Below, in pieces: positions 1 through 64,000 of a DNA stretch of 64,000 nucleotides (position 1 is its first letter; every line of letters starts with the position of its first letter). A program made the translations under genes and the position numbers. The notes beneath the pieces were generated by a model. It made no database searches. It saw nothing but the letters and a program-made list of their open reading frames with translations, and was not told the DNA's origin. Origin of the DNA: Candidatus Hydrogenedentota bacterium (lineage in GTDB: Bacteria > Hydrogenedentota > Hydrogenedentia > Hydrogenedentales > SLHB01); assembly GCA_045863295.1 (NCBI GenBank), contig BTWA01000021.1, positions 39,705 to 103,704 on the forward strand, written 5' to 3'.

Positions 1-1021
1 GTCCGAACGCGGACACTACGATAAACCGAATAGAAAAGGCGCCGTGATTGCGGCTGACGGCGGTGGAAAACTCGGTTGGCTGGATTTTCGCGACGTATCC
101 ACGGACCGTCCCACGACTCCGGGCGCCCACAGGGGCGGCACGCACCGGCATGAGTTTTGCCGGTCAGACCACCGCGTTGGCTTCACGTACGACGATTTTT
201 TGTGTCCTCAGTTTGACCGCACCATCGGATACATGGAACGGCGCAACGACGCGCCCGGCGGAGCTTCTCATTGGTTTGCCTTGCTGATTCGGCCGGCGGA
301 GAAGGAAAAGGCGAAACCGGGTGAGATTGAGAAGGCCTATGGCGATTCTTGGGTCGATCCGGAGGGTACCATGCGCGCCTTCATCGGCAAGGTTCGAAAC
401 GCGGACGGTGTGACCTACGAAGAGTCGCTATTTGTAGTCGATGTGCCTCAAACGGTCGACATCACCACCGCAAAAGCGGGGAATGGCACCGACTATCCTA
501 CGCCACCCAAGGGTCTCACGGTTCGGAGGCTAACCCATTCCAAAGCCGAAGGCGTGGTTCGAGGATCGCATCAGGGTGATCGCGTCGCCTATTTCGCTTA
601 CGCGCCGAATGGTACCAAGCAGATTTTCGTGGTGCGTGCCGATGGGTCGGACCAGGATCCTGATCCGGCGAAGCGCCCGGTTCAAGTCACCCATTTCGAT
701 GGCGGGGCTAGCGGGAACTTGCGGTGGCACCCCAGTGGCAATGCAATCATCTGCACAGCGGACAACGCCATCGCAGTCACTGTGGCAAAGCCTGGTCCCA
801 GCTTCGGAAGGTCAGTCCTGATCACCGGTTCAGAAGGGCCTGAACGTGTGAAACTCGTCGTGTCACACGATGGTACTCTGGTCGCCTATAACAAGGCCGT
901 GCCCACCTTTGATGGTCAAGGAAACCGGGCAAAGGACTACTTAGACCGGGATTTCTTGCAGGTTTTCACCGTTCCTTACCCGGATTCGGATGGAGACGGG
1001 ATTCCCGACGGAATCTCCTGA
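1..1021 (+). CDS. YidR/DUF3748-like beta-propeller protein (5'-partial)
   Basis: Frame of ORF 44..1021 is open to the window edge. Motifs TPGAHRGGTHRHEF..VGFTYDD and EIEKAYGDSWV resemble YidR; TolB-like repeats in the C-terminal half. Confidence 0.75.
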   Translation, partial: SERGHYDKPNRKGAVIAADGGGKLGWLDFRDVSTDRPTTPGAHRGGTHRHEFCRSDHRVGFTYDDFLCPQFDRTIGYMERRNDAPGGASHWFALLIRPAEKEKAKPGEIEKAYGDSWVDPEGTMRAFIGKVRNADGVTYEESLFVVDVPQTVDITTAKAGNGTDYPTPPKGLTVRRLTHSKAEGVVRGSHQGDRVAYFAYAPNGTKQIFVVRADGSDQDPDPAKRPVQVTHFDGGASGNLRWHPSGNAIICTADNAIAVTVAKPGPSFGRSVLITGSEGPERVKLVVSHDGTLVAYNKAVPTFDGQGNRAKDYLDRDFLQVFTVPYPDSDGDGIPDGIS

Positions 1022-1033
1022 GAGCAGCCTTAT

Positions 1034-1084
1034 TGATAAGTAATTGTCACTATCATTGACACTGAGGCCAATCCAAGGCATACT
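1034..1084 (+). promoter_or_regulatory. sigma70 promoter with adjacent TGATA-N12-TATCA inverted repeat
   Basis: TGATA 1034-1038 and TATCA 1051-1055; TTGACA 1056-1061, 17 bp spacer, CATACT 1079-1084. Confidence 0.7.
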
Positions 1085-1126
1085 TAGGGGGCGATCTTAC
1101 TGTGTCAAGGCGCAAACCAGGAATCG

Positions 1127-1495
1127 GTGTTTGTGAGGGATTTGTGGCATAAGCGTGCTTTTGTGCGCAGTCTGTGTGCTGCTTGTATGGCGCTTTTCGC
1201 GCTTGCGCAGGTGCATGGATTTTTGCACGTGCACGCCACCGAGTCGGCAATTTCGACGGAAGTCCATGGCGACTGCGGCAATCAGAATCCGGCGCCAAAT
1301 GAAAACCCGGTTGGTAAGAAGACCCATACGGAGTGTGGGCTTTGCGTCCTCGCATCAACGCCAGTATTGCCGTATTCCGGAGATTTACCTGCTGTTGCGC
1401 CGCCCGACACCCCAACCGAGGGTGCTTATAATCGAGTTACTTTTGGCCTTGACCTTTCTGGCGATCCTCAATCTCGCCGCGGCCCTCCAGCCTAA
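1127..1495 (+). CDS. DUF2946-like (CruR/CutF-type) leader protein with CxxC and C-terminal RGPP
   Basis: Hydrophobic N-terminal segment, HGFLHVH, CGLC, 44-aa spacer, RGPPA-stop; directly upstream of a DUF1559 gene. Exact start uncertain. Confidence 0.75.
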   Translation: MFVRDLWHKRAFVRSLCAACMALFALAQVHGFLHVHATESAISTEVHGDCGNQNPAPNENPVGKKTHTECGLCVLASTPVLPYSGDLPAVAPPDTPTEGAYNRVTFGLDLSGDPQSRRGPPA

Positions 1496-1600
1496 TCCAT
1501 ACTCCCGTAATTCCCGTCTGTGCAAAACAAGTGTTGCCCGCGGATTCAATTTCGCTGGGTACGTTTGGCGCTGCATGCGCCATTTTGGAGTTGGATAGTC

Positions 1601-2506
1601 ATGAATAAGCGTACTGGATTCACTTTGATTGAATTGTTGGTTGTCATCGCCATCATCGGAATTCTGGCGGCCATTTTGCTGCCTGCTTTGGCGCGTGCGC
1701 GCGAAGCCGCCCGGCGGGCCAGTTGCCAAAACAATCTGAAGCAAGTTGGCCTGGTGTTGAAGATGTACGCGAACGAAAGCCGCGGAGGCCTGTATCCGCA
1801 ACAGAAGACGGCAGACTGCAACGGCGATATTCAGCCATTCTGCACCATGTTTAATGGAACTGCCGTATACCCGGAATACCTTACCGACTGGAACGTGCTG
1901 GTATGCCCAAGCTCACCCAGCGGCAGTGACGCGCTGGAACTGTGGGATGCCGGCGATACACTGTCCAACAATTGGGAGTCCTCCCCGTTTTCGGATAACG
2001 GTGTTGTAGAGCCGTGCGAGATAGCGGAACACCCCTATGTGTACTTTGGTTGGGCTGTCAGCCCGACGATGATTCAGGCGGAATTTGCTGCCAGCGGCGA
2101 TTTGGAGGCATTCGAGGAATCGGTTGAGGCGCTGGCGGAATCCATTGAAATGGCCGGCTCGCTGGTCAATGCGGATGCTATAGCAGACCGTGACTGGACG
2201 CTGGCTTCGGCGGTAGGCGGTATCAGCAAGGTATCGCGCTTCAAAGAAGGCATCGAGCGGTTTATGATCACGAACATCAACGCCGCCGCCGCGGGCAACC
2301 AGGCCCAGTCCGAACTTCCCGCATTCTGGGACGAAATTGGCGACGAGGCCACCCACTTTAACCATGTACCGGGCGGCTGCAACGTGTTGTACATGGATGG
2401 ACATGTCTCTTTTATTCGTTACAACGGTCTGAATGGCAACCGCTATCCTGTCAATGAAGGCGGTTTAATCCTGCACGAATTCACGCACGGTCACAGCCAC
2501 CCGTAA
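1601..2506 (+). CDS. DUF1559-family prepilin-type N-terminal cleavage/methylation protein
   Basis: [49 protein letters not shown]-terminal H-X9-DG ([15 protein letters not shown]); His-rich tail [14 protein letters not shown] before ATG 1601. Confidence 0.92.
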
Positions 2507-2532
2507 TTGTGTGGTGAATCACGATTGAACTG

Positions 2533-2564
2533 GGCGGGACCCCACCCCGGGTCCCGCCTTTTTT
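2533..2564 (+). terminator. Rho-independent terminator
   Basis: GGCGGGACCC-CACCCC-GGGTCCCGCC followed by T6. Confidence 0.9.
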
Positions 2565-2658
2565 GCGTCAAACAAAAGTCTAACCGTACACAATCGCTTG
2601 CTTAACATCCTGTGGATAAACTACGCCTGTTGATTCGGGCTTCCGCGGAGACAAGCGA

Positions 2659-5145
2659 ATGAAAATCGACCTGCATTGCCACTCGAAGTTCTCCAAGAGG
2701 CCGACGCTCTGGATTATGCAAAAGTTGGGATGCCCGGAGAGTTTCACGGAACCGGTCGACTTGTACCGCTCATGTCTGACAAAAGGAATGAGCGCAGTCA
2801 CCATCACGGATCATAATGTAATCGACGGCGCGCTTGAGATTGCGCATTTGCCAAATACGATTACGGGTTGCGAATACACAACCTATTTTCCTGAAGACCG
2901 GTGTAAAGTGCACATCCTGGTATACGGCATGACCGAATCGCAGCACCGGGAACTGACGGAAGCTCGCGAAAATATATTTGATCTCGTGGCGTATGTGCAT
3001 GATCACAACCTTCCCCACATATGTGCCCATCCGCTGTTTTGGGTGAACGATCGTCTGACAGTGGCTCATGTCGAGAAACTGGTCCTGTTCTTTAAGAATT
3101 GGGAAATCAATGGCGACATGGAGCCGGCGATGAATTCGGCGGTTCAGTACCTGGTTCAAGGACTCACGCCAGAAATTATTGAGCGGCTAGTAAACAAGCA
3201 CGGCATTGTCCCCAAATTCGACGAACCGTGGAAAAAGAACTTGACCGCAGGTTCGGACGATCACAGTTCTCTGAATCTGACTAGTGCCTGGACAGAAGTA
3301 CCCAATGCAGGGACCTTTGAGGAGTTCTGGCGGGGGCTAAACGAAGGCCACGCACGAATCGGGTGTTTTCCATCGAGCCCCGAGAAATTCTCCCGCAACG
3401 TTTATGGCATCGCGTATCAGTTTTATAAGAGCAAGTTCAGCCTGGACCGTCATGTGCATAAAGATGTGTTTTTGCGCTATCTCGATCGTTCACTTCAATC
3501 GTTGCCGGAACCTCCGGAGCCCTGGTTTTCCCGTTTTCAACAGTTCATTGCGAGCCAGCGTCTGCGCAAAGGTGCGCAGAATCGGCAGTCGATTCTGAAT
3601 CTGGCGCGGCACGAGGCGGAAAAGCACATCAAGAATGATCCGCAACTGATGGACATCGTGCAGAAAGGAATCCGCCATGGAGGGCGACCTGATGAAACGT
3701 GGTACGAATTCGTCAATCAAGTCTCGAACAAAGTCCTGGTCCATTTCGGACGTCATGTCGTGGACCGGATCGTCCGCGCGCAGTTGTTCGACCTTTTTCA
3801 TTCCCTGGGTTCAGCCGGTGCGTTGTACATGCTGCTCGCGCCTTACTTCATCGGCTACTCGCTGTACCGCCGACAAAGGACCTGGAGCGAAGAAGTTCTG
3901 ACGCATTTTCGAGGCAAGCAAACAGGCGCCATGAATTCACAGCCCCGTGTGGCGCATTTTACAGATACCTACCACGAAGTAAACGGTGTGGCCCGCACTT
4001 TGAAGCAACAGAACGCCACGGCGCAACAGCTTGGATTGGACTACACGATTGTCTCCAGCTTTGCGGAGCGACGGCCTATTGAAAGGGGTGTTCACCCGTT
4101 CACCCCGATTGGCACTATCACAATCCCTGAGTACCCCGAGTTAAAGATGTTGATGCCGCCATTTCTGGAAATGCTCAAACATTGTTACGACGAGAATTTC
4201 ACCCATATCCATGTGGCCACGCCCGGACCGGTCGGTCTGGCCGCGCTCGGAATCGCCCGAATACTTCAACTTCCCATATCCGGAACCTATCATACGGCGT
4301 TTCCTCAATATGCCAAAGTGCTGACCGACGACGGCGTGGTCGAAGAGATGATGTGGAAGGCAATGATCTGGTTTTACGACCAGTTGGATGCGGTATACGT
4401 GCCCTCTATGGCGACCGGCAATGACTTGGTTGAGCGCGGACTCAATCCGGACAAGTTACGTGTCTATCCCCGGGGCGTGGATATCGAGCGATTTCACCCT
4501 CGCACGGGAAACGAATCCACGCGCGCGCGGTTCGGTATCCCTGTAGATGTTCCTGCCTTTATCTATGTTGGGCGTGTATCTCGCGAAAAGAATCTCCACA
4601 TTCTCGCCCATGCCTACAACTCGCTTCTGGAACGAGGGGTAGAGGCGACGCTCGTCATTGTCGGCGACGGTCCATTCCGGTTGGACATGCAGAAGATGCT
4701 GGAAGGCAGCCCTGCCGTGTTCACCGGATATCTGGAAGGGGATGACCTACCCGCGATCTACGCTGCGTGCGACACTCTGGTGTTTCCGAGCACAACCGAC
4801 ACCTTTGGTAATGTAGTGCTGGAAGCACAGGCTTGCGGTATTCCAGCCATTGTGACGGATCAAGGCGGCCCCCAGGAAAATGTGGTTCCGGATGAGACCG
4901 GTATCGTTGTACGGGGCACTGAACCGGCCGCACTCGTCGAGGCCATGGCATTACTGGCAAATGACCGGGCATTGCGACTCCGCATGGGCGCTGCTTCGCG
5001 GCGTTACATCGAGAACCGTGGTTTCGCAAGAGCCTTTGAGCAGCTCTATGCCATGTACGTTCAAGACTCGGCCCAAACCCATACCCTTCCCTTGGTATCG
5101 TTACAGAATTTGCCGTTTCCCACCTCCGAAGCCTTGGCCATATAG
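2659..5145 (+). CDS. PHP-domain / GT4 glycosyltransferase fusion
   Basis: N-terminal DLHCHS, ITDHN and GSDDH (PHP); C-terminal VGRVSREKN and FPSTTDTFGNVVLEAQACG (GT4). Confidence 0.9.
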   Translation: MKIDLHCHSKFSKRPTLWIMQKLGCPESFTEPVDLYRSCLTKGMSAVTITDHNVIDGALEIAHLPNTITGCEYTTYFPEDRCKVHILVYGMTESQHRELTEARENIFDLVAYVHDHNLPHICAHPLFWVNDRLTVAHVEKLVLFFKNWEINGDMEPAMNSAVQYLVQGLTPEIIERLVNKHGIVPKFDEPWKKNLTAGSDDHSSLNLTSAWTEVPNAGTFEEFWRGLNEGHARIGCFPSSPEKFSRNVYGIAYQFYKSKFSLDRHVHKDVFLRYLDRSLQSLPEPPEPWFSRFQQFIASQRLRKGAQNRQSILNLARHEAEKHIKNDPQLMDIVQKGIRHGGRPDETWYEFVNQVSNKVLVHFGRHVVDRIVRAQLFDLFHSLGSAGALYMLLAPYFIGYSLYRRQRTWSEEVLTHFRGKQTGAMNSQPRVAHFTDTYHEVNGVARTLKQQNATAQQLGLDYTIVSSFAERRPIERGVHPFTPIGTITIPEYPELKMLMPPFLEMLKHCYDENFTHIHVATPGPVGLAALGIARILQLPISGTYHTAFPQYAKVLTDDGVVEEMMWKAMIWFYDQLDAVYVPSMATGNDLVERGLNPDKLRVYPRGVDIERFHPRTGNESTRARFGIPVDVPAFIYVGRVSREKNLHILAHAYNSLLERGVEATLVIVGDGPFRLDMQKMLEGSPAVFTGYLEGDDLPAIYAACDTLVFPSTTDTFGNVVLEAQACGIPAIVTDQGGPQENVVPDETGIVVRGTEPAALVEAMALLANDRALRLRMGAASRRYIENRGFARAFEQLYAMYVQDSAQTHTLPLVSLQNLPFPTSEALAI

Positions 5146-5412
5146 CCGGTGTCTGCTGCCGGTTTCGAAAGAGCATGGGCGATCTGGCGCCGTTGCCGCT
5201 GCGAGGCGTTCTCACAAAGTATCGGCTGGACCTTCGGCACAACATCCATTTGGCTTTCCCATAGTCCGGGTGAATGTATGCTCTTGGTTTGGCCTGGATT
5301 CTCATTGGACGGGAATTTGGACATTATTTTGGGCTACCGGGGTAAGCCGAGTGCCCCTTCCGTGTCAGCTGCGCACCTTGTGTATTTCCGGGTTTCCGAA
5401 GCGACCCTATCC

Positions 5413-5441
5413 TTGTAACACCCCCATTTGTTGTCTATACT
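5413..5441 (+). promoter_or_regulatory. sigma70 promoter
   Basis: TTGTAA-17 bp-TATACT upstream of the CDS at 5571. Confidence 0.55.
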
Positions 5442-5570
5442 GAGGAATTCATGAATCCGGCTGTAACCGGGGGTTGATTTGCCCGGTCACTTGAAGCCGA
5501 TTCAGTTCATTCACTATGTCCCGGCGTGCCGGATTCCGGCGCCGGTTGGGGTTGCGAGGAGAGGCATCGG

Positions 5571-7403
5571 ATGCGCCATCAAGCCACGTTTATTCGTGAG
5601 CTGGAGGGTCTTAGCCGGCCCGCGTTCCGCATTGCACGTGAGTTGACACTGAACAGCCGATCCGGTTTAACAGTACGATTTCTGGCAAAGAAGCTGGAAG
5701 CGCCTGAGGAAGAGATCGAGTATCTGGTGGACGTGAACCACCGTCTCTTTTTTCACGATCTTACCAAGGTGAAGTTGGTTGCCGAAGGTTTTCCCGCCGT
5801 AAAGCGTATCACCGACGGACTCGAGAACCGCGGCGATGTTCCTTCCATGTTCAACCTTGCCAAGAGCATGGGTCCGCACGAATTTCGCCGTCTCGAGGAG
5901 CGCATTGGGATTGAGAAGCCCGGCGGCAAGAAGGCTGCCATCGAAGATCTTCTTTCCCGATATTATGCGACCACCGACGCCCTCGTTGAATATGTGGCCT
6001 CACGCGAGTTCACCCCCCATGCCCAGGAAGTCTTCGACATCATCTGGCAGTCCAAGAGCGGTATCATTCCCGTGGCCAAACTGCGCACTTTGCACAATCG
6101 TTCCGACTACGAAACGGAACAGGCTCTGAACGAATTGTTCGAAGGCTTTGCCGTATTCGAGATGTTCCGGTTCGATTCCGAAGAGCGCCTCGTGCGCGTT
6201 GCCGCTCTTTTGTCGGAGATTCGGCAATGGCGGGAGGACGAAAAAGCTCGCCGCAATGCGAAAGCGCAGCTAAAACCCGTTAAGGGAAAGCCCGACTGGG
6301 TGGAAACACGCGGGTTGGATTTTTCGGACAAGGTATGCCGGCTGGTCGCCGCCATTGCGGCCAAACCTGCACGGTTGCGCGGCGATGGCGAGTTGTTTCG
6401 TGAAGACCGGCGTCGCTTGAGTGAAATCGCGCCGGAAGAAGACGAGCCCTCGTTGCAGACGTTTTTGTGGATTGCGGAGGGCGTGGGTTGGATAGCCCGC
6501 GTGGACAACGAGTTGCGCACCGCGGATCTAGAAGAATTGCTCAACATGGATCGCATTGGCCGTCATCGAATCTTGGCGGAATGGCTGCTTGGCCGCGGCG
6601 GCGATCCAATGTCGCGCCGGGTCCTGGCAAAGGTGATCGATGAAATCAAGACAACATCCTGGTATTCCGTAATGGATTTCATTGAGTATGCCCGCCGCAT
6701 GGATACAGACACCGGCCAAGCGACATTGAGGAATGTCGGCGGCCACTGGCAGTATGCCGGCATTGGCACCGGGGGGGCAGGCAAGGCGCTTGCGCGGTCT
6801 CTTGAAGAAACGTTTCTGTGGCTTGGGATAGTCGATCGTGGAACAGAAGACGGGGAAAGCGTATTCAGGACTACCGAATTGGGCCGGTTTGTGCTCAGCG
6901 ACGGCAAGCTGGATGGATTGTCCAAGCATTTTCCGCCGGAGAAGGCAGAAATTGTGGTTCAACCGAATTTTGACATTATTGTTCCGACTCAAGACATGGA
7001 TCCGCTGCTTATCGTGCCGCTGGAACAGTTTTGTGTTCGAGGCAGCACGGGTTCGGCCACGGTTTACACGCTGACCAAGGATTCGTTTACGAAGGCAGTC
7101 CAAGAAGGACATGACAGCGATCGCTTTGTGCGGTTTCTGCTCACCCATAATCGCGGGGGGTCTTTACCCAACAACGTGATGACCACGCTGGATGATTGGC
7201 GAGGCGGAATGAAGCGCGTGAGATTGCGCACCATACACGTACTCGAAGCCGACGATCCTTTGGTCATGGCTGACATCCAGCATCGCCGACGGTTTGCCAA
7301 ACATTTCGAAAGCCTCGACCCTCGTAAGGCAGTCGCTGTCACCAAGATTTCCAAGTCTGAACTCGCCCGGGAGCTTGAAAAAGAAGGGTTTGTGGTCAGT
7401 TAG
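5571..7403 (+). CDS. Helicase-associated (XPB/Ssl2 N-terminal, Helicase_C_3-like) domain protein
   Basis: C-terminal VVQPNFDIIVP...YTLTKDSFTKAVQEG...LPNNVMTTLDDW; GAGGAG before ATG 5571; no Walker motifs. Confidence 0.75.
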   Translation: MRHQATFIRELEGLSRPAFRIARELTLNSRSGLTVRFLAKKLEAPEEEIEYLVDVNHRLFFHDLTKVKLVAEGFPAVKRITDGLENRGDVPSMFNLAKSMGPHEFRRLEERIGIEKPGGKKAAIEDLLSRYYATTDALVEYVASREFTPHAQEVFDIIWQSKSGIIPVAKLRTLHNRSDYETEQALNELFEGFAVFEMFRFDSEERLVRVAALLSEIRQWREDEKARRNAKAQLKPVKGKPDWVETRGLDFSDKVCRLVAAIAAKPARLRGDGELFREDRRRLSEIAPEEDEPSLQTFLWIAEGVGWIARVDNELRTADLEELLNMDRIGRHRILAEWLLGRGGDPMSRRVLAKVIDEIKTTSWYSVMDFIEYARRMDTDTGQATLRNVGGHWQYAGIGTGGAGKALARSLEETFLWLGIVDRGTEDGESVFRTTELGRFVLSDGKLDGLSKHFPPEKAEIVVQPNFDIIVPTQDMDPLLIVPLEQFCVRGSTGSATVYTLTKDSFTKAVQEGHDSDRFVRFLLTHNRGGSLPNNVMTTLDDWRGGMKRVRLRTIHVLEADDPLVMADIQHRRRFAKHFESLDPRKAVAVTKISKSELARELEKEGFVVS

Positions 7404-7432
7404 CCTGCATTTTTCACCACGCTTAAATCGTG

Positions 7433-7533
7433 CGTGGAAGACTGAAGTACAGTCTCCGTGGAAGACTGAAGTACAGTCTCCGTGGAAGACTGAAGTACAG
7501 TCTCCGTGGAAGACTGAAGTACAGTCTCCGTGG
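7433..7533. repeat. Perfect 24-bp tandem repeat x4 (+5 bp), palindromic unit
   Basis: CGTGGAAGACTGAAGTACAGTCTC at 7433, 7457, 7481 and 7505; each unit contains AGACTG-AAGTA-CAGTCT. Confidence 0.97.
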
Positions 7534-7765
7534 TGCAAAATGCTCACACAGAATTCCTTAATCTTGAAACGCTGAGGATATTTCACGTGCACACTGTAAG
7601 TGCACCAGTTTTGGTAACTGGCCGGTTGAATTGTTCTTGTACAGTTAATTGGACAAAGTCGTGAAATATCCGGATTAGTGCTCCCTTCCAACCCGTGATG
7701 CCAGACCTTGCCGGTTGTTTCTTTTCATGCGCCCTGTGGTATTCTCAGACTTTGGATACGTAGTG

Positions 7766-8866
7766 ATGGATTTTCTTTCCCAAATACAATTTCCGTTGCC
7801 GGCCAGAACCACGGTTTTGGGCGTTGCGGCTTGTTTTTTGCTGTTTTTGGTGGCTGCCGTTCTAATTGAGGCTATTCGGCGGCGGCGCATGATGCAAGGC
7901 ATTGTGGATGATGCGTGGAAAAGTGTCGACTCCATCATGGACGAGAAGGATTTCACGGAATCCGAAAAGGACATGCTCTCAAAGATACTGCGGCGCAGGG
8001 CGCCGCGCACACCGCATCAGGACATTACCGTGCGATACCGGTTCGAAGCGATCATCGACGAGGAGATGGCCGACCTTGAGGCTTCCGGGAATCGGGCGGA
8101 ATTTGAGCGCATGGGCAAATTGCTGAGAGATATCCGCGCCAAACTTGGCCTTGATTTCGTCGCACTGGGGCAGCGAATTCACTCTACACGAGAGCTTTAC
8201 CGCTCACAGGAAGTCTGGTTTTCGCCCGAGGGAACTCTGCCGGCACGCTGGCTGCGCGGCACGGTTACCGCTGTCGATGAAGCATTGGTCTCCGTTGCGC
8301 CCATTGCCGAGGAAGATACCACGGTGCCAGTAATACAGGCGGGAGAACGGGTAAAATTTCGTCTGTGGCGTGAGGAAGATGCGCGATACTTGTACGCCGT
8401 GAAGTTCAGCCATGCCGAGAAAGATCCGGTGCTCCTCTATTTTCATCACACTACGGATCTGCGTCGCGTTCAGAACCGGCAGTATTTCCGAATCGGATAC
8501 GATCAGCCTGCCGACGTGGGTGTTCTTGGAATTTATGCCGAGGAAAGCGATGCCGATGGCGGCGGTAAGCGCGTTGTGCAAAAGGTTCGCGGTCGGATTG
8601 TCAATATCAGTGCTGGCGGTTGCGCTATAATTTTTCCACAGGAGGTTTCGCTTCAGCACTATGTCCGCGTGCCGCTGGAGTTGGAGGGATCGCAACCGTT
8701 CACGGTTGATGGGCAGGTAATTTCTTGTGCCCCGTTAGCAGGAGGGCGCTTTCTGGTCCGCGTCACTTTTGCGCACATTGGCGAGGAGACGATCGACACG
8801 ATTGCCCAATTTGTGATTCGCCGGCAGCAGCGCGTGCTGGAGTCGGCAGAACACAGCGTGGTTTGA
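7766..8866 (+). CDS. Membrane-anchored PilZ/YcgR-like (flagellar brake-type) c-di-GMP receptor
   Basis: N-terminal TM helix; QNRQYFRI (RxxxR) and NISAGG (D/NxSxxG). Start may be 7715-7766. Confidence 0.82.
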   Translation: MDFLSQIQFPLPARTTVLGVAACFLLFLVAAVLIEAIRRRRMMQGIVDDAWKSVDSIMDEKDFTESEKDMLSKILRRRAPRTPHQDITVRYRFEAIIDEEMADLEASGNRAEFERMGKLLRDIRAKLGLDFVALGQRIHSTRELYRSQEVWFSPEGTLPARWLRGTVTAVDEALVSVAPIAEEDTTVPVIQAGERVKFRLWREEDARYLYAVKFSHAEKDPVLLYFHHTTDLRRVQNRQYFRIGYDQPADVGVLGIYAEESDADGGGKRVVQKVRGRIVNISAGGCAIIFPQEVSLQHYVRVPLELEGSQPFTVDGQVISCAPLAGGRFLVRVTFAHIGEETIDTIAQFVIRRQQRVLESAEHSVV

Positions 8867-8869
8867 GCC

Positions 8870-9616
8870 GTGAAACTAATCGGCGATGCTGTGAACGCGG
8901 TTCAGCGGAACCTGGGCGCGCTGGGTTTGTTTGTGGCCGCTTCCTTGGCGCTGAATACCCTTGTCTTTTTTGCCGATGGATTGTCCGGGATTGCCAGTGA
9001 TCCGGCCAACTTGACCCTGTTTGATTCCATGTACTTTCTGGCAAGGGGTTTAGTGATCGTTTCGATTTCATCCGCCGCCGCCACGGTGGCATTTGCCTGG
9101 ATGGGCCGCGAAATCGACCGTCCTCTGTGGAAGGTAGATGGAACCAAGGAAGCGCTCCGCAGGTTTTTTCCTGTCTGGTTTACGATTAATTTTATGGGCT
9201 GGGCGCCAACGTTCCTGGGGATGACGCTGGCGCAACGTACGTCGACTGCTCCCTTGGGTTATCTGCTGCTTCTGCTCAGCGTGATTTATGCGTTATTTAG
9301 CACTCCCATCGGCACTTGTATCATGTTCCACGGACGCTTCAGGTGGGATCAATTCGGTGAATCATTGTATCCATTAGTGAAACAGGCTCCCAAGACGGGA
9401 GTGGTATTATTAGTGACTATCACGCAGGTTGGTTTAATTCTCTATCTCGATCTTGTTGGCGGCGCGGGGCCGGCGGCATTCGACATTCGCGGACTGCTTA
9501 CCGACTATGCCACAAGTGTTGTAAACGTCTACATTGAATGTCTGGTGTTCGCGGCGGTGTGGATCATCTGCATCATCGATCGCGACACCTTTGAAGAGGT
9601 TGACCTTGACTTCTAA
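8870..9616 (+). CDS. Hypothetical multi-pass membrane protein
   Basis: About 6 hydrophobic segments; 3 bp after the upstream stop. Confidence 0.75.
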   Translation: MKLIGDAVNAVQRNLGALGLFVAASLALNTLVFFADGLSGIASDPANLTLFDSMYFLARGLVIVSISSAAATVAFAWMGREIDRPLWKVDGTKEALRRFFPVWFTINFMGWAPTFLGMTLAQRTSTAPLGYLLLLLSVIYALFSTPIGTCIMFHGRFRWDQFGESLYPLVKQAPKTGVVLLVTITQVGLILYLDLVGGAGPAAFDIRGLLTDYATSVVNVYIECLVFAAVWIICIIDRDTFEEVDLDF

Positions 9617-10184
9617 TCGTAATAGGCGCCCTGGCTGCCTTGTCGCAGGGTTTCTCGCTGTTTTTGTGTTTAGCCTCGCAGCATCGTATTACATCACCAT
9701 GCTCAGCATTCCCGACGGTTCACCGCTCCATGCGATGAGGGTTACGGAAGCCAATTTGACTTTGCTGGAGACGGCCATTGAGACATATAGACAGGCTCAC
9801 AATGCCTATCCCGATGCAGGAGAGCGGGGCTTGAATTCTGCTGTCGCAGAATTGTCTCGCGAAGCGGACTATCTACCTGGCGGCGCCCCGGCAGATGCAT
9901 GGGGCAGACCTTATGTATACGTGCCGTTTGAAGCCTACGGGGAGCCGGGCGCAGAGGCGATGAAGGATGAATCCGGAGCGTATGCCGCCCCCGGATCGTA
10001 TCAATTGTATTCCCGCGGTCTTGACGGAATTTCCAGCGCGTTGCCATCCGATGCAAATACGGACAATATCGTTTCCTGGGACAGGTCGAAGCCTTGGCAG
10101 GCTCGGTACCGCCACAAGCACAAGGAATTCGTGGCACGCTGGCGCAAGATGACGCCGGACGAGCGCATGAAGAAACCTCAGTGA
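9606..10184 (+). CDS. GspG-like (T2SS pseudopilin C-terminal domain) protein
   Basis: TM helix, then LETAIETYRQAHNAYP, DAWGRPYVY and YQLYSRGLDG...DNIVSW. No GFTLIE site. Start uncertain (ORF from 9534). Confidence 0.7.
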   Translation: MTSNRNRRPGCLVAGFLAVFVFSLAASYYITMLSIPDGSPLHAMRVTEANLTLLETAIETYRQAHNAYPDAGERGLNSAVAELSREADYLPGGAPADAWGRPYVYVPFEAYGEPGAEAMKDESGAYAAPGSYQLYSRGLDGISSALPSDANTDNIVSWDRSKPWQARYRHKHKEFVARWRKMTPDERMKKPQ

Positions 10185-11461
10185 ATATTGTGATCCCATT
10201 TGGAAGCCACGAGACGCTGCACGGCGTTCTTACGCATGGGACGTGTATCGGTACTCTCGATATTGCCGACGTTCCGGGAATTGCTGACCTGTCCTCTCGC
10301 ATGGACGAAGTATTTGCTTGCCCCATTGGTCAGCCGGATCCTGTCTTCAATCGATTTGGCCCTGGCGATACGGTGGCCATCACCGTGTCTGATCAGTTCA
10401 GGACGACCGGAGTCAATCAGATACTCCCCGCAGTGCTGGGGAAACTGAAAGAAACTGGCGTCGACGATGGCGACATTTGTTTCGTATTTGCCACGGGCAC
10501 ACACCGCCCTCCCACGGAACAGGAGCAGCGAACGATCCTGGGGCAGTCGGTCTATGAAGCGTTTCGCGGCCGCATTTGCAATCATAACCCGCACGACGAT
10601 TCGCAGCTTGTGCATATGGGAGTCACTTCACGCGGCACTGATGTCTGGCTCAACCGACAGGTTGTGACTCGATCACGCGTGATCGTCACAGGTGCATGTG
10701 TTCTTCACTACTTCGGTGGATACGGGGGCGGCCGTAAGGGCATCGTGCCTGGACTTGCCGGTGTGGGCACCATAGCCCATAATCACGCCATGAATCTGGA
10801 TCCCCATGACGATGCGGTTAATCCCGCTGTGGGCATCGGAAAGATGTCCGGCAATCCAGTAGCGGAGGATATGTTGGAAGCGGCGAAGTTGCTTCCGATC
10901 ACCTGTTTGATCAATACGGTCCTAAACCGTCAGGGACAAATTGCGGGGCTTTTCGCAGGCGATTTGGAATTGGCACACGCGCAGGCAGCGCACTTTGCGC
11001 GCAGCCTGTATGCGATTTCAATTCCGCGGAAGGCGGATTTGGTCATCGCGTCTTCTGGCGGTACGCGAAATTTTGTGCAATCCCACAAAGCGTTATACAA
11101 CGCTTACCAGGCCATGAAGCCGGGAGGCCGGATCGTCCTTGCCACGCAATGTCCGGAAGGATTGGGTGGAGAGCAATTTGTGAAATGGCTGCGTCTTGGA
11201 AGTCGATCACGAGTAATTGCGGGTCTTCGGCAACGAAGTGAGATTAATGGCCAGACCGCGCTGTCCACGCTGGAGAAGGCCCCTTCAACGTATTTTGTAA
11301 CGAACTTGTCCGAGCAGGATACTGCGTTGATGGGCGGTCCCAAAGCCTCCTCGCTGCAAGAGGCCATTGACAGGGCATGCGCCGATTTGGGTGCGAAAGA
11401 CATCACTTACTATGTGATGCCGTCCGCAGCATATACTGTTCCTTTCGTGGATGAGAATTGA
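10181..11461 (+). CDS. larA: Nickel-pincer-dependent lactate racemase family protein (LarA/DUF2088)
   Basis: VSDQFR, FATGTHR, HYFGGYGGGRKGIVPG, HNH, QSHKAL and CPEGLG motifs; GTG overlaps the upstream stop. Confidence 0.85.
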   Translation: MNIVIPFGSHETLHGVLTHGTCIGTLDIADVPGIADLSSRMDEVFACPIGQPDPVFNRFGPGDTVAITVSDQFRTTGVNQILPAVLGKLKETGVDDGDICFVFATGTHRPPTEQEQRTILGQSVYEAFRGRICNHNPHDDSQLVHMGVTSRGTDVWLNRQVVTRSRVIVTGACVLHYFGGYGGGRKGIVPGLAGVGTIAHNHAMNLDPHDDAVNPAVGIGKMSGNPVAEDMLEAAKLLPITCLINTVLNRQGQIAGLFAGDLELAHAQAAHFARSLYAISIPRKADLVIASSGGTRNFVQSHKALYNAYQAMKPGGRIVLATQCPEGLGGEQFVKWLRLGSRSRVIAGLRQRSEINGQTALSTLEKAPSTYFVTNLSEQDTALMGGPKASSLQEAIDRACADLGAKDITYYVMPSAAYTVPFVDEN

Positions 11462-11487
11462 CCGAATGCCGCTACGAGGAGCTGAAC

Positions 11488-12633
11488 ATGATTCGACCGC
11501 TACGATGGCCTGTGGTATCTATGGCGATTGCTGCAATGTGTACGCTTGACGGGCTGGCGCGGGCAGAGTCTCTGCGCATGTATATTGGAACGTACACCAA
11601 AGGCGGCAGCGACGGTATTTATACTCTCACCTTGAACAATTCGACGGGGGAACTCTCCGGTCCGGCACTTGCAGTTAATACCGAGAATCCGTCGTTTCTC
11701 GCGCAGCATCCATCAAAGGCCGTAGTCTATGCGGTGGGCGAAATGGTGGAGAATCCGGACGGACCCGGCGGAACGATCAGCGCATTTTCTGTGGATCCCA
11801 CTACCGGGATGCTCGTGTTGATTAACCGGCAATCAACAGTTGGAGACGGCCCTTGTCATGTGGCCGTGGCACCTTCCGGTAAACATGTAGCCGTGGCGAA
11901 CTATGGGGGCGGCAGCGTAACGCTGTTGCCCATTTCGGAGGACGGCAGCCTGCTTCCAAAATGCGGATTTATTCAGCACGAGGGTAAGAGCGTTCATCCC
12001 ACGCGCCAGGAAAAGCCCCACGCCCACTCCGTCACTTTTGACCCACTCGGACGATTTTTGTTTGCCGCCGACCTGGGCATTGACCGAATTTTGATCTACC
12101 GGTATGACGAATCAGGGAGCCTGCCTGCGAACTTACCGGCGTTTTCTGCCCTTGAGCCGGGTTCGGGCCCGAGACATGCGAAGTTCCATCCGTCCGGAAA
12201 GCATTTCTATGTGGTGAACGAACTTGCAAGTACGGTAACCGCATTCGTATATGACAACAGCGCAGGGTCTTTGACCCCGATTCAGACGATTTCAACGCTT
12301 CCGGACGGTTTTGGCGAATCCTCCACTACCGCGGAAATCCGGGTGCATCCGTCCGGGAAGTTTATTTACGCGTCCAATCGAGGTCACGACAGCATTGCTT
12401 CGTTTCAAATTGATGGCGATTCCGGCAAACTTACTGCGATTGGGCACACTCCAACCGAAGGCAATACACCGCGCAATTTCGCAATCGATCCATCTGGCCG
12501 CTTTCTGATTGCCGCGAATCAGAATAGCGACAGCATCGTGGTGTTTCGGATTGATGAGAACTCCGGCGTGCCCGAGCCTACTGGGCATACGGCATCCATC
12601 GTAGCGCCTGTGTGTGTGTTATTCCTTGAGTAA
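11488..12633 (+). CDS. pgl: 6-phosphogluconolactonase / lactonase beta-propeller with signal-like N-terminus
   Basis: YIGTYT, NPSFLA, VANYGGG, PHAHSV, DLGID, GSGPRH and YASNRGHDSI motifs. Confidence 0.9.
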   Translation: MIRPLRWPVVSMAIAAMCTLDGLARAESLRMYIGTYTKGGSDGIYTLTLNNSTGELSGPALAVNTENPSFLAQHPSKAVVYAVGEMVENPDGPGGTISAFSVDPTTGMLVLINRQSTVGDGPCHVAVAPSGKHVAVANYGGGSVTLLPISEDGSLLPKCGFIQHEGKSVHPTRQEKPHAHSVTFDPLGRFLFAADLGIDRILIYRYDESGSLPANLPAFSALEPGSGPRHAKFHPSGKHFYVVNELASTVTAFVYDNSAGSLTPIQTISTLPDGFGESSTTAEIRVHPSGKFIYASNRGHDSIASFQIDGDSGKLTAIGHTPTEGNTPRNFAIDPSGRFLIAANQNSDSIVVFRIDENSGVPEPTGHTASIVAPVCVLFLE

Positions 12634-13230
12634 GGCATTCACCCGTTCGCGGAGATCTTGAACTACTTCTGCTTCAAACCAGGGATTCTGCCGAATCCAT
12701 AAATTGTTGCGAAAAGATGGGTGCGGCAAGGGAATGTAACGCGGCGCATATTCTTGCCACGAGCGTACAGTTGCTGTCAACGTTGTCTTCGCCCGTTCGC
12801 CCAGGTAGTAGCGTTGGCTATATTGCCCGACGAGGATAAGCAGTTCCACATTCGGCAGGTGCTCCCACAATTGGTCGAACCAGAGATGTGCACACTCCGT
12901 GCGCGGCGGCAAATCGCCTCCACGCGGATTTCGTCCGGGGTAACACAGTCCCATCGGCAGAATGGCAATGCGCGTTTCGTCGTAAAATGTTTCGCGATTG
13001 ACACCCATCCACATTCGTAAACGATCGCCGCTGGGATCGTTCCACGGAATTCCGGTGGCATGGACTTTCGTTCCCGGCGCTTGACCGGCGATTAGCAAAC
13101 GGGCCGATGAGCGCACTCGCAACACGGGCCGAGGCCCGAGCGGCAAGTCCATTTCGCAAGCGCGACATGCGCGCACTTGTTGCAGCAGGCTATCCAGTTT
13201 GCTCGGCTTCTTTTGGCAATTGCTGTTCAT
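12619..13230 (-). CDS. Uracil-DNA glycosylase superfamily protein
   Basis: CRAC, AGQAPG, PWNDPSGDRLRMW, CYPG and LPHPSFRN motifs. Confidence 0.9.
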   Translation of the reverse strand: MNSNCQKKPSKLDSLLQQVRACRACEMDLPLGPRPVLRVRSSARLLIAGQAPGTKVHATGIPWNDPSGDRLRMWMGVNRETFYDETRIAILPMGLCYPGRNPRGGDLPPRTECAHLWFDQLWEHLPNVELLILVGQYSQRYYLGERAKTTLTATVRSWQEYAPRYIPLPHPSFRNNLWIRQNPWFEAEVVQDLRERVNALLKE

Positions 13231-13315
13231 CTACGTATGGTAAGTTGAGTGATGCCTTGTCGCAACCGGGGAACAAACGTAGAATAGAGCCGCTGCACCA
13301 TCTAGGGAAACTACA

Positions 13316-13816
13316 ATGCCGCTGGAAGTTGCCAATTTCGTGTATGAACATTTACGAGGACCGATCTTCGGTTGGTTCTCGCAGAATGGATTAACCACGC
13401 TGCGCCTGCCGCATTCGGACCAGCCTCCCCGACGTATACCGCTGTTGCATTCGTGGAAGAATGACCAACGAACTCGAGCACTCAACACTGCTCTCGAACG
13501 CTACTTTGCCGGCCTAAGAGAGGATTTTGAATCGATTCCGCTCGATTTGGAGGCAACCACACCATTTCAACAACGCGTTTATAGCGAAGCACAATCCATA
13601 AAATGGGGAGCTACAAGCACATATGGCGGCCTTTGTGACCGGATGGGCCTCGACAATACCAGCGCCCGAGCGGTCGGTACCGCGTTGGGCGCCAACCCGG
13701 TGGCGATCCTTGTGCCATGCCACCGCTTTCTGTCGTCCACCGGGAAGCTGACCGGATTTGCCGCCGGCCTTGCTTGGAAGGAGGAATTGCTGAGGTTGGA
13801 AGGGGCTCTAATTTGA
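13316..13816 (+). CDS. ogt: Methylated-DNA--protein-cysteine methyltransferase
   Basis: TPFQQRV, RAVGTALGANP and the active-site PCHR. Confidence 0.92.
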   Translation: MPLEVANFVYEHLRGPIFGWFSQNGLTTLRLPHSDQPPRRIPLLHSWKNDQRTRALNTALERYFAGLREDFESIPLDLEATTPFQQRVYSEAQSIKWGATSTYGGLCDRMGLDNTSARAVGTALGANPVAILVPCHRFLSSTGKLTGFAAGLAWKEELLRLEGALI

Positions 13817-13869
13817 TTCCCTGATTTCACGTCAGAATCGGGGTGACTTGCCGCGCTTCGACCTTTCTG

Positions 13870-13908
13870 TTGACAGACACCCCAAAAAGATACATACTAG
13901 TTGGTATG
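13870..13908 (+). promoter_or_regulatory. sigma70 promoter of tetR with overlapping palindromic operator
   Basis: TTGACA 13870-13875, 17 bp, CATACT 13893-13898; CATAC-N6-GTATG 13893-13908 includes the ATG. Confidence 0.75.
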
Positions 13909-14508
13909 GCCAATCATGGAACCAATGATTCTTCCCGGCAAGCACTGCTGGAAGCCGCCTTTCACGAGTTTTGGACTCGAGGCTATAACGGTACGCGCGT
14001 GGACGAAATCGTCGAGCAGACCGCGTTCACCAAAGGGGCCTTCTATCACCATTTCCCCTCCAAGAAAGCGCTTGTTTGCGCTGTAATCCGTGAAATCATT
14101 GGGGCAATGCTTGACGAACGATGGTTAAGGCCTTTGCGCGATGCGCCTAACCCAGTTGCCGCAATTGCTCAGTGCCTCGATGCAGTGCGCTGTGACGGAC
14201 CGGAAGGCGTTCGCAATGGCTGCCCACTGAACAACCTTGCCCAGGAGTTGTCGGGCTCGGACGACGAGATTCGCCTTTTGGCGCAAGAATACTTTGAAAA
14301 ATGGATAAACGGTTTCACCGAGGCCATCAAAGAAAGCCAAACGCATGGACAGATTCGCCCGGATGTCGATCCGCGCCTGTTGGCAACGACTATAGTTGCC
14401 GGTTACGAGGGCGGCGTATCGCTCGCCAAGGCGGCCCGCAGTGCGATGCCTCTGAATACGGTGCTCGATGGGCTAATTCGGCAGTTGAACGAATTGCGGA
14501 TAACGTAG
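13906..14508 (+). CDS. TetR/AcrR family transcriptional regulator
   Basis: HTH GYNGTRVDEIVEQTAFTKGAFYHHFPSK; GCPLNNL in the C-terminal domain. Confidence 0.93.
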   Translation: MANHGTNDSSRQALLEAAFHEFWTRGYNGTRVDEIVEQTAFTKGAFYHHFPSKKALVCAVIREIIGAMLDERWLRPLRDAPNPVAAIAQCLDAVRCDGPEGVRNGCPLNNLAQELSGSDDEIRLLAQEYFEKWINGFTEAIKESQTHGQIRPDVDPRLLATTIVAGYEGGVSLAKAARSAMPLNTVLDGLIRQLNELRIT

Positions 14509-14557
14509 TCCCGGCGATATAGGCGGAACCATAACAACAGCAGGAGGTGCCCCCCAG

Positions 14558-15289
14558 ATGATGCCCCATACTGTCGTTTCACAGGCTGAATGGCTAGTAG
14601 CACGCAAAGCGCTTCTGGTGAAAGAAAAGGAACTTACGCGGCTTCGCGATGACCTTTGCCGCCAGCGCAGGGAATTGCCCTGGGTCAAAGTGGAAAAGGA
14701 GTATGTATTTGAGGGTCCGAGTGGGCCGGAGTCATTGGCGCAACTGTTTGGAGCAAACGATCAACTCATAGTATATCACTTCATGTACGCGCCGGGCTGG
14801 AACGAAGGTTGCCCCGGTTGCTCGTTTCTATCCGATCACGTGGACGGGGCAAACTGGCACATACCGCATGGCGGCGCCACGTTTACGGCGATTTCTCGGG
14901 CGCCGTATGCGGAGTTCGCGCCCTTCAAGAAGCGCATGGGCTGGAAGTTCCATTGGGTTTCCTCGCACGGCAACAGCTTTAATTTCGACTATAACGTCTC
15001 TTTCACTGACGAAAGCCTTGCGTTGGGTACCGCTTACTACAACTATGAACCTTTGCCGGAAAAGAAGCCGGGCGAATGCCCGGGTGTCAGTGTATTCTTC
15101 AAAGACACCGACGGCGCGATCTACCACACGTATTCGAGTTACGGACGCGGGCCCGAGGAGTTGATCGGCGCATTCATGTTTCTCGACTTGGTACCCCGGG
15201 GTCGAAACGAAGCAACAATCATGGATTGGGTGCGGTTTCACGACCGGTACGACACTTCGCCCGTGGAGACGCCTTGTTGTGCCCACTGA
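14558..15289 (+). CDS. DUF899 thioredoxin-like protein
   Basis: EWLVARKALLVKEKELTR, RRELPWV, LIVYHFM, CPGCSF and YHTYSSYGRG motifs. Confidence 0.9.
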   Translation: MMPHTVVSQAEWLVARKALLVKEKELTRLRDDLCRQRRELPWVKVEKEYVFEGPSGPESLAQLFGANDQLIVYHFMYAPGWNEGCPGCSFLSDHVDGANWHIPHGGATFTAISRAPYAEFAPFKKRMGWKFHWVSSHGNSFNFDYNVSFTDESLALGTAYYNYEPLPEKKPGECPGVSVFFKDTDGAIYHTYSSYGRGPEELIGAFMFLDLVPRGRNEATIMDWVRFHDRYDTSPVETPCCAH

Positions 15290-15325
15290 ACCACCTCCCC
15301 GCAAACAGGCATGAGGACATGTTTC

Positions 15326-15811
15326 ATGAGCCACGAAAGAGTCATTTCCATGAAAGAGCCTAAACTCGTTGACAAGCGCGCGATGACGGTTGCAGGGTAT
15401 AGTGACCGGTATACTCAAGAAACTTCTACTTGCATACCGGCCCTGTGGGCTCGATTCGGCGCAAACTACATGCGCGTTCCGCATGCCGTGTATGGCCCAG
15501 CTTACGGTGTATGTTTCAACATGGACGCGGCATGCAGCTTCGACTACATCGCTGGAACAGAAGTCTCCTCAACTGAAAGTCTGCCGTCCGAGTTCACGAG
15601 CATCCAATTGCCCCCGACACGGTACGCCATTTTTAGCCAACAAGAAAATATAGCCGCGATCAAGGACATTTTCTGTGCAATCTACAAGGAGTGGATCCCG
15701 GGATCGGGATTGGTAGCCGCCGACGCACCACAAGTGGAATGTTATGGGTTGACGTTCGACCCTGCGACGGGAGACGGCGGGTTTGAGATATGGATTCCTG
15801 TTCAATCATGA
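15326..15811 (+). CDS. GyrI-like small-molecule-binding (AraC effector) domain protein
   Basis: IPALWARF, FDYIAGTEV and FDPATGDGGFEIWIPV. Start uncertain (15311-15350). Confidence 0.85.
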   Translation: MSHERVISMKEPKLVDKRAMTVAGYSDRYTQETSTCIPALWARFGANYMRVPHAVYGPAYGVCFNMDAACSFDYIAGTEVSSTESLPSEFTSIQLPPTRYAIFSQQENIAAIKDIFCAIYKEWIPGSGLVAADAPQVECYGLTFDPATGDGGFEIWIPVQS

Positions 15812-16101
15812 CCGGGCATGGCTGTGACTGCCAGACATCGCAATACGCGGGCTGGGCAAGGGCATTTGCCCATTGGGCAGGATGGGTTATGCCAAGCAGC
15901 ATTCTGGTACTAATGCCCAAATGTCCGGCGTGTTTTGCAGGCTATATTGCCATCGCCACCGGGCTTGGCGTTTCCATGTCCGTTGCGGCCCAACTCCGGG
16001 CCGCGTTGATCGGGATCAGCATTGCGGCTCTTTTGATAGCACTTGCTTACGGGCTTAACCAGGTTCTAGTTTGGTGGGATAGCCGGCGCGCGAACCCGTG
16101 A
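15808..16101 (+). CDS. Small membrane protein with PKCPAC motif
   Basis: Two hydrophobic segments and MPKCPACFAGY; ATGA overlap with the upstream gene. Confidence 0.7.
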   Translation: MTGHGCDCQTSQYAGWARAFAHWAGWVMPSSILVLMPKCPACFAGYIAIATGLGVSMSVAAQLRAALIGISIAALLIALAYGLNQVLVWWDSRRANP

Positions 16102-16161
16102 CACAGAACCCTGTGGCCCCTCGTTGGACTCGTCAGCTGTCCGAATGGGGTGTACTGACGT

Positions 16162-16533
16162 ATGAGCGCCGATCCGCTCAGGGTCCCGTTTGCCGCGCTT
16201 GCCGATCAGACGTGTCTGGCAATTCGGATCCAATTGCCTTGCGGCGTGGCTTCTGCCTTGGAATTGGCGGTGCTGGCCGATTCGAGGCCGTTAACTGTGT
16301 TGTGGAAGGCGGGATTGATATCACGCAGGAAGACCGCCCAACGGCCACCCTGCTGTCTAAAGACAGGGCTGCTGCGCGACACATTTGAATGTGTGGAGGA
16401 GTACAGGCATTTTTGGGAGTGTGTCCAGACCGCTTCAAGTAAACGCGAAGCGACATCCAGACCGGTTGAAGTAGTTCTGGGATACGTCGGAAATTATCCT
16501 ATCCCAAATTGCCTGACGATTGGAATACATTAG
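16162..16533 (+). pseudogene. Degenerate ArsR/SmtB-family regulator
   Basis: FAALADQT...AGLISR..AQ..PC.L...YRHFWE matches ArsR, but the recognition helix appears deleted and the expected DR continuation lies in another frame. Confidence 0.6.
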
Positions 16534-16560
16534 TCACTAAAAACTGCAAAGGAAGCCCCC

Positions 16561-16965
16561 ATGATCATTCAACCCTATGTAATGTTTGACGGCCGAGCGG
16601 ACGAAGCGTTTGCATTCTATGCGGAGACGCTCGGTGCAAAGGTGAACTTCCTAATGCGGTTCAAGGAATGTCCTGATCAATCCTGTATGCCTGAAGGCAC
16701 GGAAGAGAAAGTGATGCACGCTGAATTGCAGATCGGTGAATCCGTCGTTATGGCTTCTGACGGCAACTGCGAGGGCAAGCCGTCGTTTCAAGGTATCTCG
16801 CTCTCGATTTTGGTGAAGGATCTCTCCGAGGGGGAACGAATCTTTGGTGCATTGTCAAATGGAGGACAAGTGCAAATGCCTTTTGGGAAGACGTTCTTTT
16901 CACCGGGATTCGGCATGGCGGCGGACAAGTTCGGCGTGTCGTGGATGGTTGTCGTACAACAATAA
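16561..16965 (+). CDS. VOC/PhnB-family protein
   Basis: QPYVMFDG, VMHAELQIG and KTFFSPGFGMAADKFGVSWM motifs. Confidence 0.9.
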   Translation: MIIQPYVMFDGRADEAFAFYAETLGAKVNFLMRFKECPDQSCMPEGTEEKVMHAELQIGESVVMASDGNCEGKPSFQGISLSILVKDLSEGERIFGALSNGGQVQMPFGKTFFSPGFGMAADKFGVSWMVVVQQ

Positions 16966-17013
16966 GCCTTGATCCTATTCTACGTCATTCAAAAACTTAC
17001 ATGGAGACCCGCG

Positions 17014-17556
17014 ATGAGAATCGTTTTGATTGGAGTTGGCCTCGTGGCAGCGTTGGTCGTGACACTTGCAGTCGTGATTGCGACTCGGCCTTCCGAGATT
17101 CATATTGAACGGTCTACCACCATGGCGGCATCCCCGGAGGCTATATTCGAACAGATTAGCAACTTTCACAACTGGGCGGCATGGTCGCCCTGGGACAAAA
17201 TTGACCCTGCATTGGAGCGTACGTACGCCGGCGCAGAATCCGGTGAAGGAGCGACTTATGCATGGAAAGGGAATAGCCAGGTAGGCGAAGGCAAAATGAC
17301 GATTGTTGAAAGCAAGCCCAATGAGTCGATCAAGATTAAGCTTGAGTTTTTCAAGCCCATGGCCGGTGTCAGTGAATCGGGGTTTATTTTGAAGCCGGAA
17401 GGCGACCAGACGAACGTAACCTGGACGTACGACGGTACGAACAACTTTATTGCAAAGGCAATCGGCCTGTTCATGAGCATGGATTCAATGATCGGCGGCA
17501 GCTACGAGCAAGGTCTGGCGGAGATGAAGAGAATTGTGGAGGCCAAACCCCAATAG
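17014..17556 (+). CDS. SRPBCC (polyketide cyclase-like) protein with N-terminal TM
   Basis: HIERS, WAAWSPW, YAWKGN and MDSMIGGSYEQGL motifs. Confidence 0.88.
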   Translation: MRIVLIGVGLVAALVVTLAVVIATRPSEIHIERSTTMAASPEAIFEQISNFHNWAAWSPWDKIDPALERTYAGAESGEGATYAWKGNSQVGEGKMTIVESKPNESIKIKLEFFKPMAGVSESGFILKPEGDQTNVTWTYDGTNNFIAKAIGLFMSMDSMIGGSYEQGLAEMKRIVEAKPQ

Positions 17557-17625
17557 CCGTAGTCCCGTTTGTGTAACTCACGGGTTTTTAACTTCACACC
17601 AGTCGAGTAACCGGAGCAAACTTGC

Positions 17626-18033
17626 ATGGAAACGAGACCATCAGCCGCACCGCTGTCCAGAAAGGTAATTTGGGCGGGCCGCATCCTGAGTGCACTGCCT
17701 GCCTTGTTGCTGCTATTCAGTGCCGTGATGAAAATTGCGCAACCCCCGGGATTCCTGGAGGGTTTTGCGAAGGCAGGCTTTCCAGAACATCTTGCAAGAC
17801 CTATCGGCGTCGTGGAATTGGGATGTGTCATTATATATCTCATTCCACGTACGCAGGTGCTGGGGGCAATTTTGATTACGGCATACATGGGCGGAGCCGT
17901 AGTGACACACGTACGATTGGGCGAGGCCTTCATAATACAGATACTCGTCGGTGTCCTGGCGTGGGGCGGGCTGTTCCTTCGAGACCGGCGCATACGATCG
18001 TTGATTCCGGTGGTGGAGAAGAACATTGGCTAA
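17626..18033 (+). CDS. DoxX-family membrane protein
   Basis: YLIPRTQVLGAILITAYMGGAVVTHVR. Confidence 0.88.
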   Translation: METRPSAAPLSRKVIWAGRILSALPALLLLFSAVMKIAQPPGFLEGFAKAGFPEHLARPIGVVELGCVIIYLIPRTQVLGAILITAYMGGAVVTHVRLGEAFIIQILVGVLAWGGLFLRDRRIRSLIPVVEKNIG

Positions 18034-18040
18034 ACCGGCA

Positions 18041-18070
18041 TGTCGAATCCCCTGAACCGGATTCGACCAT
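18041..18070 (+). promoter_or_regulatory. Putative ECF42-type promoter
   Basis: TGTCGA-17 bp-CGAC; same layout as 20228-20257. Confidence 0.65.
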
Positions 18071-18146
18071 GGGTGAGCAAACGGGAGCGGAGCTAATATC
18101 TTCGCAAACAACAGCCCCGTTACTACCACCATTGGGAGGATACAGC

Positions 18147-18578
18147 ATGAGATTCATGGTTATGGTGAAAGCGGATAAGAATAGCGAAGCCGGAGTCATG
18201 CCGGATGAGAAGTTGCTGGCGGAAATGGGAAAATTCAATGAGGAACTCGTCAGTGCAGGAGTGATGCTGGCTGGCGAGGGATTGCATCCCAGTTCCAAAG
18301 GGGTTCGGGTGCTGTTTGACGGCGCGAAGCGAAGCGTGATCGACGGCCCCTTTACCGAAACCAAGGATCTTGTGGCGGGCTTCTGGATCTGGAAGACTGA
18401 TTCCCTTCAAGAGGCCATAGAGTGGGTCAAGCGCTGCCCGAATCCGACGGGAGTGAAGTCCGAGATCGAGATCCGGCAGGTGTTTGAGGCGGAGGATTTC
18501 GGCGACGAGTTTACGCCTGAACTCCGGGAACAGGAAGAACGCCTGCGTGAAAGAATCGAGGCACAGACACGTTCGTAA
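18147..18578 (+). CDS. YciI/DGPF-family protein
   Basis: MRFMVMVKA, GEGLHPSSKG and IDGPFTETKDLVAGFW; GGAGG before ATG 18147. Confidence 0.9.
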   Translation: MRFMVMVKADKNSEAGVMPDEKLLAEMGKFNEELVSAGVMLAGEGLHPSSKGVRVLFDGAKRSVIDGPFTETKDLVAGFWIWKTDSLQEAIEWVKRCPNPTGVKSEIEIRQVFEAEDFGDEFTPELREQEERLRERIEAQTRS

Positions 18579-18607
18579 TCCGAGAACATGGCAAAAGGAG
18601 CCCCCCA

Positions 18608-18964
18608 ATGAAATACGTCGATGGTTACATCCTGCCCGTAACGGCAAAAAATGTGGATGCTTACCGGAAAATTGCCCGCATGGCGGGAAAGATATGGATG
18701 GAACACGGCGCACTGCAGTATTGCGAGTCCGCAGGCGACGATTTGTACCCTAAAAAACTGGTCGCCTTCCCCAAGATGACGAAGCTGAAAAAAGGTGAAA
18801 CCGTCATCTTTGCATGGATTGTGTTCAAATCGAAATCCCACCGGGATAAAGTCAATGCCAAGGTTATGAAAGACCCCCGTATGAACAAGGTGGATCCTAA
18901 CACCATGCCCTTTGATTGGCGGCGAATAGCGTTTGGCGGATTCAATGTGATTGTCGACTTCTGA
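18608..18964 (+). CDS. DUF1428-family protein
   Basis: MKYVDGY...WMEHGAL..MPFDWRRIAFGGF. Confidence 0.88.
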   Translation: MKYVDGYILPVTAKNVDAYRKIARMAGKIWMEHGALQYCESAGDDLYPKKLVAFPKMTKLKKGETVIFAWIVFKSKSHRDKVNAKVMKDPRMNKVDPNTMPFDWRRIAFGGFNVIVDF

Positions 18965-18972
18965 CTCTCTCC

Positions 18973-20226
18973 ATGGAATCGATTCCACCAGAGTCGGCGC
19001 GCGCGACGGTTGACACTGTCTACCGAGCGGAGTCGCGCCGTGTTCTTGCGACGCTTGTGAGGCTGATTGGCGATTTCGATCTGGCTGAGGAGGCGCTACA
19101 CGAAGCCTTTACCGCGGCCGTGGAAAAATGGGCGGACAACGGCATTCCATCCAATCCCCGCGCTTGGCTCGTTTCGACTGGACGATTCAAGGCTATCGAC
19201 GTAATTCGACGTCGCGCCCGTTTTGACGCAGCGCAGGAAACCATAGCTGAGGCAGTTCACGGTTCGCAGCCTGAAGTGCCTCACGTTGACGACGATACCG
19301 GTGTCGGCGATGACCAGCTTCGAATGATTTTCACTTGTTGCCACCCGGCCCTTCCGCCGGAGGCGCGCATAGCGCTGACACTTCGTGAAGTATGTGGGTT
19401 GACAACGGAGGAAATCGCGCGCGCGTTTCTTACCTCGCCTCCAACGCTGGCTCAACGCATAGTGCGCGCAAAGGCCAAGATTCGCGATGCGGGCATACCG
19501 TATCAAGTACCCGCTCCGGCAGAACTGGCAGACCGGCTTGACACAGTCCTCCAGGTAGTTTATCTGGTATTCAACGAGGGCTATTCCGCATCGTTTGGCG
19601 ATTCATTGATGCGAGTAGAATTGTCTGCCGAGGCGATTCGGCTGGGTCGCCTGTTAGTTGGCCTGTTGCCGGAGCCTGAGGCGATGGGTCTACTTGCGCT
19701 CATGCTGTTGCAGGAGTCGCGTAGCTCTTCGCGCACTTCCCCCGATGGCGACATCGTTTTGCTGGAAGATCAGGATCGATCCACGTGGAATCGCGAGTAT
19801 ATTGCCGAAGGAATTTCTCTCGTGGAACGGGCGTTGAGCTCGCGACGCTTTGGACCCTATACGTTGCAGGCAGCGATTGCGGCAGTTCATGCGGAAGCAT
19901 CTTCGGCCGCCGATACTGACTGGGCTCAGATTGCCGCGCTGTATGGATTGCTGTTTCGAATAGATTCGTCGCCCATTGTTGAGTTGAATAGGGCCGTGGC
20001 AATCGCCATGCACGAAGGTCCTGAAGTGGGACTGAGAATTATCGAGGCTATTCTAGACAGGGGCGATCTTCAAGGGTACCACCTCGCGCACTCTGCACGG
20101 GCAGAGTTGTGCCGGCGACTCGGACGCATGGACGATGCCAGGGCATCGTTTGAACGGGCGCTGAGTCTCACAAAGCTGGGACCGGAACGCCGATTTCTGG
20201 AGGGCCGGCTGAACCAGCTTCGCTGA
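18973..20226 (+). CDS. ECF sigma factor with C-terminal TPR extension (ECF42-like)
   Basis: DLAEEALHEAF, FTCCHPAL, GLTTEEIARAFL, YLVFNEGY and GPYTLQAAIAAVH; flanked by DGPF genes. Confidence 0.92.
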   Translation: MESIPPESARATVDTVYRAESRRVLATLVRLIGDFDLAEEALHEAFTAAVEKWADNGIPSNPRAWLVSTGRFKAIDVIRRRARFDAAQETIAEAVHGSQPEVPHVDDDTGVGDDQLRMIFTCCHPALPPEARIALTLREVCGLTTEEIARAFLTSPPTLAQRIVRAKAKIRDAGIPYQVPAPAELADRLDTVLQVVYLVFNEGYSASFGDSLMRVELSAEAIRLGRLLVGLLPEPEAMGLLALMLLQESRSSSRTSPDGDIVLLEDQDRSTWNREYIAEGISLVERALSSRRFGPYTLQAAIAAVHAEASSAADTDWAQIAALYGLLFRIDSSPIVELNRAVAIAMHEGPEVGLRIIEAILDRGDLQGYHLAHSARAELCRRLGRMDDARASFERALSLTKLGPERRFLEGRLNQLR

Positions 20227-20227
20227 G

Positions 20228-20257
20228 TGTCGAAGAGGATTCAGCCTATTCGACCAT
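20228..20257 (+). promoter_or_regulatory. Putative ECF42-type promoter
   Basis: TGTCGA-17 bp-CGAC, with ATTCGACCAT shared with 18061-18070. Confidence 0.65.
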
Positions 20258-20321
20258 CTCGCAGAAGGCCGCCGAGCACCTATTCGTTCACAACACATGC
20301 CATGACACAGGGAGAAACACC

Positions 20322-20726
20322 ATGCGATTCATGATGCTAATGATTCCCAATGTTTACAAGAACGCGGAGCCTGACTTCCGCCCCGATGCAGATGCAGTCA
20401 TGGAGATGATGAAGTTCAATGAGGCCCTTGCCAACTCGGGTTCGCTGATCGGTCTGGACGGTCTTCATCCGCCGATCACAGGGGCTCGTGTAACGTTTAG
20501 GGCGGGAAAGGCGACCATAACGGATGGTCCTTTTACGGAATCGAAGGAGCATTTGGGCGGATACTGGATAATCAATGTCCCATCCCGACAGGATGCCATT
20601 GACTGGGCGGCGAAATGCCCCGCGCAGGATGGCGACGTAATCGAAGTGCGTCAAATCTTCGAGTGCGAAGAATTTCCCCAAGACGTACAAGACGCTGTAC
20701 GTTCGATTGAACTCGGCATGGGTTGA
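20322..20726 (+). CDS. YciI/DGPF-family protein
   Basis: GLHPP and TDGPFTESKEHLGGYW. Confidence 0.9.
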   Translation: MRFMMLMIPNVYKNAEPDFRPDADAVMEMMKFNEALANSGSLIGLDGLHPPITGARVTFRAGKATITDGPFTESKEHLGGYWIINVPSRQDAIDWAAKCPAQDGDVIEVRQIFECEEFPQDVQDAVRSIELGMG

Positions 20727-20783
20727 ACGGTGCATTCCCAGAAGGGATAACCCCGTGGGGTTTTGCAGCCTTCTGATAGCATT

Positions 20784-20827
20784 GGGCGGCGCCGGATAGG
20801 ATACCCGGCGCCGCCCGGCTTTTGTTT
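20784..20827 (+). terminator. Intrinsic terminator between convergent genes
   Basis: GGGCGGCGCCGG...CCGGCGCCGCCC followed shortly by a T-rich tract. Confidence 0.75.
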
Positions 20828-21191
20828 AGACGTTTTGGTCGAACAAGAGCCCTTGGAGCTCGCGCGTTTGGGCCAATACATCCAGCACTTCCTCGGGAGG
20901 AATCTGCTTGATGACCTCATTGGCTTCGTTCACGATTTGCACCACGATTCGTTCCGTGGCCGCATCAATACTCAGATGCAGCCCAGCCTGTTCCGAAATC
21001 TTCTTCGGTTCGGGCTTCGGCGCTGTAATCGCCTGATGCAATGCTTTCGCTTCCTCTTCCGCTTTGGCGGTTGCTTTCGCTGCCGCGGCCTTTGCCGCGG
21101 TAGCCACATCCGGTTGCGGCGTCTGAAGCGTGGGCGCGTTTACCGCCGCCAAGGCACGGAGCTCCGGCCCTGATACGCTACGCACTCCCAT
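20826..21191 (-). CDS. flaG: Flagellar protein FlaG
   Basis: LHLSID..TERIVVQIVN...EVIKQIPPEE...GLLFD; lies downstream of the flagellins. Confidence 0.9.
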   Translation of the reverse strand: MGVRSVSGPELRALAAVNAPTLQTPQPDVATAAKAAAAKATAKAEEEAKALHQAITAPKPEPKKISEQAGLHLSIDAATERIVVQIVNEANEVIKQIPPEEVLDVLAQTRELQGLLFDQNV

Positions 21192-21349
21192 AGCTCACTT
21201 CTCCCTGTTAGGGACTGATCGCGGGGTTCATCCCCCTCGCCTCACGATGCTGTATCCCTTTTCGGGCGCGCTCATGGGGTCGCAGGGTAATCCTGCGTCC
21301 TCCTTGAGCTACATCCCTCGTCTATCGCGCAATTCGCGACCGACCACCG

Positions 21350-22165
21350 TTATCCCAGAAGACTCAACGCGGTCTGCGGCAGGACGTTGGCCTGAGCCAA
21401 CACTGACGTACCTGCGCTCACCAGAATCTGGGTCCGGGTGAAGTTGATCGTTTCACGCGCGATATCCGCGTCGCGGATGCCGCTCTCGGAGGCCGCCGAG
21501 TTCTCTTCTTGAATGGCCAATGTGTTAATCGTGAACTGCAACCGGTTCTGCTGCGCGCCCAGCGTGCTGCGCAATTGCGTCACGCTGCGAATCGCCCGGT
21601 CGACCGTGCTTAACGCGTTCACCGCCGACGTAATGCTGGAAACCGACACGGCACTGACGCCCAGATCGGCTGTCGACGCGCCACGAGAAGTAACCAACAG
21701 GGTTTGACCTTGGCGCGATCCCACTTGCAGGGTAATCGTCTGCGCCGCGCTCAACACGCGCACGCCGTTGAACTCCGTGTCAAATGCGATGCTGTCGATC
21801 TGAGTCAGCAACTGGCTGACTTCCTGGTTGATGTCCGCGCGGTTTGTGTCGGTCAACGTGCCGTTGGCCGACTGAACCGCCAGTTCGCGGATACGTTGAA
21901 GGATGTTTGTGGTTTCACCCAGCGAACCTTCCGCCGTCTGCACCAGGCTGACGCCGTCTTGTGCATTGCGCTGGGCCACTTGCGCGCCGTTGACAACGGA
22001 CCGGAATCCTTCGGCGATGCCCAAACCGGCCGCGTCGTCCTTCGCGCGATTGATACGAAGACCGCTCGAGAGCCTTTCCAACGTGGTGTTTAAGCTCTGT
22101 GTCGAACGGTTGAGAATACGTCCCGCATTGAGCGCGGCAATATTCGAATTAATTCGCAATCCCAT
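21350..22165 (-). CDS. fliC: Flagellin (271 aa)
   Basis: LERLSSGLRINRAKDDAAG, QTAEG, LGAQQNRL and IRDADIA; AAGGAGG before ATG 22165. Confidence 0.97.
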   Translation of the reverse strand: MGLRINSNIAALNAGRILNRSTQSLNTTLERLSSGLRINRAKDDAAGLGIAEGFRSVVNGAQVAQRNAQDGVSLVQTAEGSLGETTNILQRIRELAVQSANGTLTDTNRADINQEVSQLLTQIDSIAFDTEFNGVRVLSAAQTITLQVGSRQGQTLLVTSRGASTADLGVSAVSVSSITSAVNALSTVDRAIRSVTQLRSTLGAQQNRLQFTINTLAIQEENSAASESGIRDADIARETINFTRTQILVSAGTSVLAQANVLPQTALSLLG

Positions 22166-22623
22166 ACATATACCTCCTTGAGTGGCTATTCCGAGGCATC
22201 CCTTGCCCCGGACGCAGCGCCTTCGCGCCGCGATTTTGTTCAAATCGCTTCGGCGAACATCCCTATTCGCCGAGGCGCCCTACCGCCGTTCTTTTTGTGT
22301 GACCGATCCCCCCTTTCCGATGCATCCGTCGCGCAGACACGGCGAGCCGGTACGGCCGTCCGCCGCGACATTCCGCGTCTACGGGCGCAGATAAGGTTCC
22401 ATGCATGAACCGGCATTGGCGAACAGCCACACCCCGCGGCATGAAGCCGCATTGTTTCATTGCGGCCTACACAGCGGGGGGGCTTCGCTCTTCGGTCCAT
22501 TCACGTCAGATACAAGGCGGTGGGCATGGCGGCGTAAAGCCACTTATCGACCCACTGCCAGAATCCGCTATCAAATAATCTGGCCGTTCTCGGGCCAGGA
22601 ATTTGCCCGAGTCAAATCAGCCA

Positions 22624-23439
22624 TTATCCCAGAAGCTGGAGCGCGGTCTGCGGAATGATGTTGGCCTGCGCCAGTACCGACGTACCCGCGCTAACCAAGA
22701 TCTGCGTGCGCGTGAAGTTGATCGTCTCGCGGGCAATGTCCGCGTCGCGAATCGCACTTTCAGAAGCTGCCGAGTTCTCTTCCTGGATAGCCAGCGTGTT
22801 GATGGTGAATTGAAGCCGGTTCTGTTGCGCACCGAGCGTACTGCGCAATTGCGTGACGCTGCGGATCGCCCGGTCAACCGTGCTCAACGCGTTAACAGCC
22901 GAAGTTATGCTGGAAACCGATACCGCGCTGACGCCCAAGTCGGCCGTCGAAGCTCCGCGGGAGGTTACCAACAGCGTCTGCCCCTGGCGAGAACCGACTT
23001 GCAATGTGATGGTCTGTGCGGCGCTCAGCACACGGACGCCGTTGAACTCCGTGTCAAAGGCGATGCTGTCAATCTGAGTCAGAAGTTGAGAGACTTCCGC
23101 GTTAATGTCAGCACGGTTGATGTCCGTGAGGGTGCCGTTGGCCGATTGCACCGCAAGCTCGCGGATGCGTTGCAGAATGTTCGTGGTTTCACCCAGCGAA
23201 CCTTCCGCCGTTTGCACCAGGCTGACACCGTCTTGTGCGTTGCGCTGGGCTACCTGCGAACCGCTCACGACCGACCGAAAACCTTCGGCAATGGCAAGAC
23301 CGGCTGCGTCGTCCTTGGCGCGATTGATGCGCAGACCGCTGGAAAGACGTTCCAACGTCGTATTCAAGCTTTGTGTGGATCGATTCAGAATGCGGGATGC
23401 ATTGAGAGCGGCAGTATTCGTATTGATGCGAAGACCCAT
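22624..23439 (-). CDS. fliC: Flagellin (271 aa), tandem paralog
   Basis: Same motifs as the neighbour; GGAGGA before ATG 23439. Confidence 0.97.
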   Translation of the reverse strand: MGLRINTNTAALNASRILNRSTQSLNTTLERLSSGLRINRAKDDAAGLAIAEGFRSVVSGSQVAQRNAQDGVSLVQTAEGSLGETTNILQRIRELAVQSANGTLTDINRADINAEVSQLLTQIDSIAFDTEFNGVRVLSAAQTITLQVGSRQGQTLLVTSRGASTADLGVSAVSVSSITSAVNALSTVDRAIRSVTQLRSTLGAQQNRLQFTINTLAIQEENSAASESAIRDADIARETINFTRTQILVSAGTSVLAQANIIPQTALQLLG

Positions 23440-23910
23440 GACGTATTCCTCCGTGAGTGCTTTGGCCCGCGCGTCCGTGCGCGGTTCATCCCCGTCAGCT
23501 CGTTCGTGTCCTGTCCGGCATCCATTGCCGGCCACGACCGCCCGCACTTATCCCAAGTGCGCGCCTTAATGCACAACCCAAAGTGCGAGGCATTCGTTTT
23601 TGGCTTGGCGCCCGGCATCCCTACCGGCCTTACAAACCGCGAATACATCCGCCTAATGCGTTGTGGCCAATCCTTCGCATCGCGTCACCCTCTATTGAAC
23701 CTGCCACCGCCAGGACCCATAATTCCCGGCTGCGGCTTCCGCAGGTCGTAAGACCTCCGGATCATCCCTGATCGATTCAAAACTGGTTCGATGCGTCGAC
23801 TGGGCTTGTTCAACTCTCAACCTTTATCGGCATCGCCGATGAAGGCATACTTGCGCCAAATTTCCGTATAGTCGACCTCCTTGTGCGCGTTTCCACCCCA
23901 TCCTTGGTGT
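23440..23910 (-). promoter_or_regulatory. Array of GGA-loop hairpins (CsrA/RsmA-type sites) in the flagellin leader
   Basis: Minus-strand hairpins such as CCGGCA-ATGGA-TGCCGG, GCACTT-GGGAT-AAGTGC and GATCA-GGGA-TGATC. Confidence 0.7.
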
Positions 23911-23977
23911 GGGCCCTACCCGTCTTTCGCCCTCGCAGGCCTTGTCGCCAAGGTCCACTTCGGCGTGTCTGAGAGAT

Positions 23978-24005
23978 CTATCGGCAACTTTAGCCAAGAA
24001 CTTTA
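23978..24005 (-). promoter_or_regulatory. sigma28 (FliA/SigD) promoter
   Basis: TAAA-16 bp-GCCGATAG on the minus strand; a second GCCGATAA at 23824-23831. Confidence 0.75.
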
Positions 24006-24139
24006 GCGGTAGTTGAGAATTTTTTTTCGGAGGTGAAACGGGCAGTGAGAGAACGCCGAACGGCAACACTTGGCAGTTGCCGGGCAAGGACGCAAGACAT
24101 TAAAAATCAGATAGTTACAAAAACTATCCGGGTCCAATG

Positions 24140-26596
24140 TCAATAGGCTCCGTAAGGATCGAGGTCGACTTTCACTTGTACTTTCCCGAGTCCGCTGCCC
24201 TGACTCAATACCGCACGCGCCGCCCGGACGAGCTGATTTACACGCCTACCACTCTTCGAGAGCAAGCCGATGTTCCATCGATACTTCTTCATCACCCGGC
24301 TCACTGACGCGGGGGCTGGGCCAAGGATTTCCATTCCCTTGTAGCCGAGCCGATCTATTTCCTCGCGCACCACCCGGTGCACGAGCATGGCACCGCGTTC
24401 GGCCTCGCGAGGGTCTTCAGCCTCTATAAGCAAGTGTCCCATGCGGCGAAAAGGAGGATACTGAGCGGCTTCGCGCTGGGCAATCTCTTTGTCAAAAAAG
24501 CCGTCGTAGTCGTGTTCCGCCGCTGCTTGGATGGCATAGTGCCGGGGCCGGTAGGTCTGCACGATAACTTGCCCAGGCCGGTTTCCCCGCCCGGCGCGCC
24601 CCGCGACCTGTGTTAAGAGTTGAAAGGTCGTCTCCGCGGCGCGGAAGTCGGGTATCCCCAATCCCATGTCCGCGTTGATCACGCCCACGAGCGTCACGCC
24701 CGGATAATCATGGCCCTTGGCGATCATTTGGGTGCCCACTAGAATGTCAATATCCCCATTGGCCAAGCGGCCCAGGATCTTGGCGTGACCGCCCTTGCCC
24801 GAAGTGGTGTCGGCATCCATGCGGGCAATCCTGAATTGCTCGAATGTTCGCTGCAGTACGTCTTCCACGCGCTGCGTGCCCGCGCCCATGAACAATAGGG
24901 GATTGAAATGACATTGGTCGCATACTGGCGGCACGCTTCGTTGACGGTTGCAGTAGTGGCACCGGAGATATGCGCCTTTTTGGTGGTAGGTCATGCTGAC
25001 GTTGCAGTCCGGGCATTCGGCAAGCCAACCGCACGATGGACACAGGACAAACGGCGCAAAGCCCCGGCGATTCAGCAACAGCAGGGCTTGCCCACCGCCT
25101 GATACACAGTCCCTCACAGCGCTCTCCAAGCGTCTGGACAAGAATGCGTTAGCACCGATTTCCCGGGTTTCATCCCTCATATCGATCACAGTTACTTCCG
25201 GCAACACTCCTTGGGTAGCGCGCCCTGGCAATACCAGGCAAACTGATTTGCCAGCGCGTGTGTTGTGGTACGATTCAATGGACGGTGTGGCCGAACCGAG
25301 CACACAGACCGCGTCATTCATCATGGCACGCATGACTGCGACGTCTCTTGCGTGGTAGCGCGGCGTCTCACCTTGCTTGTAGGAATTGTCGTGTTCCTCA
25401 TCCACTATGATGATGCCGAGGTTCCTTACTGGTGCGAAGATGGCGGACCGCGCGCCTACGACTATGCGCACTTCGCCGCGATGCGCCCGTCTCCACTCGT
25501 CGTAGCGTTCGCCTGCTCCAAGTCCGGAATGAAGTACGGCAATCTCAGTCTGAAACCGTGCCTTAAACCTTCCCACGGTTTGCGGCGTGAGCGAAATTTC
25601 GGGTACCAACATAATGGCGTCGCGGCCTTCCGCCAATACCGCCTCTATGACCTGCAAATACACTTCGGTCTTGCCCGATCCCGTCACCCCTTTTAATAGA
25701 AACGTCTGAAATTTTTTGTCATGCACGGCCGCCACAATGGCGTCATGTGCGGCCTGTTGATTCGCATTGAGCGTATGTTTAAGTGCGGAGCCACCGTCCA
25801 CCGCGATGTCGGGCACACGATACACTTCCCTATCTTCGACACGAAGCAGTCCGCGATCACATAGCGCGCGAACGGTTGTCGAAGTGGCTTGATGCTTTTC
25901 GTAGAGTTCGGAAGCCATGCGCTCAGGTTGATTATTTAGAAGATCGAGGTAAACTGCTGCCTGCCTCGGTGCCCGGCGCTGCAGTTGCTCCAGAGAAGCG
26001 GCGTCAGGTATCGCCGATTCGATCAAATGTACATATGATTCCGTGTGAAAAGACGCGCTTTGACGCGGCACCATCGGTTCGGCGCGCAGCACATCGCGCG
26101 CCACGAGCGAATGCAGCGTATTGCTCAGCGAGCCCCTGCCCATGGCCTTTGCCAATTGCCCCTCTGTCAAGGGACCGCGCTGATACAACAGGGCGATGAT
26201 CTTACGCTGCCGATCCGTAAAACGGCCCTCGCAAATCTGATTCGGATTCAGAACGTACCGGACTTTCGACTTGATCACGAGACCGGCGGGCAGGGCGCAG
26301 TGAAGCGCTTCACCCCACGAACAGCAATAGTACTCTCCAATCCACTTGCACAGTTCCAGCAATTCGCGCGTGAATACAGGCTCGGGGTCGGGCAAATCTA
26401 CAACTGCCTTTACACCGTCGATTTCGACGCTGTCGCGCACCGCTACCACATAACCCATTTCCCTGCGTTGCTTCACGGGGACCAAGGCACGCATACCTGT
26501 CTGTGCACGATGTTGCAAAGGCGAAGGAACGGAGTAGGTAAACGCCTGTTCGACGGGAATGGGCAGAACCACATCAACGTAAAGGGGGCCGGGCAT
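24140..26596 (-). CDS. priA: Primosomal protein N'
   Basis: GVTGSGKTEVY, VPEISLTPQ, DEEH, four CxxC zinc motifs, GTQMIAKG and QVAGRAGR. Confidence 0.97.
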   Translation of the reverse strand: MPGPLYVDVVLPIPVEQAFTYSVPSPLQHRAQTGMRALVPVKQRREMGYVVAVRDSVEIDGVKAVVDLPDPEPVFTRELLELCKWIGEYYCCSWGEALHCALPAGLVIKSKVRYVLNPNQICEGRFTDRQRKIIALLYQRGPLTEGQLAKAMGRGSLSNTLHSLVARDVLRAEPMVPRQSASFHTESYVHLIESAIPDAASLEQLQRRAPRQAAVYLDLLNNQPERMASELYEKHQATSTTVRALCDRGLLRVEDREVYRVPDIAVDGGSALKHTLNANQQAAHDAIVAAVHDKKFQTFLLKGVTGSGKTEVYLQVIEAVLAEGRDAIMLVPEISLTPQTVGRFKARFQTEIAVLHSGLGAGERYDEWRRAHRGEVRIVVGARSAIFAPVRNLGIIIVDEEHDNSYKQGETPRYHARDVAVMRAMMNDAVCVLGSATPSIESYHNTRAGKSVCLVLPGRATQGVLPEVTVIDMRDETREIGANAFLSRRLESAVRDCVSGGGQALLLLNRRGFAPFVLCPSCGWLAECPDCNVSMTYHQKGAYLRCHYCNRQRSVPPVCDQCHFNPLLFMGAGTQRVEDVLQRTFEQFRIARMDADTTSGKGGHAKILGRLANGDIDILVGTQMIAKGHDYPGVTLVGVINADMGLGIPDFRAAETTFQLLTQVAGRAGRGNRPGQVIVQTYRPRHYAIQAAAEHDYDGFFDKEIAQREAAQYPPFRRMGHLLIEAEDPREAERGAMLVHRVVREEIDRLGYKGMEILGPAPASVSRVMKKYRWNIGLLSKSGRRVNQLVRAARAVLSQGSGLGKVQVKVDLDPYGAY

Positions 26597-26607
26597 AGAG
26601 GAGTCGG

Positions 26608-27210
26608 TCAGGGCTGCATCTGGGGCTGAAGACCCCACTGCTTTGTATCGACAAACCGCTGCCACACGACAAGCTGTTCATCGGGCACGCGCTTGCCGAG
26701 TTGCGGAAGCCATGCCGGTTTCGCCGGCTGATGGAGTAACGGCATGTTGGCCTCGTCAGGCGTGCGGTTTCCTTTACGCACGTTGCAGGGCAGACAGGCG
26801 AGCACCAGGTTCTCCCAGGAATCACCGCCGCCGCGCGATTGGGGCAGCACATGGTCGATGGTAAGTTGCGAACGCGAGAAATGCTTGCCGCAATACTGGC
26901 ACATATGATGATCGCGCTCAAAGATTCCTTGACGGGAGAAACGGACTTCGTGACGTATAAAGCCATTGAAGTCGCGAAGCTGTATCACTTCCGGCACGCG
27001 GACCCGCAGCGTAGGCGTGTAGATATACCGGCCGCCAAGCCCGTCTTGCGACAGTTCCAGCCAGCGGTCGAACGCATACAACGAGAAATCGTGAGGGTGG
27101 ATGGCACGCGCCACGTCCAGATACATCAGCGTCAGCGCGCGCCGCACCGGTGCGAGGTGTACTGCCACCCACGACCTGTTTAGGACCAGCACGCTGCCGT
27201 TCAACATCAC
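26608..27210 (-). CDS. HNH endonuclease
   Basis: VLVLN, ERD..CQYCG, TIDHVLPQSRGG and WENLVLAC..CNVRKG. Confidence 0.93.
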   Translation of the reverse strand: MMLNGSVLVLNRSWVAVHLAPVRRALTLMYLDVARAIHPHDFSLYAFDRWLELSQDGLGGRYIYTPTLRVRVPEVIQLRDFNGFIRHEVRFSRQGIFERDHHMCQYCGKHFSRSQLTIDHVLPQSRGGGDSWENLVLACLPCNVRKGNRTPDEANMPLLHQPAKPAWLPQLGKRVPDEQLVVWQRFVDTKQWGLQPQMQP

Positions 27211-27264
27211 GGCTCTCCTGTAAACCTCGAATCCAGTATTCCCGGAATAGCAAGGGTCCGCTGA

Positions 27265-27293
27265 AGTATATGCACCCAGTCCAACCCTGTCAA
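27265..27293 (-). promoter_or_regulatory. sigma70 promoter for HNH-priA
   Basis: TTGACA-17 bp-TATACT on the minus strand. Confidence 0.8.
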
Positions 27294-27601
27294 ACCGCGC
27301 ACAACGCTAAGAATCGGGAACCCTTTCCGCGTGCGGGCGTTGAGTGGCTCCCTTATAGTTCCTGATATGCGCACCCACCTTTGTGGTCAAGACGAGGGTA
27401 TCTGGCTGGAATCTGAAGGTTGAGTAATAGTCACGCGCGATATTGAAATCCCGAAAGACAGAACCGCTACGGGACGCGATTGAACTGGCGACTCAGTTTC
27501 TACGATTTGGCAGACAATGCCACGCAGGGTGGCGAGCTAGCTTTGCGTCTAATGACTGGAATCATCATCGACTTGGACAGGTAGTGGTACGCGACAAACC
27601 A

Positions 27602-28366
27602 CTATTTCCGCAATGCCTCCAACCTGGACAAAGCATCAATCGTTGCCTCCGTCATTGGCCACTTCCCGGGGTACTTAATGAATTCAATGTGTCCGTCCTT
27701 GTAGGCCACGTTACCGCCCATGGCGGACCTGCTCAGCGGAATCACCGGGCCGAAGAGATATACCCCCAATGCCCCCGGATACGAGTGCGGTCGTTCGATG
27801 AACACGGGAATCTCGGAATCCGGCGCGGACTTCCACTTGGGAAGATTCGCCTCTGATTCGGGAATCATTTGCCGGTATACAGAATCGTTCAGCCTTCGGA
27901 TTTGCTCAATTGGGCTATCCACGGGCAGGTCCGTGTCGAAGGGCAGACCTTCGTCAATGCGCTTCGTATACGCATCCGCGAACAGCGCCACCATTTCATC
28001 ATTCCACACGGCATAGCCAAGGTAGAAGTAGCTGCTGTTCTCGAAGTAATACTCGTCCGGTTTGCCTTCTATCCATGCAGGATCGGCATGACTCATCAAC
28101 AGCCACGGCACGGCGAGATAGTCCGGATACATGTCGTCCGTGTCAAACATCAAACGACCCGGCAGGGATGACAAAGCAGGGTAGACGCCATCGTGCTCAA
28201 CGGCGTAAATCTTCACGCCCATGATGGCACTTTTTACGGGCGGCGCATATCGAAAGTCGTGCGATCGATGGGCATAAAACGCAATCAGTAGAAGAAGGCC
28301 CGCCATGCCGATCAGCACCGACAAGGTGGACGCGGCCACGACAAAGATGAAGCGCAATCGCTTCAA
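27602..28366 (-). CDS. DUF1559-related protein without a prepilin cleavage site
   Basis: N-terminal TM; MYPDYL, SYFYLGYA and GGNVAYKDGHIEFIKYPGKWPM resemble the DUF1559 C-terminus. Confidence 0.7.
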   Translation of the reverse strand: MKRLRFIFVVAASTLSVLIGMAGLLLLIAFYAHRSHDFRYAPPVKSAIMGVKIYAVEHDGVYPALSSLPGRLMFDTDDMYPDYLAVPWLLMSHADPAWIEGKPDEYYFENSSYFYLGYAVWNDEMVALFADAYTKRIDEGLPFDTDLPVDSPIEQIRRLNDSVYRQMIPESEANLPKWKSAPDSEIPVFIERPHSYPGALGVYLFGPVIPLSRSAMGGNVAYKDGHIEFIKYPGKWPMTEATIDALSRLEALRK

Positions 28367-28410
28367 TCACGCCTCCGTGCGCGTTGGACATCTCTGTCCA
28401 TTGCGCCTCC

Positions 28411-29748
28411 TTATTCAATCGTCAACTGGGCATACGAAATCACATTGTCCGGCTTGCACGTACCCACCAGATCAATCGTGTTCGAGGGTGCACAACCCGC
28501 GCGCTTGGTGGCCAGCAAGAACGTACCAAACGGCTTTTCGAACGGCACCGTCGCCACCATCGGCGATTCAGTTTCCGGATATACCTGCATCAATACGTTT
28601 TCTCCACCCCCTCGATTCATGTAAATCAATGCAAATAGCCGACCGTCGGCGGATTCGTGAAAACGGGAGTGTCCTGGACTGCCTTCTGCCGTGCCTTCGA
28701 CGAGTGTCTTCCGAATCAGGACTTTGCCGTCCTTTACAATCGCCATTCGAAGAGAGGGGATTACGGAAGTACCGGGCATAAAAGTATCCCGAATGATGGG
28801 CGTGCTTTGTTGCTCCGTGTACAGGATGTACGCGGCGCCATCCGGCGCAATCCACATGTCTTGATTGCTGATTGCGCCGCCCGTCGCATCCACGTTGGCG
28901 ATTTCCACCACGGGCCCGAATGGCTGGCTCTTGGCGTCCGGCGTGGATGCGTAGTAAAGAATGCGAAACACATAATCCCATTTCGCGCCCGTGGTAGCGA
29001 ATTTGTGCTTTTGCCACGCCTCCACCGGCTCGACGATATCGCCGATCGCGAGCACATGCCCCGAGCCGTTTTCCAACGCCAATTGCGGGTAGCACGACCG
29101 GATCGGGAACGATGCTTGTCCCTTGTTAATAACCTCTCCCGAGGCAGTCATGTAGCACCAGTTCTGCACGCTGGTGTCGGCATCGATGTTCATCATCAAC
29201 ACTTCGTTCTTCGGGCCATCCACGCTGAACCCACGGTAAGAGTGATCCGTGAAATAGGGCTTGTCGACCCAGACGGGCGATAGTTTAATTTCCGACGGTT
29301 CTGTGTCATTCAGGTTGTAGCGCAACAGACCCGGCTCGCAATCCAGGTATTCGGCACCAGGCGGGTGCAGGGAATCGTTCACGTTCAGGAATAACTGGCC
29401 TTGGGCGGTGACACCCACCGGACACGGCTCGCGCTGGCGGTAGCCTTCGGCTTCGTCCCAGGGAGTCCACCCTTCCTTGCTCCGCCGCAAAAGCCGCCAA
29501 CGCGTGTTGCAAAGTCGTGGCACGTCTTTTCCCGTTTCCATCTCGCTGATGACTACCTGGTCATTCCAGCGCACAATTTGCGTACACCCGAAACTCCAGA
29601 ATGGCCCCGATCCGTTGTTTGAAGGCGTCCACTGATAGACATCCTCGACGGCCTTCACTGTGACCGCGGGCTGCGCCCAGGCAGTCCCTGAACATGCCAT
29701 CGTAATTAGGCACAGTCCGATTCGCAGGGGTCGTTTTACCGCACGCAT
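28411..29748 (-). CDS. Hypothetical secreted protein (possible beta-propeller)
   Basis: Signal peptide ending AWA-Q; long ORF; no family recognised. Confidence 0.7.
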   Translation of the reverse strand: MRAVKRPLRIGLCLITMACSGTAWAQPAVTVKAVEDVYQWTPSNNGSGPFWSFGCTQIVRWNDQVVISEMETGKDVPRLCNTRWRLLRRSKEGWTPWDEAEGYRQREPCPVGVTAQGQLFLNVNDSLHPPGAEYLDCEPGLLRYNLNDTEPSEIKLSPVWVDKPYFTDHSYRGFSVDGPKNEVLMMNIDADTSVQNWCYMTASGEVINKGQASFPIRSCYPQLALENGSGHVLAIGDIVEPVEAWQKHKFATTGAKWDYVFRILYYASTPDAKSQPFGPVVEIANVDATGGAISNQDMWIAPDGAAYILYTEQQSTPIIRDTFMPGTSVIPSLRMAIVKDGKVLIRKTLVEGTAEGSPGHSRFHESADGRLFALIYMNRGGGENVLMQVYPETESPMVATVPFEKPFGTFLLATKRAGCAPSNTIDLVGTCKPDNVISYAQLTIE

Positions 29749-29876
29749 GGTGCATCTCCCACATTTCAATACGTCGTCCGCGCCGCACGTTGATGTGCGA
29801 ACGCTTCCTCTACCATACTGAATTGATATCCAAAAGTGTATCGCGCAATCATGAAATCAACCACGGAAGTGTCATC

Positions 29877-31070
29877 ATGCCGGTCATTCATACCCGTGTG
29901 GGCGTGCTGCTATGCTTCTTGGCGGCGGTCCCGCCACTCTCCGCCCAAGACGCGCCTGACCCGGGAATCCCTGGATTCACTCTCGCTTTCGAAGAAGCCC
30001 GGGCCAAACTGATTTCACGGGCGAAAGACGCGCTGACCCTCGGTCCGTTCAGTGTCGTGCACAAGAAAAGTACTCCTCCCAGCGGGGACAAGCACGATTT
30101 TTATTCCTTATCCCCTTACCATTGGCCCAATAGTGATAAGCCAGATGGAGTGCCCTATGTCTTTCGAGATGGCGAGGTGAATCCGGAGGCAGAGACCAAC
30201 GCGTATGACCGAGTTCGTTACTTTGCCCTTGTCGACGCGGTAAGTGTGTTGTCGCAGGCTTACTATTGGACCGGTGATCGGACCTACGCGGATCGGACTG
30301 CGCTGCTTCTACGCGCGTGGTTTGTCGATCCCTCCACACGTATGAATCCCAATTTGCAGTACGCTCAGCATGTCCCCGGCAACGACTCGGGGCCGCCTTG
30401 GGGGGTAATTCGCGGTGCAAAGCTCCTGGAAATAATCGACGGGGTGAAGCGCATCCATCCGTCCGGCGCATGGAGCCCGGACGACGATGCGGCATTTCGC
30501 ACATGGCTGGACCTGTATCTCCAATGGCTGCAAACGAGCGACAAAGGGAAGCGCGAAGCCATGGCATGGAACAATCACGGCACTTGGTACGACGCCCAGG
30601 CGGCAGGTATCGCCGCCTATCTTGGGAAGCGGGAAATCGTGATAACCATCCTCGAAAACACGCGCGACGCCCGCATCGGGCGCCAGTTCAAACCCGACGG
30701 GTCCCAGCCGCTCGAAACACGCCGCACAAAATCCTGGGACTACTGCATCATGAATCTCGAAGGCTGGTGTCGCCTCGCGGATCTCGGTGAGGAGATGGGC
30801 GTGGATCTGTGGAACTTCAGCACTGCTGAAGGATGTGGCATTATGCAGGCGCTCGCCTATTTGACTCCATTTGCCCTGGGCAACGCTCCATGGATACACG
30901 AAAATATCAAGGACTTCAGCCCTGAAACGATTGCCCCGCTGTTGATGCGAGCGGCGCGCGCATCCGGTGATCTTGAATTCCATATTTATGTATCGGAGAT
31001 TCCTGGCGCACTTCCAAAACTCACTGTGGACGCACTAGCGCGCCCTGAATACTATAAGCGCTCGTTCTGA
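29877..31070 (+). CDS. Alginate lyase family protein (secreted)
   Basis: PPSGDKHDFYS, RDGEVNPE, WFVDPSTRMNPNLQYAQ and NNHGTWYDAQ. Confidence 0.9.
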   Translation: MPVIHTRVGVLLCFLAAVPPLSAQDAPDPGIPGFTLAFEEARAKLISRAKDALTLGPFSVVHKKSTPPSGDKHDFYSLSPYHWPNSDKPDGVPYVFRDGEVNPEAETNAYDRVRYFALVDAVSVLSQAYYWTGDRTYADRTALLLRAWFVDPSTRMNPNLQYAQHVPGNDSGPPWGVIRGAKLLEIIDGVKRIHPSGAWSPDDDAAFRTWLDLYLQWLQTSDKGKREAMAWNNHGTWYDAQAAGIAAYLGKREIVITILENTRDARIGRQFKPDGSQPLETRRTKSWDYCIMNLEGWCRLADLGEEMGVDLWNFSTAEGCGIMQALAYLTPFALGNAPWIHENIKDFSPETIAPLLMRAARASGDLEFHIYVSEIPGALPKLTVDALARPEYYKRSF

Positions 31071-31080
31071 CAAACCACGC

Positions 31081-31152
31081 AAAAAGGCAGACGCCGGGAA
31101 CGCAGCTTACTCAAATGGTGGCAACCAGTAAGTCTGCGATGCGTTCCCGGCG
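31081..31152 (-). terminator. Long hairpin terminator between convergent genes
   Basis: CGCCGGGAACGCA...TGCGTTCCCGGCG with inner CTTACT/AGTAAG; T5 on the minus strand. Confidence 0.7.
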
Positions 31153-31176
31153 CCCTTGCCGAGCGGGAAAATGAAT

Positions 31177-32073
31177 CTAGAATCCGTCGAACGGCCGATC
31201 GTAACGTCCAAATGTCCTCGCGCTATCCGAAGTTACAGGAAACCTCGTCGCAGGGTATCGCGAGAACTGGACGTGTCCATCCAGATACAAAACGTTGCAG
31301 CCTCCTGGCACGTGGTTGAAATCCTCTGGCAAGGTGCTTATGTGGTCCCACATAACAGCGATCGAGCTTGATGCCCTGTTTGAGCCAGATGGGCTATTGA
31401 TGTTCGTTATCAGGAAGCGCTCAACACCTTCCTTCAAACGGAAAATCGTGTTTCCTCCACCCGCTTGCGTGCCTGCGTGTGCGGGGGAAACGGTAAAATC
31501 CTTGTCGCTTGCCACGCCAATCGACGTTGCATTGGCCTGAGCGAGTTCGCCCCAGGGCGTGCCCGCATACTGCGCTTCTTCGTAGCGCCCACCGGGTCCC
31601 GCGCCCTGAGTTCCCAACAGGGCGGTACCGAGAATGTTTAAGTCGCTTTCGATCAGAAATCCAGTGTAATTATAGGGCTCCTTTCTAATCTCACAGGGCT
31701 CTATGACACCGTTGTTGTTCCCGTGGACCCGATCATAGCGGTCCAGTGGCGATGGGTCTTTTCCCCAAGAAGGGCACCACACCACATTCGGATCTGCCAG
31801 ATACTCGGGCATTACCGAGACCCCATCAAAGATCATGGTCGAGCTAAGAGTCCCGTTGCAGTTGATACTCCTTCTTGGGGGCAATAGTCCGCGGCATTCA
31901 CCCGAGTACATGGCAAAGGCCAGACCCAATTGCTTTAAATTGTTTTGACACGATGCCCTTCGTGCTGCCTCCCGTGCGCGCGCCAGAGCCGGCAGCAGGA
32001 TGGTTGCAAGAATTCCTATGATCGCTATCACCACCAACAACTCAGTCAATGTAAAGCCACGATTCGGTTTCAT
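31177..32073 (-). CDS. DUF1559-family prepilin-type protein
   Basis: [49 protein letters not shown]. Confidence 0.92.
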
Positions 32074-32138
32074 GATGAACGTACTCCAAGTTTGGGCTTA
32101 CCCCCCTCCTGGTGGTCTGCCCTTGTTCCGTTCTTCAG

Positions 32139-32492
32139 TTAGGACTGTAATGTGATCATGAAGAACGGTGGAGCACGCCCCCATCGATTTCCAGACTCAA
32201 TACTTGGGTACGTAAGAACCGGAACCCAGCGCTGACTTTTCCAAACTGCCTGACTCGGTTGAAACAGTGCGGCGAAATGGGAAAATTCGATCGGGCAACT
32301 TAGGAAATCGCAAAACGGGCATGCATTGTCCTGCGCAAGACCACCCTCTTGAGGCGAATGCTCATGCGAATGGGTGCACAATCCGAGGTACTCGTGAGCA
32401 GAAGCCAGGCAAATGCCTCCAACAAGGAGCAACACCAAACCTGCGCCGATTCCTGCAGCGGCACGCGCTCTGGTAATTCCCAAGTTAGGCAC
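32139..32492 (-). CDS. DUF2946-like (CruR/CutF-type) leader protein with CxxC and RAPP
   Basis: Hydrophobic segment, HSHEH, CPFC, 44-aa spacer, RAPP. Confidence 0.75.
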   Translation of the reverse strand: MPNLGITRARAAAGIGAGLVLLLVGGICLASAHEYLGLCTHSHEHSPQEGGLAQDNACPFCDFLSCPIEFSHFAALFQPSQAVWKSQRWVPVLTYPSIESGNRWGRAPPFFMITLQS

Positions 32493-32524
32493 CTACTCAC
32501 CCCTGCAATGGTTCGAGGTTCGGA

Positions 32525-33562
32525 TCACTGAGCCGACTCCAAAGTGGTCGCCGCGTCTTCAACATCGGCTCCAGACGAATCTCCATCGATCAGTCGCTGC
32601 ACCGTGCGCTCCTGCACCCTTAACAAGTTGCGTTGCGAGTACCGGGTTGCGGTTTCGAATCCCTCACTTGCCGCAGCCACCCCTTCGTCGTAACGGCCGA
32701 GCACGGCGTAGGCTTTTGAAAGGTACAAGTACGACTCACCGAACACCTGATTTTGTGTGTCGTCAAACACTTCCCGGCGTTCAGCCATCTGGAGCCGATG
32801 CGCTTTGCCTAGTTCAACTGCCTTTGTAAGCAGATCGATCGCCAAGGCGTAGGCCTCTTCATCTGTCTTGATTGGCAGCACATCCCCTTCGTCGGCATGT
32901 ACCAAGCTGTCCAGCCGATCCGCGTATTCGAAGTACAGCCGTCCAAGGGCTCCATGAATCTCAAAGCTGGACGGATTTGCCTTTACGCCGGCTTCGAGCA
33001 TTTCCCGCGCTTCAGCCGGCTCGTTGGCAAAATCCGCTAGGTAAAACGCGCCCAGTGTGTACAACCTCTCCAATCCCGGATTCATCTTGACGGCAAGTTC
33101 GTACCACGGGATAAGCTCAACTGGATCGTCGTGTTTGTGGACGGTATCGTAGGGTTTTACACTGCGCTCAATCTCGCCGAACAGCCCCCTCCAGTCCCGT
33201 TCCTTATCGGTGACCATTTGCAGCCCTTCGGTGTGCGCTAAGCCTGTCGGAGCCGCTTCAGAGTCCTTGCGCATGTGGCCTCTTTGTTCTTCCGCCTGAG
33301 TGGGCATGCGTTGCACCATGCCCATATGGAGGTACTCCATACTCTTCAACCACATAATGTCGCCAATTGAAAGTTGAAGTTGCCCCATTAGCGACAGTGC
33401 GATCGACTCCTTGGCTGCGTCGATTTCTTCGGGCCGGTAGTCGGCTTTGGCTTCAACATGGGCGTGCGAGACATAGGCTACTACCGCCAGCGGCCCCATA
33501 AGGGCTACTAGAAATCCATAGAACATGTGTGCTGGCATGGTTTGTGAGATCCGTATGTTCAT
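32525..33562 (-). CDS. Membrane-anchored TPR-like protein
   Basis: Likely start ATG 33562 (TAATG overlap); TM segment, DIMWLK, then helical repeats (AVKMNP, GVKANP). Confidence 0.75.
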   Translation of the reverse strand: MNIRISQTMPAHMFYGFLVALMGPLAVVAYVSHAHVEAKADYRPEEIDAAKESIALSLMGQLQLSIGDIMWLKSMEYLHMGMVQRMPTQAEEQRGHMRKDSEAAPTGLAHTEGLQMVTDKERDWRGLFGEIERSVKPYDTVHKHDDPVELIPWYELAVKMNPGLERLYTLGAFYLADFANEPAEAREMLEAGVKANPSSFEIHGALGRLYFEYADRLDSLVHADEGDVLPIKTDEEAYALAIDLLTKAVELGKAHRLQMAERREVFDDTQNQVFGESYLYLSKAYAVLGRYDEGVAAASEGFETATRYSQRNLLRVQERTVQRLIDGDSSGADVEDAATTLESAQ

Positions 33563-34329
33563 TAGAGGTTCATCCGTTGAAAGCGGCGCATGCCTATGGC
33601 CATGAATATGAATGTGTACGTCAAGCCATATACGGTAAGCGCGGCCAATACCCAAAGTGGGGCGGGTGGCCACGCATGTACCTCTCGCTTGGTAATGTCG
33701 AATAACTCCAAATGGGGCACCGACCAATAGACGATATCGAAGACCCGCAACATGGTTCCCTCGAGTTCCGTCCTTACGGTCATCACAGTATTGGCAAACG
33801 TCTGCATGGCGAGCGCGGCCAAGAGGCTTATCGTGACGTTCGCACCGTGAGTCAAAAAAACCGAAAGCGTCAACGTCAGGCCTGCAATCATCCACATTGA
33901 GATCGTGCGCAAGTAGATGGCTTGAATAAACACACTCGACACGGGAATTCCGAGAATCCTAAACAGTACAAAAAGCTCCGCGAAAAACAGGAGCACAACG
34001 GCCGTCGACATAATGCCCACCCCGAGAAACTTACCCAGGAATACTTGAACACGCGATACCGGCTTTGCCAGTAACGGATAGAGCGTGCGATTCTGTATCT
34101 CCACGGGAAGCTGTCTCGCGGCCGTGACTACGCACACTAGAGTCGCCAAGAGGTAGGTGACGCTGAACCCAACGTCCTTTACGAACTTACCCAGCCCTTC
34201 TGTGCCAAAGCGGCTGAACAGGCCCGCCCCAAACACGACAAGGGCCGCCAGTATAAGTACCACATAGGGGTCCTTGCGTCGGAAGGATTCAATTATGGTT
34301 ACTTTCGCAATGCCGAATATTTTTTCCAC
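33562..34329 (-). CDS. ABC-2-type transporter permease
   Basis: EIQNRTLYPLLAKPVSRVQVFLGKFLG; about 6 TMs; GAGGAG before GTG 34329. Confidence 0.9.
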   Translation of the reverse strand: MEKIFGIAKVTIIESFRRKDPYVVLILAALVVFGAGLFSRFGTEGLGKFVKDVGFSVTYLLATLVCVVTAARQLPVEIQNRTLYPLLAKPVSRVQVFLGKFLGVGIMSTAVVLLFFAELFVLFRILGIPVSSVFIQAIYLRTISMWMIAGLTLTLSVFLTHGANVTISLLAALAMQTFANTVMTVRTELEGTMLRVFDIVYWSVPHLELFDITKREVHAWPPAPLWVLAALTVYGLTYTFIFMAIGMRRFQRMNL

Positions 34330-34340
34330 GGTATGACTCC

Positions 34341-35273
34341 TCAAGTGACTTTGTGTCCGATGCGCCGAACAAAGAAATCCTCCAGCGACCCTGCTTCTTC
34401 ATGTTCTCGGACTACGCGCGCATTCATTTCTTTGAGCAGGTGTTTTAGCCGTTCCTTCGATTCGGTATCGTCTGCCTGCAAGACGGATTTCCCATTATGT
34501 ACTGACTGTAGATAGGCTCCGTCTGGAAGTTCGACTGGCAATTTGAGATCCTCCACCACAAGCACATGCCGACGAAACTCTCTGAGCAAGTTCTCAAGGT
34601 TGTCCTCGTGTGTGACTTTTCCTTCGTCGATCAAGATCACGCGGTCGCAGAGCATCGTAACTTCCGATAGTTCGTGCGAAGAGAAGAACACGGTCTTTCC
34701 CTTTGCCTTGAAATCGAGGAGAATGCGTCGGACGTCGTATCGTGCGACCGGATCCAGACCGGACGTTACTTCGTCCAGAATCAAAAGGTCCGGTTCGCCC
34801 ATGATTGCCTGCGCGATACCAACACGTTGCAGCATACCTTTCGAGAATCCCCTAACTGGTTCTCGGTCGCGACCCGCCAGGCCGACTTTGTGTAAGAGGT
34901 CATCAATTGTCGCTTCGCGTTCCTTCTTTGGAATTTCGCGAAGTGTCGCGAACATGCGTAGCGTCTCGCGGGCAGTAAGGAAAGGGTAGTAAAGAGCCAC
35001 CTCGGGCAGAAACCCGATCCTCCGCCTCGCCTGGATGTCTCCCGGCTTGTACCCAAACAGGCTCACCTTGCCCGCGGTCGCCTTCCGAAATCCCATCAAG
35101 ACTTTGATCGTGGTGGACTTGCCGGCGCCATTGGGACCAATAAATCCCACGACTTCCCCTTGACGCACGCCCAAATTCAAGCCCTGAACGGCCTTGATTA
35201 ACTTACCTGAGTCCGTTTTGTATTCAACGGAAAGGTCAGTGATTTGCAGCACTGTTTCAGTTGTGTTTGCCAT
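34341..35273 (-). CDS. ABC transporter ATP-binding protein
   Basis: GPNGAGKST, FSKGMLQR, LILDEVTSGLDP and SSH. Confidence 0.96.
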   Translation of the reverse strand: MANTTETVLQITDLSVEYKTDSGKLIKAVQGLNLGVRQGEVVGFIGPNGAGKSTTIKVLMGFRKATAGKVSLFGYKPGDIQARRRIGFLPEVALYYPFLTARETLRMFATLREIPKKEREATIDDLLHKVGLAGRDREPVRGFSKGMLQRVGIAQAIMGEPDLLILDEVTSGLDPVARYDVRRILLDFKAKGKTVFFSSHELSEVTMLCDRVILIDEGKVTHEDNLENLLREFRRHVLVVEDLKLPVELPDGAYLQSVHNGKSVLQADDTESKERLKHLLKEMNARVVREHEEAGSLEDFFVRRIGHKVT

Positions 35274-35281
35274 GTTGAATA

Positions 35282-36028
35282 TTACTCCTGCGAAATCAGC
35301 CGTTGACGAAGTTCGTGCTTCGCCTTTTCCCTTTCAGGATCGGGGTGCGCAAGTTCTTCGAGTGTCTTCCGCCTGCCGGGAGCAGGCTTGCCCGCCGCTT
35401 CCAAGTCTTCGGTGTTGTCCGTTGCGGGAACTGGTTCGATCGAAGGGAGTGTCCGGTTCTTTTTATCCGGGGCGTCAGTTTCTTCGTGCACGTGGGCGTG
35501 ATCGCCGAGGGCATGCTTGTGGTTATCGTGATCGTGCATATGTTGGCTGTGGTCATGATCATCCAAGAAGTCGATCCCCAACGCCTTGTTGAAAATCCGG
35601 TTGGGTACATCCACATTCTGCTGTATAAAAGTGTCGAACGCGCGGATGTGGTGTTCCACTGCTCCACATCCGGCGCTATCCATCAACTTCCACTCGCCAT
35701 GTTCCCAGTTGTAGAAATACTCAATCCCCTCGAATGTCTTGAAGTCGGTATCGCCTTTTCGCTTGTAGTATGTGTGCACTACCCCGTACGAACGGCCGAA
35801 AAGGACAAACGCCTTGCCACTGTCCACGATGGCCAAATAGTCGAACTCGCTTTTGTCCCAGTCGCCGTTTGGACGGTCGAAATAGTCGTAGAGATGAAAC
35901 TCCGCTAGTTTGTCCAATTCCTTTTTCATGTTGTTCGTGTCATACAATGCCCATGCGCTAAATGAACTGAAACCCAGAATCAGAATTGCGCATACGTAGA
36001 TGTCCCGGCGTCTAACGATTATTTCCAT
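35282..36028 (-). CDS. Membrane-anchored/exported His-rich protein
   Basis: N-terminal TM; CGAVEHH; DDHDHSQHMHDHDNHKHALGDHAHVHE; GGGAGAGG before ATG 36028. Confidence 0.75.
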   Translation of the reverse strand: MEIIVRRRDIYVCAILILGFSSFSAWALYDTNNMKKELDKLAEFHLYDYFDRPNGDWDKSEFDYLAIVDSGKAFVLFGRSYGVVHTYYKRKGDTDFKTFEGIEYFYNWEHGEWKLMDSAGCGAVEHHIRAFDTFIQQNVDVPNRIFNKALGIDFLDDHDHSQHMHDHDNHKHALGDHAHVHEETDAPDKKNRTLPSIEPVPATDNTEDLEAAGKPAPGRRKTLEELAHPDPEREKAKHELRQRLISQE

Positions 36029-36308
36029 GGCTGCCTCTCCCTTTGCGTCGGCAATTTGTTTCTGCTTCTCAAGAGATCGCACACCTGTGGGCAACACGTC
36101 GCGGAAAAATTCCGCGTGTGCTTGTTCAGTAGGGTCTGTGCACGGCAGTCAGGCATTTGCAGACGAGGTGCCTAGTGAGACCTGTGACGCGCTGGACTAT
36201 GTTGCTCAGAGCGGCTATCGCGGATGCCAGGTACGAGTGGACAGCGGCCGACAACAAGTTCCAAGTACGCCCCAATTTGTGACGGTACCCATGAACTGGT
36301 GCGATGAT

Positions 36309-36728
36309 TCAGGCTGGGAGAGGAGGACCGCGGGATTTCCATTCTGAGGAAGGTTGAACACGATTTTGCAGACAATGACTGAAGACTCGTCCACACATCA
36401 CCGGTGGCAGGTCTGGCGTCACATTTCTTAGAACTGCCCGGCCTGACTCGGAGGCATAGGCCAAGCACAACCCACAGATACCTTGGTCAACTTCCATTCC
36501 GCCAGAACAGCGGATGGCACCCATTGGGTCAGCTTGACCAGGGGAATGAGCGGCGCACTCATGGGAATGATGCACTACCTGATGGACGACTCGCCCAATT
36601 GGGCTGCCCAGTACGATGGTGCCTACGAGCAAAAAAGTAGCAAGACTCGAGGTTGTGACTTTCTCCCATTCAAGGCGGCTACTGAATCGGCGGCGCCGAG
36701 AGAATTGTGTTGTGAGAATTTGCGCCAT
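36309..36728 (-). CDS. DUF2946-like (CruR/CutF-type) leader protein with CxxC and RGPP
   Basis: Hydrophobic segment, HQVVHHSHECAAH, CGLC, 44-aa spacer, RGPPLPA-stop. Confidence 0.75.
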   Translation of the reverse strand: MAQILTTQFSRRRRFSSRLEWEKVTTSSLATFLLVGTIVLGSPIGRVVHQVVHHSHECAAHSPGQADPMGAIRCSGGMEVDQGICGLCLAYASESGRAVLRNVTPDLPPVMCGRVFSHCLQNRVQPSSEWKSRGPPLPA

Positions 36729-36730
36729 GT

Positions 36731-36764
36731 CGATAACAATAACGCATTATCATAAATTTGTCAA
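36731..36764 (-). promoter_or_regulatory. sigma70 promoter overlapped by TGATA-N12-TATCG inverted repeat
   Basis: TTGACA (36764-36759), 17 bp, TATTGT (36741-36736); operator 36731-36752. Confidence 0.7.
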
Positions 36765-36867
36765 CCCTAAAATGTTCACCCGGAAATGCTTGAGCCAACA
36801 GAACAGTCTTCGTACCATTCCCCAGCTATGCTCGATACTTTTACAGAATATCCGGGATGACTGCTTC

Positions 36868-37593
36868 ATGTGGCATATTGTCGAAGGCGAGGCTGGTTGT
36901 CAGTTCGCCATAGAAAACAAACTCGTCGCCGTGATCGTGGACGCACTCCGTGCCAGCGCTACGGCCGCTTCCTTGTTGGAAGCAGGAGCGACTGCCGTTT
37001 GGGCTGTGCGGGAGATCGAGGACGCACTCGAGGCAGAAAAGGTGTGGCCCGACGCACTTTTGTACGGAGAACGCGGAGGATTGCCGCCGGTAGGGTTTGA
37101 CTTTGGCAACAGTCCACGCGAAGCCGATGCAGCCCTGGGGCGCCGCGTTATTTTTACCACCACTACGGGTGCGGGCCGTCTGGTGCAGTCCCGGGGCGCG
37201 GCGGCAGTCTACATGGGGAGTACGGTAAACGGGGGCGCGCTTGTTCGTGCCGTCTCGCGGGAAGGGCGCGGCGCGGTGATCATACCCGCGGGACTAATGA
37301 CAGACCCCTCCTTCCCCGCGCAGGAGGACTGGGTAGCCGCGGTTTCCCTGGCACGCGCTTCCGGCGAAACCATTGGCGAAGGAAGCGCGCTGTACGAAAC
37401 ATGGTGTGAACGCATTCGCGACGAGGGGGTGCCGGCTCTATTCGAATCCGCTCCGCATTCGGAAAAGCTCAGAACGGTTGGCCTTGAATCCGATATTGCT
37501 TTTTGTGCTCAAAGCGATATCTACGGCGCGGTTCCCCGTGTGGCCGATTGGAATGAACTCGGAGGAATCCTACTGAATGCGAGGGAAAAGTAA
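36868..37593 (+). CDS. comB: 2-phosphosulfolactate phosphatase family protein
   Basis: VIVDALRASAT, GERGGLPPVGFDFGNSP, TTTTG and QEDW. Confidence 0.88.
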   Translation: MWHIVEGEAGCQFAIENKLVAVIVDALRASATAASLLEAGATAVWAVREIEDALEAEKVWPDALLYGERGGLPPVGFDFGNSPREADAALGRRVIFTTTTGAGRLVQSRGAAAVYMGSTVNGGALVRAVSREGRGAVIIPAGLMTDPSFPAQEDWVAAVSLARASGETIGEGSALYETWCERIRDEGVPALFESAPHSEKLRTVGLESDIAFCAQSDIYGAVPRVADWNELGGILLNAREK

Positions 37594-37646
37594 AGCCGCT
37601 CGTCATGTCTAACGAGCGGCTTGATTGGATTGGGTAACGACCTAGT

Positions 37647-38105
37647 CTAGTTGCCTTCGAACGTGGAGAACACCTTGACATTGTCCTGAAACGATAAGAG
37701 CTTCACGGACAGGTTTGCCCCCGAGGTGCCTTCCACCAATAACGGAATCACCGATCCCGTGGGTATCCCGCCTTGGGTCGGTCCCACCGAAGCGTCGTCA
37801 TCGGAGGTCGTATCCACTGTGTACCACACGGTCGATACCTGTCCGACTTCGAAAAGAGCATTGCTCACGTTGCGTATAATCTTGAATCCATTGGGCGGCA
37901 CGGTAGCGCCCTTCAGCACTTCCAATTGTGCCTTGTTCGGATTCGAATCCGAAATTGTAAGTTTGTCCACGGTAAGGCTGCTGCCGTTGATCAGCCAAAT
38001 CTCAAATGTGGTAGTCGGGAGATTGATGGGGCATCCCGAAAACGCTACCAGGGCAACCCCGAGTGCGGCCGTCATGCTGAGACGGACTATCGAGCGGTAT
38101 AACAT
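37647..38105 (-). CDS. Putative lipoprotein
   Basis: Signal peptide with lipobox-like FSG|C; start uncertain. Confidence 0.65.
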   Translation of the reverse strand: MLYRSIVRLSMTAALGVALVAFSGCPINLPTTTFEIWLINGSSLTVDKLTISDSNPNKAQLEVLKGATVPPNGFKIIRNVSNALFEVGQVSTVWYTVDTTSDDDASVGPTQGGIPTGSVIPLLVEGTSGANLSVKLLSFQDNVKVFSTFEGN

Positions 38106-38189
38106 GGCTGGTCTCCTTAAATGGCCCACATCAACGTTTCAATCAGCCTATCACACCTAGATATTGTAGGCAATACCCAGGAACACCCG

Positions 38190-39017
38190 CTATTCTGTAG
38201 CTTCTGCAATCTCGCCAATGGTCTGCCGTATCAGTTCAGGCCGCGTCCAAATCACGAAATGGCTTTCCTGAGGTTCAATGTGCTCAATCAAGGCCTCCGC
38301 TCCCGTCAAACGGGCCTTGGCGTACGCGGCGTTGGCAATGGGGGTCAGCCAGTCTTTCTCGCCGTGTACGATTGCCACCGCGCACGTTATCCGGGCCAGT
38401 AACGGAGTCAACGCTGCCAACTCGCTATGAAGCGGCAACAGTTCCCGGTTCGATATAACGAGATCGCGGGGCAATATCCTTGGAACGAATCCAAACTCCG
38501 CAATGCGGTTGTACCATTTCGGCCTTTCCAAATCGGGGTCAATGGCATTGGAAACGAGCACCAACCCGCGGACGCGGTCCGGAAAGTCAGCCGCCAACCG
38601 ACACGCTATCGTAGCTCCCAGAGAGTGACCCACGACAATCGGCCAATGCGCCCCCACCTTTTCAAGCAAAGGCGCGATAGCGGCGGCTTGGGCCTTCAAT
38701 GACGGTTCCGGTGAGGAGAGACGCGTCATCCCGAACCCAATGCGATCCACAGATATCGACTCGTATCCATGAATGGGGTCAATTAGATAGCTTTTCCACC
38801 CTTTCGCATCTCCGGGCGAGCCGTGAATATAGAGGATACGCGGCGCGCCGGATGTCCCCGATTGCAGATAACTGGTCGATCCGCCCGAAGGCGTTTCCAC
38901 CTCCAGCCGGTCCACACCTCGTAACGGCCGAGCAGGCGAACGCCGAAAGAGGCCAATAGCAACGCTGGCTGCCATCGCCAGTACTGCAATACCAAACCAA
39001 CGGCGGCTTTGCTTCAT
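38190..39017 (-). CDS. Alpha/beta hydrolase, exported or membrane-anchored
   Basis: HGSPG, GHSLG, HGEKD and a C-terminal H. Confidence 0.92.
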   Translation of the reverse strand: MKQSRRWFGIAVLAMAASVAIGLFRRSPARPLRGVDRLEVETPSGGSTSYLQSGTSGAPRILYIHGSPGDAKGWKSYLIDPIHGYESISVDRIGFGMTRLSSPEPSLKAQAAAIAPLLEKVGAHWPIVVGHSLGATIACRLAADFPDRVRGLVLVSNAIDPDLERPKWYNRIAEFGFVPRILPRDLVISNRELLPLHSELAALTPLLARITCAVAIVHGEKDWLTPIANAAYAKARLTGAEALIEHIEPQESHFVIWTRPELIRQTIGEIAEATE

Positions 39018-39850
39018 ACCGGACGATCGTTCTTATAGGGAAGTGTACAGAGAAACGCGGTGGATAGTCCGCAATGATGTGCGAGTTTTTTCCTTTCGGA
39101 AGTGGTCGTGAAAACCGGATCCCCAAACGACAGTTCCGCTTCAATCTCTCTCAACCCCAGCACGCGCCAGGCGTGTGGGCCAAAGGTATGATCCTTCCAA
39201 TAGGCCACGTCCTCGGCGACGTCAATGCGTGGGTCGTCCGCTCGCCAGCGTATTCCCAGCGGCACAATATTCGCCTCCGCGCGGATCGCCGGTTCGACAA
39301 GCGGAGGATAAAACGGCAGGACGCGATCGTTGCCGGTGGAAGTACCCTCGAGGAACACGCACACCGATTGGCCTTCGCGGAGCCGTTCTTCGATGGCTTC
39401 CGTCACGTCGGCCAAGGCTTTGCTGCGTTTGCGGGAAACGCTGATGTGGCCGCTTACCCGAAATAGCGATCCTACAATGGGCCATGATTCCACATCGGCT
39501 TTTGCCACGAAAAAGCACGGCACAATCGATCCGATGGCGAGAACGTCGAGATAGCCGGAATGATTGGGCGCAATCATGACGCCGTTGGGTGGAATTGGTC
39601 CCGCCACCGAGACTCGAATACCTGCACATCGCCGTAATACCGCTGCCCAGCGCCGGGTCCAGATAGTGCACAACGCGTGCATGCGCGCGCGGTCGCGCAC
39701 GAATAGAATGCGGCAATGCCATACCGTATAGAAGAAGGCGCACGCGAGAAGAATGGCCAGTGTGCGCCATGCCGCGCGAAAGGGGTTTGACCATGCCCGC
39801 CGGACCGCGCCAGCGGAGGGGGCCGCTTGCGTGCCGGGGGACGGCGTCAT
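39014..39850 (-). CDS. PlsC/OlsA-family lyso-lipid acyltransferase
   Basis: NHSGYLD (HX4D), FVAK and FLEGT. Confidence 0.9.
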   Translation of the reverse strand: MTPSPGTQAAPSAGAVRRAWSNPFRAAWRTLAILLACAFFYTVWHCRILFVRDRARMHALCTIWTRRWAAVLRRCAGIRVSVAGPIPPNGVMIAPNHSGYLDVLAIGSIVPCFFVAKADVESWPIVGSLFRVSGHISVSRKRSKALADVTEAIEERLREGQSVCVFLEGTSTGNDRVLPFYPPLVEPAIRAEANIVPLGIRWRADDPRIDVAEDVAYWKDHTFGPHAWRVLGLREIEAELSFGDPVFTTTSERKKLAHHCGLSTAFLCTLPYKNDRPV

Positions 39851-40689
39851 TTCAAAATATCCAACCGCGAGAGTTGCACTTCGTAGCCGTCCAGCAGAAC
39901 CAGGAAATCCACCGTCCGGAATTCGCGATCGATAGCCGGTTCGGAGATCACTTGGACCCCAAGACGCATATAGGTCCGAAACAGTTTGGGCAGGGGCAAT
40001 GGATCGCCAAGTTCAGTGTCGTTCTCACGTGAAGCCATGCCGCACGAATGGGAGGGTAGCGCCGGCAAATACAGTTTTTCGTGAAGGTAGTGGCGCATTC
40101 GTATGGTCTTCATGGCACGCCAACCGTCGTCGGGATCTTGGGTCGTCAGTGAGCAGCAGCCGAACAAATACCGCTGGTCGTGCAGATTCATGAACGCGCC
40201 GACGCCCAACCATAATTGCATAATTGCGGGTAACGTGCGATGGTCCTGTGCCAGACAGGCTCTTCCCAACTCCGTGAGGTGATCGAAATACGGTTCTAGC
40301 TGGGCGAGATCGTATTCCTGCGCCGCATACAATCCTCTATGACGAAGGGCGTGCCGGGCGGCTTGAAGCCGATACGTACCCACGATCCGGTTTTCTTCCG
40401 GATCGACTAGAACGAGGTGTGTCATTTGATCATCGTATTCGTCTCGATCCAACCCGGAAAGTTCCGAGGAAGCAAGCCCTTCGCCCAACTCCACATTGAA
40501 AACTTCGTAGCGCAAACGTTGGGTCTCTTCCAGGGCCTTGTCGGAACACACAAATCCCACGACATATGGGCTCCGGCCGCCAAACGGAAGCGTCAACACA
40601 TCAACGTCATTCCATCGCGCCGAGAGATCGCTGGCATCGCGAATGTCATCCAACCTCAGCGGGGACATCGTAGTCTTCATTGAGGACAT
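39847..40689 (-). CDS. OlsB-like GNAT N-acyltransferase
   Basis: QRLRYEVFNVELG, GLDRDEYD, VGTYRL, ELGRAC, FGCCS and PAIDREF. Confidence 0.88.
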   Translation of the reverse strand: MSSMKTTMSPLRLDDIRDASDLSARWNDVDVLTLPFGGRSPYVVGFVCSDKALEETQRLRYEVFNVELGEGLASSELSGLDRDEYDDQMTHLVLVDPEENRIVGTYRLQAARHALRHRGLYAAQEYDLAQLEPYFDHLTELGRACLAQDHRTLPAIMQLWLGVGAFMNLHDQRYLFGCCSLTTQDPDDGWRAMKTIRMRHYLHEKLYLPALPSHSCGMASRENDTELGDPLPLPKLFRTYMRLGVQVISEPAIDREFRTVDFLVLLDGYEVQLSRLDILK

Positions 40690-40729
40690 GGCTCGAATCT
40701 CCTGTGCCGGTACATCCGTGTCGCGCCGA

Positions 40730-42379
40730 TCAATGGCTCAAGGGATACTTCCTGGACGTCTTCATGTAGTACCGCCAGTCTCGCAGCACCTGCACCACGC
40801 TCAGCGGGCGGTGGCCCATGCGCCGATTCGCGGCGCCGATTTCAAACAGCAGTTCAAACTGCCTGAACAGGGTGCGGTACGCCTCGGACAGGCGCATGGC
40901 CGGATCCCAGATATGGGTGGCTTCCGCGCCGGCGCCGTTAATTTCCACAATGCACCCGTCCCGCCCTTGCAGGAACGCATCCAGACTACGGTACCGAATG
41001 TCGAACCGGCCAAAGTAGAAGTCCGGAATTGATGACGCTATAGCCTCTAGCCATACCCTTAATTCTGGCGTGGCCAGTGCCGTTCCGTCCCTGAATACGG
41101 CTCCTTGTGCATGATTCCCGGCGAATACCAACTCCACACGTTCGCCCTGATCTGGAACCCATCCCAAACGTTCCGCATGGCGTTTCATGTATGTCTGCCT
41201 CACCAACGAAGCCCTTGGATCGGCATCGATCAACGCCTGCAAAGTCCGGTTTCCATCGCCGAAAACGACTGGAAACTCTTTCAAGGTAACCGAAAAAACC
41301 TGTCCCTCAGGCTCGCCCGGAATTCGGCAATACAAGACACCTGCCTCATGTGGGTATGGAACGAGTTCCTGAAGTATGATAGCGCAATTTTTTGGAAATT
41401 GGTGGAAATAATTCAAAAGCGCGGAGTCGTCAACAATTCGCTGCACCCCAGCGCCCCGCTGGCCCAGGTCAGGCTTGGCCACGATTGGGTACGTAATCCC
41501 TTTATTTGAAAGCATTTGCGTTGCTAATGCAACGAGGTCACAAGCGGGACCTAGGCCCCTTTCTACGAGAATAAACGGGGCAAACCATTGGCTTTGGGTT
41601 TCCGGTACCAAACCTAGAATCTGAGATTTCGACTCTCGAATCAGGCCTCCGGAGTAGATGGAAGGATTGGCGGCCGTCGGCAGGGTTAATCCGCGATGCC
41701 GAATAGACAGCCATACGTAGTAAGCCACCACCGGAATATAGAATAGCCAGGGCGGCCAAAACTCGAATACCGAAGCGACAGGCGCAGAATTCGAATCTTG
41801 ACGGGGTTTGTCCTTACGCATTCGCTTGCCAACTCGATGCTCGACTAAGACCAGCAATGCCACGAATCCGATGCCCACAGGCCATTTAGCGCGCCCCAAC
41901 ACGGGAAGTACCGATTCTCCTATTTGGCTCACGATTGTCAGAAGTAGAAGTGACCAAATTATCGAAGCCGCGATCGCAACAATCACGAATCTTGGAAAGG
42001 ACGCCCGGAAAGCACCCGCCCCCAGGTAGGTGGGTAACCGAGTTCCGGGAATGAATCGCGCGGCACCGACGGCAAGGTAGAGGTTGCGATCAAACCAGCG
42101 ATTCACGCGTTGCGTTCGATCATGGGATAATCCCGCCAAGGAAATTGCGGCGGGGCCCAACAGCCGTCCGATCAAGTACAGCCCAATGTCACCGATAGCG
42201 ATCCCTGCGGCAACTCCAATTAACGCTGTCACGAATGACATCCGGCCGTCCGCCACAAACAGCCCACAGCTCGCTGTCGTGGCATCTTCCAGAACAAAGG
42301 TCGCCAGAGCGGCAAGCAATGCCTGCAACCATGGTGTATCCGGTAGCCGCGATATGGATTCTGCCAGCCATGCCGGCAC
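40730..42379 (-). CDS. DedA/VTT membrane domain fused to an ATP-grasp domain
   Basis: ATFVLED and ARFIPGTRLP (DedA); FEFWPPW, ANPSI, KPDLGQRGAGV, GRFDIR and EING (ATP-grasp). Start 42379-42430. Confidence 0.85.
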   Translation of the reverse strand: MPAWLAESISRLPDTPWLQALLAALATFVLEDATTASCGLFVADGRMSFVTALIGVAAGIAIGDIGLYLIGRLLGPAAISLAGLSHDRTQRVNRWFDRNLYLAVGAARFIPGTRLPTYLGAGAFRASFPRFVIVAIAASIIWSLLLLTIVSQIGESVLPVLGRAKWPVGIGFVALLVLVEHRVGKRMRKDKPRQDSNSAPVASVFEFWPPWLFYIPVVAYYVWLSIRHRGLTLPTAANPSIYSGGLIRESKSQILGLVPETQSQWFAPFILVERGLGPACDLVALATQMLSNKGITYPIVAKPDLGQRGAGVQRIVDDSALLNYFHQFPKNCAIILQELVPYPHEAGVLYCRIPGEPEGQVFSVTLKEFPVVFGDGNRTLQALIDADPRASLVRQTYMKRHAERLGWVPDQGERVELVFAGNHAQGAVFRDGTALATPELRVWLEAIASSIPDFYFGRFDIRYRSLDAFLQGRDGCIVEINGAGAEATHIWDPAMRLSEAYRTLFRQFELLFEIGAANRRMGHRPLSVVQVLRDWRYYMKTSRKYPLSH

Positions 42380-42381
42380 GG

Positions 42382-43152
42382 TCAGATCACGTCCCGCGGT
42401 AGGCCGGGGGCTGATACCGGCAGCTGGCACACGGACGAAGGGTGAAACGGATCCGGTGTCTGGCCTGCGTCGCGGCTCCAGTACCGCATTTTCACGAAAT
42501 CCCGCTGAACTTCACATTGCGTGATGCTATGCGTGCGCGAGGACGGCCGATCCATCAATGGCGTGTAGGCTTCCTGGCCTGCCCGCCTTTCCAGGTGAAT
42601 CAATGGCAAGAACCCTTCGATCGGGCTTCCCTGTAACTGCCACAGTTCATAGGCCCTGTTTCGGTGTGCGATGACCTCTTCTGTATTCCATAACGAAGAC
42701 GCAAAGAAGTGCCCGCCGCGCTCTAAAGAGGAAATCTTCCACCCGCCGTGTCCATCCCATTCTGCACAGAGCATTCCGTCCAGAGACGTAATCAACAAAG
42801 TAAATGAAGGATAGACATCCGGGCTGAAGTCCGATTCAAGCCAGCGTCGAACAGAATCAAACGAACCCTTTTCCATGGCAGCGGAGACAACGAATCCGCG
42901 GCTGGGTTTGTCTTTGGGAATGGCGCCGGAGTTATCCTCGCCCGGCGTATACCCGTTGAGCAGGCACGCACTGACGCCGGCTGCATTGACGGCCATCCAA
43001 GTGCCGCCGCGTTCGCCGTCCATCGGCGCGATCCATGGCAATGCACCGGCATGTAATGCTGGAGGTCGTTCGGGCGCACGGGCTATGGCCTCATCGCGAT
43101 TCATCGTCAACCGCAAAAACTCGTGCTCGGCCTGAATGGTGACGGTACACAT
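42382..43152 (-). CDS. NRDE/TANGO2-family protein
   Basis: MCTV...NRDE, GGTW, CLLNG and SRG. Confidence 0.92.
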   Translation of the reverse strand: MCTVTIQAEHEFLRLTMNRDEAIARAPERPPALHAGALPWIAPMDGERGGTWMAVNAAGVSACLLNGYTPGEDNSGAIPKDKPSRGFVVSAAMEKGSFDSVRRWLESDFSPDVYPSFTLLITSLDGMLCAEWDGHGGWKISSLERGGHFFASSLWNTEEVIAHRNRAYELWQLQGSPIEGFLPLIHLERRAGQEAYTPLMDRPSSRTHSITQCEVQRDFVKMRYWSRDAGQTPDPFHPSSVCQLPVSAPGLPRDVI

Positions 43153-43164
43153 GCGCGCCGGTGG

Positions 43165-43692
43165 TCAGGCGTCTCCTACGGCAGCGCGATGCGCGGCGGT
43201 CGAATAAGCAAGAGACAACTCCGGGCTTATGGACAATTTCAATGACTCCGCCAGATGCATCGCCATGGCCACGTGGTGAATAGTATGGTGCGAAAGAAAC
43301 ATCAACTCGCGGCCGACCGTGCTCTGCATCGCCACGGCGTGGACGCCGGATGCGGGCGATTGCCTTACCGAAACAACCGTTGTCAGAGCCGTGGGATTAA
43401 TGGCCTGTAGTCTTTCCATCGCGGCTGCAAGGGCAACTCTAAATGCCCGCGCATTGCTCTCTATGATTGGGTTCCGATCGCGTTGATCGTAATCCATGGC
43501 GCCGGTCTCGATTCCGCGCAGAAAACAAAGCAAATGATCCAGACAATGGCGCATGTGAGAACCGATGGTCTGCCCGCCGAGACTCCGGGTGGAGAAATAG
43601 ATTTCCGACGCCGCATCGGCGACGATTTCGCATCGTCGAAAGGCTTCAATGCATCCGGTCAAAACAGAATCAACATCATAAGAATTTGCCAT
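43165..43692 (-). CDS. DinB-family protein
   Basis: IGSHMRHCLDH, DYDQRDR and RELMFLSHHTIHH. Confidence 0.88.
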   Translation of the reverse strand: MANSYDVDSVLTGCIEAFRRCEIVADAASEIYFSTRSLGGQTIGSHMRHCLDHLLCFLRGIETGAMDYDQRDRNPIIESNARAFRVALAAAMERLQAINPTALTTVVSVRQSPASGVHAVAMQSTVGRELMFLSHHTIHHVAMAMHLAESLKLSISPELSLAYSTAAHRAAVGDA

Positions 43693-43733
43693 GACTTCGG
43701 GTTCCTGCAGGGTATTTCTCTAAACCGGCACTA

Positions 43734-43769
43734 CCACATGCATTCAAACGAGCGGCCATATGCATTCAA
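43734..43769. promoter_or_regulatory. Direct-repeat regulator binding site
   Basis: CCA(C/T)ATGCATTCAA twice with 22-bp periodicity, upstream of the dinB-family gene. Confidence 0.6.
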
Positions 43770-43782
43770 TCCGCGGGAAAAA

Positions 43783-45072
43783 TTATGGAACAATCGGTTG
43801 CACCCACGCCATCTCCACGTCCCCTTCCTTGAATGGGTCGCTTTTCAATTTGGAGGAAACGATCTTGACCCGCACATAGAGTTCGTTGCCCGTCACCGGA
43901 TAGACGGCCGGATTCTCCGTGGTTTCCAGCAGCACTTTGCCAATGGCATCGGAGTATTTCTTCGTGTTGCGGTCGCTCTTTCCGTCTTCGCCGGCAACAA
44001 GTTCACCGTTTGTATCCACCCCTTTCATCGTACCTATGAACTGGGTGGTGTACGTTACGCCGGGCTCGGATTTCATTTGCACCCGGAATTCACTTTGGGT
44101 CCAAGATATCTCGTCCACAACTACTCCAGAACTCGCGTAGAAATGGCCTTTGTGCATGGCCTCGATTAGCGCCTCGGCCGACAATTCCGGTGAAAGCACC
44201 ATGCACCATCCGCGTCCGGGGATAGAACCGCCGGGGCCGCGCTTGTAGTAGTTGTGAGCGTCGTCGGTGCCGACGCCGTACAAAGGGCGTTCCTTTTGTG
44301 CACTCAGCCGAATCGCCAGAACGATATCCCACAACCTATCGGTAGAAACCTTGTTCAGACTGGAATCGCCCCAGTTACGCACGCCTCCATGCCCGTTGTA
44401 GACCTCGAAAAACCGTTCCGCGCCGGAGGCAATGATATCTTCCGCGGTGAGACCTTCGCCCCAATTTGGGTGATTGATGTGCGCGAGCACTTTCCGGCCA
44501 AGCCGTTTGCCCTGATCTTCGACCGCGGAAATGTTGTATATCAGCGCAGTCACCGGTTCACCACCAATGCGCGGCTTGATGGGTTCACCCACATTGACGC
44601 CATTGACATGAACCGAAGGCGTCGCCGAGGTAATTTCCTCCGCCTGTATGGACAGAAACTTTCCCGGCTCGTCGAATCGCGCCTGCAACTCGTCGAACGT
44701 CTTCAACTTCATTTGCAAACGGCCGTCTTCCTCTTTCGTCACTACCCAATCCGCCCCAAACGTGTCCTTAATCGCCTGTAAATGGTCCGGGGTAAGCTTC
44801 ATGTCTGGAGCAACATAACGCCACTGATCGCCGATCATCAGTGTGTTGTGCTCGGACATGCAGAGGAAGTCATAGCCGTGCGACTTGTACCATTCCAGCG
44901 CCACTTCCGGAGGCGCATCGCCGTCTGACCAAAGACTATGTGTATGCGTATTGCCTTTGAACCACCGAAGACCATCACCCTCTTTCAGCGTAACGCCTTG
45001 GCCCGATGCCGTGCAGGCCGTCGCCATGGCCAGAAGTGCAATTACTCGCACGTGCACAATACGGAAGCGCAT
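43783..45072 (-). CDS. Secreted PHP-family metallohydrolase
   Basis: Signal peptide; GNTHTHSLWSDGD, SEHN, NHPN and TDDAH. Confidence 0.85.
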   Translation of the reverse strand: MRFRIVHVRVIALLAMATACTASGQGVTLKEGDGLRWFKGNTHTHSLWSDGDAPPEVALEWYKSHGYDFLCMSEHNTLMIGDQWRYVAPDMKLTPDHLQAIKDTFGADWVVTKEEDGRLQMKLKTFDELQARFDEPGKFLSIQAEEITSATPSVHVNGVNVGEPIKPRIGGEPVTALIYNISAVEDQGKRLGRKVLAHINHPNWGEGLTAEDIIASGAERFFEVYNGHGGVRNWGDSSLNKVSTDRLWDIVLAIRLSAQKERPLYGVGTDDAHNYYKRGPGGSIPGRGWCMVLSPELSAEALIEAMHKGHFYASSGVVVDEISWTQSEFRVQMKSEPGVTYTTQFIGTMKGVDTNGELVAGEDGKSDRNTKKYSDAIGKVLLETTENPAVYPVTGNELYVRVKIVSSKLKSDPFKEGDVEMAWVQPIVP

Positions 45073-45144
45073 GAAGTTTCTCCAGAAAAAGACAGTGTTG
45101 CCCGCAATTTCGCACCCAAGTACCAAGGACTGACCCAGAGTCTA

Positions 45145-47538
45145 TCATGCCCTCCCCGATTCATGGTAGACGCGAACTTCGTAGATTCGGGCTGAAGGCA
45201 ACCCGTTGGTAGCGTCTACAGCGATGCGCAAGCGTCCGGACTTGACGGTGTCGAATACGTGGGTTCGACGCCTGAAATAGTTGTCCTTCGCCTCCGCCAG
45301 AGAACGCCAGCCCAAGCCTTCCGGTATTTCCACTCGATAATCCTTCACACACTCCGGGTACCGGAATAGCGGCAGGAGTACCCGCCGATTCATATTCGTG
45401 TCGAATGTGATTTCGACCGTGTTAAAAGTGACGGGCCTGGGCCACTGCAACTCCAACCACGCGGGCAATCCCGCATCCGGATCGGAAATCCATAGATTAG
45501 TCCACTGGTCGGGCCGGTTCGCGCCTCGAATGGCATTACTGGCCGAGAACGGCCTGCTGTCGGGTGTCAATCGCATGGTGAAGTTTCGCCCCTGTGTGTA
45601 GGGCCGCCAGCGGCTCGGACCGGGCCGGCTGGCCGCTGTAACTCCGACAGGACAAGGCGACCAGGGCGCTGTATCGGATTCCTGGTGCATTTTCCAGAAA
45701 ACGCCTGGGGCGATCTCCAACTGAAAGAACGCAAGCCGGTTGGGTTTTGCCGCGACATTCACAGAAAACTTCGCCCAATGCGGCGCACCGGCCTTTATTG
45801 TGGAGGTCGCACGACCCAAATGCCGGCCTTCGCGAAAATCCCACACGTGCGCGGCTTCATGGACGTCGAGTACCAACTCCACATCCTGTCCAGTGCGGTT
45901 TTCCAGTAGCAGCTCGATGGTATCGATTCGGCGACCTGACACCGGCACTACCTGCCCCAGAGGCATTTTCAGTTCATACTCCGTGGTGGAATTCGGGAAC
46001 AACAGCGGCGCCTCGCTGCTTGCCGACGCACGAGCCTTGCGCGCCAAATCGTTCGGATCTTCATTCACCACGCCCGGAATCGACGCACCCTGGCGCAGCA
46101 ACTTCTGCTGGCACTCCTTGGCGTATTTTGCAGCCACTTCCCGGGGCTTCAGGCCGTGCTCCTTGCAAAGGCTCGCGGCCACACCTACGGCCTCGCCCAC
46201 GATGCTACCCGTGGATAATACGCGTGTCGAGGCAAATGCCACGTACGATCCACTGATGGGGCGTCCCGCCATCATCAGGTTAGATACATTTCGGGAGTAC
46301 AAGGCGCGCAACGGGATGCCATACGGCATCGTGCCATACGCTTCCCATTTGTCGTCCCGGCCGGGAGGCGGATAAGGCTCCTCTTTTCGGTTCAAGATTC
46401 CGCCCTGCACATGGATGTCGATGCCCCACACCCCATAGGCCACCGTATCGGGCAGGATTTCGGGATTCTGTATGTGTTGCTGTTTAATGACGTAGTCGCC
46501 GAGAATGCGCCTGCATTCGCGTTTGTAGGGCCAGAACCCGGCGAACTCCAATCCGTAGTTTTCCGCGCCGTGATCACCTTTGTTCTTGATATGATCCCAT
46601 ACGCCCAGCAACTGCCGCAGACCCTCATGCACAATTGCGTTGTTGTCTTGAATTGGATGGTAGGGCGCGCCCACTTCGATCCACCAATATCCGCCTTCAA
46701 ATTGCGAATGATTCCGGTTCGGCAGATCGTCTTCGGTGGGAAACTCCGCCGCCCAATCCGGCCGCTTGAATGGAACCGGCTTACCCGTGTCAATGGCGCG
46801 AAAAAAGAGCGTATTGCCCATCAATTGCTCGTCGGCCTTGTGGGGCGCCAGCGCTTCGCCATACTCATCCTGCCCCTCTCGGCCCCAGCGATACTCCGCC
46901 CCCGCCTTATGCGCCAGCACGCCGTCGCCCGAGGCATCGACAAACAACGGCGCATGAATCAAGAACGACTTCTCCGTGCCGAGTTGAATGCAGTACACCG
47001 ATTCGATGACGGCCGCATTCTTCATAATTACGCGGTGCATGTGTGTATTCAGCAACAGTGTGATGTTCGGTTCGCGAATTACCCATTCGTACAGCACCAG
47101 ATCCCAATGGCAGTTCATCGTACCTTCGCGGTAGGCGAGGTGATTGCGCACCCGATCTTCGATGTGAAACTCGTCGTGAATCCCGCCTTCCTTGATCCAT
47201 GGCTGGTGTCCGCTATTGTTCTCCGGATACAGCTTTACTTCGGTAGATGAATTGCCACCCAGCATCGATCGCTCATGCACCAGCGCCACTTTGACGCCGT
47301 TGCGCGCGGCACTGATTGCGGCCGAGGTGCCCGCTATGCCGCCACCAACCACCACCAGGTCAAATGACAGTTTGATCGCATCTGGATCCTCCACAGTCAC
47401 TCGTTCTACGGGCGCATCCTTGTACTCCCCCAGGGCCGCTGGTGCCGCCTCCACGCGGGGCCCTGTCATGCCTGTCACCACACCTCCGCCCAGAAACGCT
47501 GACAGCGATCGAATCAAGTCTCGCCGCTTCCAAATCAT
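45145..47538 (-). CDS. Tat-exported FAD-dependent oxidoreductase with C-terminal discoidin-like domains
   Basis: KRRDLI signal; VVGGGIAG, LGGNSS, DASGDG, RECRRILG and PYGIPLRAL. Confidence 0.88.
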   Translation of the reverse strand: MIWKRRDLIRSLSAFLGGGVVTGMTGPRVEAAPAALGEYKDAPVERVTVEDPDAIKLSFDLVVVGGGIAGTSAAISAARNGVKVALVHERSMLGGNSSTEVKLYPENNSGHQPWIKEGGIHDEFHIEDRVRNHLAYREGTMNCHWDLVLYEWVIREPNITLLLNTHMHRVIMKNAAVIESVYCIQLGTEKSFLIHAPLFVDASGDGVLAHKAGAEYRWGREGQDEYGEALAPHKADEQLMGNTLFFRAIDTGKPVPFKRPDWAAEFPTEDDLPNRNHSQFEGGYWWIEVGAPYHPIQDNNAIVHEGLRQLLGVWDHIKNKGDHGAENYGLEFAGFWPYKRECRRILGDYVIKQQHIQNPEILPDTVAYGVWGIDIHVQGGILNRKEEPYPPPGRDDKWEAYGTMPYGIPLRALYSRNVSNLMMAGRPISGSYVAFASTRVLSTGSIVGEAVGVAASLCKEHGLKPREVAAKYAKECQQKLLRQGASIPGVVNEDPNDLARKARASASSEAPLLFPNSTTEYELKMPLGQVVPVSGRRIDTIELLLENRTGQDVELVLDVHEAAHVWDFREGRHLGRATSTIKAGAPHWAKFSVNVAAKPNRLAFFQLEIAPGVFWKMHQESDTAPWSPCPVGVTAASRPGPSRWRPYTQGRNFTMRLTPDSRPFSASNAIRGANRPDQWTNLWISDPDAGLPAWLELQWPRPVTFNTVEITFDTNMNRRVLLPLFRYPECVKDYRVEIPEGLGWRSLAEAKDNYFRRRTHVFDTVKSGRLRIAVDATNGLPSARIYEVRVYHESGRA

Positions 47539-47670
47539 GACCCCGCCCCCCTTGGTTCGTGATGGATTCCATGTGGCCCGCCCCGTTGTAGCGGAGTTGG
47601 ACCGGGGTTTCAAGTTTGCTTGCGGGCTTACTGTGGACGGCAAACTGCCACACAGCTTGAGGGCAAAACA

Positions 47671-47705
47671 AAACGCGAGGCGGAGCAACATGAGCCGCCT
47701 CGCGC
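47671..47705 (-). terminator. Intrinsic terminator after phoX
   Basis: CGCGAGGCGG...CCGCCTCGCG with a T-tract on the minus strand. Confidence 0.7.
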
Positions 47706-47737
47706 GAAGGAGGTCAACACCCGGAACCGGCGAAAAC

Positions 47738-49108
47738 CTATGCGGTGCGCCAGGGACCGGTGATGGCCAGCGTTAACCCGTTGTGCTGAATATTGACAAA
47801 GAGGGTGCTGCCGTCCGGAGAGAACGTGGCACCCGCCAATTCAGAGGCACTCACAGCGTTTCGGCCGAATTTGTAGATACTCCCCTCGGGAGTGATTCCT
47901 ACGAGGAATTGGTCCCCGTCTCCGTCTTCGCAAACCACCAAATCGCCCCAGGGTGCCACGGTTAGATTATCGCAGTTCTCGATGAGAGTGCCCTCATTCG
48001 GTTCGACGAACAACTCAAGTCGTCCTCGTTTGATGGACTCTCCCTGCGTGTACTTCCATATCTGGCCTTTCTTTGCATGTCCGCCGTTGGTGCAAGCAAA
48101 GTAGATGCCGCCATGGCCGTACCACATGCCCTCGCCTCGAGCAAACCGGGCTGCGCCTCCCTCGAACCCCTGTATCCGCAAGTCGTCGTTGGGACTTTCC
48201 ACGTCTTGCATGTCCATCCATTCAACTTCAAAGCCGGCTCCCACTGAAATAGCATCGCCTTCGCCCCAGTTTCGCGTGTCGCACGATTTCCTATCGCATA
48301 CTACGAGCGATTGGAGAATGCCGCCGCCGGCCAAATGGCCGGGGGTATTCGGCACAAAGCGGTAGATTAGCCCGTCTTGCCGGTCTTCCGTTTGGTATAC
48401 GATTCCGAATTGAGGATCCACGGCAACCGCTTCGTGGTTGAAGCGGCCCATTGCCTTCAAGGCAATGGGTTTGGTCAGCCCACCGTTTGCCTGGGCGGGC
48501 ACTTCAAAGTTGTAGCCATGATCCTGTTCAAACATGCCTTCGGCTCTTTGCACCGTTTCTTCACACGTGACCCACGATCCCCAAGGTGTGGGGCCTCCAG
48601 CGCAATTGCGTATGGTGCCGGTCAGGCTGAGATACTCATGCACGACGGATTGCGTTTTCGTGTCGAATACAACTGTTGTGGTCCCGCCGATGCACGGCTG
48701 TTGGCCATGCGCGGTGTCGTACAAGAGTTCTTTCGGCGCGCGCCCGAAGAGCCGGTTCATTTCACCGTATGGTCCCATCTTATGCGCGTCGTTGGAGAGT
48801 TCGTGGTTTCGCACCAGAATGGTCTTGCCTTCAGGTCCAGGAAACGCTGCCATGCCGTCGGCAGCGCCCGGCACCAGAAACCCATCGTTCATCGAATCGC
48901 CCATTTTCGAAATGATCTTGTAGGTGAATTTCTCTGGTAGATCGAAAATTCCGTTGGGGTCTGGAATCGTCGGTCCAAAGCCGTCCACAATATTGGAAGC
49001 CATGGGTGCGGCCCAAGCATGATTTTCCATCAATGTGCGCATGCCCGCGAAACCGGCGGCGGCGGCCATGCTGAATTTGAAAAAGGAACGGCGAGAGTAT
49101 GTAGTCAC
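47738..49108 (-). CDS. phoX: PhoX-family (DUF839) alkaline phosphatase, Tat-exported
   Basis: SRRSFFK; RNHE, NCAGGPTPWGSWVTCEE, MGRFNHEA, DNL and TLFVNIQH. Confidence 0.9.
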   Translation of the reverse strand: MTTYSRRSFFKFSMAAAAGFAGMRTLMENHAWAAPMASNIVDGFGPTIPDPNGIFDLPEKFTYKIISKMGDSMNDGFLVPGAADGMAAFPGPEGKTILVRNHELSNDAHKMGPYGEMNRLFGRAPKELLYDTAHGQQPCIGGTTTVVFDTKTQSVVHEYLSLTGTIRNCAGGPTPWGSWVTCEETVQRAEGMFEQDHGYNFEVPAQANGGLTKPIALKAMGRFNHEAVAVDPQFGIVYQTEDRQDGLIYRFVPNTPGHLAGGGILQSLVVCDRKSCDTRNWGEGDAISVGAGFEVEWMDMQDVESPNDDLRIQGFEGGAARFARGEGMWYGHGGIYFACTNGGHAKKGQIWKYTQGESIKRGRLELFVEPNEGTLIENCDNLTVAPWGDLVVCEDGDGDQFLVGITPEGSIYKFGRNAVSASELAGATFSPDGSTLFVNIQHNGLTLAITGPWRTA

Positions 49109-49255
49109 GGCAAGAACTCCTGCTCAGCCCGATGTGTGTGCAGCTTTTGCAGGAATACCTTAGGGAGAGCCTGTTAGCATCGAATTAGAATCGTGTAAGA
49201 GATACGGGTTGTCTTGCCCGCTTCGTAATTTGCGACCCGTACTGGCACGAATCGA

Positions 49256-49693
49256 CTAATCCTGCCCCTCTTCCGCCAACACCATTTCCAAATGTCCTTC
49301 CACATCCTGCAGCGTCACTCCCGCTGCCCGCACGATTTGCTGCCGATCCACGAGGTAGTACTCCGGGAAATTCCGCACTTTGAGTGCTTGCAATGATTTC
49401 TCGCCTACGTCTACGGCGATCGAGTAATTCGCAGGCCGGAATTTAAGGTTGTCTGGCAATTCGTCTGCGTCGGTTTCGTTGCAGACCCCAACAAAAGTAA
49501 CGCCCAAATGCCGGTATGCCTCCACAAGATCATTGTTTTCCGGGATGTCGCGTATGCAATGCTTGCACCATGCCGCAAACACGCAAATGACGATAATGCT
49601 TCCGGCCATCCGATTTGGATGTTGCTCTGCTCCGTACCACGTGCCCAAGGTCAGTTCGGGCAGTGGCTTTCCCATTAATGGGTGCTCTTTCAT
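49256..49693 (-). CDS. TlpA/redoxin thioredoxin-fold protein
   Basis: AAWCKHC and FPEYYLVD. Confidence 0.85.
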   Translation of the reverse strand: MKEHPLMGKPLPELTLGTWYGAEQHPNRMAGSIIVICVFAAWCKHCIRDIPENNDLVEAYRHLGVTFVGVCNETDADELPDNLKFRPANYSIAVDVGEKSLQALKVRNFPEYYLVDRQQIVRAAGVTLQDVEGHLEMVLAEEGQD

Positions 49694-49867
49694 ACTGCAA
49701 GTCTCCCCGTCTGATTCTGGCTCATGCAAATCCTGGCGCAAGGCCTCGGCCTTCCTCCCATCTTCCGCTTGCGGCACCGCTCCGCGACGGTTAATATCCT
49801 TTCCGACTCTGCGCAACGGTAACCGGGCCGCGTGGTAATTATATGCAAAGCACACAAGGAATTTTCA

Positions 49868-52057
49868 GTGCCAGACACCTCTGACGACCATTCAATCCAA
49901 GCCGAGAATCGGTTACCTCCCGTGCAAACGACCAATCCGGAGGCCGATCCCACATCTCCTGGTACTGCACGAGCGGCACGTGCGGCGCAATTTGTATTCC
50001 TCAGCCTCGGCGAATTGTTGCTCCTCGGCGCCTTCATCACCTCCGCCGGATACAATCTGGCGTTGAGCGGCTTGCTGGGTGTCGTGGGGGTTTGGACCTG
50101 TTCCTCCGGGCTCGCCCTGATCGCAATCCAGTACGTCTGGTTAAGCAATCGAGGCTTTTTCGGCGAAGTGCCCTCGCCCGAGACGAAGGCAACGCACCGA
50201 TCTCGCCTTCTGCTTTTCTGGACCTATCTGATAGTCATTCTTGTCGCGCAGCATCACATACGGAGCCTCGATCACTGGGGACTCGCCGTAGGCCACGATC
50301 AGCCTCAGTACTATGTGTACCTTCATTCCTGGGTATTTGATCGCGATCTTGAGTTTAACAATGAATACAAGATGATTCCTGGTACGGCTGAAATGATGTG
50401 GGAAAACCACAGTGAGATCCCCAACTATAATGTGGCGCCTATTGGCTCCGCCATTGTGTGGATGCCGTACTATCTGATCGCCATTGTCATGTGTCATGTT
50501 ATGAATGCGGTGGGCATCCCTATGCCGCTCGACGGCATGGCTTCGCCCTATGCGATGGCCGTTATCTTTGGAGGCATCACGTCCGCGTTTCTAGGCCTTT
50601 TGTGCATCCACGCCTCGCTGCGGCATTGGTTCTCCGAACGGGTGTCGTTCTGGACTGTCATGGTACTGCTGGCAGGTTCGCCTCTCCTGTGGTACATCCT
50701 CGACGAGCCTCTAATGTCTCATTCCTCTTCCTTTTTTATGGCATCGGTTGTCTTTTGGCTTTGGGTTCGTGGCCACGACCGGCGGACATTGCCGCAATGG
50801 ATCCTCCTCGGCGCGGCCATAGGACTTGCCATGTGCGTACGCCCGAACCACGCTGTCCTGCTTCTTCTTGCCGTGGCAGATGCAATTCGGCAAATGGGGT
50901 TAAACCGGACGTATGCGCGTTGCTTTGCCGGACTCGGACTCTGCATCGCCGCCGCATTGGCGGTATTTAGCCTCCAATTGCTCACATGGTACTTACGCTT
51001 TGGGGCAAATCCACCTCCCGGCGCCGCAGTCGACTGGCTGTCGCCCGACTTCGTACAAATCCTGTTTTCCACCCAGAACGGCGTGATAGCGTGGCATCCC
51101 GTATTGGCACTGGGCTTTCTGGGACTGCCCCTTGTATGGCACCGCTCACGATACGCCGCCGTCCTGATTGCCATGGCCCTGTTGATATACACATACTTCA
51201 ACGCAGCACTTTGGGATTGGTGGGGGGGCGGATCGTTCGGCATGCGCCGGTTCGTATGTGTACTGCCATTCTTCACGCCCGGCTTGGCCGCGGCAAGTCA
51301 ATGCGCCGCCAACCTGATTCGCAAACGACCTTCGGTAGTTATGATTCCCGCTGTTGCGTTAATCCTCGTATACAATGTGATGTTAATGGTGCAAAGCCGA
51401 CGTAGTTGGACTTCATACAATGAGCCGAAATCGTTTCAGTTTGTATTGATGGGCGCCGCGGCATCTTTTCACGAATCGTTCGGAAGCCCGTTCTCGTTTC
51501 CCGCGAATTTATGGTTTGCCCTACGCCATCGCGTGCCGTTGTCTCAATATGATGTTTCCACCGGCGTACCGCTTCGGCCATGGGTTGAATTGAAGGGTCT
51601 GGCGCTGAAACCAGTGCTTGGAAGCGGCTGGTATCACAAGACACTCGCGGTTACCACTGTACAGGGCGCGGCGGTGGCCAACGCTCGAGAAAGCGAAGTC
51701 TTTGTCCACTTGCGCGACAACCAGGCGTTCGTGATTGAAATGACGTTGGAAGCTCCGCTATCTATTCAGGGAACGCAATTGGTATCGTTTCACCTCAATG
51801 GCAAGCTCTTAGGGCAAGCCGAACTGAACAAGGACACTAAAACCGAAGTCCGTCTGGACGTACCTGCCGACCTCCCACATTTCGGCACCAACGTGTTGCA
51901 CTTCTCATGGTCGGTTGTTACGGAGAACCGTGCCGAAGACTTAATTCAATCGATGCAGTATGGCGGGCTGAAGATCCCGAACGAGGAACCCATACGCCAG
52001 GCCGGCTACCTCTACCGTCTGGCCGTCAAAGCGCCGGAACCCTCGGAACAGCCCTGA
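49868..52057 (+). CDS. GT-C-type (ArnT/PMT-like) membrane glycosyltransferase
   Basis: Many TMs; DQPQYYVYLHSWVFDRDL, MSH, VRP and WWGGGSFGMRRF. Start uncertain. Confidence 0.75.
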   Translation: MPDTSDDHSIQAENRLPPVQTTNPEADPTSPGTARAARAAQFVFLSLGELLLLGAFITSAGYNLALSGLLGVVGVWTCSSGLALIAIQYVWLSNRGFFGEVPSPETKATHRSRLLLFWTYLIVILVAQHHIRSLDHWGLAVGHDQPQYYVYLHSWVFDRDLEFNNEYKMIPGTAEMMWENHSEIPNYNVAPIGSAIVWMPYYLIAIVMCHVMNAVGIPMPLDGMASPYAMAVIFGGITSAFLGLLCIHASLRHWFSERVSFWTVMVLLAGSPLLWYILDEPLMSHSSSFFMASVVFWLWVRGHDRRTLPQWILLGAAIGLAMCVRPNHAVLLLLAVADAIRQMGLNRTYARCFAGLGLCIAAALAVFSLQLLTWYLRFGANPPPGAAVDWLSPDFVQILFSTQNGVIAWHPVLALGFLGLPLVWHRSRYAAVLIAMALLIYTYFNAALWDWWGGGSFGMRRFVCVLPFFTPGLAAASQCAANLIRKRPSVVMIPAVALILVYNVMLMVQSRRSWTSYNEPKSFQFVLMGAAASFHESFGSPFSFPANLWFALRHRVPLSQYDVSTGVPLRPWVELKGLALKPVLGSGWYHKTLAVTTVQGAAVANARESEVFVHLRDNQAFVIEMTLEAPLSIQGTQLVSFHLNGKLLGQAELNKDTKTEVRLDVPADLPHFGTNVLHFSWSVVTENRAEDLIQSMQYGGLKIPNEEPIRQAGYLYRLAVKAPEPSEQP

Positions 52058-52058
52058 A

Positions 52059-52589
52059 ATGGATTTGGTGATTCGACAGGCAACGATCGAAGATGCTGCC
52101 ACCGTCTTGGGGATATTGAACGAAGCGTCGCGCTGGCTGGAGGATTCCGGCATGGCCATGTGGCACACCTATGAACTCGACGACGATCATTTGCGGTCCG
52201 GTGTCGCATCCGGACAATTCGTATTGGCAAGTGTCGAGGGCAACCCCGCGGCCACGCTGCGATTCCAATTGGAAGACTTGCTGTTCTGGCCGGACCAGCC
52301 ACAAGATGAATCCACCTACATTCATCGGTTTGCCGTTCGGCGCCAATACGCAGGCAAAGGCGTGTCCGCGGAAATGTTGCAGTGGGTGGTCGATCGCACT
52401 CGGGAATTGGGCCGCCACTACGTCCGGCTTGACTGCCAGGCAAACCGCCCCAAGTTGCGCGCCGTTTACGAACGGTTCGGATTCAGACATCACAGCGATC
52501 GTCAGGTGGGGCCGCACTTCGTAGCGCGATACGAGTACGATGTGTTGGACTCCTTCCCATCGACACACCTGCGTGACGCCGCACCGTAA
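52059..52589 (+). CDS. GNAT N-acetyltransferase
   Basis: YIHRFAVRRQYAGKGV and RLDC...YERFGF. Confidence 0.9.
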   Translation: MDLVIRQATIEDAATVLGILNEASRWLEDSGMAMWHTYELDDDHLRSGVASGQFVLASVEGNPAATLRFQLEDLLFWPDQPQDESTYIHRFAVRRQYAGKGVSAEMLQWVVDRTRELGRHYVRLDCQANRPKLRAVYERFGFRHHSDRQVGPHFVARYEYDVLDSFPSTHLRDAAP

Positions 52590-52653
52590 ACGGGCGGGCG
52601 AGCGCTTCGCGCGAGCGAAATGAGGCGTGCACGAATCAAGCCATGAAATCTCG

Positions 52654-53355
52654 TTATCCCGGTCCTTTTCGCAGGGGGCGAATCTCCACCTCGCTTATCA
52701 CCGTTCCTGCATCGGACTTCAGCACATCCCGGCATACTTGACCCACCTGTTCCGGAGTCACTTTCCAGGAAGAATCGGCCATGGGATCGTGCCGGTGCGA
52801 CGCGGAATCGACTGAACCCGGATAGACCGTTGTGACTTTAATTCCAAATTCCCGCACTTCGTGAAACAATGATTGAGAAAAGCCCGTCACGGCAAATTTG
52901 GTTGCGGCGTATCCACTGCCTCCTGGCAGCGGCACTTTGCCAGATATCGAGGAGATATTGATGATGTGACCCTGTCGCTGCGCTTTCATATGGGAAAGCA
53001 CCGATTTGGTGGCATAAAAGAGGCCACTAACATTGGTCTCCACCATGGCTTGCCATTCGTCAATAGTCAGGTCAAATACGTTTTTTCGGGTAACAATGCC
53101 CGCATTGTTCACCAAGGCGTTGACACCGCCGAGGCCGTCAATCAGCGCGGCAATTGCAAACTCTGTCTGATCTGGATCGCGAAGATCGCACGCGGCCGAG
53201 AAACAGCGTGCACCCTGCTCTTCCAGCGTCTGACGCAAGTCCTCCAGGGAATCGCGAGAACGCGCCAGCAGACCCACGTCAAAACCGTCCATGGCCAGAT
53301 AGGTGGCGATGCCCCTGCCGATTCCTCCACTCGATCCCGTAATAATCACTTTCAT
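52654..53355 (-). CDS. Short-chain dehydrogenase/reductase
   Basis: TGSSGGIG, NNAG and YAATK. Confidence 0.94.
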   Translation of the reverse strand: MKVIITGSSGGIGRGIATYLAMDGFDVGLLARSRDSLEDLRQTLEEQGARCFSAACDLRDPDQTEFAIAALIDGLGGVNALVNNAGIVTRKNVFDLTIDEWQAMVETNVSGLFYATKSVLSHMKAQRQGHIINISSISGKVPLPGGSGYAATKFAVTGFSQSLFHEVREFGIKVTTVYPGSVDSASHRHDPMADSSWKVTPEQVGQVCRDVLKSDAGTVISEVEIRPLRKGPG

Positions 53356-53484
53356 GAAGAACTACTCCACATGGTGCATTGCGAATGACGGCGCCCCTAC
53401 GCTATATACTATTGGTTCGTCAGCATAGCACGAGTAACTTGGGTTCGGCAGGGTTGCACTTGATGAATCTCTGAGGTTGCGCCA

Positions 53485-54438
53485 ATGGATGGAAATACCT
53501 GTTGCACACCGCAACGCAACTCGGATGCGGTACAGCCCGCACCCGCGGGTTGCTGCCTGCCGTTTACCCAAGCCACGGCAGATACTACAAGAGGCATGCG
53601 TCTTCTAAGGGGCGGCTCCTTTCTCATGGGATCGGACAATGGCACGTATCCCGCCGACGGCGAGGGCCCTGTCCGTGAAGTCACGTTGAGTCCTTTTTAT
53701 GTCGATGTTGCTTCCGTCACGAACAAGCAATTCGACCGATTCGTGAAGGCATCCGGCTATCAGACCGAGGCCGAACGCTTTGGATGGTCGTTCGTGTTTC
53801 ACCTGCTCCTTTCGCCGGAAGCGCTGCAGAAAGTCAAAGTTCGCGTGCCAGGCGTGGAGTGGTGGTGCAAAGTGCCTGGAGCCGATTGGCGTCATCCAGA
53901 AGGGCGTGGCTCCTCAATCCGTGACCGCATGGACCATCCCGTCGTGCATGTTTCCTGGAATGATGCGGCGTCCTATGCGGCTTGGGCGGGAAAGCGTCTT
54001 GCCACGGAGGCCGAATATGAGTATGCCGCGCGGGGTGGCCTGGAACAGAAAACCTATCCATGGGGCGACGAACTTACACCCGGTGGCAAGCACTACTGTA
54101 ACATCTGGCAAGGACATTTCCCGAGGATGAACACGCAGGAAGACGGGTATCTGGGCACTGCGCCGGCACGCTCGTTTCCGCCCAATGGCTACGGCCTGTT
54201 TAACATGTCTGGCAATGTCTGGGAATGGTGCTGGGACTGGTGGAGCCCGGACTATCACCTGAACGGTTCGCGTCAAAATCCCAAGGGCCCGCCGTCCGGT
54301 CCTGCGAAAGTCATGCGGGGCGGATCATTTCTGTGTCACGAATCCTACTGCAACAGGTACCGCGTGTCTGCGCGGACGGCCAATACTCCCGACAGCGCCA
54401 CGTCCAATATGGGTTTCCGTTGCGTGGTGGATGCGTAA
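53485..54438 (+). CDS. Formylglycine-generating enzyme (SUMF1 family)
   Basis: HPVVHVSWNDA, GNVWEW, RGGSFLCHESYCNRYR (both catalytic Cys) and GFRC. Confidence 0.93.
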   Translation: MDGNTCCTPQRNSDAVQPAPAGCCLPFTQATADTTRGMRLLRGGSFLMGSDNGTYPADGEGPVREVTLSPFYVDVASVTNKQFDRFVKASGYQTEAERFGWSFVFHLLLSPEALQKVKVRVPGVEWWCKVPGADWRHPEGRGSSIRDRMDHPVVHVSWNDAASYAAWAGKRLATEAEYEYAARGGLEQKTYPWGDELTPGGKHYCNIWQGHFPRMNTQEDGYLGTAPARSFPPNGYGLFNMSGNVWEWCWDWWSPDYHLNGSRQNPKGPPSGPAKVMRGGSFLCHESYCNRYRVSARTANTPDSATSNMGFRCVVDA

Positions 54439-54453
54439 AGTACCGGCTTGGGT

Positions 54454-56034
54454 CTATCCTTCCCGCGCGGCCAATTCTTCCTTGGCCTTCTTCTTCAACT
54501 CCAGTTTCAGAATCTTGCCCGTTGGGCCGAGCGGAAGGGATTCACAAATCTCCACGATGCGGGGATATTTATAGGCCGCCATTTCCTTTTTTGACCACGC
54601 AACAATGTCTTCGCCGGTCAACTTCGATCCGGGCTTGAGAATTACGTAGGCCTTCGCCTCTTCACCGTATTCTTCGTGTGGAATTCCGATTACCGCCGCA
54701 AGCGAGATCTCGGGATGCGTCAGCAACACTTCTTCCAACTCGCGTGGATAGACGTTGAACCCACCGCGGATGATCATGTCTTTGATCCGATCCACGATGT
54801 AAAAATAACCGTCGTCATCCATCGTCCCTACATCGCCCGTATGGAACCAACCGCCTTTGAACGCTTCCTCGTTGGCTTCGTCGCGTTTGTAATAGCCTTT
54901 CATGACATTGTGGCCGCGAATGACGATTTCGCCTTTCTCGCCCGCGGGAAGAAAGCGCATATTGTCGTCGACGATGGCCATCTCTACTCCCCAGATCGGA
55001 AAACCGATCGATCCCGGTTTGCGCGGCCGGCTCATCTGATTGAAGCTTGCCACCGGCGATGTTTCGGACAGCCCGTAGCCTTCCAGGATCGGGACGTTGA
55101 ACTTCTCTTCGAACTGTCGCATCACTTCCACCGGAAGCGCTGCCGCGCCCGAACTGCAGATGCGCAGGTTCCGGGCAATCTTTTCCAGGTCATATTTGCC
55201 GGCCTCTTCGTAATTCAGCAGGTCCCAGAACATGGTAGGTACCGCGGAAAACATCGTGATGTTCTCGTCCTGCATGGCCTGCAGCACGCTGGCCGGTTCA
55301 AATCGGGGTAACAACACCAACGTTGCCCCAGCCATCACCCCCACGTGCATCAGGCAAGTGTGACCAAACGAATGGAATAGCGGTAACACGACCAGCACGT
55401 TGTCGTCACACGATGCATTGACCAACTCGCGCGTTATTCTCGTATTGATCAGCAAATTCGAATGACTCAATTCCGCGCCTTTGGGCCAGCCCGTGGTGCC
55501 TGACGTATAGATGATTACCGCCGTGTCGTCCGGGCGTGTCTGAACCAAGTCGCACGTCGAAGGCTGATCGCCCATCAGGTCTCCCAGCGTTTTCACGCCG
55601 TCAATGGGAGACGGACCAAAGGGCACAGTCGGAATAATGAAGAAATGATCGCAGTTCTCGGCATCCTTGAAGCCCGCATACCCGGCCTGGGCGAGCGGCA
55701 ACTGTTCCGTGCCCTCAAAGCAGATATACGCGACGGCGTCGGAATCCGAAAGGTGATAGGCAATTTCACGAGGTCGTAAAAGCACGTTCAAGGGAACAAG
55801 CACAGCGCCCGCCTTCAACACTCCATACGTGACGATGGGAAAATACGGCAGGTTGGGACACGACAGGGCAACTTTGTCCCCTTTGCGAATTCCGATGGAC
55901 TTAAGGCCGTTGGCCACCTGATTGGCCATTTCATTGATCTGTTGGTAACTGAACCGAAAATCGCGGAAGACGACCGCCGTCTTGTCCGGAAACTCCGCCG
56001 CGCTGGTCTCCAATACTGTCGCCAAATTCAGCAT
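54454..56034 (-). CDS. fadD: Long-chain fatty acid--CoA ligase
   Basis: YTSGTTGWPKG, GYGLSET, WFHTGD and TGKI. Confidence 0.92.
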   Translation of the reverse strand: MLNLATVLETSAAEFPDKTAVVFRDFRFSYQQINEMANQVANGLKSIGIRKGDKVALSCPNLPYFPIVTYGVLKAGAVLVPLNVLLRPREIAYHLSDSDAVAYICFEGTEQLPLAQAGYAGFKDAENCDHFFIIPTVPFGPSPIDGVKTLGDLMGDQPSTCDLVQTRPDDTAVIIYTSGTTGWPKGAELSHSNLLINTRITRELVNASCDDNVLVVLPLFHSFGHTCLMHVGVMAGATLVLLPRFEPASVLQAMQDENITMFSAVPTMFWDLLNYEEAGKYDLEKIARNLRICSSGAAALPVEVMRQFEEKFNVPILEGYGLSETSPVASFNQMSRPRKPGSIGFPIWGVEMAIVDDNMRFLPAGEKGEIVIRGHNVMKGYYKRDEANEEAFKGGWFHTGDVGTMDDDGYFYIVDRIKDMIIRGGFNVYPRELEEVLLTHPEISLAAVIGIPHEEYGEEAKAYVILKPGSKLTGEDIVAWSKKEMAAYKYPRIVEICESLPLGPTGKILKLELKKKAKEELAAREG

Positions 56035-56142
56035 ACCGGCTCCTTCGTGTTCCGGACGGGAAAGTTGGGCCGCGTCCGGGATACAGCCAATTCAAACCCT
56101 GACCTTACGAACGATCGTAAATGACGCCGCACACTGTACGGT

Positions 56143-57714
56143 TTATGCCGTCGTGGCCGCCGCCGTCATCTTGCGCAATTCGGTTTTCATCACCTTGCCC
56201 GTGGGCCCCATTGGAAGCGTTTTGACCAACTCCACGCTCCGCGGATACTTGTAGGCGGCCATTTCCTTCTTGGCCCACGCCACAATCTGTTCGGGCGTTA
56301 CTGTGGAACCCGGTTCCGGTATGACGTAGGCCTTCACTTCCTCACCGTATTCCGGATCCGGGATGCCAATCACCGCCGCCAGCGAAACATCCGGATGTGT
56401 CATCAGCACTTCTTCCACCTCGCGGGGATACACGTTGAAACCTCCGCGAATAATCATGTCCTTAATGCGATCGACAATGTAATAGTACCCGTCTTCGTCC
56501 TTGTATCCTACATCGCCCGTGTGAAACCACCCGCCCCGGAAAGCCTCGTCATTGGCCTCATCTCGCCGGTAGTATCCTTTCATCACATTATGCCCGCGAA
56601 TGACAATCTCGCCTGTCTGCCCCACCGGAACTTCATTCATATCGTGATCGACCACACGCATCTCCACACCCCAGACCGGAAGTCCAATCGATCCGACTTT
56701 GCGTTCGCGATCCTGACGATTGAAGCTGGCCACCGGCGACGTTTCGCTGAGCCCGTAACCTTCAAGGATGGGAATGCCGAATTTCTCTTCGAACTGCCGC
56801 AACACTTCTACCGGCATGGCCGCTCCGCCCGAGACGCCAATCCGCAAGTTGCTTTTGATCTTGGCCAGATCATAGTTCTGCAGATCGGGGCAATTCAGCA
56901 ATTCCCAATACATCGTAGGCACGCCCGCGAACATGGAAATGCTCTCGTCCAGAAAGGTCTGAAGGACTTCTTTCGCTTCAAATCGAGGTAACAAGACGAT
57001 CGTCGCCCCGCCGAGTATGGCAGTATTCATCAACGCGGACAGGCCAAACGAATGGAAAAGCGGGAGCACCGCCAAAACCCGATCCTCGGGTGGTCCGATG
57101 ATCAAATCCCGGCCAATCATGCAGTTCATGAGCATGTTGGAATGGGTCAACTCAGCGCCTTTGGGCCGGCCCGTAGTACCGGACGTATAGATGATCAGAC
57201 AACTGTCATCCGGTCGCGTTTGAACCGTTGGAAATGTCATTGGCCGATCCGCCATGACTTCCATAAGCGTCTGCACGCCGTCAATGGGCGATTCGCCGCC
57301 CGGCATGGTCGGTATGATACAGAAATGCTTGCAGGTGCCAGCTTCCTTGAATCCTTCAAATGCCATCTGCCCAATCGGCAGAACTTCGGTCCCTTCGAAC
57401 GCGATATAGGCGACCGATTCTGAATCGGACAAGTGGTACGCAATTTCGCGCGGCCGCAACAACACGTTTAAGGGAACAACGACGGCCCCCGCCTTTAAGA
57501 TGCCGAAGTATACGACGGGGAAATACGGAAGATTCGGAATCGACATGGCGACTTTGTCGCCTTTGCGCACGCCCATGGCTTTCAAGGCCGCCGCGAACTG
57601 GCACGCCATGGCATTCAATGTCTGATAGGATAGACGGAACTGCTTATAGACAATGGCTTCCTTATCCGGATAGTCGCGTGCGCTGTTTTCGAGAATAACG
57701 GACAGATTCAACAT
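56143..57714 (-). CDS. fadD: Long-chain fatty acid--CoA ligase (tandem paralog)
   Basis: YTSGTTGRPKG, GYGLSET and WFHTGD. Confidence 0.92.
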   Translation of the reverse strand: MLNLSVILENSARDYPDKEAIVYKQFRLSYQTLNAMACQFAAALKAMGVRKGDKVAMSIPNLPYFPVVYFGILKAGAVVVPLNVLLRPREIAYHLSDSESVAYIAFEGTEVLPIGQMAFEGFKEAGTCKHFCIIPTMPGGESPIDGVQTLMEVMADRPMTFPTVQTRPDDSCLIIYTSGTTGRPKGAELTHSNMLMNCMIGRDLIIGPPEDRVLAVLPLFHSFGLSALMNTAILGGATIVLLPRFEAKEVLQTFLDESISMFAGVPTMYWELLNCPDLQNYDLAKIKSNLRIGVSGGAAMPVEVLRQFEEKFGIPILEGYGLSETSPVASFNRQDRERKVGSIGLPVWGVEMRVVDHDMNEVPVGQTGEIVIRGHNVMKGYYRRDEANDEAFRGGWFHTGDVGYKDEDGYYYIVDRIKDMIIRGGFNVYPREVEEVLMTHPDVSLAAVIGIPDPEYGEEVKAYVIPEPGSTVTPEQIVAWAKKEMAAYKYPRSVELVKTLPMGPTGKVMKTELRKMTAAATTA

Positions 57715-57917
57715 GCCCTTCACTGCTCCCTTTTTCCCCGCGGCCACCCACAGCCCGCGCGCCCAAGACTCCTTGACTCAATACAGTGGATACCCGGTTT
57801 TCGATCCATTGTCAACTTTTCCACCTCCCTTTGATCGATTCCTAACAAAACTCCGGTGACCAGCCGACCCCATTTTCTTGCCTGATTGCACGTGCCTTGT
57901 CTACTCTCACCCTTACC

Positions 57918-59174
57918 ATGAACCTCCAATTTTCCAAATGTCGCGTACTGGCGACACTGGGGCCCGGCATGTTGATTGCCGCCACAGGAGTCGGCGCGGG
58001 AGACCTTGCCACGGCGGCCTTTGCGGGTACCCGTCTGGGAATTGCCGTGTTATGGGCGGCGGCCTTGGGCGCGTTTCTCAAGTTTGTGCTCAACGAAGGA
58101 CTTGCCCGTTGGCAGCTTGCCACAGGGGAAACACTCCTGGAAGGTGCCATGACACGCGTGGGCAGGCCGCTCCAATTCGTCTTCATGGGCTATTTATTGC
58201 TCTGGAGCTACTTCACCGGATCGGCAATGATGTCCGCATGTGGGGCAACCGCCCACGCCATGTTCCCGGTGTTCGAATCGGCACAGCACGGCAAGATCGT
58301 CTTCGGCGGTCTCGCCAGTATTGCCGGCACAGTGCTGGTGCTCGTGGGCGGCTACCGCTTGTTCAGCGTGGTTATGTCGGCATGTATTGCATTCATGTTT
58401 GGCACTGTGTTGTTGACAGTAGTCCTGCTGAAGCCTGACTGGTCCGCCGTGCTTTCAGGATTGCTCATACCCCGGATCCCCCACGACCATGGGCAGGGGC
58501 TTTCATGGACCATCGCCCTGATGGGAGGGATAGGCGGAACGCTCACGGTACTCTGCTACGGCTACTGGATCCGTGAGGAGGGCCGGACGGGGGGCGCCGA
58601 TCTGCGTTTGTCGCGCATTGACCTGGCAGTGGGATACACAATGACTGCCTTGTTCGGCATTGCGATGGTCATTATCGGTGGCACAATTGATGTCTCCGGA
58701 AAGGATTCAGCGCTCGTCGTCACACTCGCGTCGAGTCTAGGGACTACTTTGGGTCCCTTCGGTAAGTGGTGCTTTCTGATTGGAGCTTGGGGCGCCGTCT
58801 TCAGCAGCCTGCTTGGCGTTTGGCAAAGCGCCCCCTACATCTTTGCAGACTCCATCTCCTTGATGCTGCGCGAGCCGAAAGAAGCCCGGAGGAAGCGTGT
58901 AGCGACAGCCTCTCGCACGTACCGTGCATTCCTCTTGGCAATCGCACTTATCCCAATGGCGGGCTTGTTTACGAGATTTGAGACTGTGCAGAAAGCGTAT
59001 GCCATATTCGGGGCAGGATTCATGCCACTGCTTGCGCTTACCCTCGTCTACTTGAACGGTTCCACCCGCTGGGTCGGTCCTCAATTTCGAAACCATCCCG
59101 CTACAACCATGCTCTTGTTGGGCATTCTCGTCTTCTTTTGCCTCGCGGGCTACTACGAAATCAGCACGGGGTGA
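57918..59174 (+). CDS. Nramp-like (APC-fold) transporter
   Basis: LGPGMLIAATGVGAGDL and RWQLATGETL; about 11 TMs; lacks the canonical DPGN. Confidence 0.8.
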   Translation: MNLQFSKCRVLATLGPGMLIAATGVGAGDLATAAFAGTRLGIAVLWAAALGAFLKFVLNEGLARWQLATGETLLEGAMTRVGRPLQFVFMGYLLLWSYFTGSAMMSACGATAHAMFPVFESAQHGKIVFGGLASIAGTVLVLVGGYRLFSVVMSACIAFMFGTVLLTVVLLKPDWSAVLSGLLIPRIPHDHGQGLSWTIALMGGIGGTLTVLCYGYWIREEGRTGGADLRLSRIDLAVGYTMTALFGIAMVIIGGTIDVSGKDSALVVTLASSLGTTLGPFGKWCFLIGAWGAVFSSLLGVWQSAPYIFADSISLMLREPKEARRKRVATASRTYRAFLLAIALIPMAGLFTRFETVQKAYAIFGAGFMPLLALTLVYLNGSTRWVGPQFRNHPATTMLLLGILVFFCLAGYYEISTG

Positions 59175-59280
59175 ACCCAGGCGGCCTCGGTAATGTGCCG
59201 ATAACGATCCCGTGCAAATTCGAGAGAAACCCGCGGACCTTGCCGGCCCGCGGGCGATTAACTGCTGGACAAGCACCACC

Positions 59281-59712
59281 TCAGTGACCATCGTTCAGGC
59301 GTCGTTCCCAATCGTAATCCCGCGCCGTCACGATGGCTTCCATGCGCTGAATCCTGCGCTCAATATTGTCGAACGTGCGCTTCAAACGAACCAATGCCAG
59401 CTTGCGCGAATTCATGTACGAATCGTAAAACTCCTGGTCCATTTCCTCTTTGAAAGGAATGACCGGCTCCGGCTTCATTAACAGCGCCGCGACTATATAG
59501 AGCACGATGACCCAGAAAAAACCGGTGAAAACCGCCGCCACTATCGTGAAAAAACGCAGCCACGCCACGGGGAAGTCAAGATAGCGGGCCACACCCTTGC
59601 ATACGCCAAACACCGCGCCATCCCGCGCCCGGTACAGGCCAGTCTTCTCCGGCAATGGAGGCGGAACCGCATGACGGCCTTCTCCGTAGAACCTGCGGCG
59701 ATGTCCGTTCAT
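59281..59712 (-). CDS. pspC: Phage shock protein C
   Basis: LYRARDGAVFGVCKGVARY, one TM, then RRIQRMEAIVT. Confidence 0.9.
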   Translation of the reverse strand: MNGHRRRFYGEGRHAVPPPLPEKTGLYRARDGAVFGVCKGVARYLDFPVAWLRFFTIVAAVFTGFFWVIVLYIVAALLMKPEPVIPFKEEMDQEFYDSYMNSRKLALVRLKRTFDNIERRIQRMEAIVTARDYDWERRLNDGH

Positions 59713-59939
59713 GAAGTACCCCCTTTCCGTTCCCGCTCGACAAGGAGCGTTTCCAATGACTCTACTCGCTCTTCCATTTTCATCAATCCGTGGTAAATAT
59801 CCTGAATCAGCCGGGTTTCCTCCGGGTCGGTGTTCTTGCGCGCCGTCGTGCCACCGCGAACTATCCGAAGCGCAATCAAAAATATCACGCCCCACACCGC
59901 GGACAGCGGTATCAGCAATGCAACAATGTCTGTCTGCAT
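59709..59939 (-). CDS. PspB-like small membrane protein
   Basis: TM plus ETRLIQDIYHGLMKMEERVESLETLL; ATGA overlap with pspC. Confidence 0.8.
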   Translation of the reverse strand: MQTDIVALLIPLSAVWGVIFLIALRIVRGGTTARKNTDPEETRLIQDIYHGLMKMEERVESLETLLVERERKGGTS

Positions 59940-60010
59940 CTGACGAAAACCTCACCATTTTCGTTGCGGCGGCCAATTTTCGAGTTGACTTGGTCCGCCA
60001 AATTCAACCA

Positions 60011-60256
60011 CTAGACGTCAGTTCGCTCACGTTCCACGACAATCGTCTCGAGCGATTCCACGCGTTCTTCCAATCTCGAAAGCCCGCCGTGAATTTCCTG
60101 CATCATTCGGGCATCGTCCGGATCGCTGCCAGTACGGTCCCCGGTTCCGGTCAGTAGCACGCGGATGGCCACACCACTCACCACGAGAACGAAGATGCAG
60201 CAGCAAATGAAGATCAATGCGCCAATTACCATAGCAGCAAACGAAGTCATCGCCAT
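60011..60256 (-). CDS. PspB-like small membrane protein
   Basis: TM plus DARMMQEIHGGLSRLEERVESLETIV. Confidence 0.75.
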   Translation of the reverse strand: MAMTSFAAMVIGALIFICCCIFVLVVSGVAIRVLLTGTGDRTGSDPDDARMMQEIHGGLSRLEERVESLETIVVERERTDV

Positions 60257-60297
60257 CGTTTAGACTCCTTTGGGACCGTGCATTGGCAAGGTCTCCC

Positions 60298-60582
60298 TTA
60301 CTCCAATCCTGCAAGTCGCCGCTCAATGTCGGCAAGGCGTTGGTCGAACCGGTTTATCTTTGATCGTCCATCTATTGCCGAATACTCCGCGCCGGTCTTC
60401 GCGCACGCCCGGGCATGTAAAGGACTGCCCGCAAAACACCGAATAATTGCCCAAATAGCAATCACGGGAATTGCCACGATCAAAAGTTTGCCCGCAATCC
60501 CAAGAAACACGAGCAGCAGAACAAAGGCGCAGTAGCACAGGAAGAACGCCATTGCAAATGCCATCAGAATGAGTACACTCAC
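60298..60582 (-). CDS. Small membrane protein with C-terminal coiled coil
   Basis: Two hydrophobic segments plus RFDQRLADIERRL. Confidence 0.65.
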   Translation of the reverse strand: MSVLILMAFAMAFFLCYCAFVLLLVFLGIAGKLLIVAIPVIAIWAIIRCFAGSPLHARACAKTGAEYSAIDGRSKINRFDQRLADIERRLAGLE

Positions 60583-60911
60583 TTCAGGTTACTCCCTCCT
60601 ACTGGATCGCTGCCGCTTTCGCGCAACCGGCGATCGATCTCTGCCATTCGCTCGTCCACCTTGTCAATGGTCCGCCGGGCTAGCGGGTCGACTATAGTGG
60701 CCTTCACTTCTATCACCGGCTTAGCTTCCGATGCTGTCGGCCTGGACCCCTGTACAACATACCGCCAAATGGCCCAGACAGCCAACACAGGTACCGCCAA
60801 TGCAACAGCGAGAATCAGCAGCCGCACCACAAATCGCAGCAACATTAGAACGATGAGCAGCGCGAAAATGCCGCCGACCACATACATCGCTGTGCGCATG
60901 AAGTCTTTCAT
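60579..60911 (-). CDS. Small membrane protein with C-terminal coiled coil
   Basis: Two hydrophobic segments plus KVDERMAEIDRRL. Confidence 0.65.
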   Translation of the reverse strand: MKDFMRTAMYVVGGIFALLIVLMLLRFVVRLLILAVALAVPVLAVWAIWRYVVQGSRPTASEAKPVIEVKATIVDPLARRTIDKVDERMAEIDRRLRESGSDPVGGSNLK

Positions 60912-60923
60912 GACGGGCGGCTC

Positions 60924-61304
60924 CTAGAATTTGCCGGCTCGTTCGCGATCCAGCAGCAACGTTTCCAATGCTTCAATTCGCCGTTCGAAATTCATCAAGC
61001 CCTGATGAATCTCCTGAATCATCCGAGTCTCGCTCGCGTCCGCATGTACCTTTTCGGGCTCGATAACGCGCGCCACGTGTGTTCGATACATGCCTGCCAC
61101 GAGACGGAAGAATGTGAGAAAAAGTAGAAGTGCCACAGCAAACGTGAAGACAAGAGGAACGGCCGCTTCGCCGCGTTCCATATCGCGCAAAAAAGTATCG
61201 GGACCCGTCATGAACATGAGCGCGCCAACAGAAGTGGTAAAGATGGTTACTAGCACCACCACGAAGCTGATGCATACGCCGATGACCGAGAAAAGAATGC
61301 GCAT
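60924..61304 (-). CDS. PspB-like membrane protein (2 TM)
   Basis: ETRMIQEIHQGLMNFERRIEALETLL. Confidence 0.75.
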   Translation of the reverse strand: MRILFSVIGVCISFVVVLVTIFTTSVGALMFMTGPDTFLRDMERGEAAVPLVFTFAVALLLFLTFFRLVAGMYRTHVARVIEPEKVHADASETRMIQEIHQGLMNFERRIEALETLLLDRERAGKF

Positions 61305-61374
61305 GGACCCCGCTCCCGAGTACGGATCGAAACGATCCGGCCACAGTCAACCCCACGTTCCAATGCTGCGCGCG

Positions 61375-62046
61375 TCAGTTCGGCGCGCCATCCTTCTTTT
61401 TCGCCTTGAGCGCTTCGAGTTCTTTTTCGATCTCTTCATCGCCCGCGAGTTTCAGGAATTCTTCTTCGAGGCTAACCTTTCGGCCCATATTGACGAGATC
61501 CGCTTCAGCTTCGATACGATCAATCCGCTGCTCAAACGCTTCGAACCGCGCGAACGCGTCCGTCCGATCCAGCTTGCGAATGTTCGTTTGTGCCGTCTTG
61601 TGGTTTTCCGCGCGCCGGTGACGTTGCGTCAGCGAACGCTCCTTTTCCCGAGCCGAGGCAAGCTTGTCTTCAAGTTGCATTATATCAGCCTGGTACTGGT
61701 CCACCAACGCGTCGCATTGCGCGGCTTCATTGTCGATGGCATCCAAGCGTTCCGCGTGCCGTCGCTTCTCCAGAAGTGCTTCGCGAGCCAAATCTTCGCG
61801 CCCGCGATCCACTGCCATCTGGGCACGCTCGGCCCATTCCGCCGCGCGACGCTTTACTTCTTCGGATTCGCGGTGAATCTTCTTTTTGGTCGCCATCGCG
61901 CTTGCACACGACGCCTTCACTTCGACAAGGGTGTCCTCCATCTCCCGGATCATCAATTTGATGAGTTTTTCGGGATCTTCGGCCTTATCGAGCATCGCAT
62001 TGATGTTCGAACTGATGATGTCCCGGACACGCGTAAAAATGCCCAT
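61375..62046 (-). CDS. pspA: Phage shock protein A
   Basis: MGIFTRVRDIISSNINAMLDKAEDPEKLIKLMIREMEDTLVEV. Confidence 0.96.
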   Translation of the reverse strand: MGIFTRVRDIISSNINAMLDKAEDPEKLIKLMIREMEDTLVEVKASCASAMATKKKIHRESEEVKRRAAEWAERAQMAVDRGREDLAREALLEKRRHAERLDAIDNEAAQCDALVDQYQADIMQLEDKLASAREKERSLTQRHRRAENHKTAQTNIRKLDRTDAFARFEAFEQRIDRIEAEADLVNMGRKVSLEEEFLKLAGDEEIEKELEALKAKKKDGAPN

Positions 62047-62081
62047 GATGCGCTCCTAATCGCCACGCGTTGAAAGCGTGT

Positions 62082-62540
62082 TTACAGGCCTCCGCAGGCC
62101 TCCTGCATGCCTTTGTTCATTAGGAACGGATGAGGGATCGTGGCGTTGGGCTGAATGAGCGGCACAACCACGCCACCCAACATCACCCCGCGCCAAGCAT
62201 GCCGGATCAAGTCCGAAACGGCTTCCACCACACCAGGCTCGTCGTAGTAGACGCGCAAACCTGTTTGGAATAGCGCCTCGCCTTCGACCGGCTTGCACCA
62301 GATGATTTCGCCCTTCAATTCCACCCCTGAAACATGGCTGGAATTGAGCATCATCAGGACCCGCGTGCTCGGACGCAGATACCGGCCCATTTGGACCCGA
62401 AATCCGCCCCGGCCAATGTCCCGCAATGCGGCAACACCGGTCTCGGACGCGCCATAGCGATAGTGCAGATCGCCCGAAAAGGGCAAGCGTGCAAACCGCC
62501 GCTCGTCGTCAGACTGATCATTTCGTTGCCAGGAATTCAT
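62082..62540 (-). CDS. PilZ-domain protein
   Basis: ERRFAR (RxxxR), DIGRGG and GEIIWC. Confidence 0.8.
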   Translation of the reverse strand: MNSWQRNDQSDDERRFARLPFSGDLHYRYGASETGVAALRDIGRGGFRVQMGRYLRPSTRVLMMLNSSHVSGVELKGEIIWCKPVEGEALFQTGLRVYYDEPGVVEAVSDLIRHAWRGVMLGGVVVPLIQPNATIPHPFLMNKGMQEACGGL

Positions 62541-62581
62541 CTGCGTACCCTTCTTCCATTCCCATTGCATGCTACGATTAG

Positions 62582-62597
62582 AGCAACGCGTGTGCCA
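62582..62597 (-). promoter_or_regulatory. sigma54 -24/-12 promoter
   Basis: TGGCAC-ACGCG-TTGCT on the minus strand. Confidence 0.85.
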
Positions 62598-62671
62598 ATA
62601 AGCACTTGCATTGTAAACGGCTGGAACAACACCGTTTATGTATGTGGGGGTTTTATGCGCACCATACAGCG

Positions 62672-62708
62672 GTGGCGCAATCGACTACCTCTTGGCGGGT
62701 TTCGCCAA
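62672..62708. promoter_or_regulatory. Tandem upstream activator sites (PspF-type)
   Basis: GTGGCGCAATCGACTAC-ctc-TTGGCGGGTTTCGCCAA, about 75-110 bp upstream of the -24 box. Confidence 0.65.
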
Positions 62709-63214
62709 TCCGTGGAAACTTCCACCTTTCAGACTCTAGTGTTCCTCGAACGCCACTATTTATTCTGCAAGGGGTCCTGTTTCTATTCAACACGGATAAC
62801 GAACAATTGGATCGCCCGTTCAACGGTTTCACAGGGTTCAATTCAAGATTTCATTGTCTCTGATCCAGATTGGGCTTCCTCCGTGCCTGTGCCAGCCACT
62901 CACACTACATTGCCAACCAATTGACCTATCTGCACTTAATACCCGGCTTGCACCCACAAGTTGCCGGTTTGCGAATCAATGTGCTGAATCGCATAATCGT
63001 GCCACTGAATCGATCTGGGGTTAGCTTTTGGGCGCAATGATGGCCGTCGGAGCGACATGCCGGGCGGACGCTTTCCATGTGCTTTGGGGGCTAACCTTTG
63101 AGAGCGGAAACGAATGCTGGTCTAATTGGGTGATTGAAGAGCGGTCGAACCCGTATTTGCTGCGGCGGCCGTTGTCCGCTCCCTTGGCTCCGGCAAAATT
63201 GAAAGGAATGACTT

Positions 63215-64000
63215 GTGGCAGACCGTAAGCCCTTGTTCGGCGTGATTGGCGGCAGTGGCGTGTACGACATGGAAGAGTTGGAGAACCGTCGCTGGATACG
63301 TGTGAAGTCGCCTTTTGGCGAACCATCGGACGAAATCCTTCATGGCGAAATCGACGGTGAGTTGGTGGTATTCCTGCCCAGACACGGGCGGGGACACCGT
63401 ATTCCGCCCAGCGAAATCAATTTTCGCGCGAATATTGATGCGATGAAGCGGCTTGGAGTCGATCGAATCGTGTCCGTAAGTGCAGTCGGATCGTTGCGCG
63501 AACACCTCCATCCCGGTGATTTCCTAATCGTCGACCAATTCATCGACCGCACTTTCGCGCGCGTGAAGTCCTTTTTTGGGACGGGCATGGTGGCGCATGT
63601 TTCCATGGCGCATCCAGTCTGCAAATCGTTGGGCGATGCCTTGCAATCTGCATCCAAGTCCATGGACGTGAAAGTGGAGCGTGGTGGAACGTATATGGTC
63701 ATGGAGGGTCCGCAATTCTCCTCGTTCGCGGAGTCCAATCTGTACCGGCAATGGGGGTGCGATGTAATCGGCATGACCAACATGCCGGAGGCCAAGCTCG
63801 CTCGAGAAGCGGAAATCTGTTATGCCACCGTAGCAATGGTCACGGATTATGATTGTTGGCATCCCGGCCACGACGACGTAAACGTTGAACAGATTATCCA
63901 GGTGCTAATCACAAACGCGGACAAGGCGCGGCAGCTCATCCGAAATCTGATTACGGAGCTGAAGTCCGATACTCATGCCTGCGCGCAAGGCTGCCTGAAT
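63215..64000 (+). CDS. mtaP: S-methyl-5'-thioadenosine phosphorylase (3'-partial; absent from the ORF track)
   Basis: Hand translation from GTG 63215: MADRKPLFGVIGGSGVY..PFGEPSD..FLPRHGRGH..RANI..SAVGSL..EGPQFSS.AES..IGMT.MPEAKLARE..VTDYDCW; open to the window end. Confidence 0.93.
   Translation, partial: MADRKPLFGVIGGSGVYDMEELENRRWIRVKSPFGEPSDEILHGEIDGELVVFLPRHGRGHRIPPSEINFRANIDAMKRLGVDRIVSVSAVGSLREHLHPGDFLIVDQFIDRTFARVKSFFGTGMVAHVSMAHPVCKSLGDALQSASKSMDVKVERGGTYMVMEGPQFSSFAESNLYRQWGCDVIGMTNMPEAKLAREAEICYATVAMVTDYDCWHPGHDDVNVEQIIQVLITNADKARQLIRNLITELKSDTHACAQGCLN

Follow-up and report, generated by a model that had tools for sequence, protein, structure and literature searches.

The prototype of the DUF2946 family, as presented by Roy 2022 (PMC9426467), is CruR (Bp2923) of Bordetella pertussis, in which CXXC and RAPP lie 45 residues apart. 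In that account, the spacing is kept within 1-2 residues in >2000 DUF2946 proteins, >95% of the family carry export signals, and CruR proved to work via Rho, with a TonB-dependent copper transporter and PepSY_TM as its cargo. A CxxC-~45-RAPP spacing is hence an already published family trait. Fujiwara 2025 (PMC12992588) documents arrest of CruR, along with a toeprint at its Pro-Pro codons. CutF of Rhodobacter capsulatus (cutFOG; Ozturk 2023, PMC9973294), an exported Cys-motif leader of a DUF2946-like group, carries CxxxC and an EF-P-dependent PPP (PMC9973294; bioRxiv 10.1101/2025.02.05.636593), and in the model put forward for it, stalling melts a stem-loop that covers the following gene's ribosome-binding site. 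The cargo of CutF, a multicopper oxidase, is induced by copper excess. ApdA, ApdP and their relatives, as portrayed by Sakiyama 2021, Morici 2024 and Fujiwara 2024, are small exported or membrane uORF products with a C-terminal RAPP or RGPP, which control the next gene; they monitor the protein-export machinery and lie upstream of sec or yidC.

Three ORFs of comparable design, here called leaders A, B and C, are present in the window, i.e. the whole stretch of 64,000 nucleotides analysed. Like CruR as described, they are small first genes with a putative export signal, CxxC, ~45 residues and a RAPP-type motif near the stop, and a long intergenic region precedes the cargo gene. Unlike CruR, which is proteobacterial and has RAPP, they come from Hydrogenedentota, where RGPP, RDPP and RSPP variants are common, their cargo is either a pilin-like DUF1559 protein or, for leader C, a His-rich protein encoded together with an ABC-2 transporter, and two of them lie in one operon. 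Whereas CruR acts through Rho, RNA folding here points to predicted masking of the Shine-Dalgarno (SD) sequence, and thus favours a mode like that proposed for CutF. The window leaders differ from CutF in having CxxC and R[AG]PP, and their cargo includes no recognised cuproenzyme. Like the ApdA/ApdP group, they are small uORFs whose putatively exported or membrane product carries the motif at its C-terminus and, by analogy, would control the next gene, but their cargo is not Sec or YidC, and the CxxC and His cluster at a fixed distance are not a feature of that group in the accounts cited.

Layout and family of the leader ORFs

As judged by scripted translation, leader A (1127..1495, + strand) encodes 122 aa, with CGLC at residue 70 and RGPP at residue 118, one residue (Ala) from the stop. 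Leader B (32139..32492, - strand) encodes 117 aa, with CPFC at residue 58 and RAPP at residue 106, 8 residues from the stop, and leader C (36309..36728, - strand), which is the first gene of a long operon, encodes 139 aa, with CGLC at residue 85 and RGPP at residue 133, 3 residues (LPA) from the stop. In all three, CxxC and R[AG]PP are separated by exactly 44 residues, a hydrophobic segment of 17 residues (Kyte-Doolittle mean 1.9-2.4) lies near the N-terminus as a predicted transmembrane or signal segment, and 4-5 His residues (five in leaders A and C, four in leader B) sit between this segment and CxxC. Pairwise identity between the leaders is just 24-32%. The first-pass annotation had described this common layout in ORFs that share little sequence, and both parts of that description were reproduced.

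The whole 6.34 Mb genome was searched in six frames for CxxC, 38-52 residues, R[AG]PP, 0-15 residues and a stop. Of 13 rows returned, eight were rejected because they cross a stop codon and are artefacts of the pattern, and one was rejected as a 56-codon Arg-rich frame with a spacing of 39 and without a hydrophobic segment. The four accepted were the three window ORFs and a fourth copy on contig 35 (C35:62185-62655, counted from the start codon; the stop-to-stop frame begins at 62173), located ~200 nt upstream of a DUF1559 gene. The spacing is 44 in all four. Given that three of the four leaders abut a DUF1559 gene and that the genome has only about 21-24 such genes, the arrangement is not due to chance.

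A relationship to DUF2946 proteins had been suggested in the first-pass annotation, and a search with the Pfam model bore this out for leader A, which passes the cut-off of 23.7 at 24.8 bits (model positions 7-117 of 117). Leader B, at 20.2 bits (positions 31-117), falls just under the cut-off, and for leader C no match was found in the Pfam search. The matches of leaders A and B, a further likeness to CruR, both run to the model end at the last Pro of R[AG]PP. Leader C gave a modest match to a profile of 35 relatives' leaders (hhalign, 74%, E 2.8e-5, residues 46-96), and a leader occupies the same position in relatives' operons homologous to that of leader C. The only Pfam family that recurs among relatives' leaders is DUF2946, matched by 7 of 10 at E<=1 and by 20 of 35 at E<=0.01, and the sole invariant positions of the 35 leaders are CxxC and R-x-PP, with 15-39% identity elsewhere. 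Among 76 unique Hydrogenedentota leaders the spacing is 42-47 throughout and 44 in 42 of them, although the pattern permitted 38-52; the arrest motif is RGPP in 41, RAPP in 22, RDPP in 11 and RSPP in 2, always 1-9 residues from the stop. This evidence supports assignment of the three window ORFs and the contig 35 ORF as divergent members of the DUF2946 (CruR/CutF) class, a placement that for leader C is tentative, resting on layout and the weak profile match. Stalling, export and a metal response of the window leaders would follow from homology to CruR and CutF.

Downstream genes and conservation of the linkage

At locus A, a sigma-70-like promoter candidate (1056..1084, + strand; TTGACA-17-CATACT, 10/12, a consensus match only) precedes leader A, and 105 nt separate the leader from a gene for a pilin-like protein of 301 aa (protein A; 1601..2506, + strand) with N_methyl, SBP_bac_10/DUF1559 and an H-X9-DG C-terminal domain. 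The SD region of this gene (1587..1596, + strand) includes GGAG 11-14 nt before the ATG at 1601, and the two-gene unit ends in an intrinsic-terminator-like hairpin (2532..2559, + strand; 11-bp stem with 9 GC pairs, then a T run). An AF2 model of protein A (pLDDT 85.5) gave weak pilin-fold matches (Z up to 4.5); its C-terminal tail of 10 residues is modelled with low confidence.

In the long operon, all on the - strand, leader C is followed by a His-rich membrane-anchored protein of 248 aa with the tail DHDHSQHMHDHDNHKHALGDHAHVHEE (35282..36028). Its start was set at the ATG at 36028 because this is where the proteins of relatives start, at residues of the MEIIVRR type. Searches of Pfam, NCBIfam and the Atlas gave no family or match for this protein, and homologues occur in 35 of 135 genomes of the phylum. 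Next are an ABC transporter ATPase (34341..35273; ABC_tran, 101 bits), whose best NCBIfam matches, of the drrA and GldA types, are all under their cut-offs, and an ABC-2 type permease (33562..34344; ABC2_membrane_4, 35.6 bits) overlapping the ATPase stop by 4 nt. A membrane-anchored TPR protein (32525..33562; TPR_14) follows, its start, MNIRISQ, placed by reading the frame and overlapping the permease stop by 1 nt. Leader B then precedes, with a gap of 65 nt, the gene for a second pilin-like protein of 298 aa (protein B; 31177..32073; N_methyl, DUF1559 and the H-X9-DG C-terminal domain), which is without a His/Met tail. The gene order is therefore as first reported, with two leaders directly upstream of DUF1559 prepilin genes and the third heading the His-rich/ABC/TPR operon. 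Among Pfam and NCBIfam families, none of the recognised copper genes (TonB receptor, PCuAC, CopC, multicopper oxidase) was found in the window leader operons.

The composite operon recurs in relatives. Of 29 loci retrieved with the His-rich protein, 10 have a leader upstream and an ABC ATPase downstream; in an eleventh (L181) the leader is present and the downstream sequence is too short to show the ATPase, and the other 18 are mostly weak, partial matches. The whole order, i.e. leader, His-rich protein, ABC ATPase, ABC-2 permease, TPR-like protein, second R[AG]PP leader and DUF1559 protein, was complete in each of the four larger regions retrieved (G057, G110, G107 and G122). The second leader of three relatives lacks CxxC, yet retains the His motif and R[AG]PP.

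Conservation of the leader-DUF1559 pairing was assessed from both sides. A profile built from 10 leaders matched 43 of the 135 genomes of the phylum, representing 22 of 66 genera. Of 29 loci inspected, 28 together contain 35 leader ORFs, four of which were themselves profile-building sequences, and 32 of the 35 are followed by a pilin N-terminus, 41-270 nt away or behind a tandem second leader. From the DUF1559 side, with no selection for leaders, 29 loci were taken, each the best protein A homologue in a different Hydrogenedentota genome; two are cut by contig ends, and all 27 that could be evaluated have a leader 100-230 nt upstream. The linkage, proposed from the window, is thus conserved among relatives. 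In a tree of 96 DUF1559 proteins, the 26 leader-linked proteins of one clade, to which protein A belongs, include zero unlinked members (SH-like support 96). Protein B falls in a sister clade alongside two unlinked paralogues from its own genome; these closest same-genome paralogues have no leader. Pairs also occur in Planctomycetota, at L088 and, in a sample of 301 genomes, for 4 of 12 DUF2946-type leaders.

The pairing is not wholly new. It had been put forward as undescribed, and the main text of Fujiwara 2025 (PMC12992588) contains neither 'pilin' nor DUF1559, but in the source data for its Fig. 4B a 'DUF1559 domain-containing protein' follows 112 RAPP as against 68 AAPP uORFs, a 6.5-fold enrichment (adjusted p 1e-31) that is undiscussed there. 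The gene pairing in those tables is the same as here; the leader family, spacing, DUF1559 clade, His/Met tails, composite operon and RNA structure are not analysed in that work.

At least four His or Met in the last 20 residues are found in 42 of 52 leader-linked DUF1559 proteins as against 3 of 67 unlinked ones, and HExxH in the last 25 residues in 30 of 52 as against 1 of 67. The leader-linked proteins seen in Planctomycetota have no such tails. As His/Met-rich tails are largely confined to leader-linked members, they lend indirect support to a possible metal role for these proteins.

Predicted pairing between stall site and Shine-Dalgarno sequence

In 26 leader-pilin pairs, the predicted probability of pairing between the SD and the stall-proximal region averages 0.76, as compared with 0.45 +/- 0.06 when that region was shuffled; none of 60 shuffle sets reached the observed mean, but the loci are related, so that this pooled statistic overstates independence. 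Blocking the first 22 nt, as a stalled ribosome would, raised the mean SD-unpaired probability from 0.13 to 0.42.

The window loci differ in this respect. At locus B, GCUCCA, which provides the Ala-Pro codons of RAPP (32169..32174, - strand), has the SD UGGAGU (32083-32088) as its predicted pairing partner, with a stall-proximal pairing probability of 1.0 against a shuffle mean of 0.2, equalled by 0 of 60 shuffles. At locus C, CCUCUCCC, inside the Pro-Pro-Leu-Pro codons (36316..36323, - strand), is complementary to the SD region GGGAGAGG of the His-rich protein gene (36035..36042, - strand); the pairing probability of 0.9999 was reached by 0 of 100 shuffles, but 0.9 was reached by 28 of 100, and much of this signal is therefore composition. 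At locus A, the anti-SD element AUCCAUACUCC, directly after the leader stop (1495..1505, + strand), pairs in the MFE fold with GGAGUUGGAU at 1587-1596, and the SD pairing probability of 0.52 is under the shuffle mean of 0.67, i.e. no excess over shuffles. The SD-masking signal is thus partly a composition effect, and whole-region folding z-scores are unremarkable (-2.0 to +1.0). Since the stall-site sequence is predicted to mask the downstream ribosome-binding site, stalling would turn the cargo on.

Candidate mechanism and alternatives

The best explanation as a whole, to which a probability of roughly 0.6 is given, is that the ORFs are DUF2946-class metal-binding arrest leaders that unmask the SD of envelope metal cargo. 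The leader would be translated as its hydrophobic segment engages the membrane, and the ribosome would stop at R[AG]PP, its P and A sites occupied by the two Pro codons. It would then cover the C/U-rich stretch that runs from the Pro codons through the short tail to the first bases past the stop, which when free would pair with the next SD, so that arrest would open the ribosome-binding site and switch the cargo on. A metal bound to the His cluster and CxxC, at their fixed 44-residue distance from where the ribosome stops, would alter the duration of arrest. CruR and CutF answer copper in opposite directions, and homology hence leaves the direction unfixed. According to Fujiwara 2025 (PMC12992588), arrest at RAPP and RGPP is intrinsically strong and is not relieved by EF-P, which favours, by a modest lead over the opposite response, the logic of CruR, in which arrest would be the default, the cargo would be made at low metal and bound metal would release the arrest. 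The metal is most likely copper, with Zn or Ni possible.

The same leaders might instead act mainly by Rho-dependent termination in the intergenic region, the stalled ribosome hiding a Rho loading site. In favour of this are the account of Roy 2022 (PMC9426467), where CruR, which by its motifs (CxxC, RAPP, 45-residue spacing) is the nearest characterised homologue, acts via Rho; a Rho gene in the genome, scoring 690 bits against a lower cut-off; long intergenic regions, of 41-319 nt; and a C-rich, G-poor stretch of 60 nt just past leader A (19 C, 11 G). However, C exceeds G over the first 60 nt in just 18 of 28 intergenic regions, and not at locus B (13 C, 21 G), where the gap between genes is only 65 nt, and the set-wide pairing above shuffles is not predicted by a pure Rho model. 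Control mainly by Rho is considered unlikely, though it is the foremost of the alternatives. Rho termination and SD unmasking could also operate together.

CxxC is a classic redox motif as well, and the leaders might sense the thiol-disulfide state of the envelope rather than metal, a CxxC disulfide formed during export pulling the arrest off and so tuning synthesis of Cys-containing pilin-like proteins. Leader-linked DUF1559 proteins do have conserved Cys (C42, C73 and C139 invariant, C102 at least 90% conserved; alignment A4), and RAPP/RGPP uORFs are enriched upstream of DsbA and thioredoxin-domain genes in the data described by Fujiwara 2025 (PMC12992588). The His cluster beside CxxC in all window leaders, the second leaders that have lost CxxC and kept the other motifs, cargo tails that are His/Met-rich rather than Cys-rich, and the match to a copper-linked Pfam family make this reading improbable. 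More improbable still is that the ORFs encode stable, exported metallochaperone-like proteins acting post-translationally on their neighbours, with the R[AG]PP ending incidental. The ORFs do have putative export signals and Cys/His ligands, as small periplasmic metal-binding proteins do, but invariance limited to CxxC and R-x-PP is easier to reconcile with a nascent-chain device than with a folded protein. The distance between the two motifs is narrowly held, and the second always lies close to the stop; CutF and CruR are reported as undetectable in vivo, and according to Fujiwara 2025 (PMC12992588), bacterial proteomes otherwise avoid RAPP-like motifs.

Under metal-responsive SD unmasking, the cargo would be of two kinds, pilin-like DUF1559 envelope proteins of one clade, whose His/Met-rich C-terminal tails are flexible, and a His-rich membrane protein accompanied by an ABC-2 transporter and by a TPR protein, and together these would form a module for envelope metal capture or handling; a prepilin peptidase gene is present in the genome, as is that for Rho. 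Leaders of this kind upstream of His/Met-tailed, pilin-like DUF1559 proteins would tie a large family of unknown function to metal handling.

Leader ORFs of the window and their probable place in DUF2946

The three ORFs share a CxxC motif, a spacer of exactly 44 residues and an R[AG]PP motif near the stop codon, and the layout and coordinates described for them in the first-pass annotation were reproduced in full. Leader A (1127-1495, plus strand; 122 aa) has CGLC at residue 70 and RGPP at residue 118, with one residue after the motif; leader B (32139-32492, minus strand; 117 aa) has CPFC at 58 and RAPP at 106, with eight residues after it; and leader C (36309-36728, minus strand; 139 aa) has CGLC at 85 and RGPP at 133, with three. 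In each, the N-terminus is basic and rich in Arg/Lys. Next comes a hydrophobic stretch of 17 residues (Kyte-Doolittle 1.9-2.4), a putative export segment as judged by hydropathy only, and 4-5 His residues lie between this segment and CxxC. The three were said to share little sequence, and their pairwise identity is indeed 24-32%.

Each leader is followed by a same-strand cargo gene, after intergenic regions of 105 (A), 65 (B) and 280 nt (C). As first described, two leaders lie directly upstream of DUF1559 genes and leader C heads a His-rich/ABC/TPR run. Unit A consists of a promoter-like site (1056-1084, plus strand), leader A, DUF1559 gene A (1601-2506, plus strand), the product of which includes N_methyl, SBP_bac_10 and H-X9-DG matches and a C-terminal tail (10 residues, not shown), and a terminator-like hairpin (2532-2559, plus strand). 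The order on the minus strand is leader C, a His-rich membrane protein of no known family (35282-36028), an ABC ATPase (34341-35273), an ABC-2 permease (33562-34344), a membrane-anchored TPR protein (32525-33562; 32-nt gap to leader B), leader B and DUF1559 gene B (31177-32073), and adjacent reading frames in this run overlap or almost touch. The remaining genes of the window are unrelated to the leader units. The window also has a T2SS GspG-like pseudopilin gene (T2SSG; 9534-10181), 7 kb from unit A and beside a PilZ-domain protein (7715-8863), and a short tandem repeat (7430-7560) between a helicase-C-domain gene and the PilZ-domain gene, with reading frames that give four copies of KTEVQSPW on one strand and four of HGDCTSVF on the opposite strand (ORFs 7294-7575 and 7164-7691). 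An Rfam scan of positions 1-40000 at gathering thresholds gave no match, and a sequencing-run search for the locus listed no RNA set, only DNA runs labelled as bioreactor or sludge metagenomes.

The first-pass annotation had proposed a comparison with DUF2946, the family of the copper-responsive leader peptides CruR and CutF, and its outcome is mixed. The Pfam model (PF11162) matches leader A at 24.8 bits, above the gathering score of 23.7, but leader B, at 20.2 bits (E 0.0011), falls just under this score and leader C gives no match. In both leader A and leader B, the last position of the model is the final Pro of the motif. Leader C has the full layout in common with the leaders of relatives, and aligns weakly, from the His cluster to CxxC, with a profile of 35 of them (hhalign 74%, E 2.8e-5). 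In the alignment of these 35, CxxC is invariant (35/35), R-x-PP being the only other invariant element. Among 76 unique Hydrogenedentota leaders pooled over loci, the spacing is 42-47 residues (44 in 42 of them), the motif is RGPP in 41, RAPP in 22, RDPP in 11 and RSPP in two, and 1-9 residues follow it in all 76.

According to passages of Roy et al. 2022 (PMC9426467), CXXC and RAPP define DUF2946, lie 45 residues apart in CruR and have a spacing that varies by no more than 1-2 residues across more than 2000 members. Export signals are found in over 95% of these, and in copper-related operons the gene comes first. Given that the layout of the window leaders matches this published signature, leaders A-C are, as judged by sequence, probably new, divergent members of DUF2946. 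The CxxC, the C-terminal RAPP-type motif, the spacing of about 45 residues, the N-terminal hydrophobic segment and the place at the head of an operon, with same-strand cargo after an intergenic region, are all shared with CruR-type leaders. The cargo itself differs, being a DUF1559 pilin-like protein, a His-rich protein without family, an ABC-2 transporter and a TPR protein in place of the TonB receptor, PepSY_TM, PCuAC, YcnI, CopC, Cus/OEP or multicopper oxidase that is typical of, though not defining for, DUF2946. CutF, the second prototype of the family (PMC9973294; bioRxiv 10.1101/2025.02.05.636593), represents a subtype with CxxxC and an EF-P-dependent PPP, whereas leaders A-C carry CxxC and R[AG]PP. 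RAPP peptides of the ApdA/ApdP type, which monitor Sec/YidC, sit upstream of sec/yidC, unlike the window leaders, which precede DUF1559 and His-rich/ABC-2 genes. In many short leaders (90-100 aa; loci L148, L149, L154, L156, L157, L159-L162, L165 and L166), a second long hydrophobic stretch directly follows CxxC, and the metal motif of these would thus lie at the membrane interface and not in a soluble loop.

Linkage of leaders and DUF1559 genes in relatives

The entire genome (6.34 Mb) was scanned in six frames for the pattern CxxC, 38-52 residues, R[AG]PP, 0-15 residues, stop, with 13 hits. Eight cross stop codons and are an artefact of the pattern, and one is a 56-codon Arg-rich frame with a spacing of 39. 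The remaining four, all with a spacing of 44, are leaders A-C and a copy on contig 35, which also precedes a DUF1559 gene, the product of which ends in MGMGGHH. As the genome contains about 21-24 DUF1559 genes, the position of three of the four leaders directly upstream of one is far beyond chance.

A first profile built from four leaders found matches in just 3 of 60 relatives. Leaders diverge too fast for such small profiles, hence a 10-leader profile and a search from the DUF1559 side were needed. The 10-leader profile found matches in 43 of the 135 genomes sampled from the phylum, representing 22 of 66 genera. Among 29 loci surveyed from the leader side, 28 include motif-bearing leader ORFs, 35 in total (four of which had served to build the profile), and a prepilin N-terminus follows 32 of the 35, either at a distance of 41-270 nt or after another leader in tandem. 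The other three precede a contig end, a His/Glu-rich surface protein and a protein with two CxxCH motifs. The last two cargo proteins, from loci L036 (G112:C641) and L027 (G115:C114), are one of about 455 aa, in which two CxxCH motifs for haem binding occur and which matches Cytochrome_CBB3 weakly, and one of 424 aa, which is His/Glu-rich and has a membrane anchor at its C-terminus.

The reverse search started from protein A, the product of DUF1559 gene A, and took its best homologue in each of 29 other genomes (57-69% identity) with no selection for leaders. A CxxC-(42-47)-R[AGS]PP ORF was found 100-230 nt upstream in all 27 evaluable homologues, two loci being cut by contig ends. The leader profile had failed to detect many of these genomes, and the true prevalence is therefore higher than 43/135. 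Thus the linkage, the loss of which in relatives had been named as a reason to reject the initial reading, is kept as seen from either side. On this conservation, an explanation of the leaders as chance or spurious ORFs was rejected.

Outside Hydrogenedentota, two of 77 DUF1559 loci listed from all phyla have a leader (L044 from an unclassified MAG and L088 from Planctomycetaceae), although this list consists mostly of unrelated paralogues matching at the N-terminus only and is no measure of pairing frequency. In a Planctomycetota sample, DUF2946 matched at E<=0.001 in 15 of 301 genomes, and 12 of those loci include a motif-bearing leader; in Roy et al. 2022 (PMC9426467), 'a few' members are ascribed to Planctomycetes, and Table S1 has two Planctomycetes proteins with no neighbour families given. 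Four of the 12 leaders precede a pilin-like gene, none of the four products having a His/Met tail, one case is unclear, and seven (L122, L124, L127, L128, L132, L135 and L136) precede a gene for a secreted protein without a Pfam family, as found on scanning five copies. This secreted protein (407-464 aa in five complete copies) starts with a coiled-coil-like region, contains a conserved DPYF motif, and may represent an unnamed outer-membrane or periplasmic cargo class of copper-type leaders.

DUF1559 cargo and the two-leader operon

Proteins A and B, the products of the DUF1559 genes of the window, have N_methyl matches of 36 bits, SBP_bac_10 (PF07596) matches of 46-51 bits restricted to profile positions 2-34, and TIGR04294 (H-X9-DG) matches of 25-28 bits against a cut-off of 19. 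Hence, both show the N-terminal cleavage/methylation motif, the DUF1559 block and the H-X9-DG motif expected of DUF1559 prepilin-like proteins, and the genome also encodes a prepilin peptidase. His255 and His268 of the H-X9-DG motif are invariant. An AlphaFold2 model of protein A has an overall pLDDT of 85.5 with a low-confidence tail. A Foldseek search of the PDB with the DUF1559 model gave nothing at E<=0.001, and a wide fold search (VIA-align) gave a weak alignment with type IV pilins and pseudopilins (Z 4.5-3.3).

In a FastTree phylogeny of 96 DUF1559 proteins, 26 leader-linked proteins group in one clade that includes no unlinked protein (SH-like support 96). Both protein A and the product of the contig 35 gene belong to this clade, and protein B falls in a sister clade together with two leaderless paralogues from the same genome. 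As most linked proteins in the tree had been found via their leaders, the tree alone is biased, and it is the search from the DUF1559 side that removes this bias. The leader-linked proteins are further distinguished by their C-termini: at least four His and Met residues occur in the last 20 residues of 42 of 52 leader-linked as against 3 of 67 unlinked proteins, and HExxH occurs in the last 25 residues of 30 of 52 as against 1 of 67. Typical endings of the leader-linked proteins are LHELSHGHSHP, FHRSNHMLNGTAMMHM and GTMGMMGGGMGHP. The source genome (G000) also includes three near-identical DUF1559 paralogues (C4:30616-32900 and C2:215142), two in tandem and none with a leader, and the branch lengths of 0.005-0.1 among them suggest recent duplication in this genome.

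The His-rich protein gave no usable ESM Atlas match and no Pfam or NCBIfam family, and homologues were found in 35 of 135 genomes. Among 29 loci retrieved with it from relatives, 10 have its gene behind a leader and ahead of an ABC ATPase; an eleventh (L181) has the leader, its downstream sequence being too short to show the ATPase, and the remaining 18 are mostly weak, partial matches. In the larger regions retrieved from four genomes (G057, G110, G107 and G122), the order is identical to that in the window in all four, namely leader, His-rich protein, ABC ATPase, ABC-2 permease, TPR-like protein, second R[AG]PP leader and DUF1559. In three of the four (L197:4899-5615, L198:5056-5502 on the minus strand and L199:4987-5487 on the minus strand, in strand-oriented coordinates), the second leader is without CxxC and has a HWHG...PHE[YH]G His motif with a near-C-terminal R[AG]PP. 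These resemble the His-only CutF-like clusters tied to Ni/Co genes by Ozturk et al., and look like a His-only variant that may sense a different metal.

Predicted arrest and Shine-Dalgarno masking, and a possible role in metal capture

RNA from the motif Arg codon to 20 nt past the cargo start was folded for 26 leader-pilin pairs. The cargo Shine-Dalgarno sequence (SD) pairs with the stall-proximal stretch, from the motif codons to 20 nt after the stop, at a mean probability of 0.76, whereas mononucleotide shuffles of this stretch gave 0.45 +/- 0.06 and none of 60 shuffle sets reached the observed mean. When the first 22 nt were blocked, as by a ribosome with Pro-Pro in the P and A sites, the mean SD-unpaired probability rose from 0.13 to 0.42. 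At locus B, GCUCCA (the Ala-Pro codons) pairs with UGGAGU at a probability of 1.0, which was reached by none of 60 shuffles. At locus C, CCUCUCCC (the Pro-Leu-Pro codons) pairs with GGGAGAGG across 280 nt at 0.9999, though 28 of 100 shuffles reach 0.9. At locus A, AUCCAUACUCC, directly after the stop, pairs with GGAGUUGGAU in the MFE fold, but at a probability of 0.52, which does not exceed the mean of the shuffles (0.67). As judged by these predicted folds, the SD-masking signal is real in aggregate and partly compositional; the loci are related, and the signal is not decisive locus by locus.

The notion that the Pro codons alone serve as a designed anti-SD was dropped, since the first Pro codon is CCU in only 6 of 28 cases and there is no clear CCU-CCN bias. 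A Rho component of the CruR style may also be at work, though it is not favoured: Rho is present in the source genome, and the C-over-G bias of the intergenic regions is weak (18/28). In Fujiwara et al. 2025 (PMC12992588), CruR arrests in vitro when its two Pro codons occupy the P and A sites, and arrest at RAPP and RGPP is robust and gains no relief from EF-P. Given this intrinsically strong arrest, a default state of arrest with the cargo on, from which bound metal would release the leader, is modestly favoured. Production of the cargo would then be a response to metal scarcity.

Among the titles, abstracts and passages of one paper covered in a search of the full-text literature on DUF1559, PF07596 and H-X9-DG, in which the family appears in 7 distinct papers, no link to metals, leaders or any function was found. 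The supplementary text of Ozturk et al. 2023 (PMC9973294), in a version that probably lacks the neighbour table of File S1, where the pairing might be listed, contains no DUF1559 term. The belief that the pairing had not been described is nevertheless only partly correct. In source data of Fujiwara et al. 2025 (PMC12992588), a 'DUF1559 domain-containing protein' lies behind 112 RAPP as against 68 AAPP uORFs (6.5-fold, adjusted p 1e-31), but the main text does not discuss it and has no occurrence of 'pilin'. The window adds three leaders in one 36-kb stretch with a fourth elsewhere in the genome, and a conserved two-leader operon that also encodes a His-rich protein and an ABC-2 transporter. 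Further additions are the His/Met/HExxH tails specific to one clade, a test of the linkage that starts from DUF1559 genes, and the SD-masking statistics.

A bolder reading, to which we assign a probability of roughly 0.3, is that DUF1559 proteins serve Hydrogenedentota and some Planctomycetota for the capture of metal in the envelope. Those of one clade, with flexible HExxH/His/Met tails, would bind copper (or Zn/Ni), would be made only when the arrest leader reports metal scarcity at the membrane, and would work with the His-rich membrane protein and the ABC-2 transporter of the same two-leader operon.

The findings appear to widen the cargo range of CruR/CutF-type arrest leaders past the classic copper genes and show two leaders of this layout within one operon, and the natural R[AGDS]PP variants and His-only leaders provide a set for studying the control of arrest by a ligand outside the ribosome. 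DUF1559 is among the most expanded families in Planctomycetota, with at least 41 genes per genome in Planctomycetales and 91 genes with both N_methyl and SBP_bac_10 domains in Tuwongella immobilis, according to passages of PMC8567305. A conserved leader before one clade, together with the His/Met tails specific to that clade, turns an 'unknown pilin-like protein' into a testable metal-handling hypothesis. If the metal-capture reading is true, this would be the first function assigned to the very large, functionally blank DUF1559 family, and bacteria without the TonB receptors usual for CruR-type leaders would have a new way of acquiring metal that depends on the pilus machinery.
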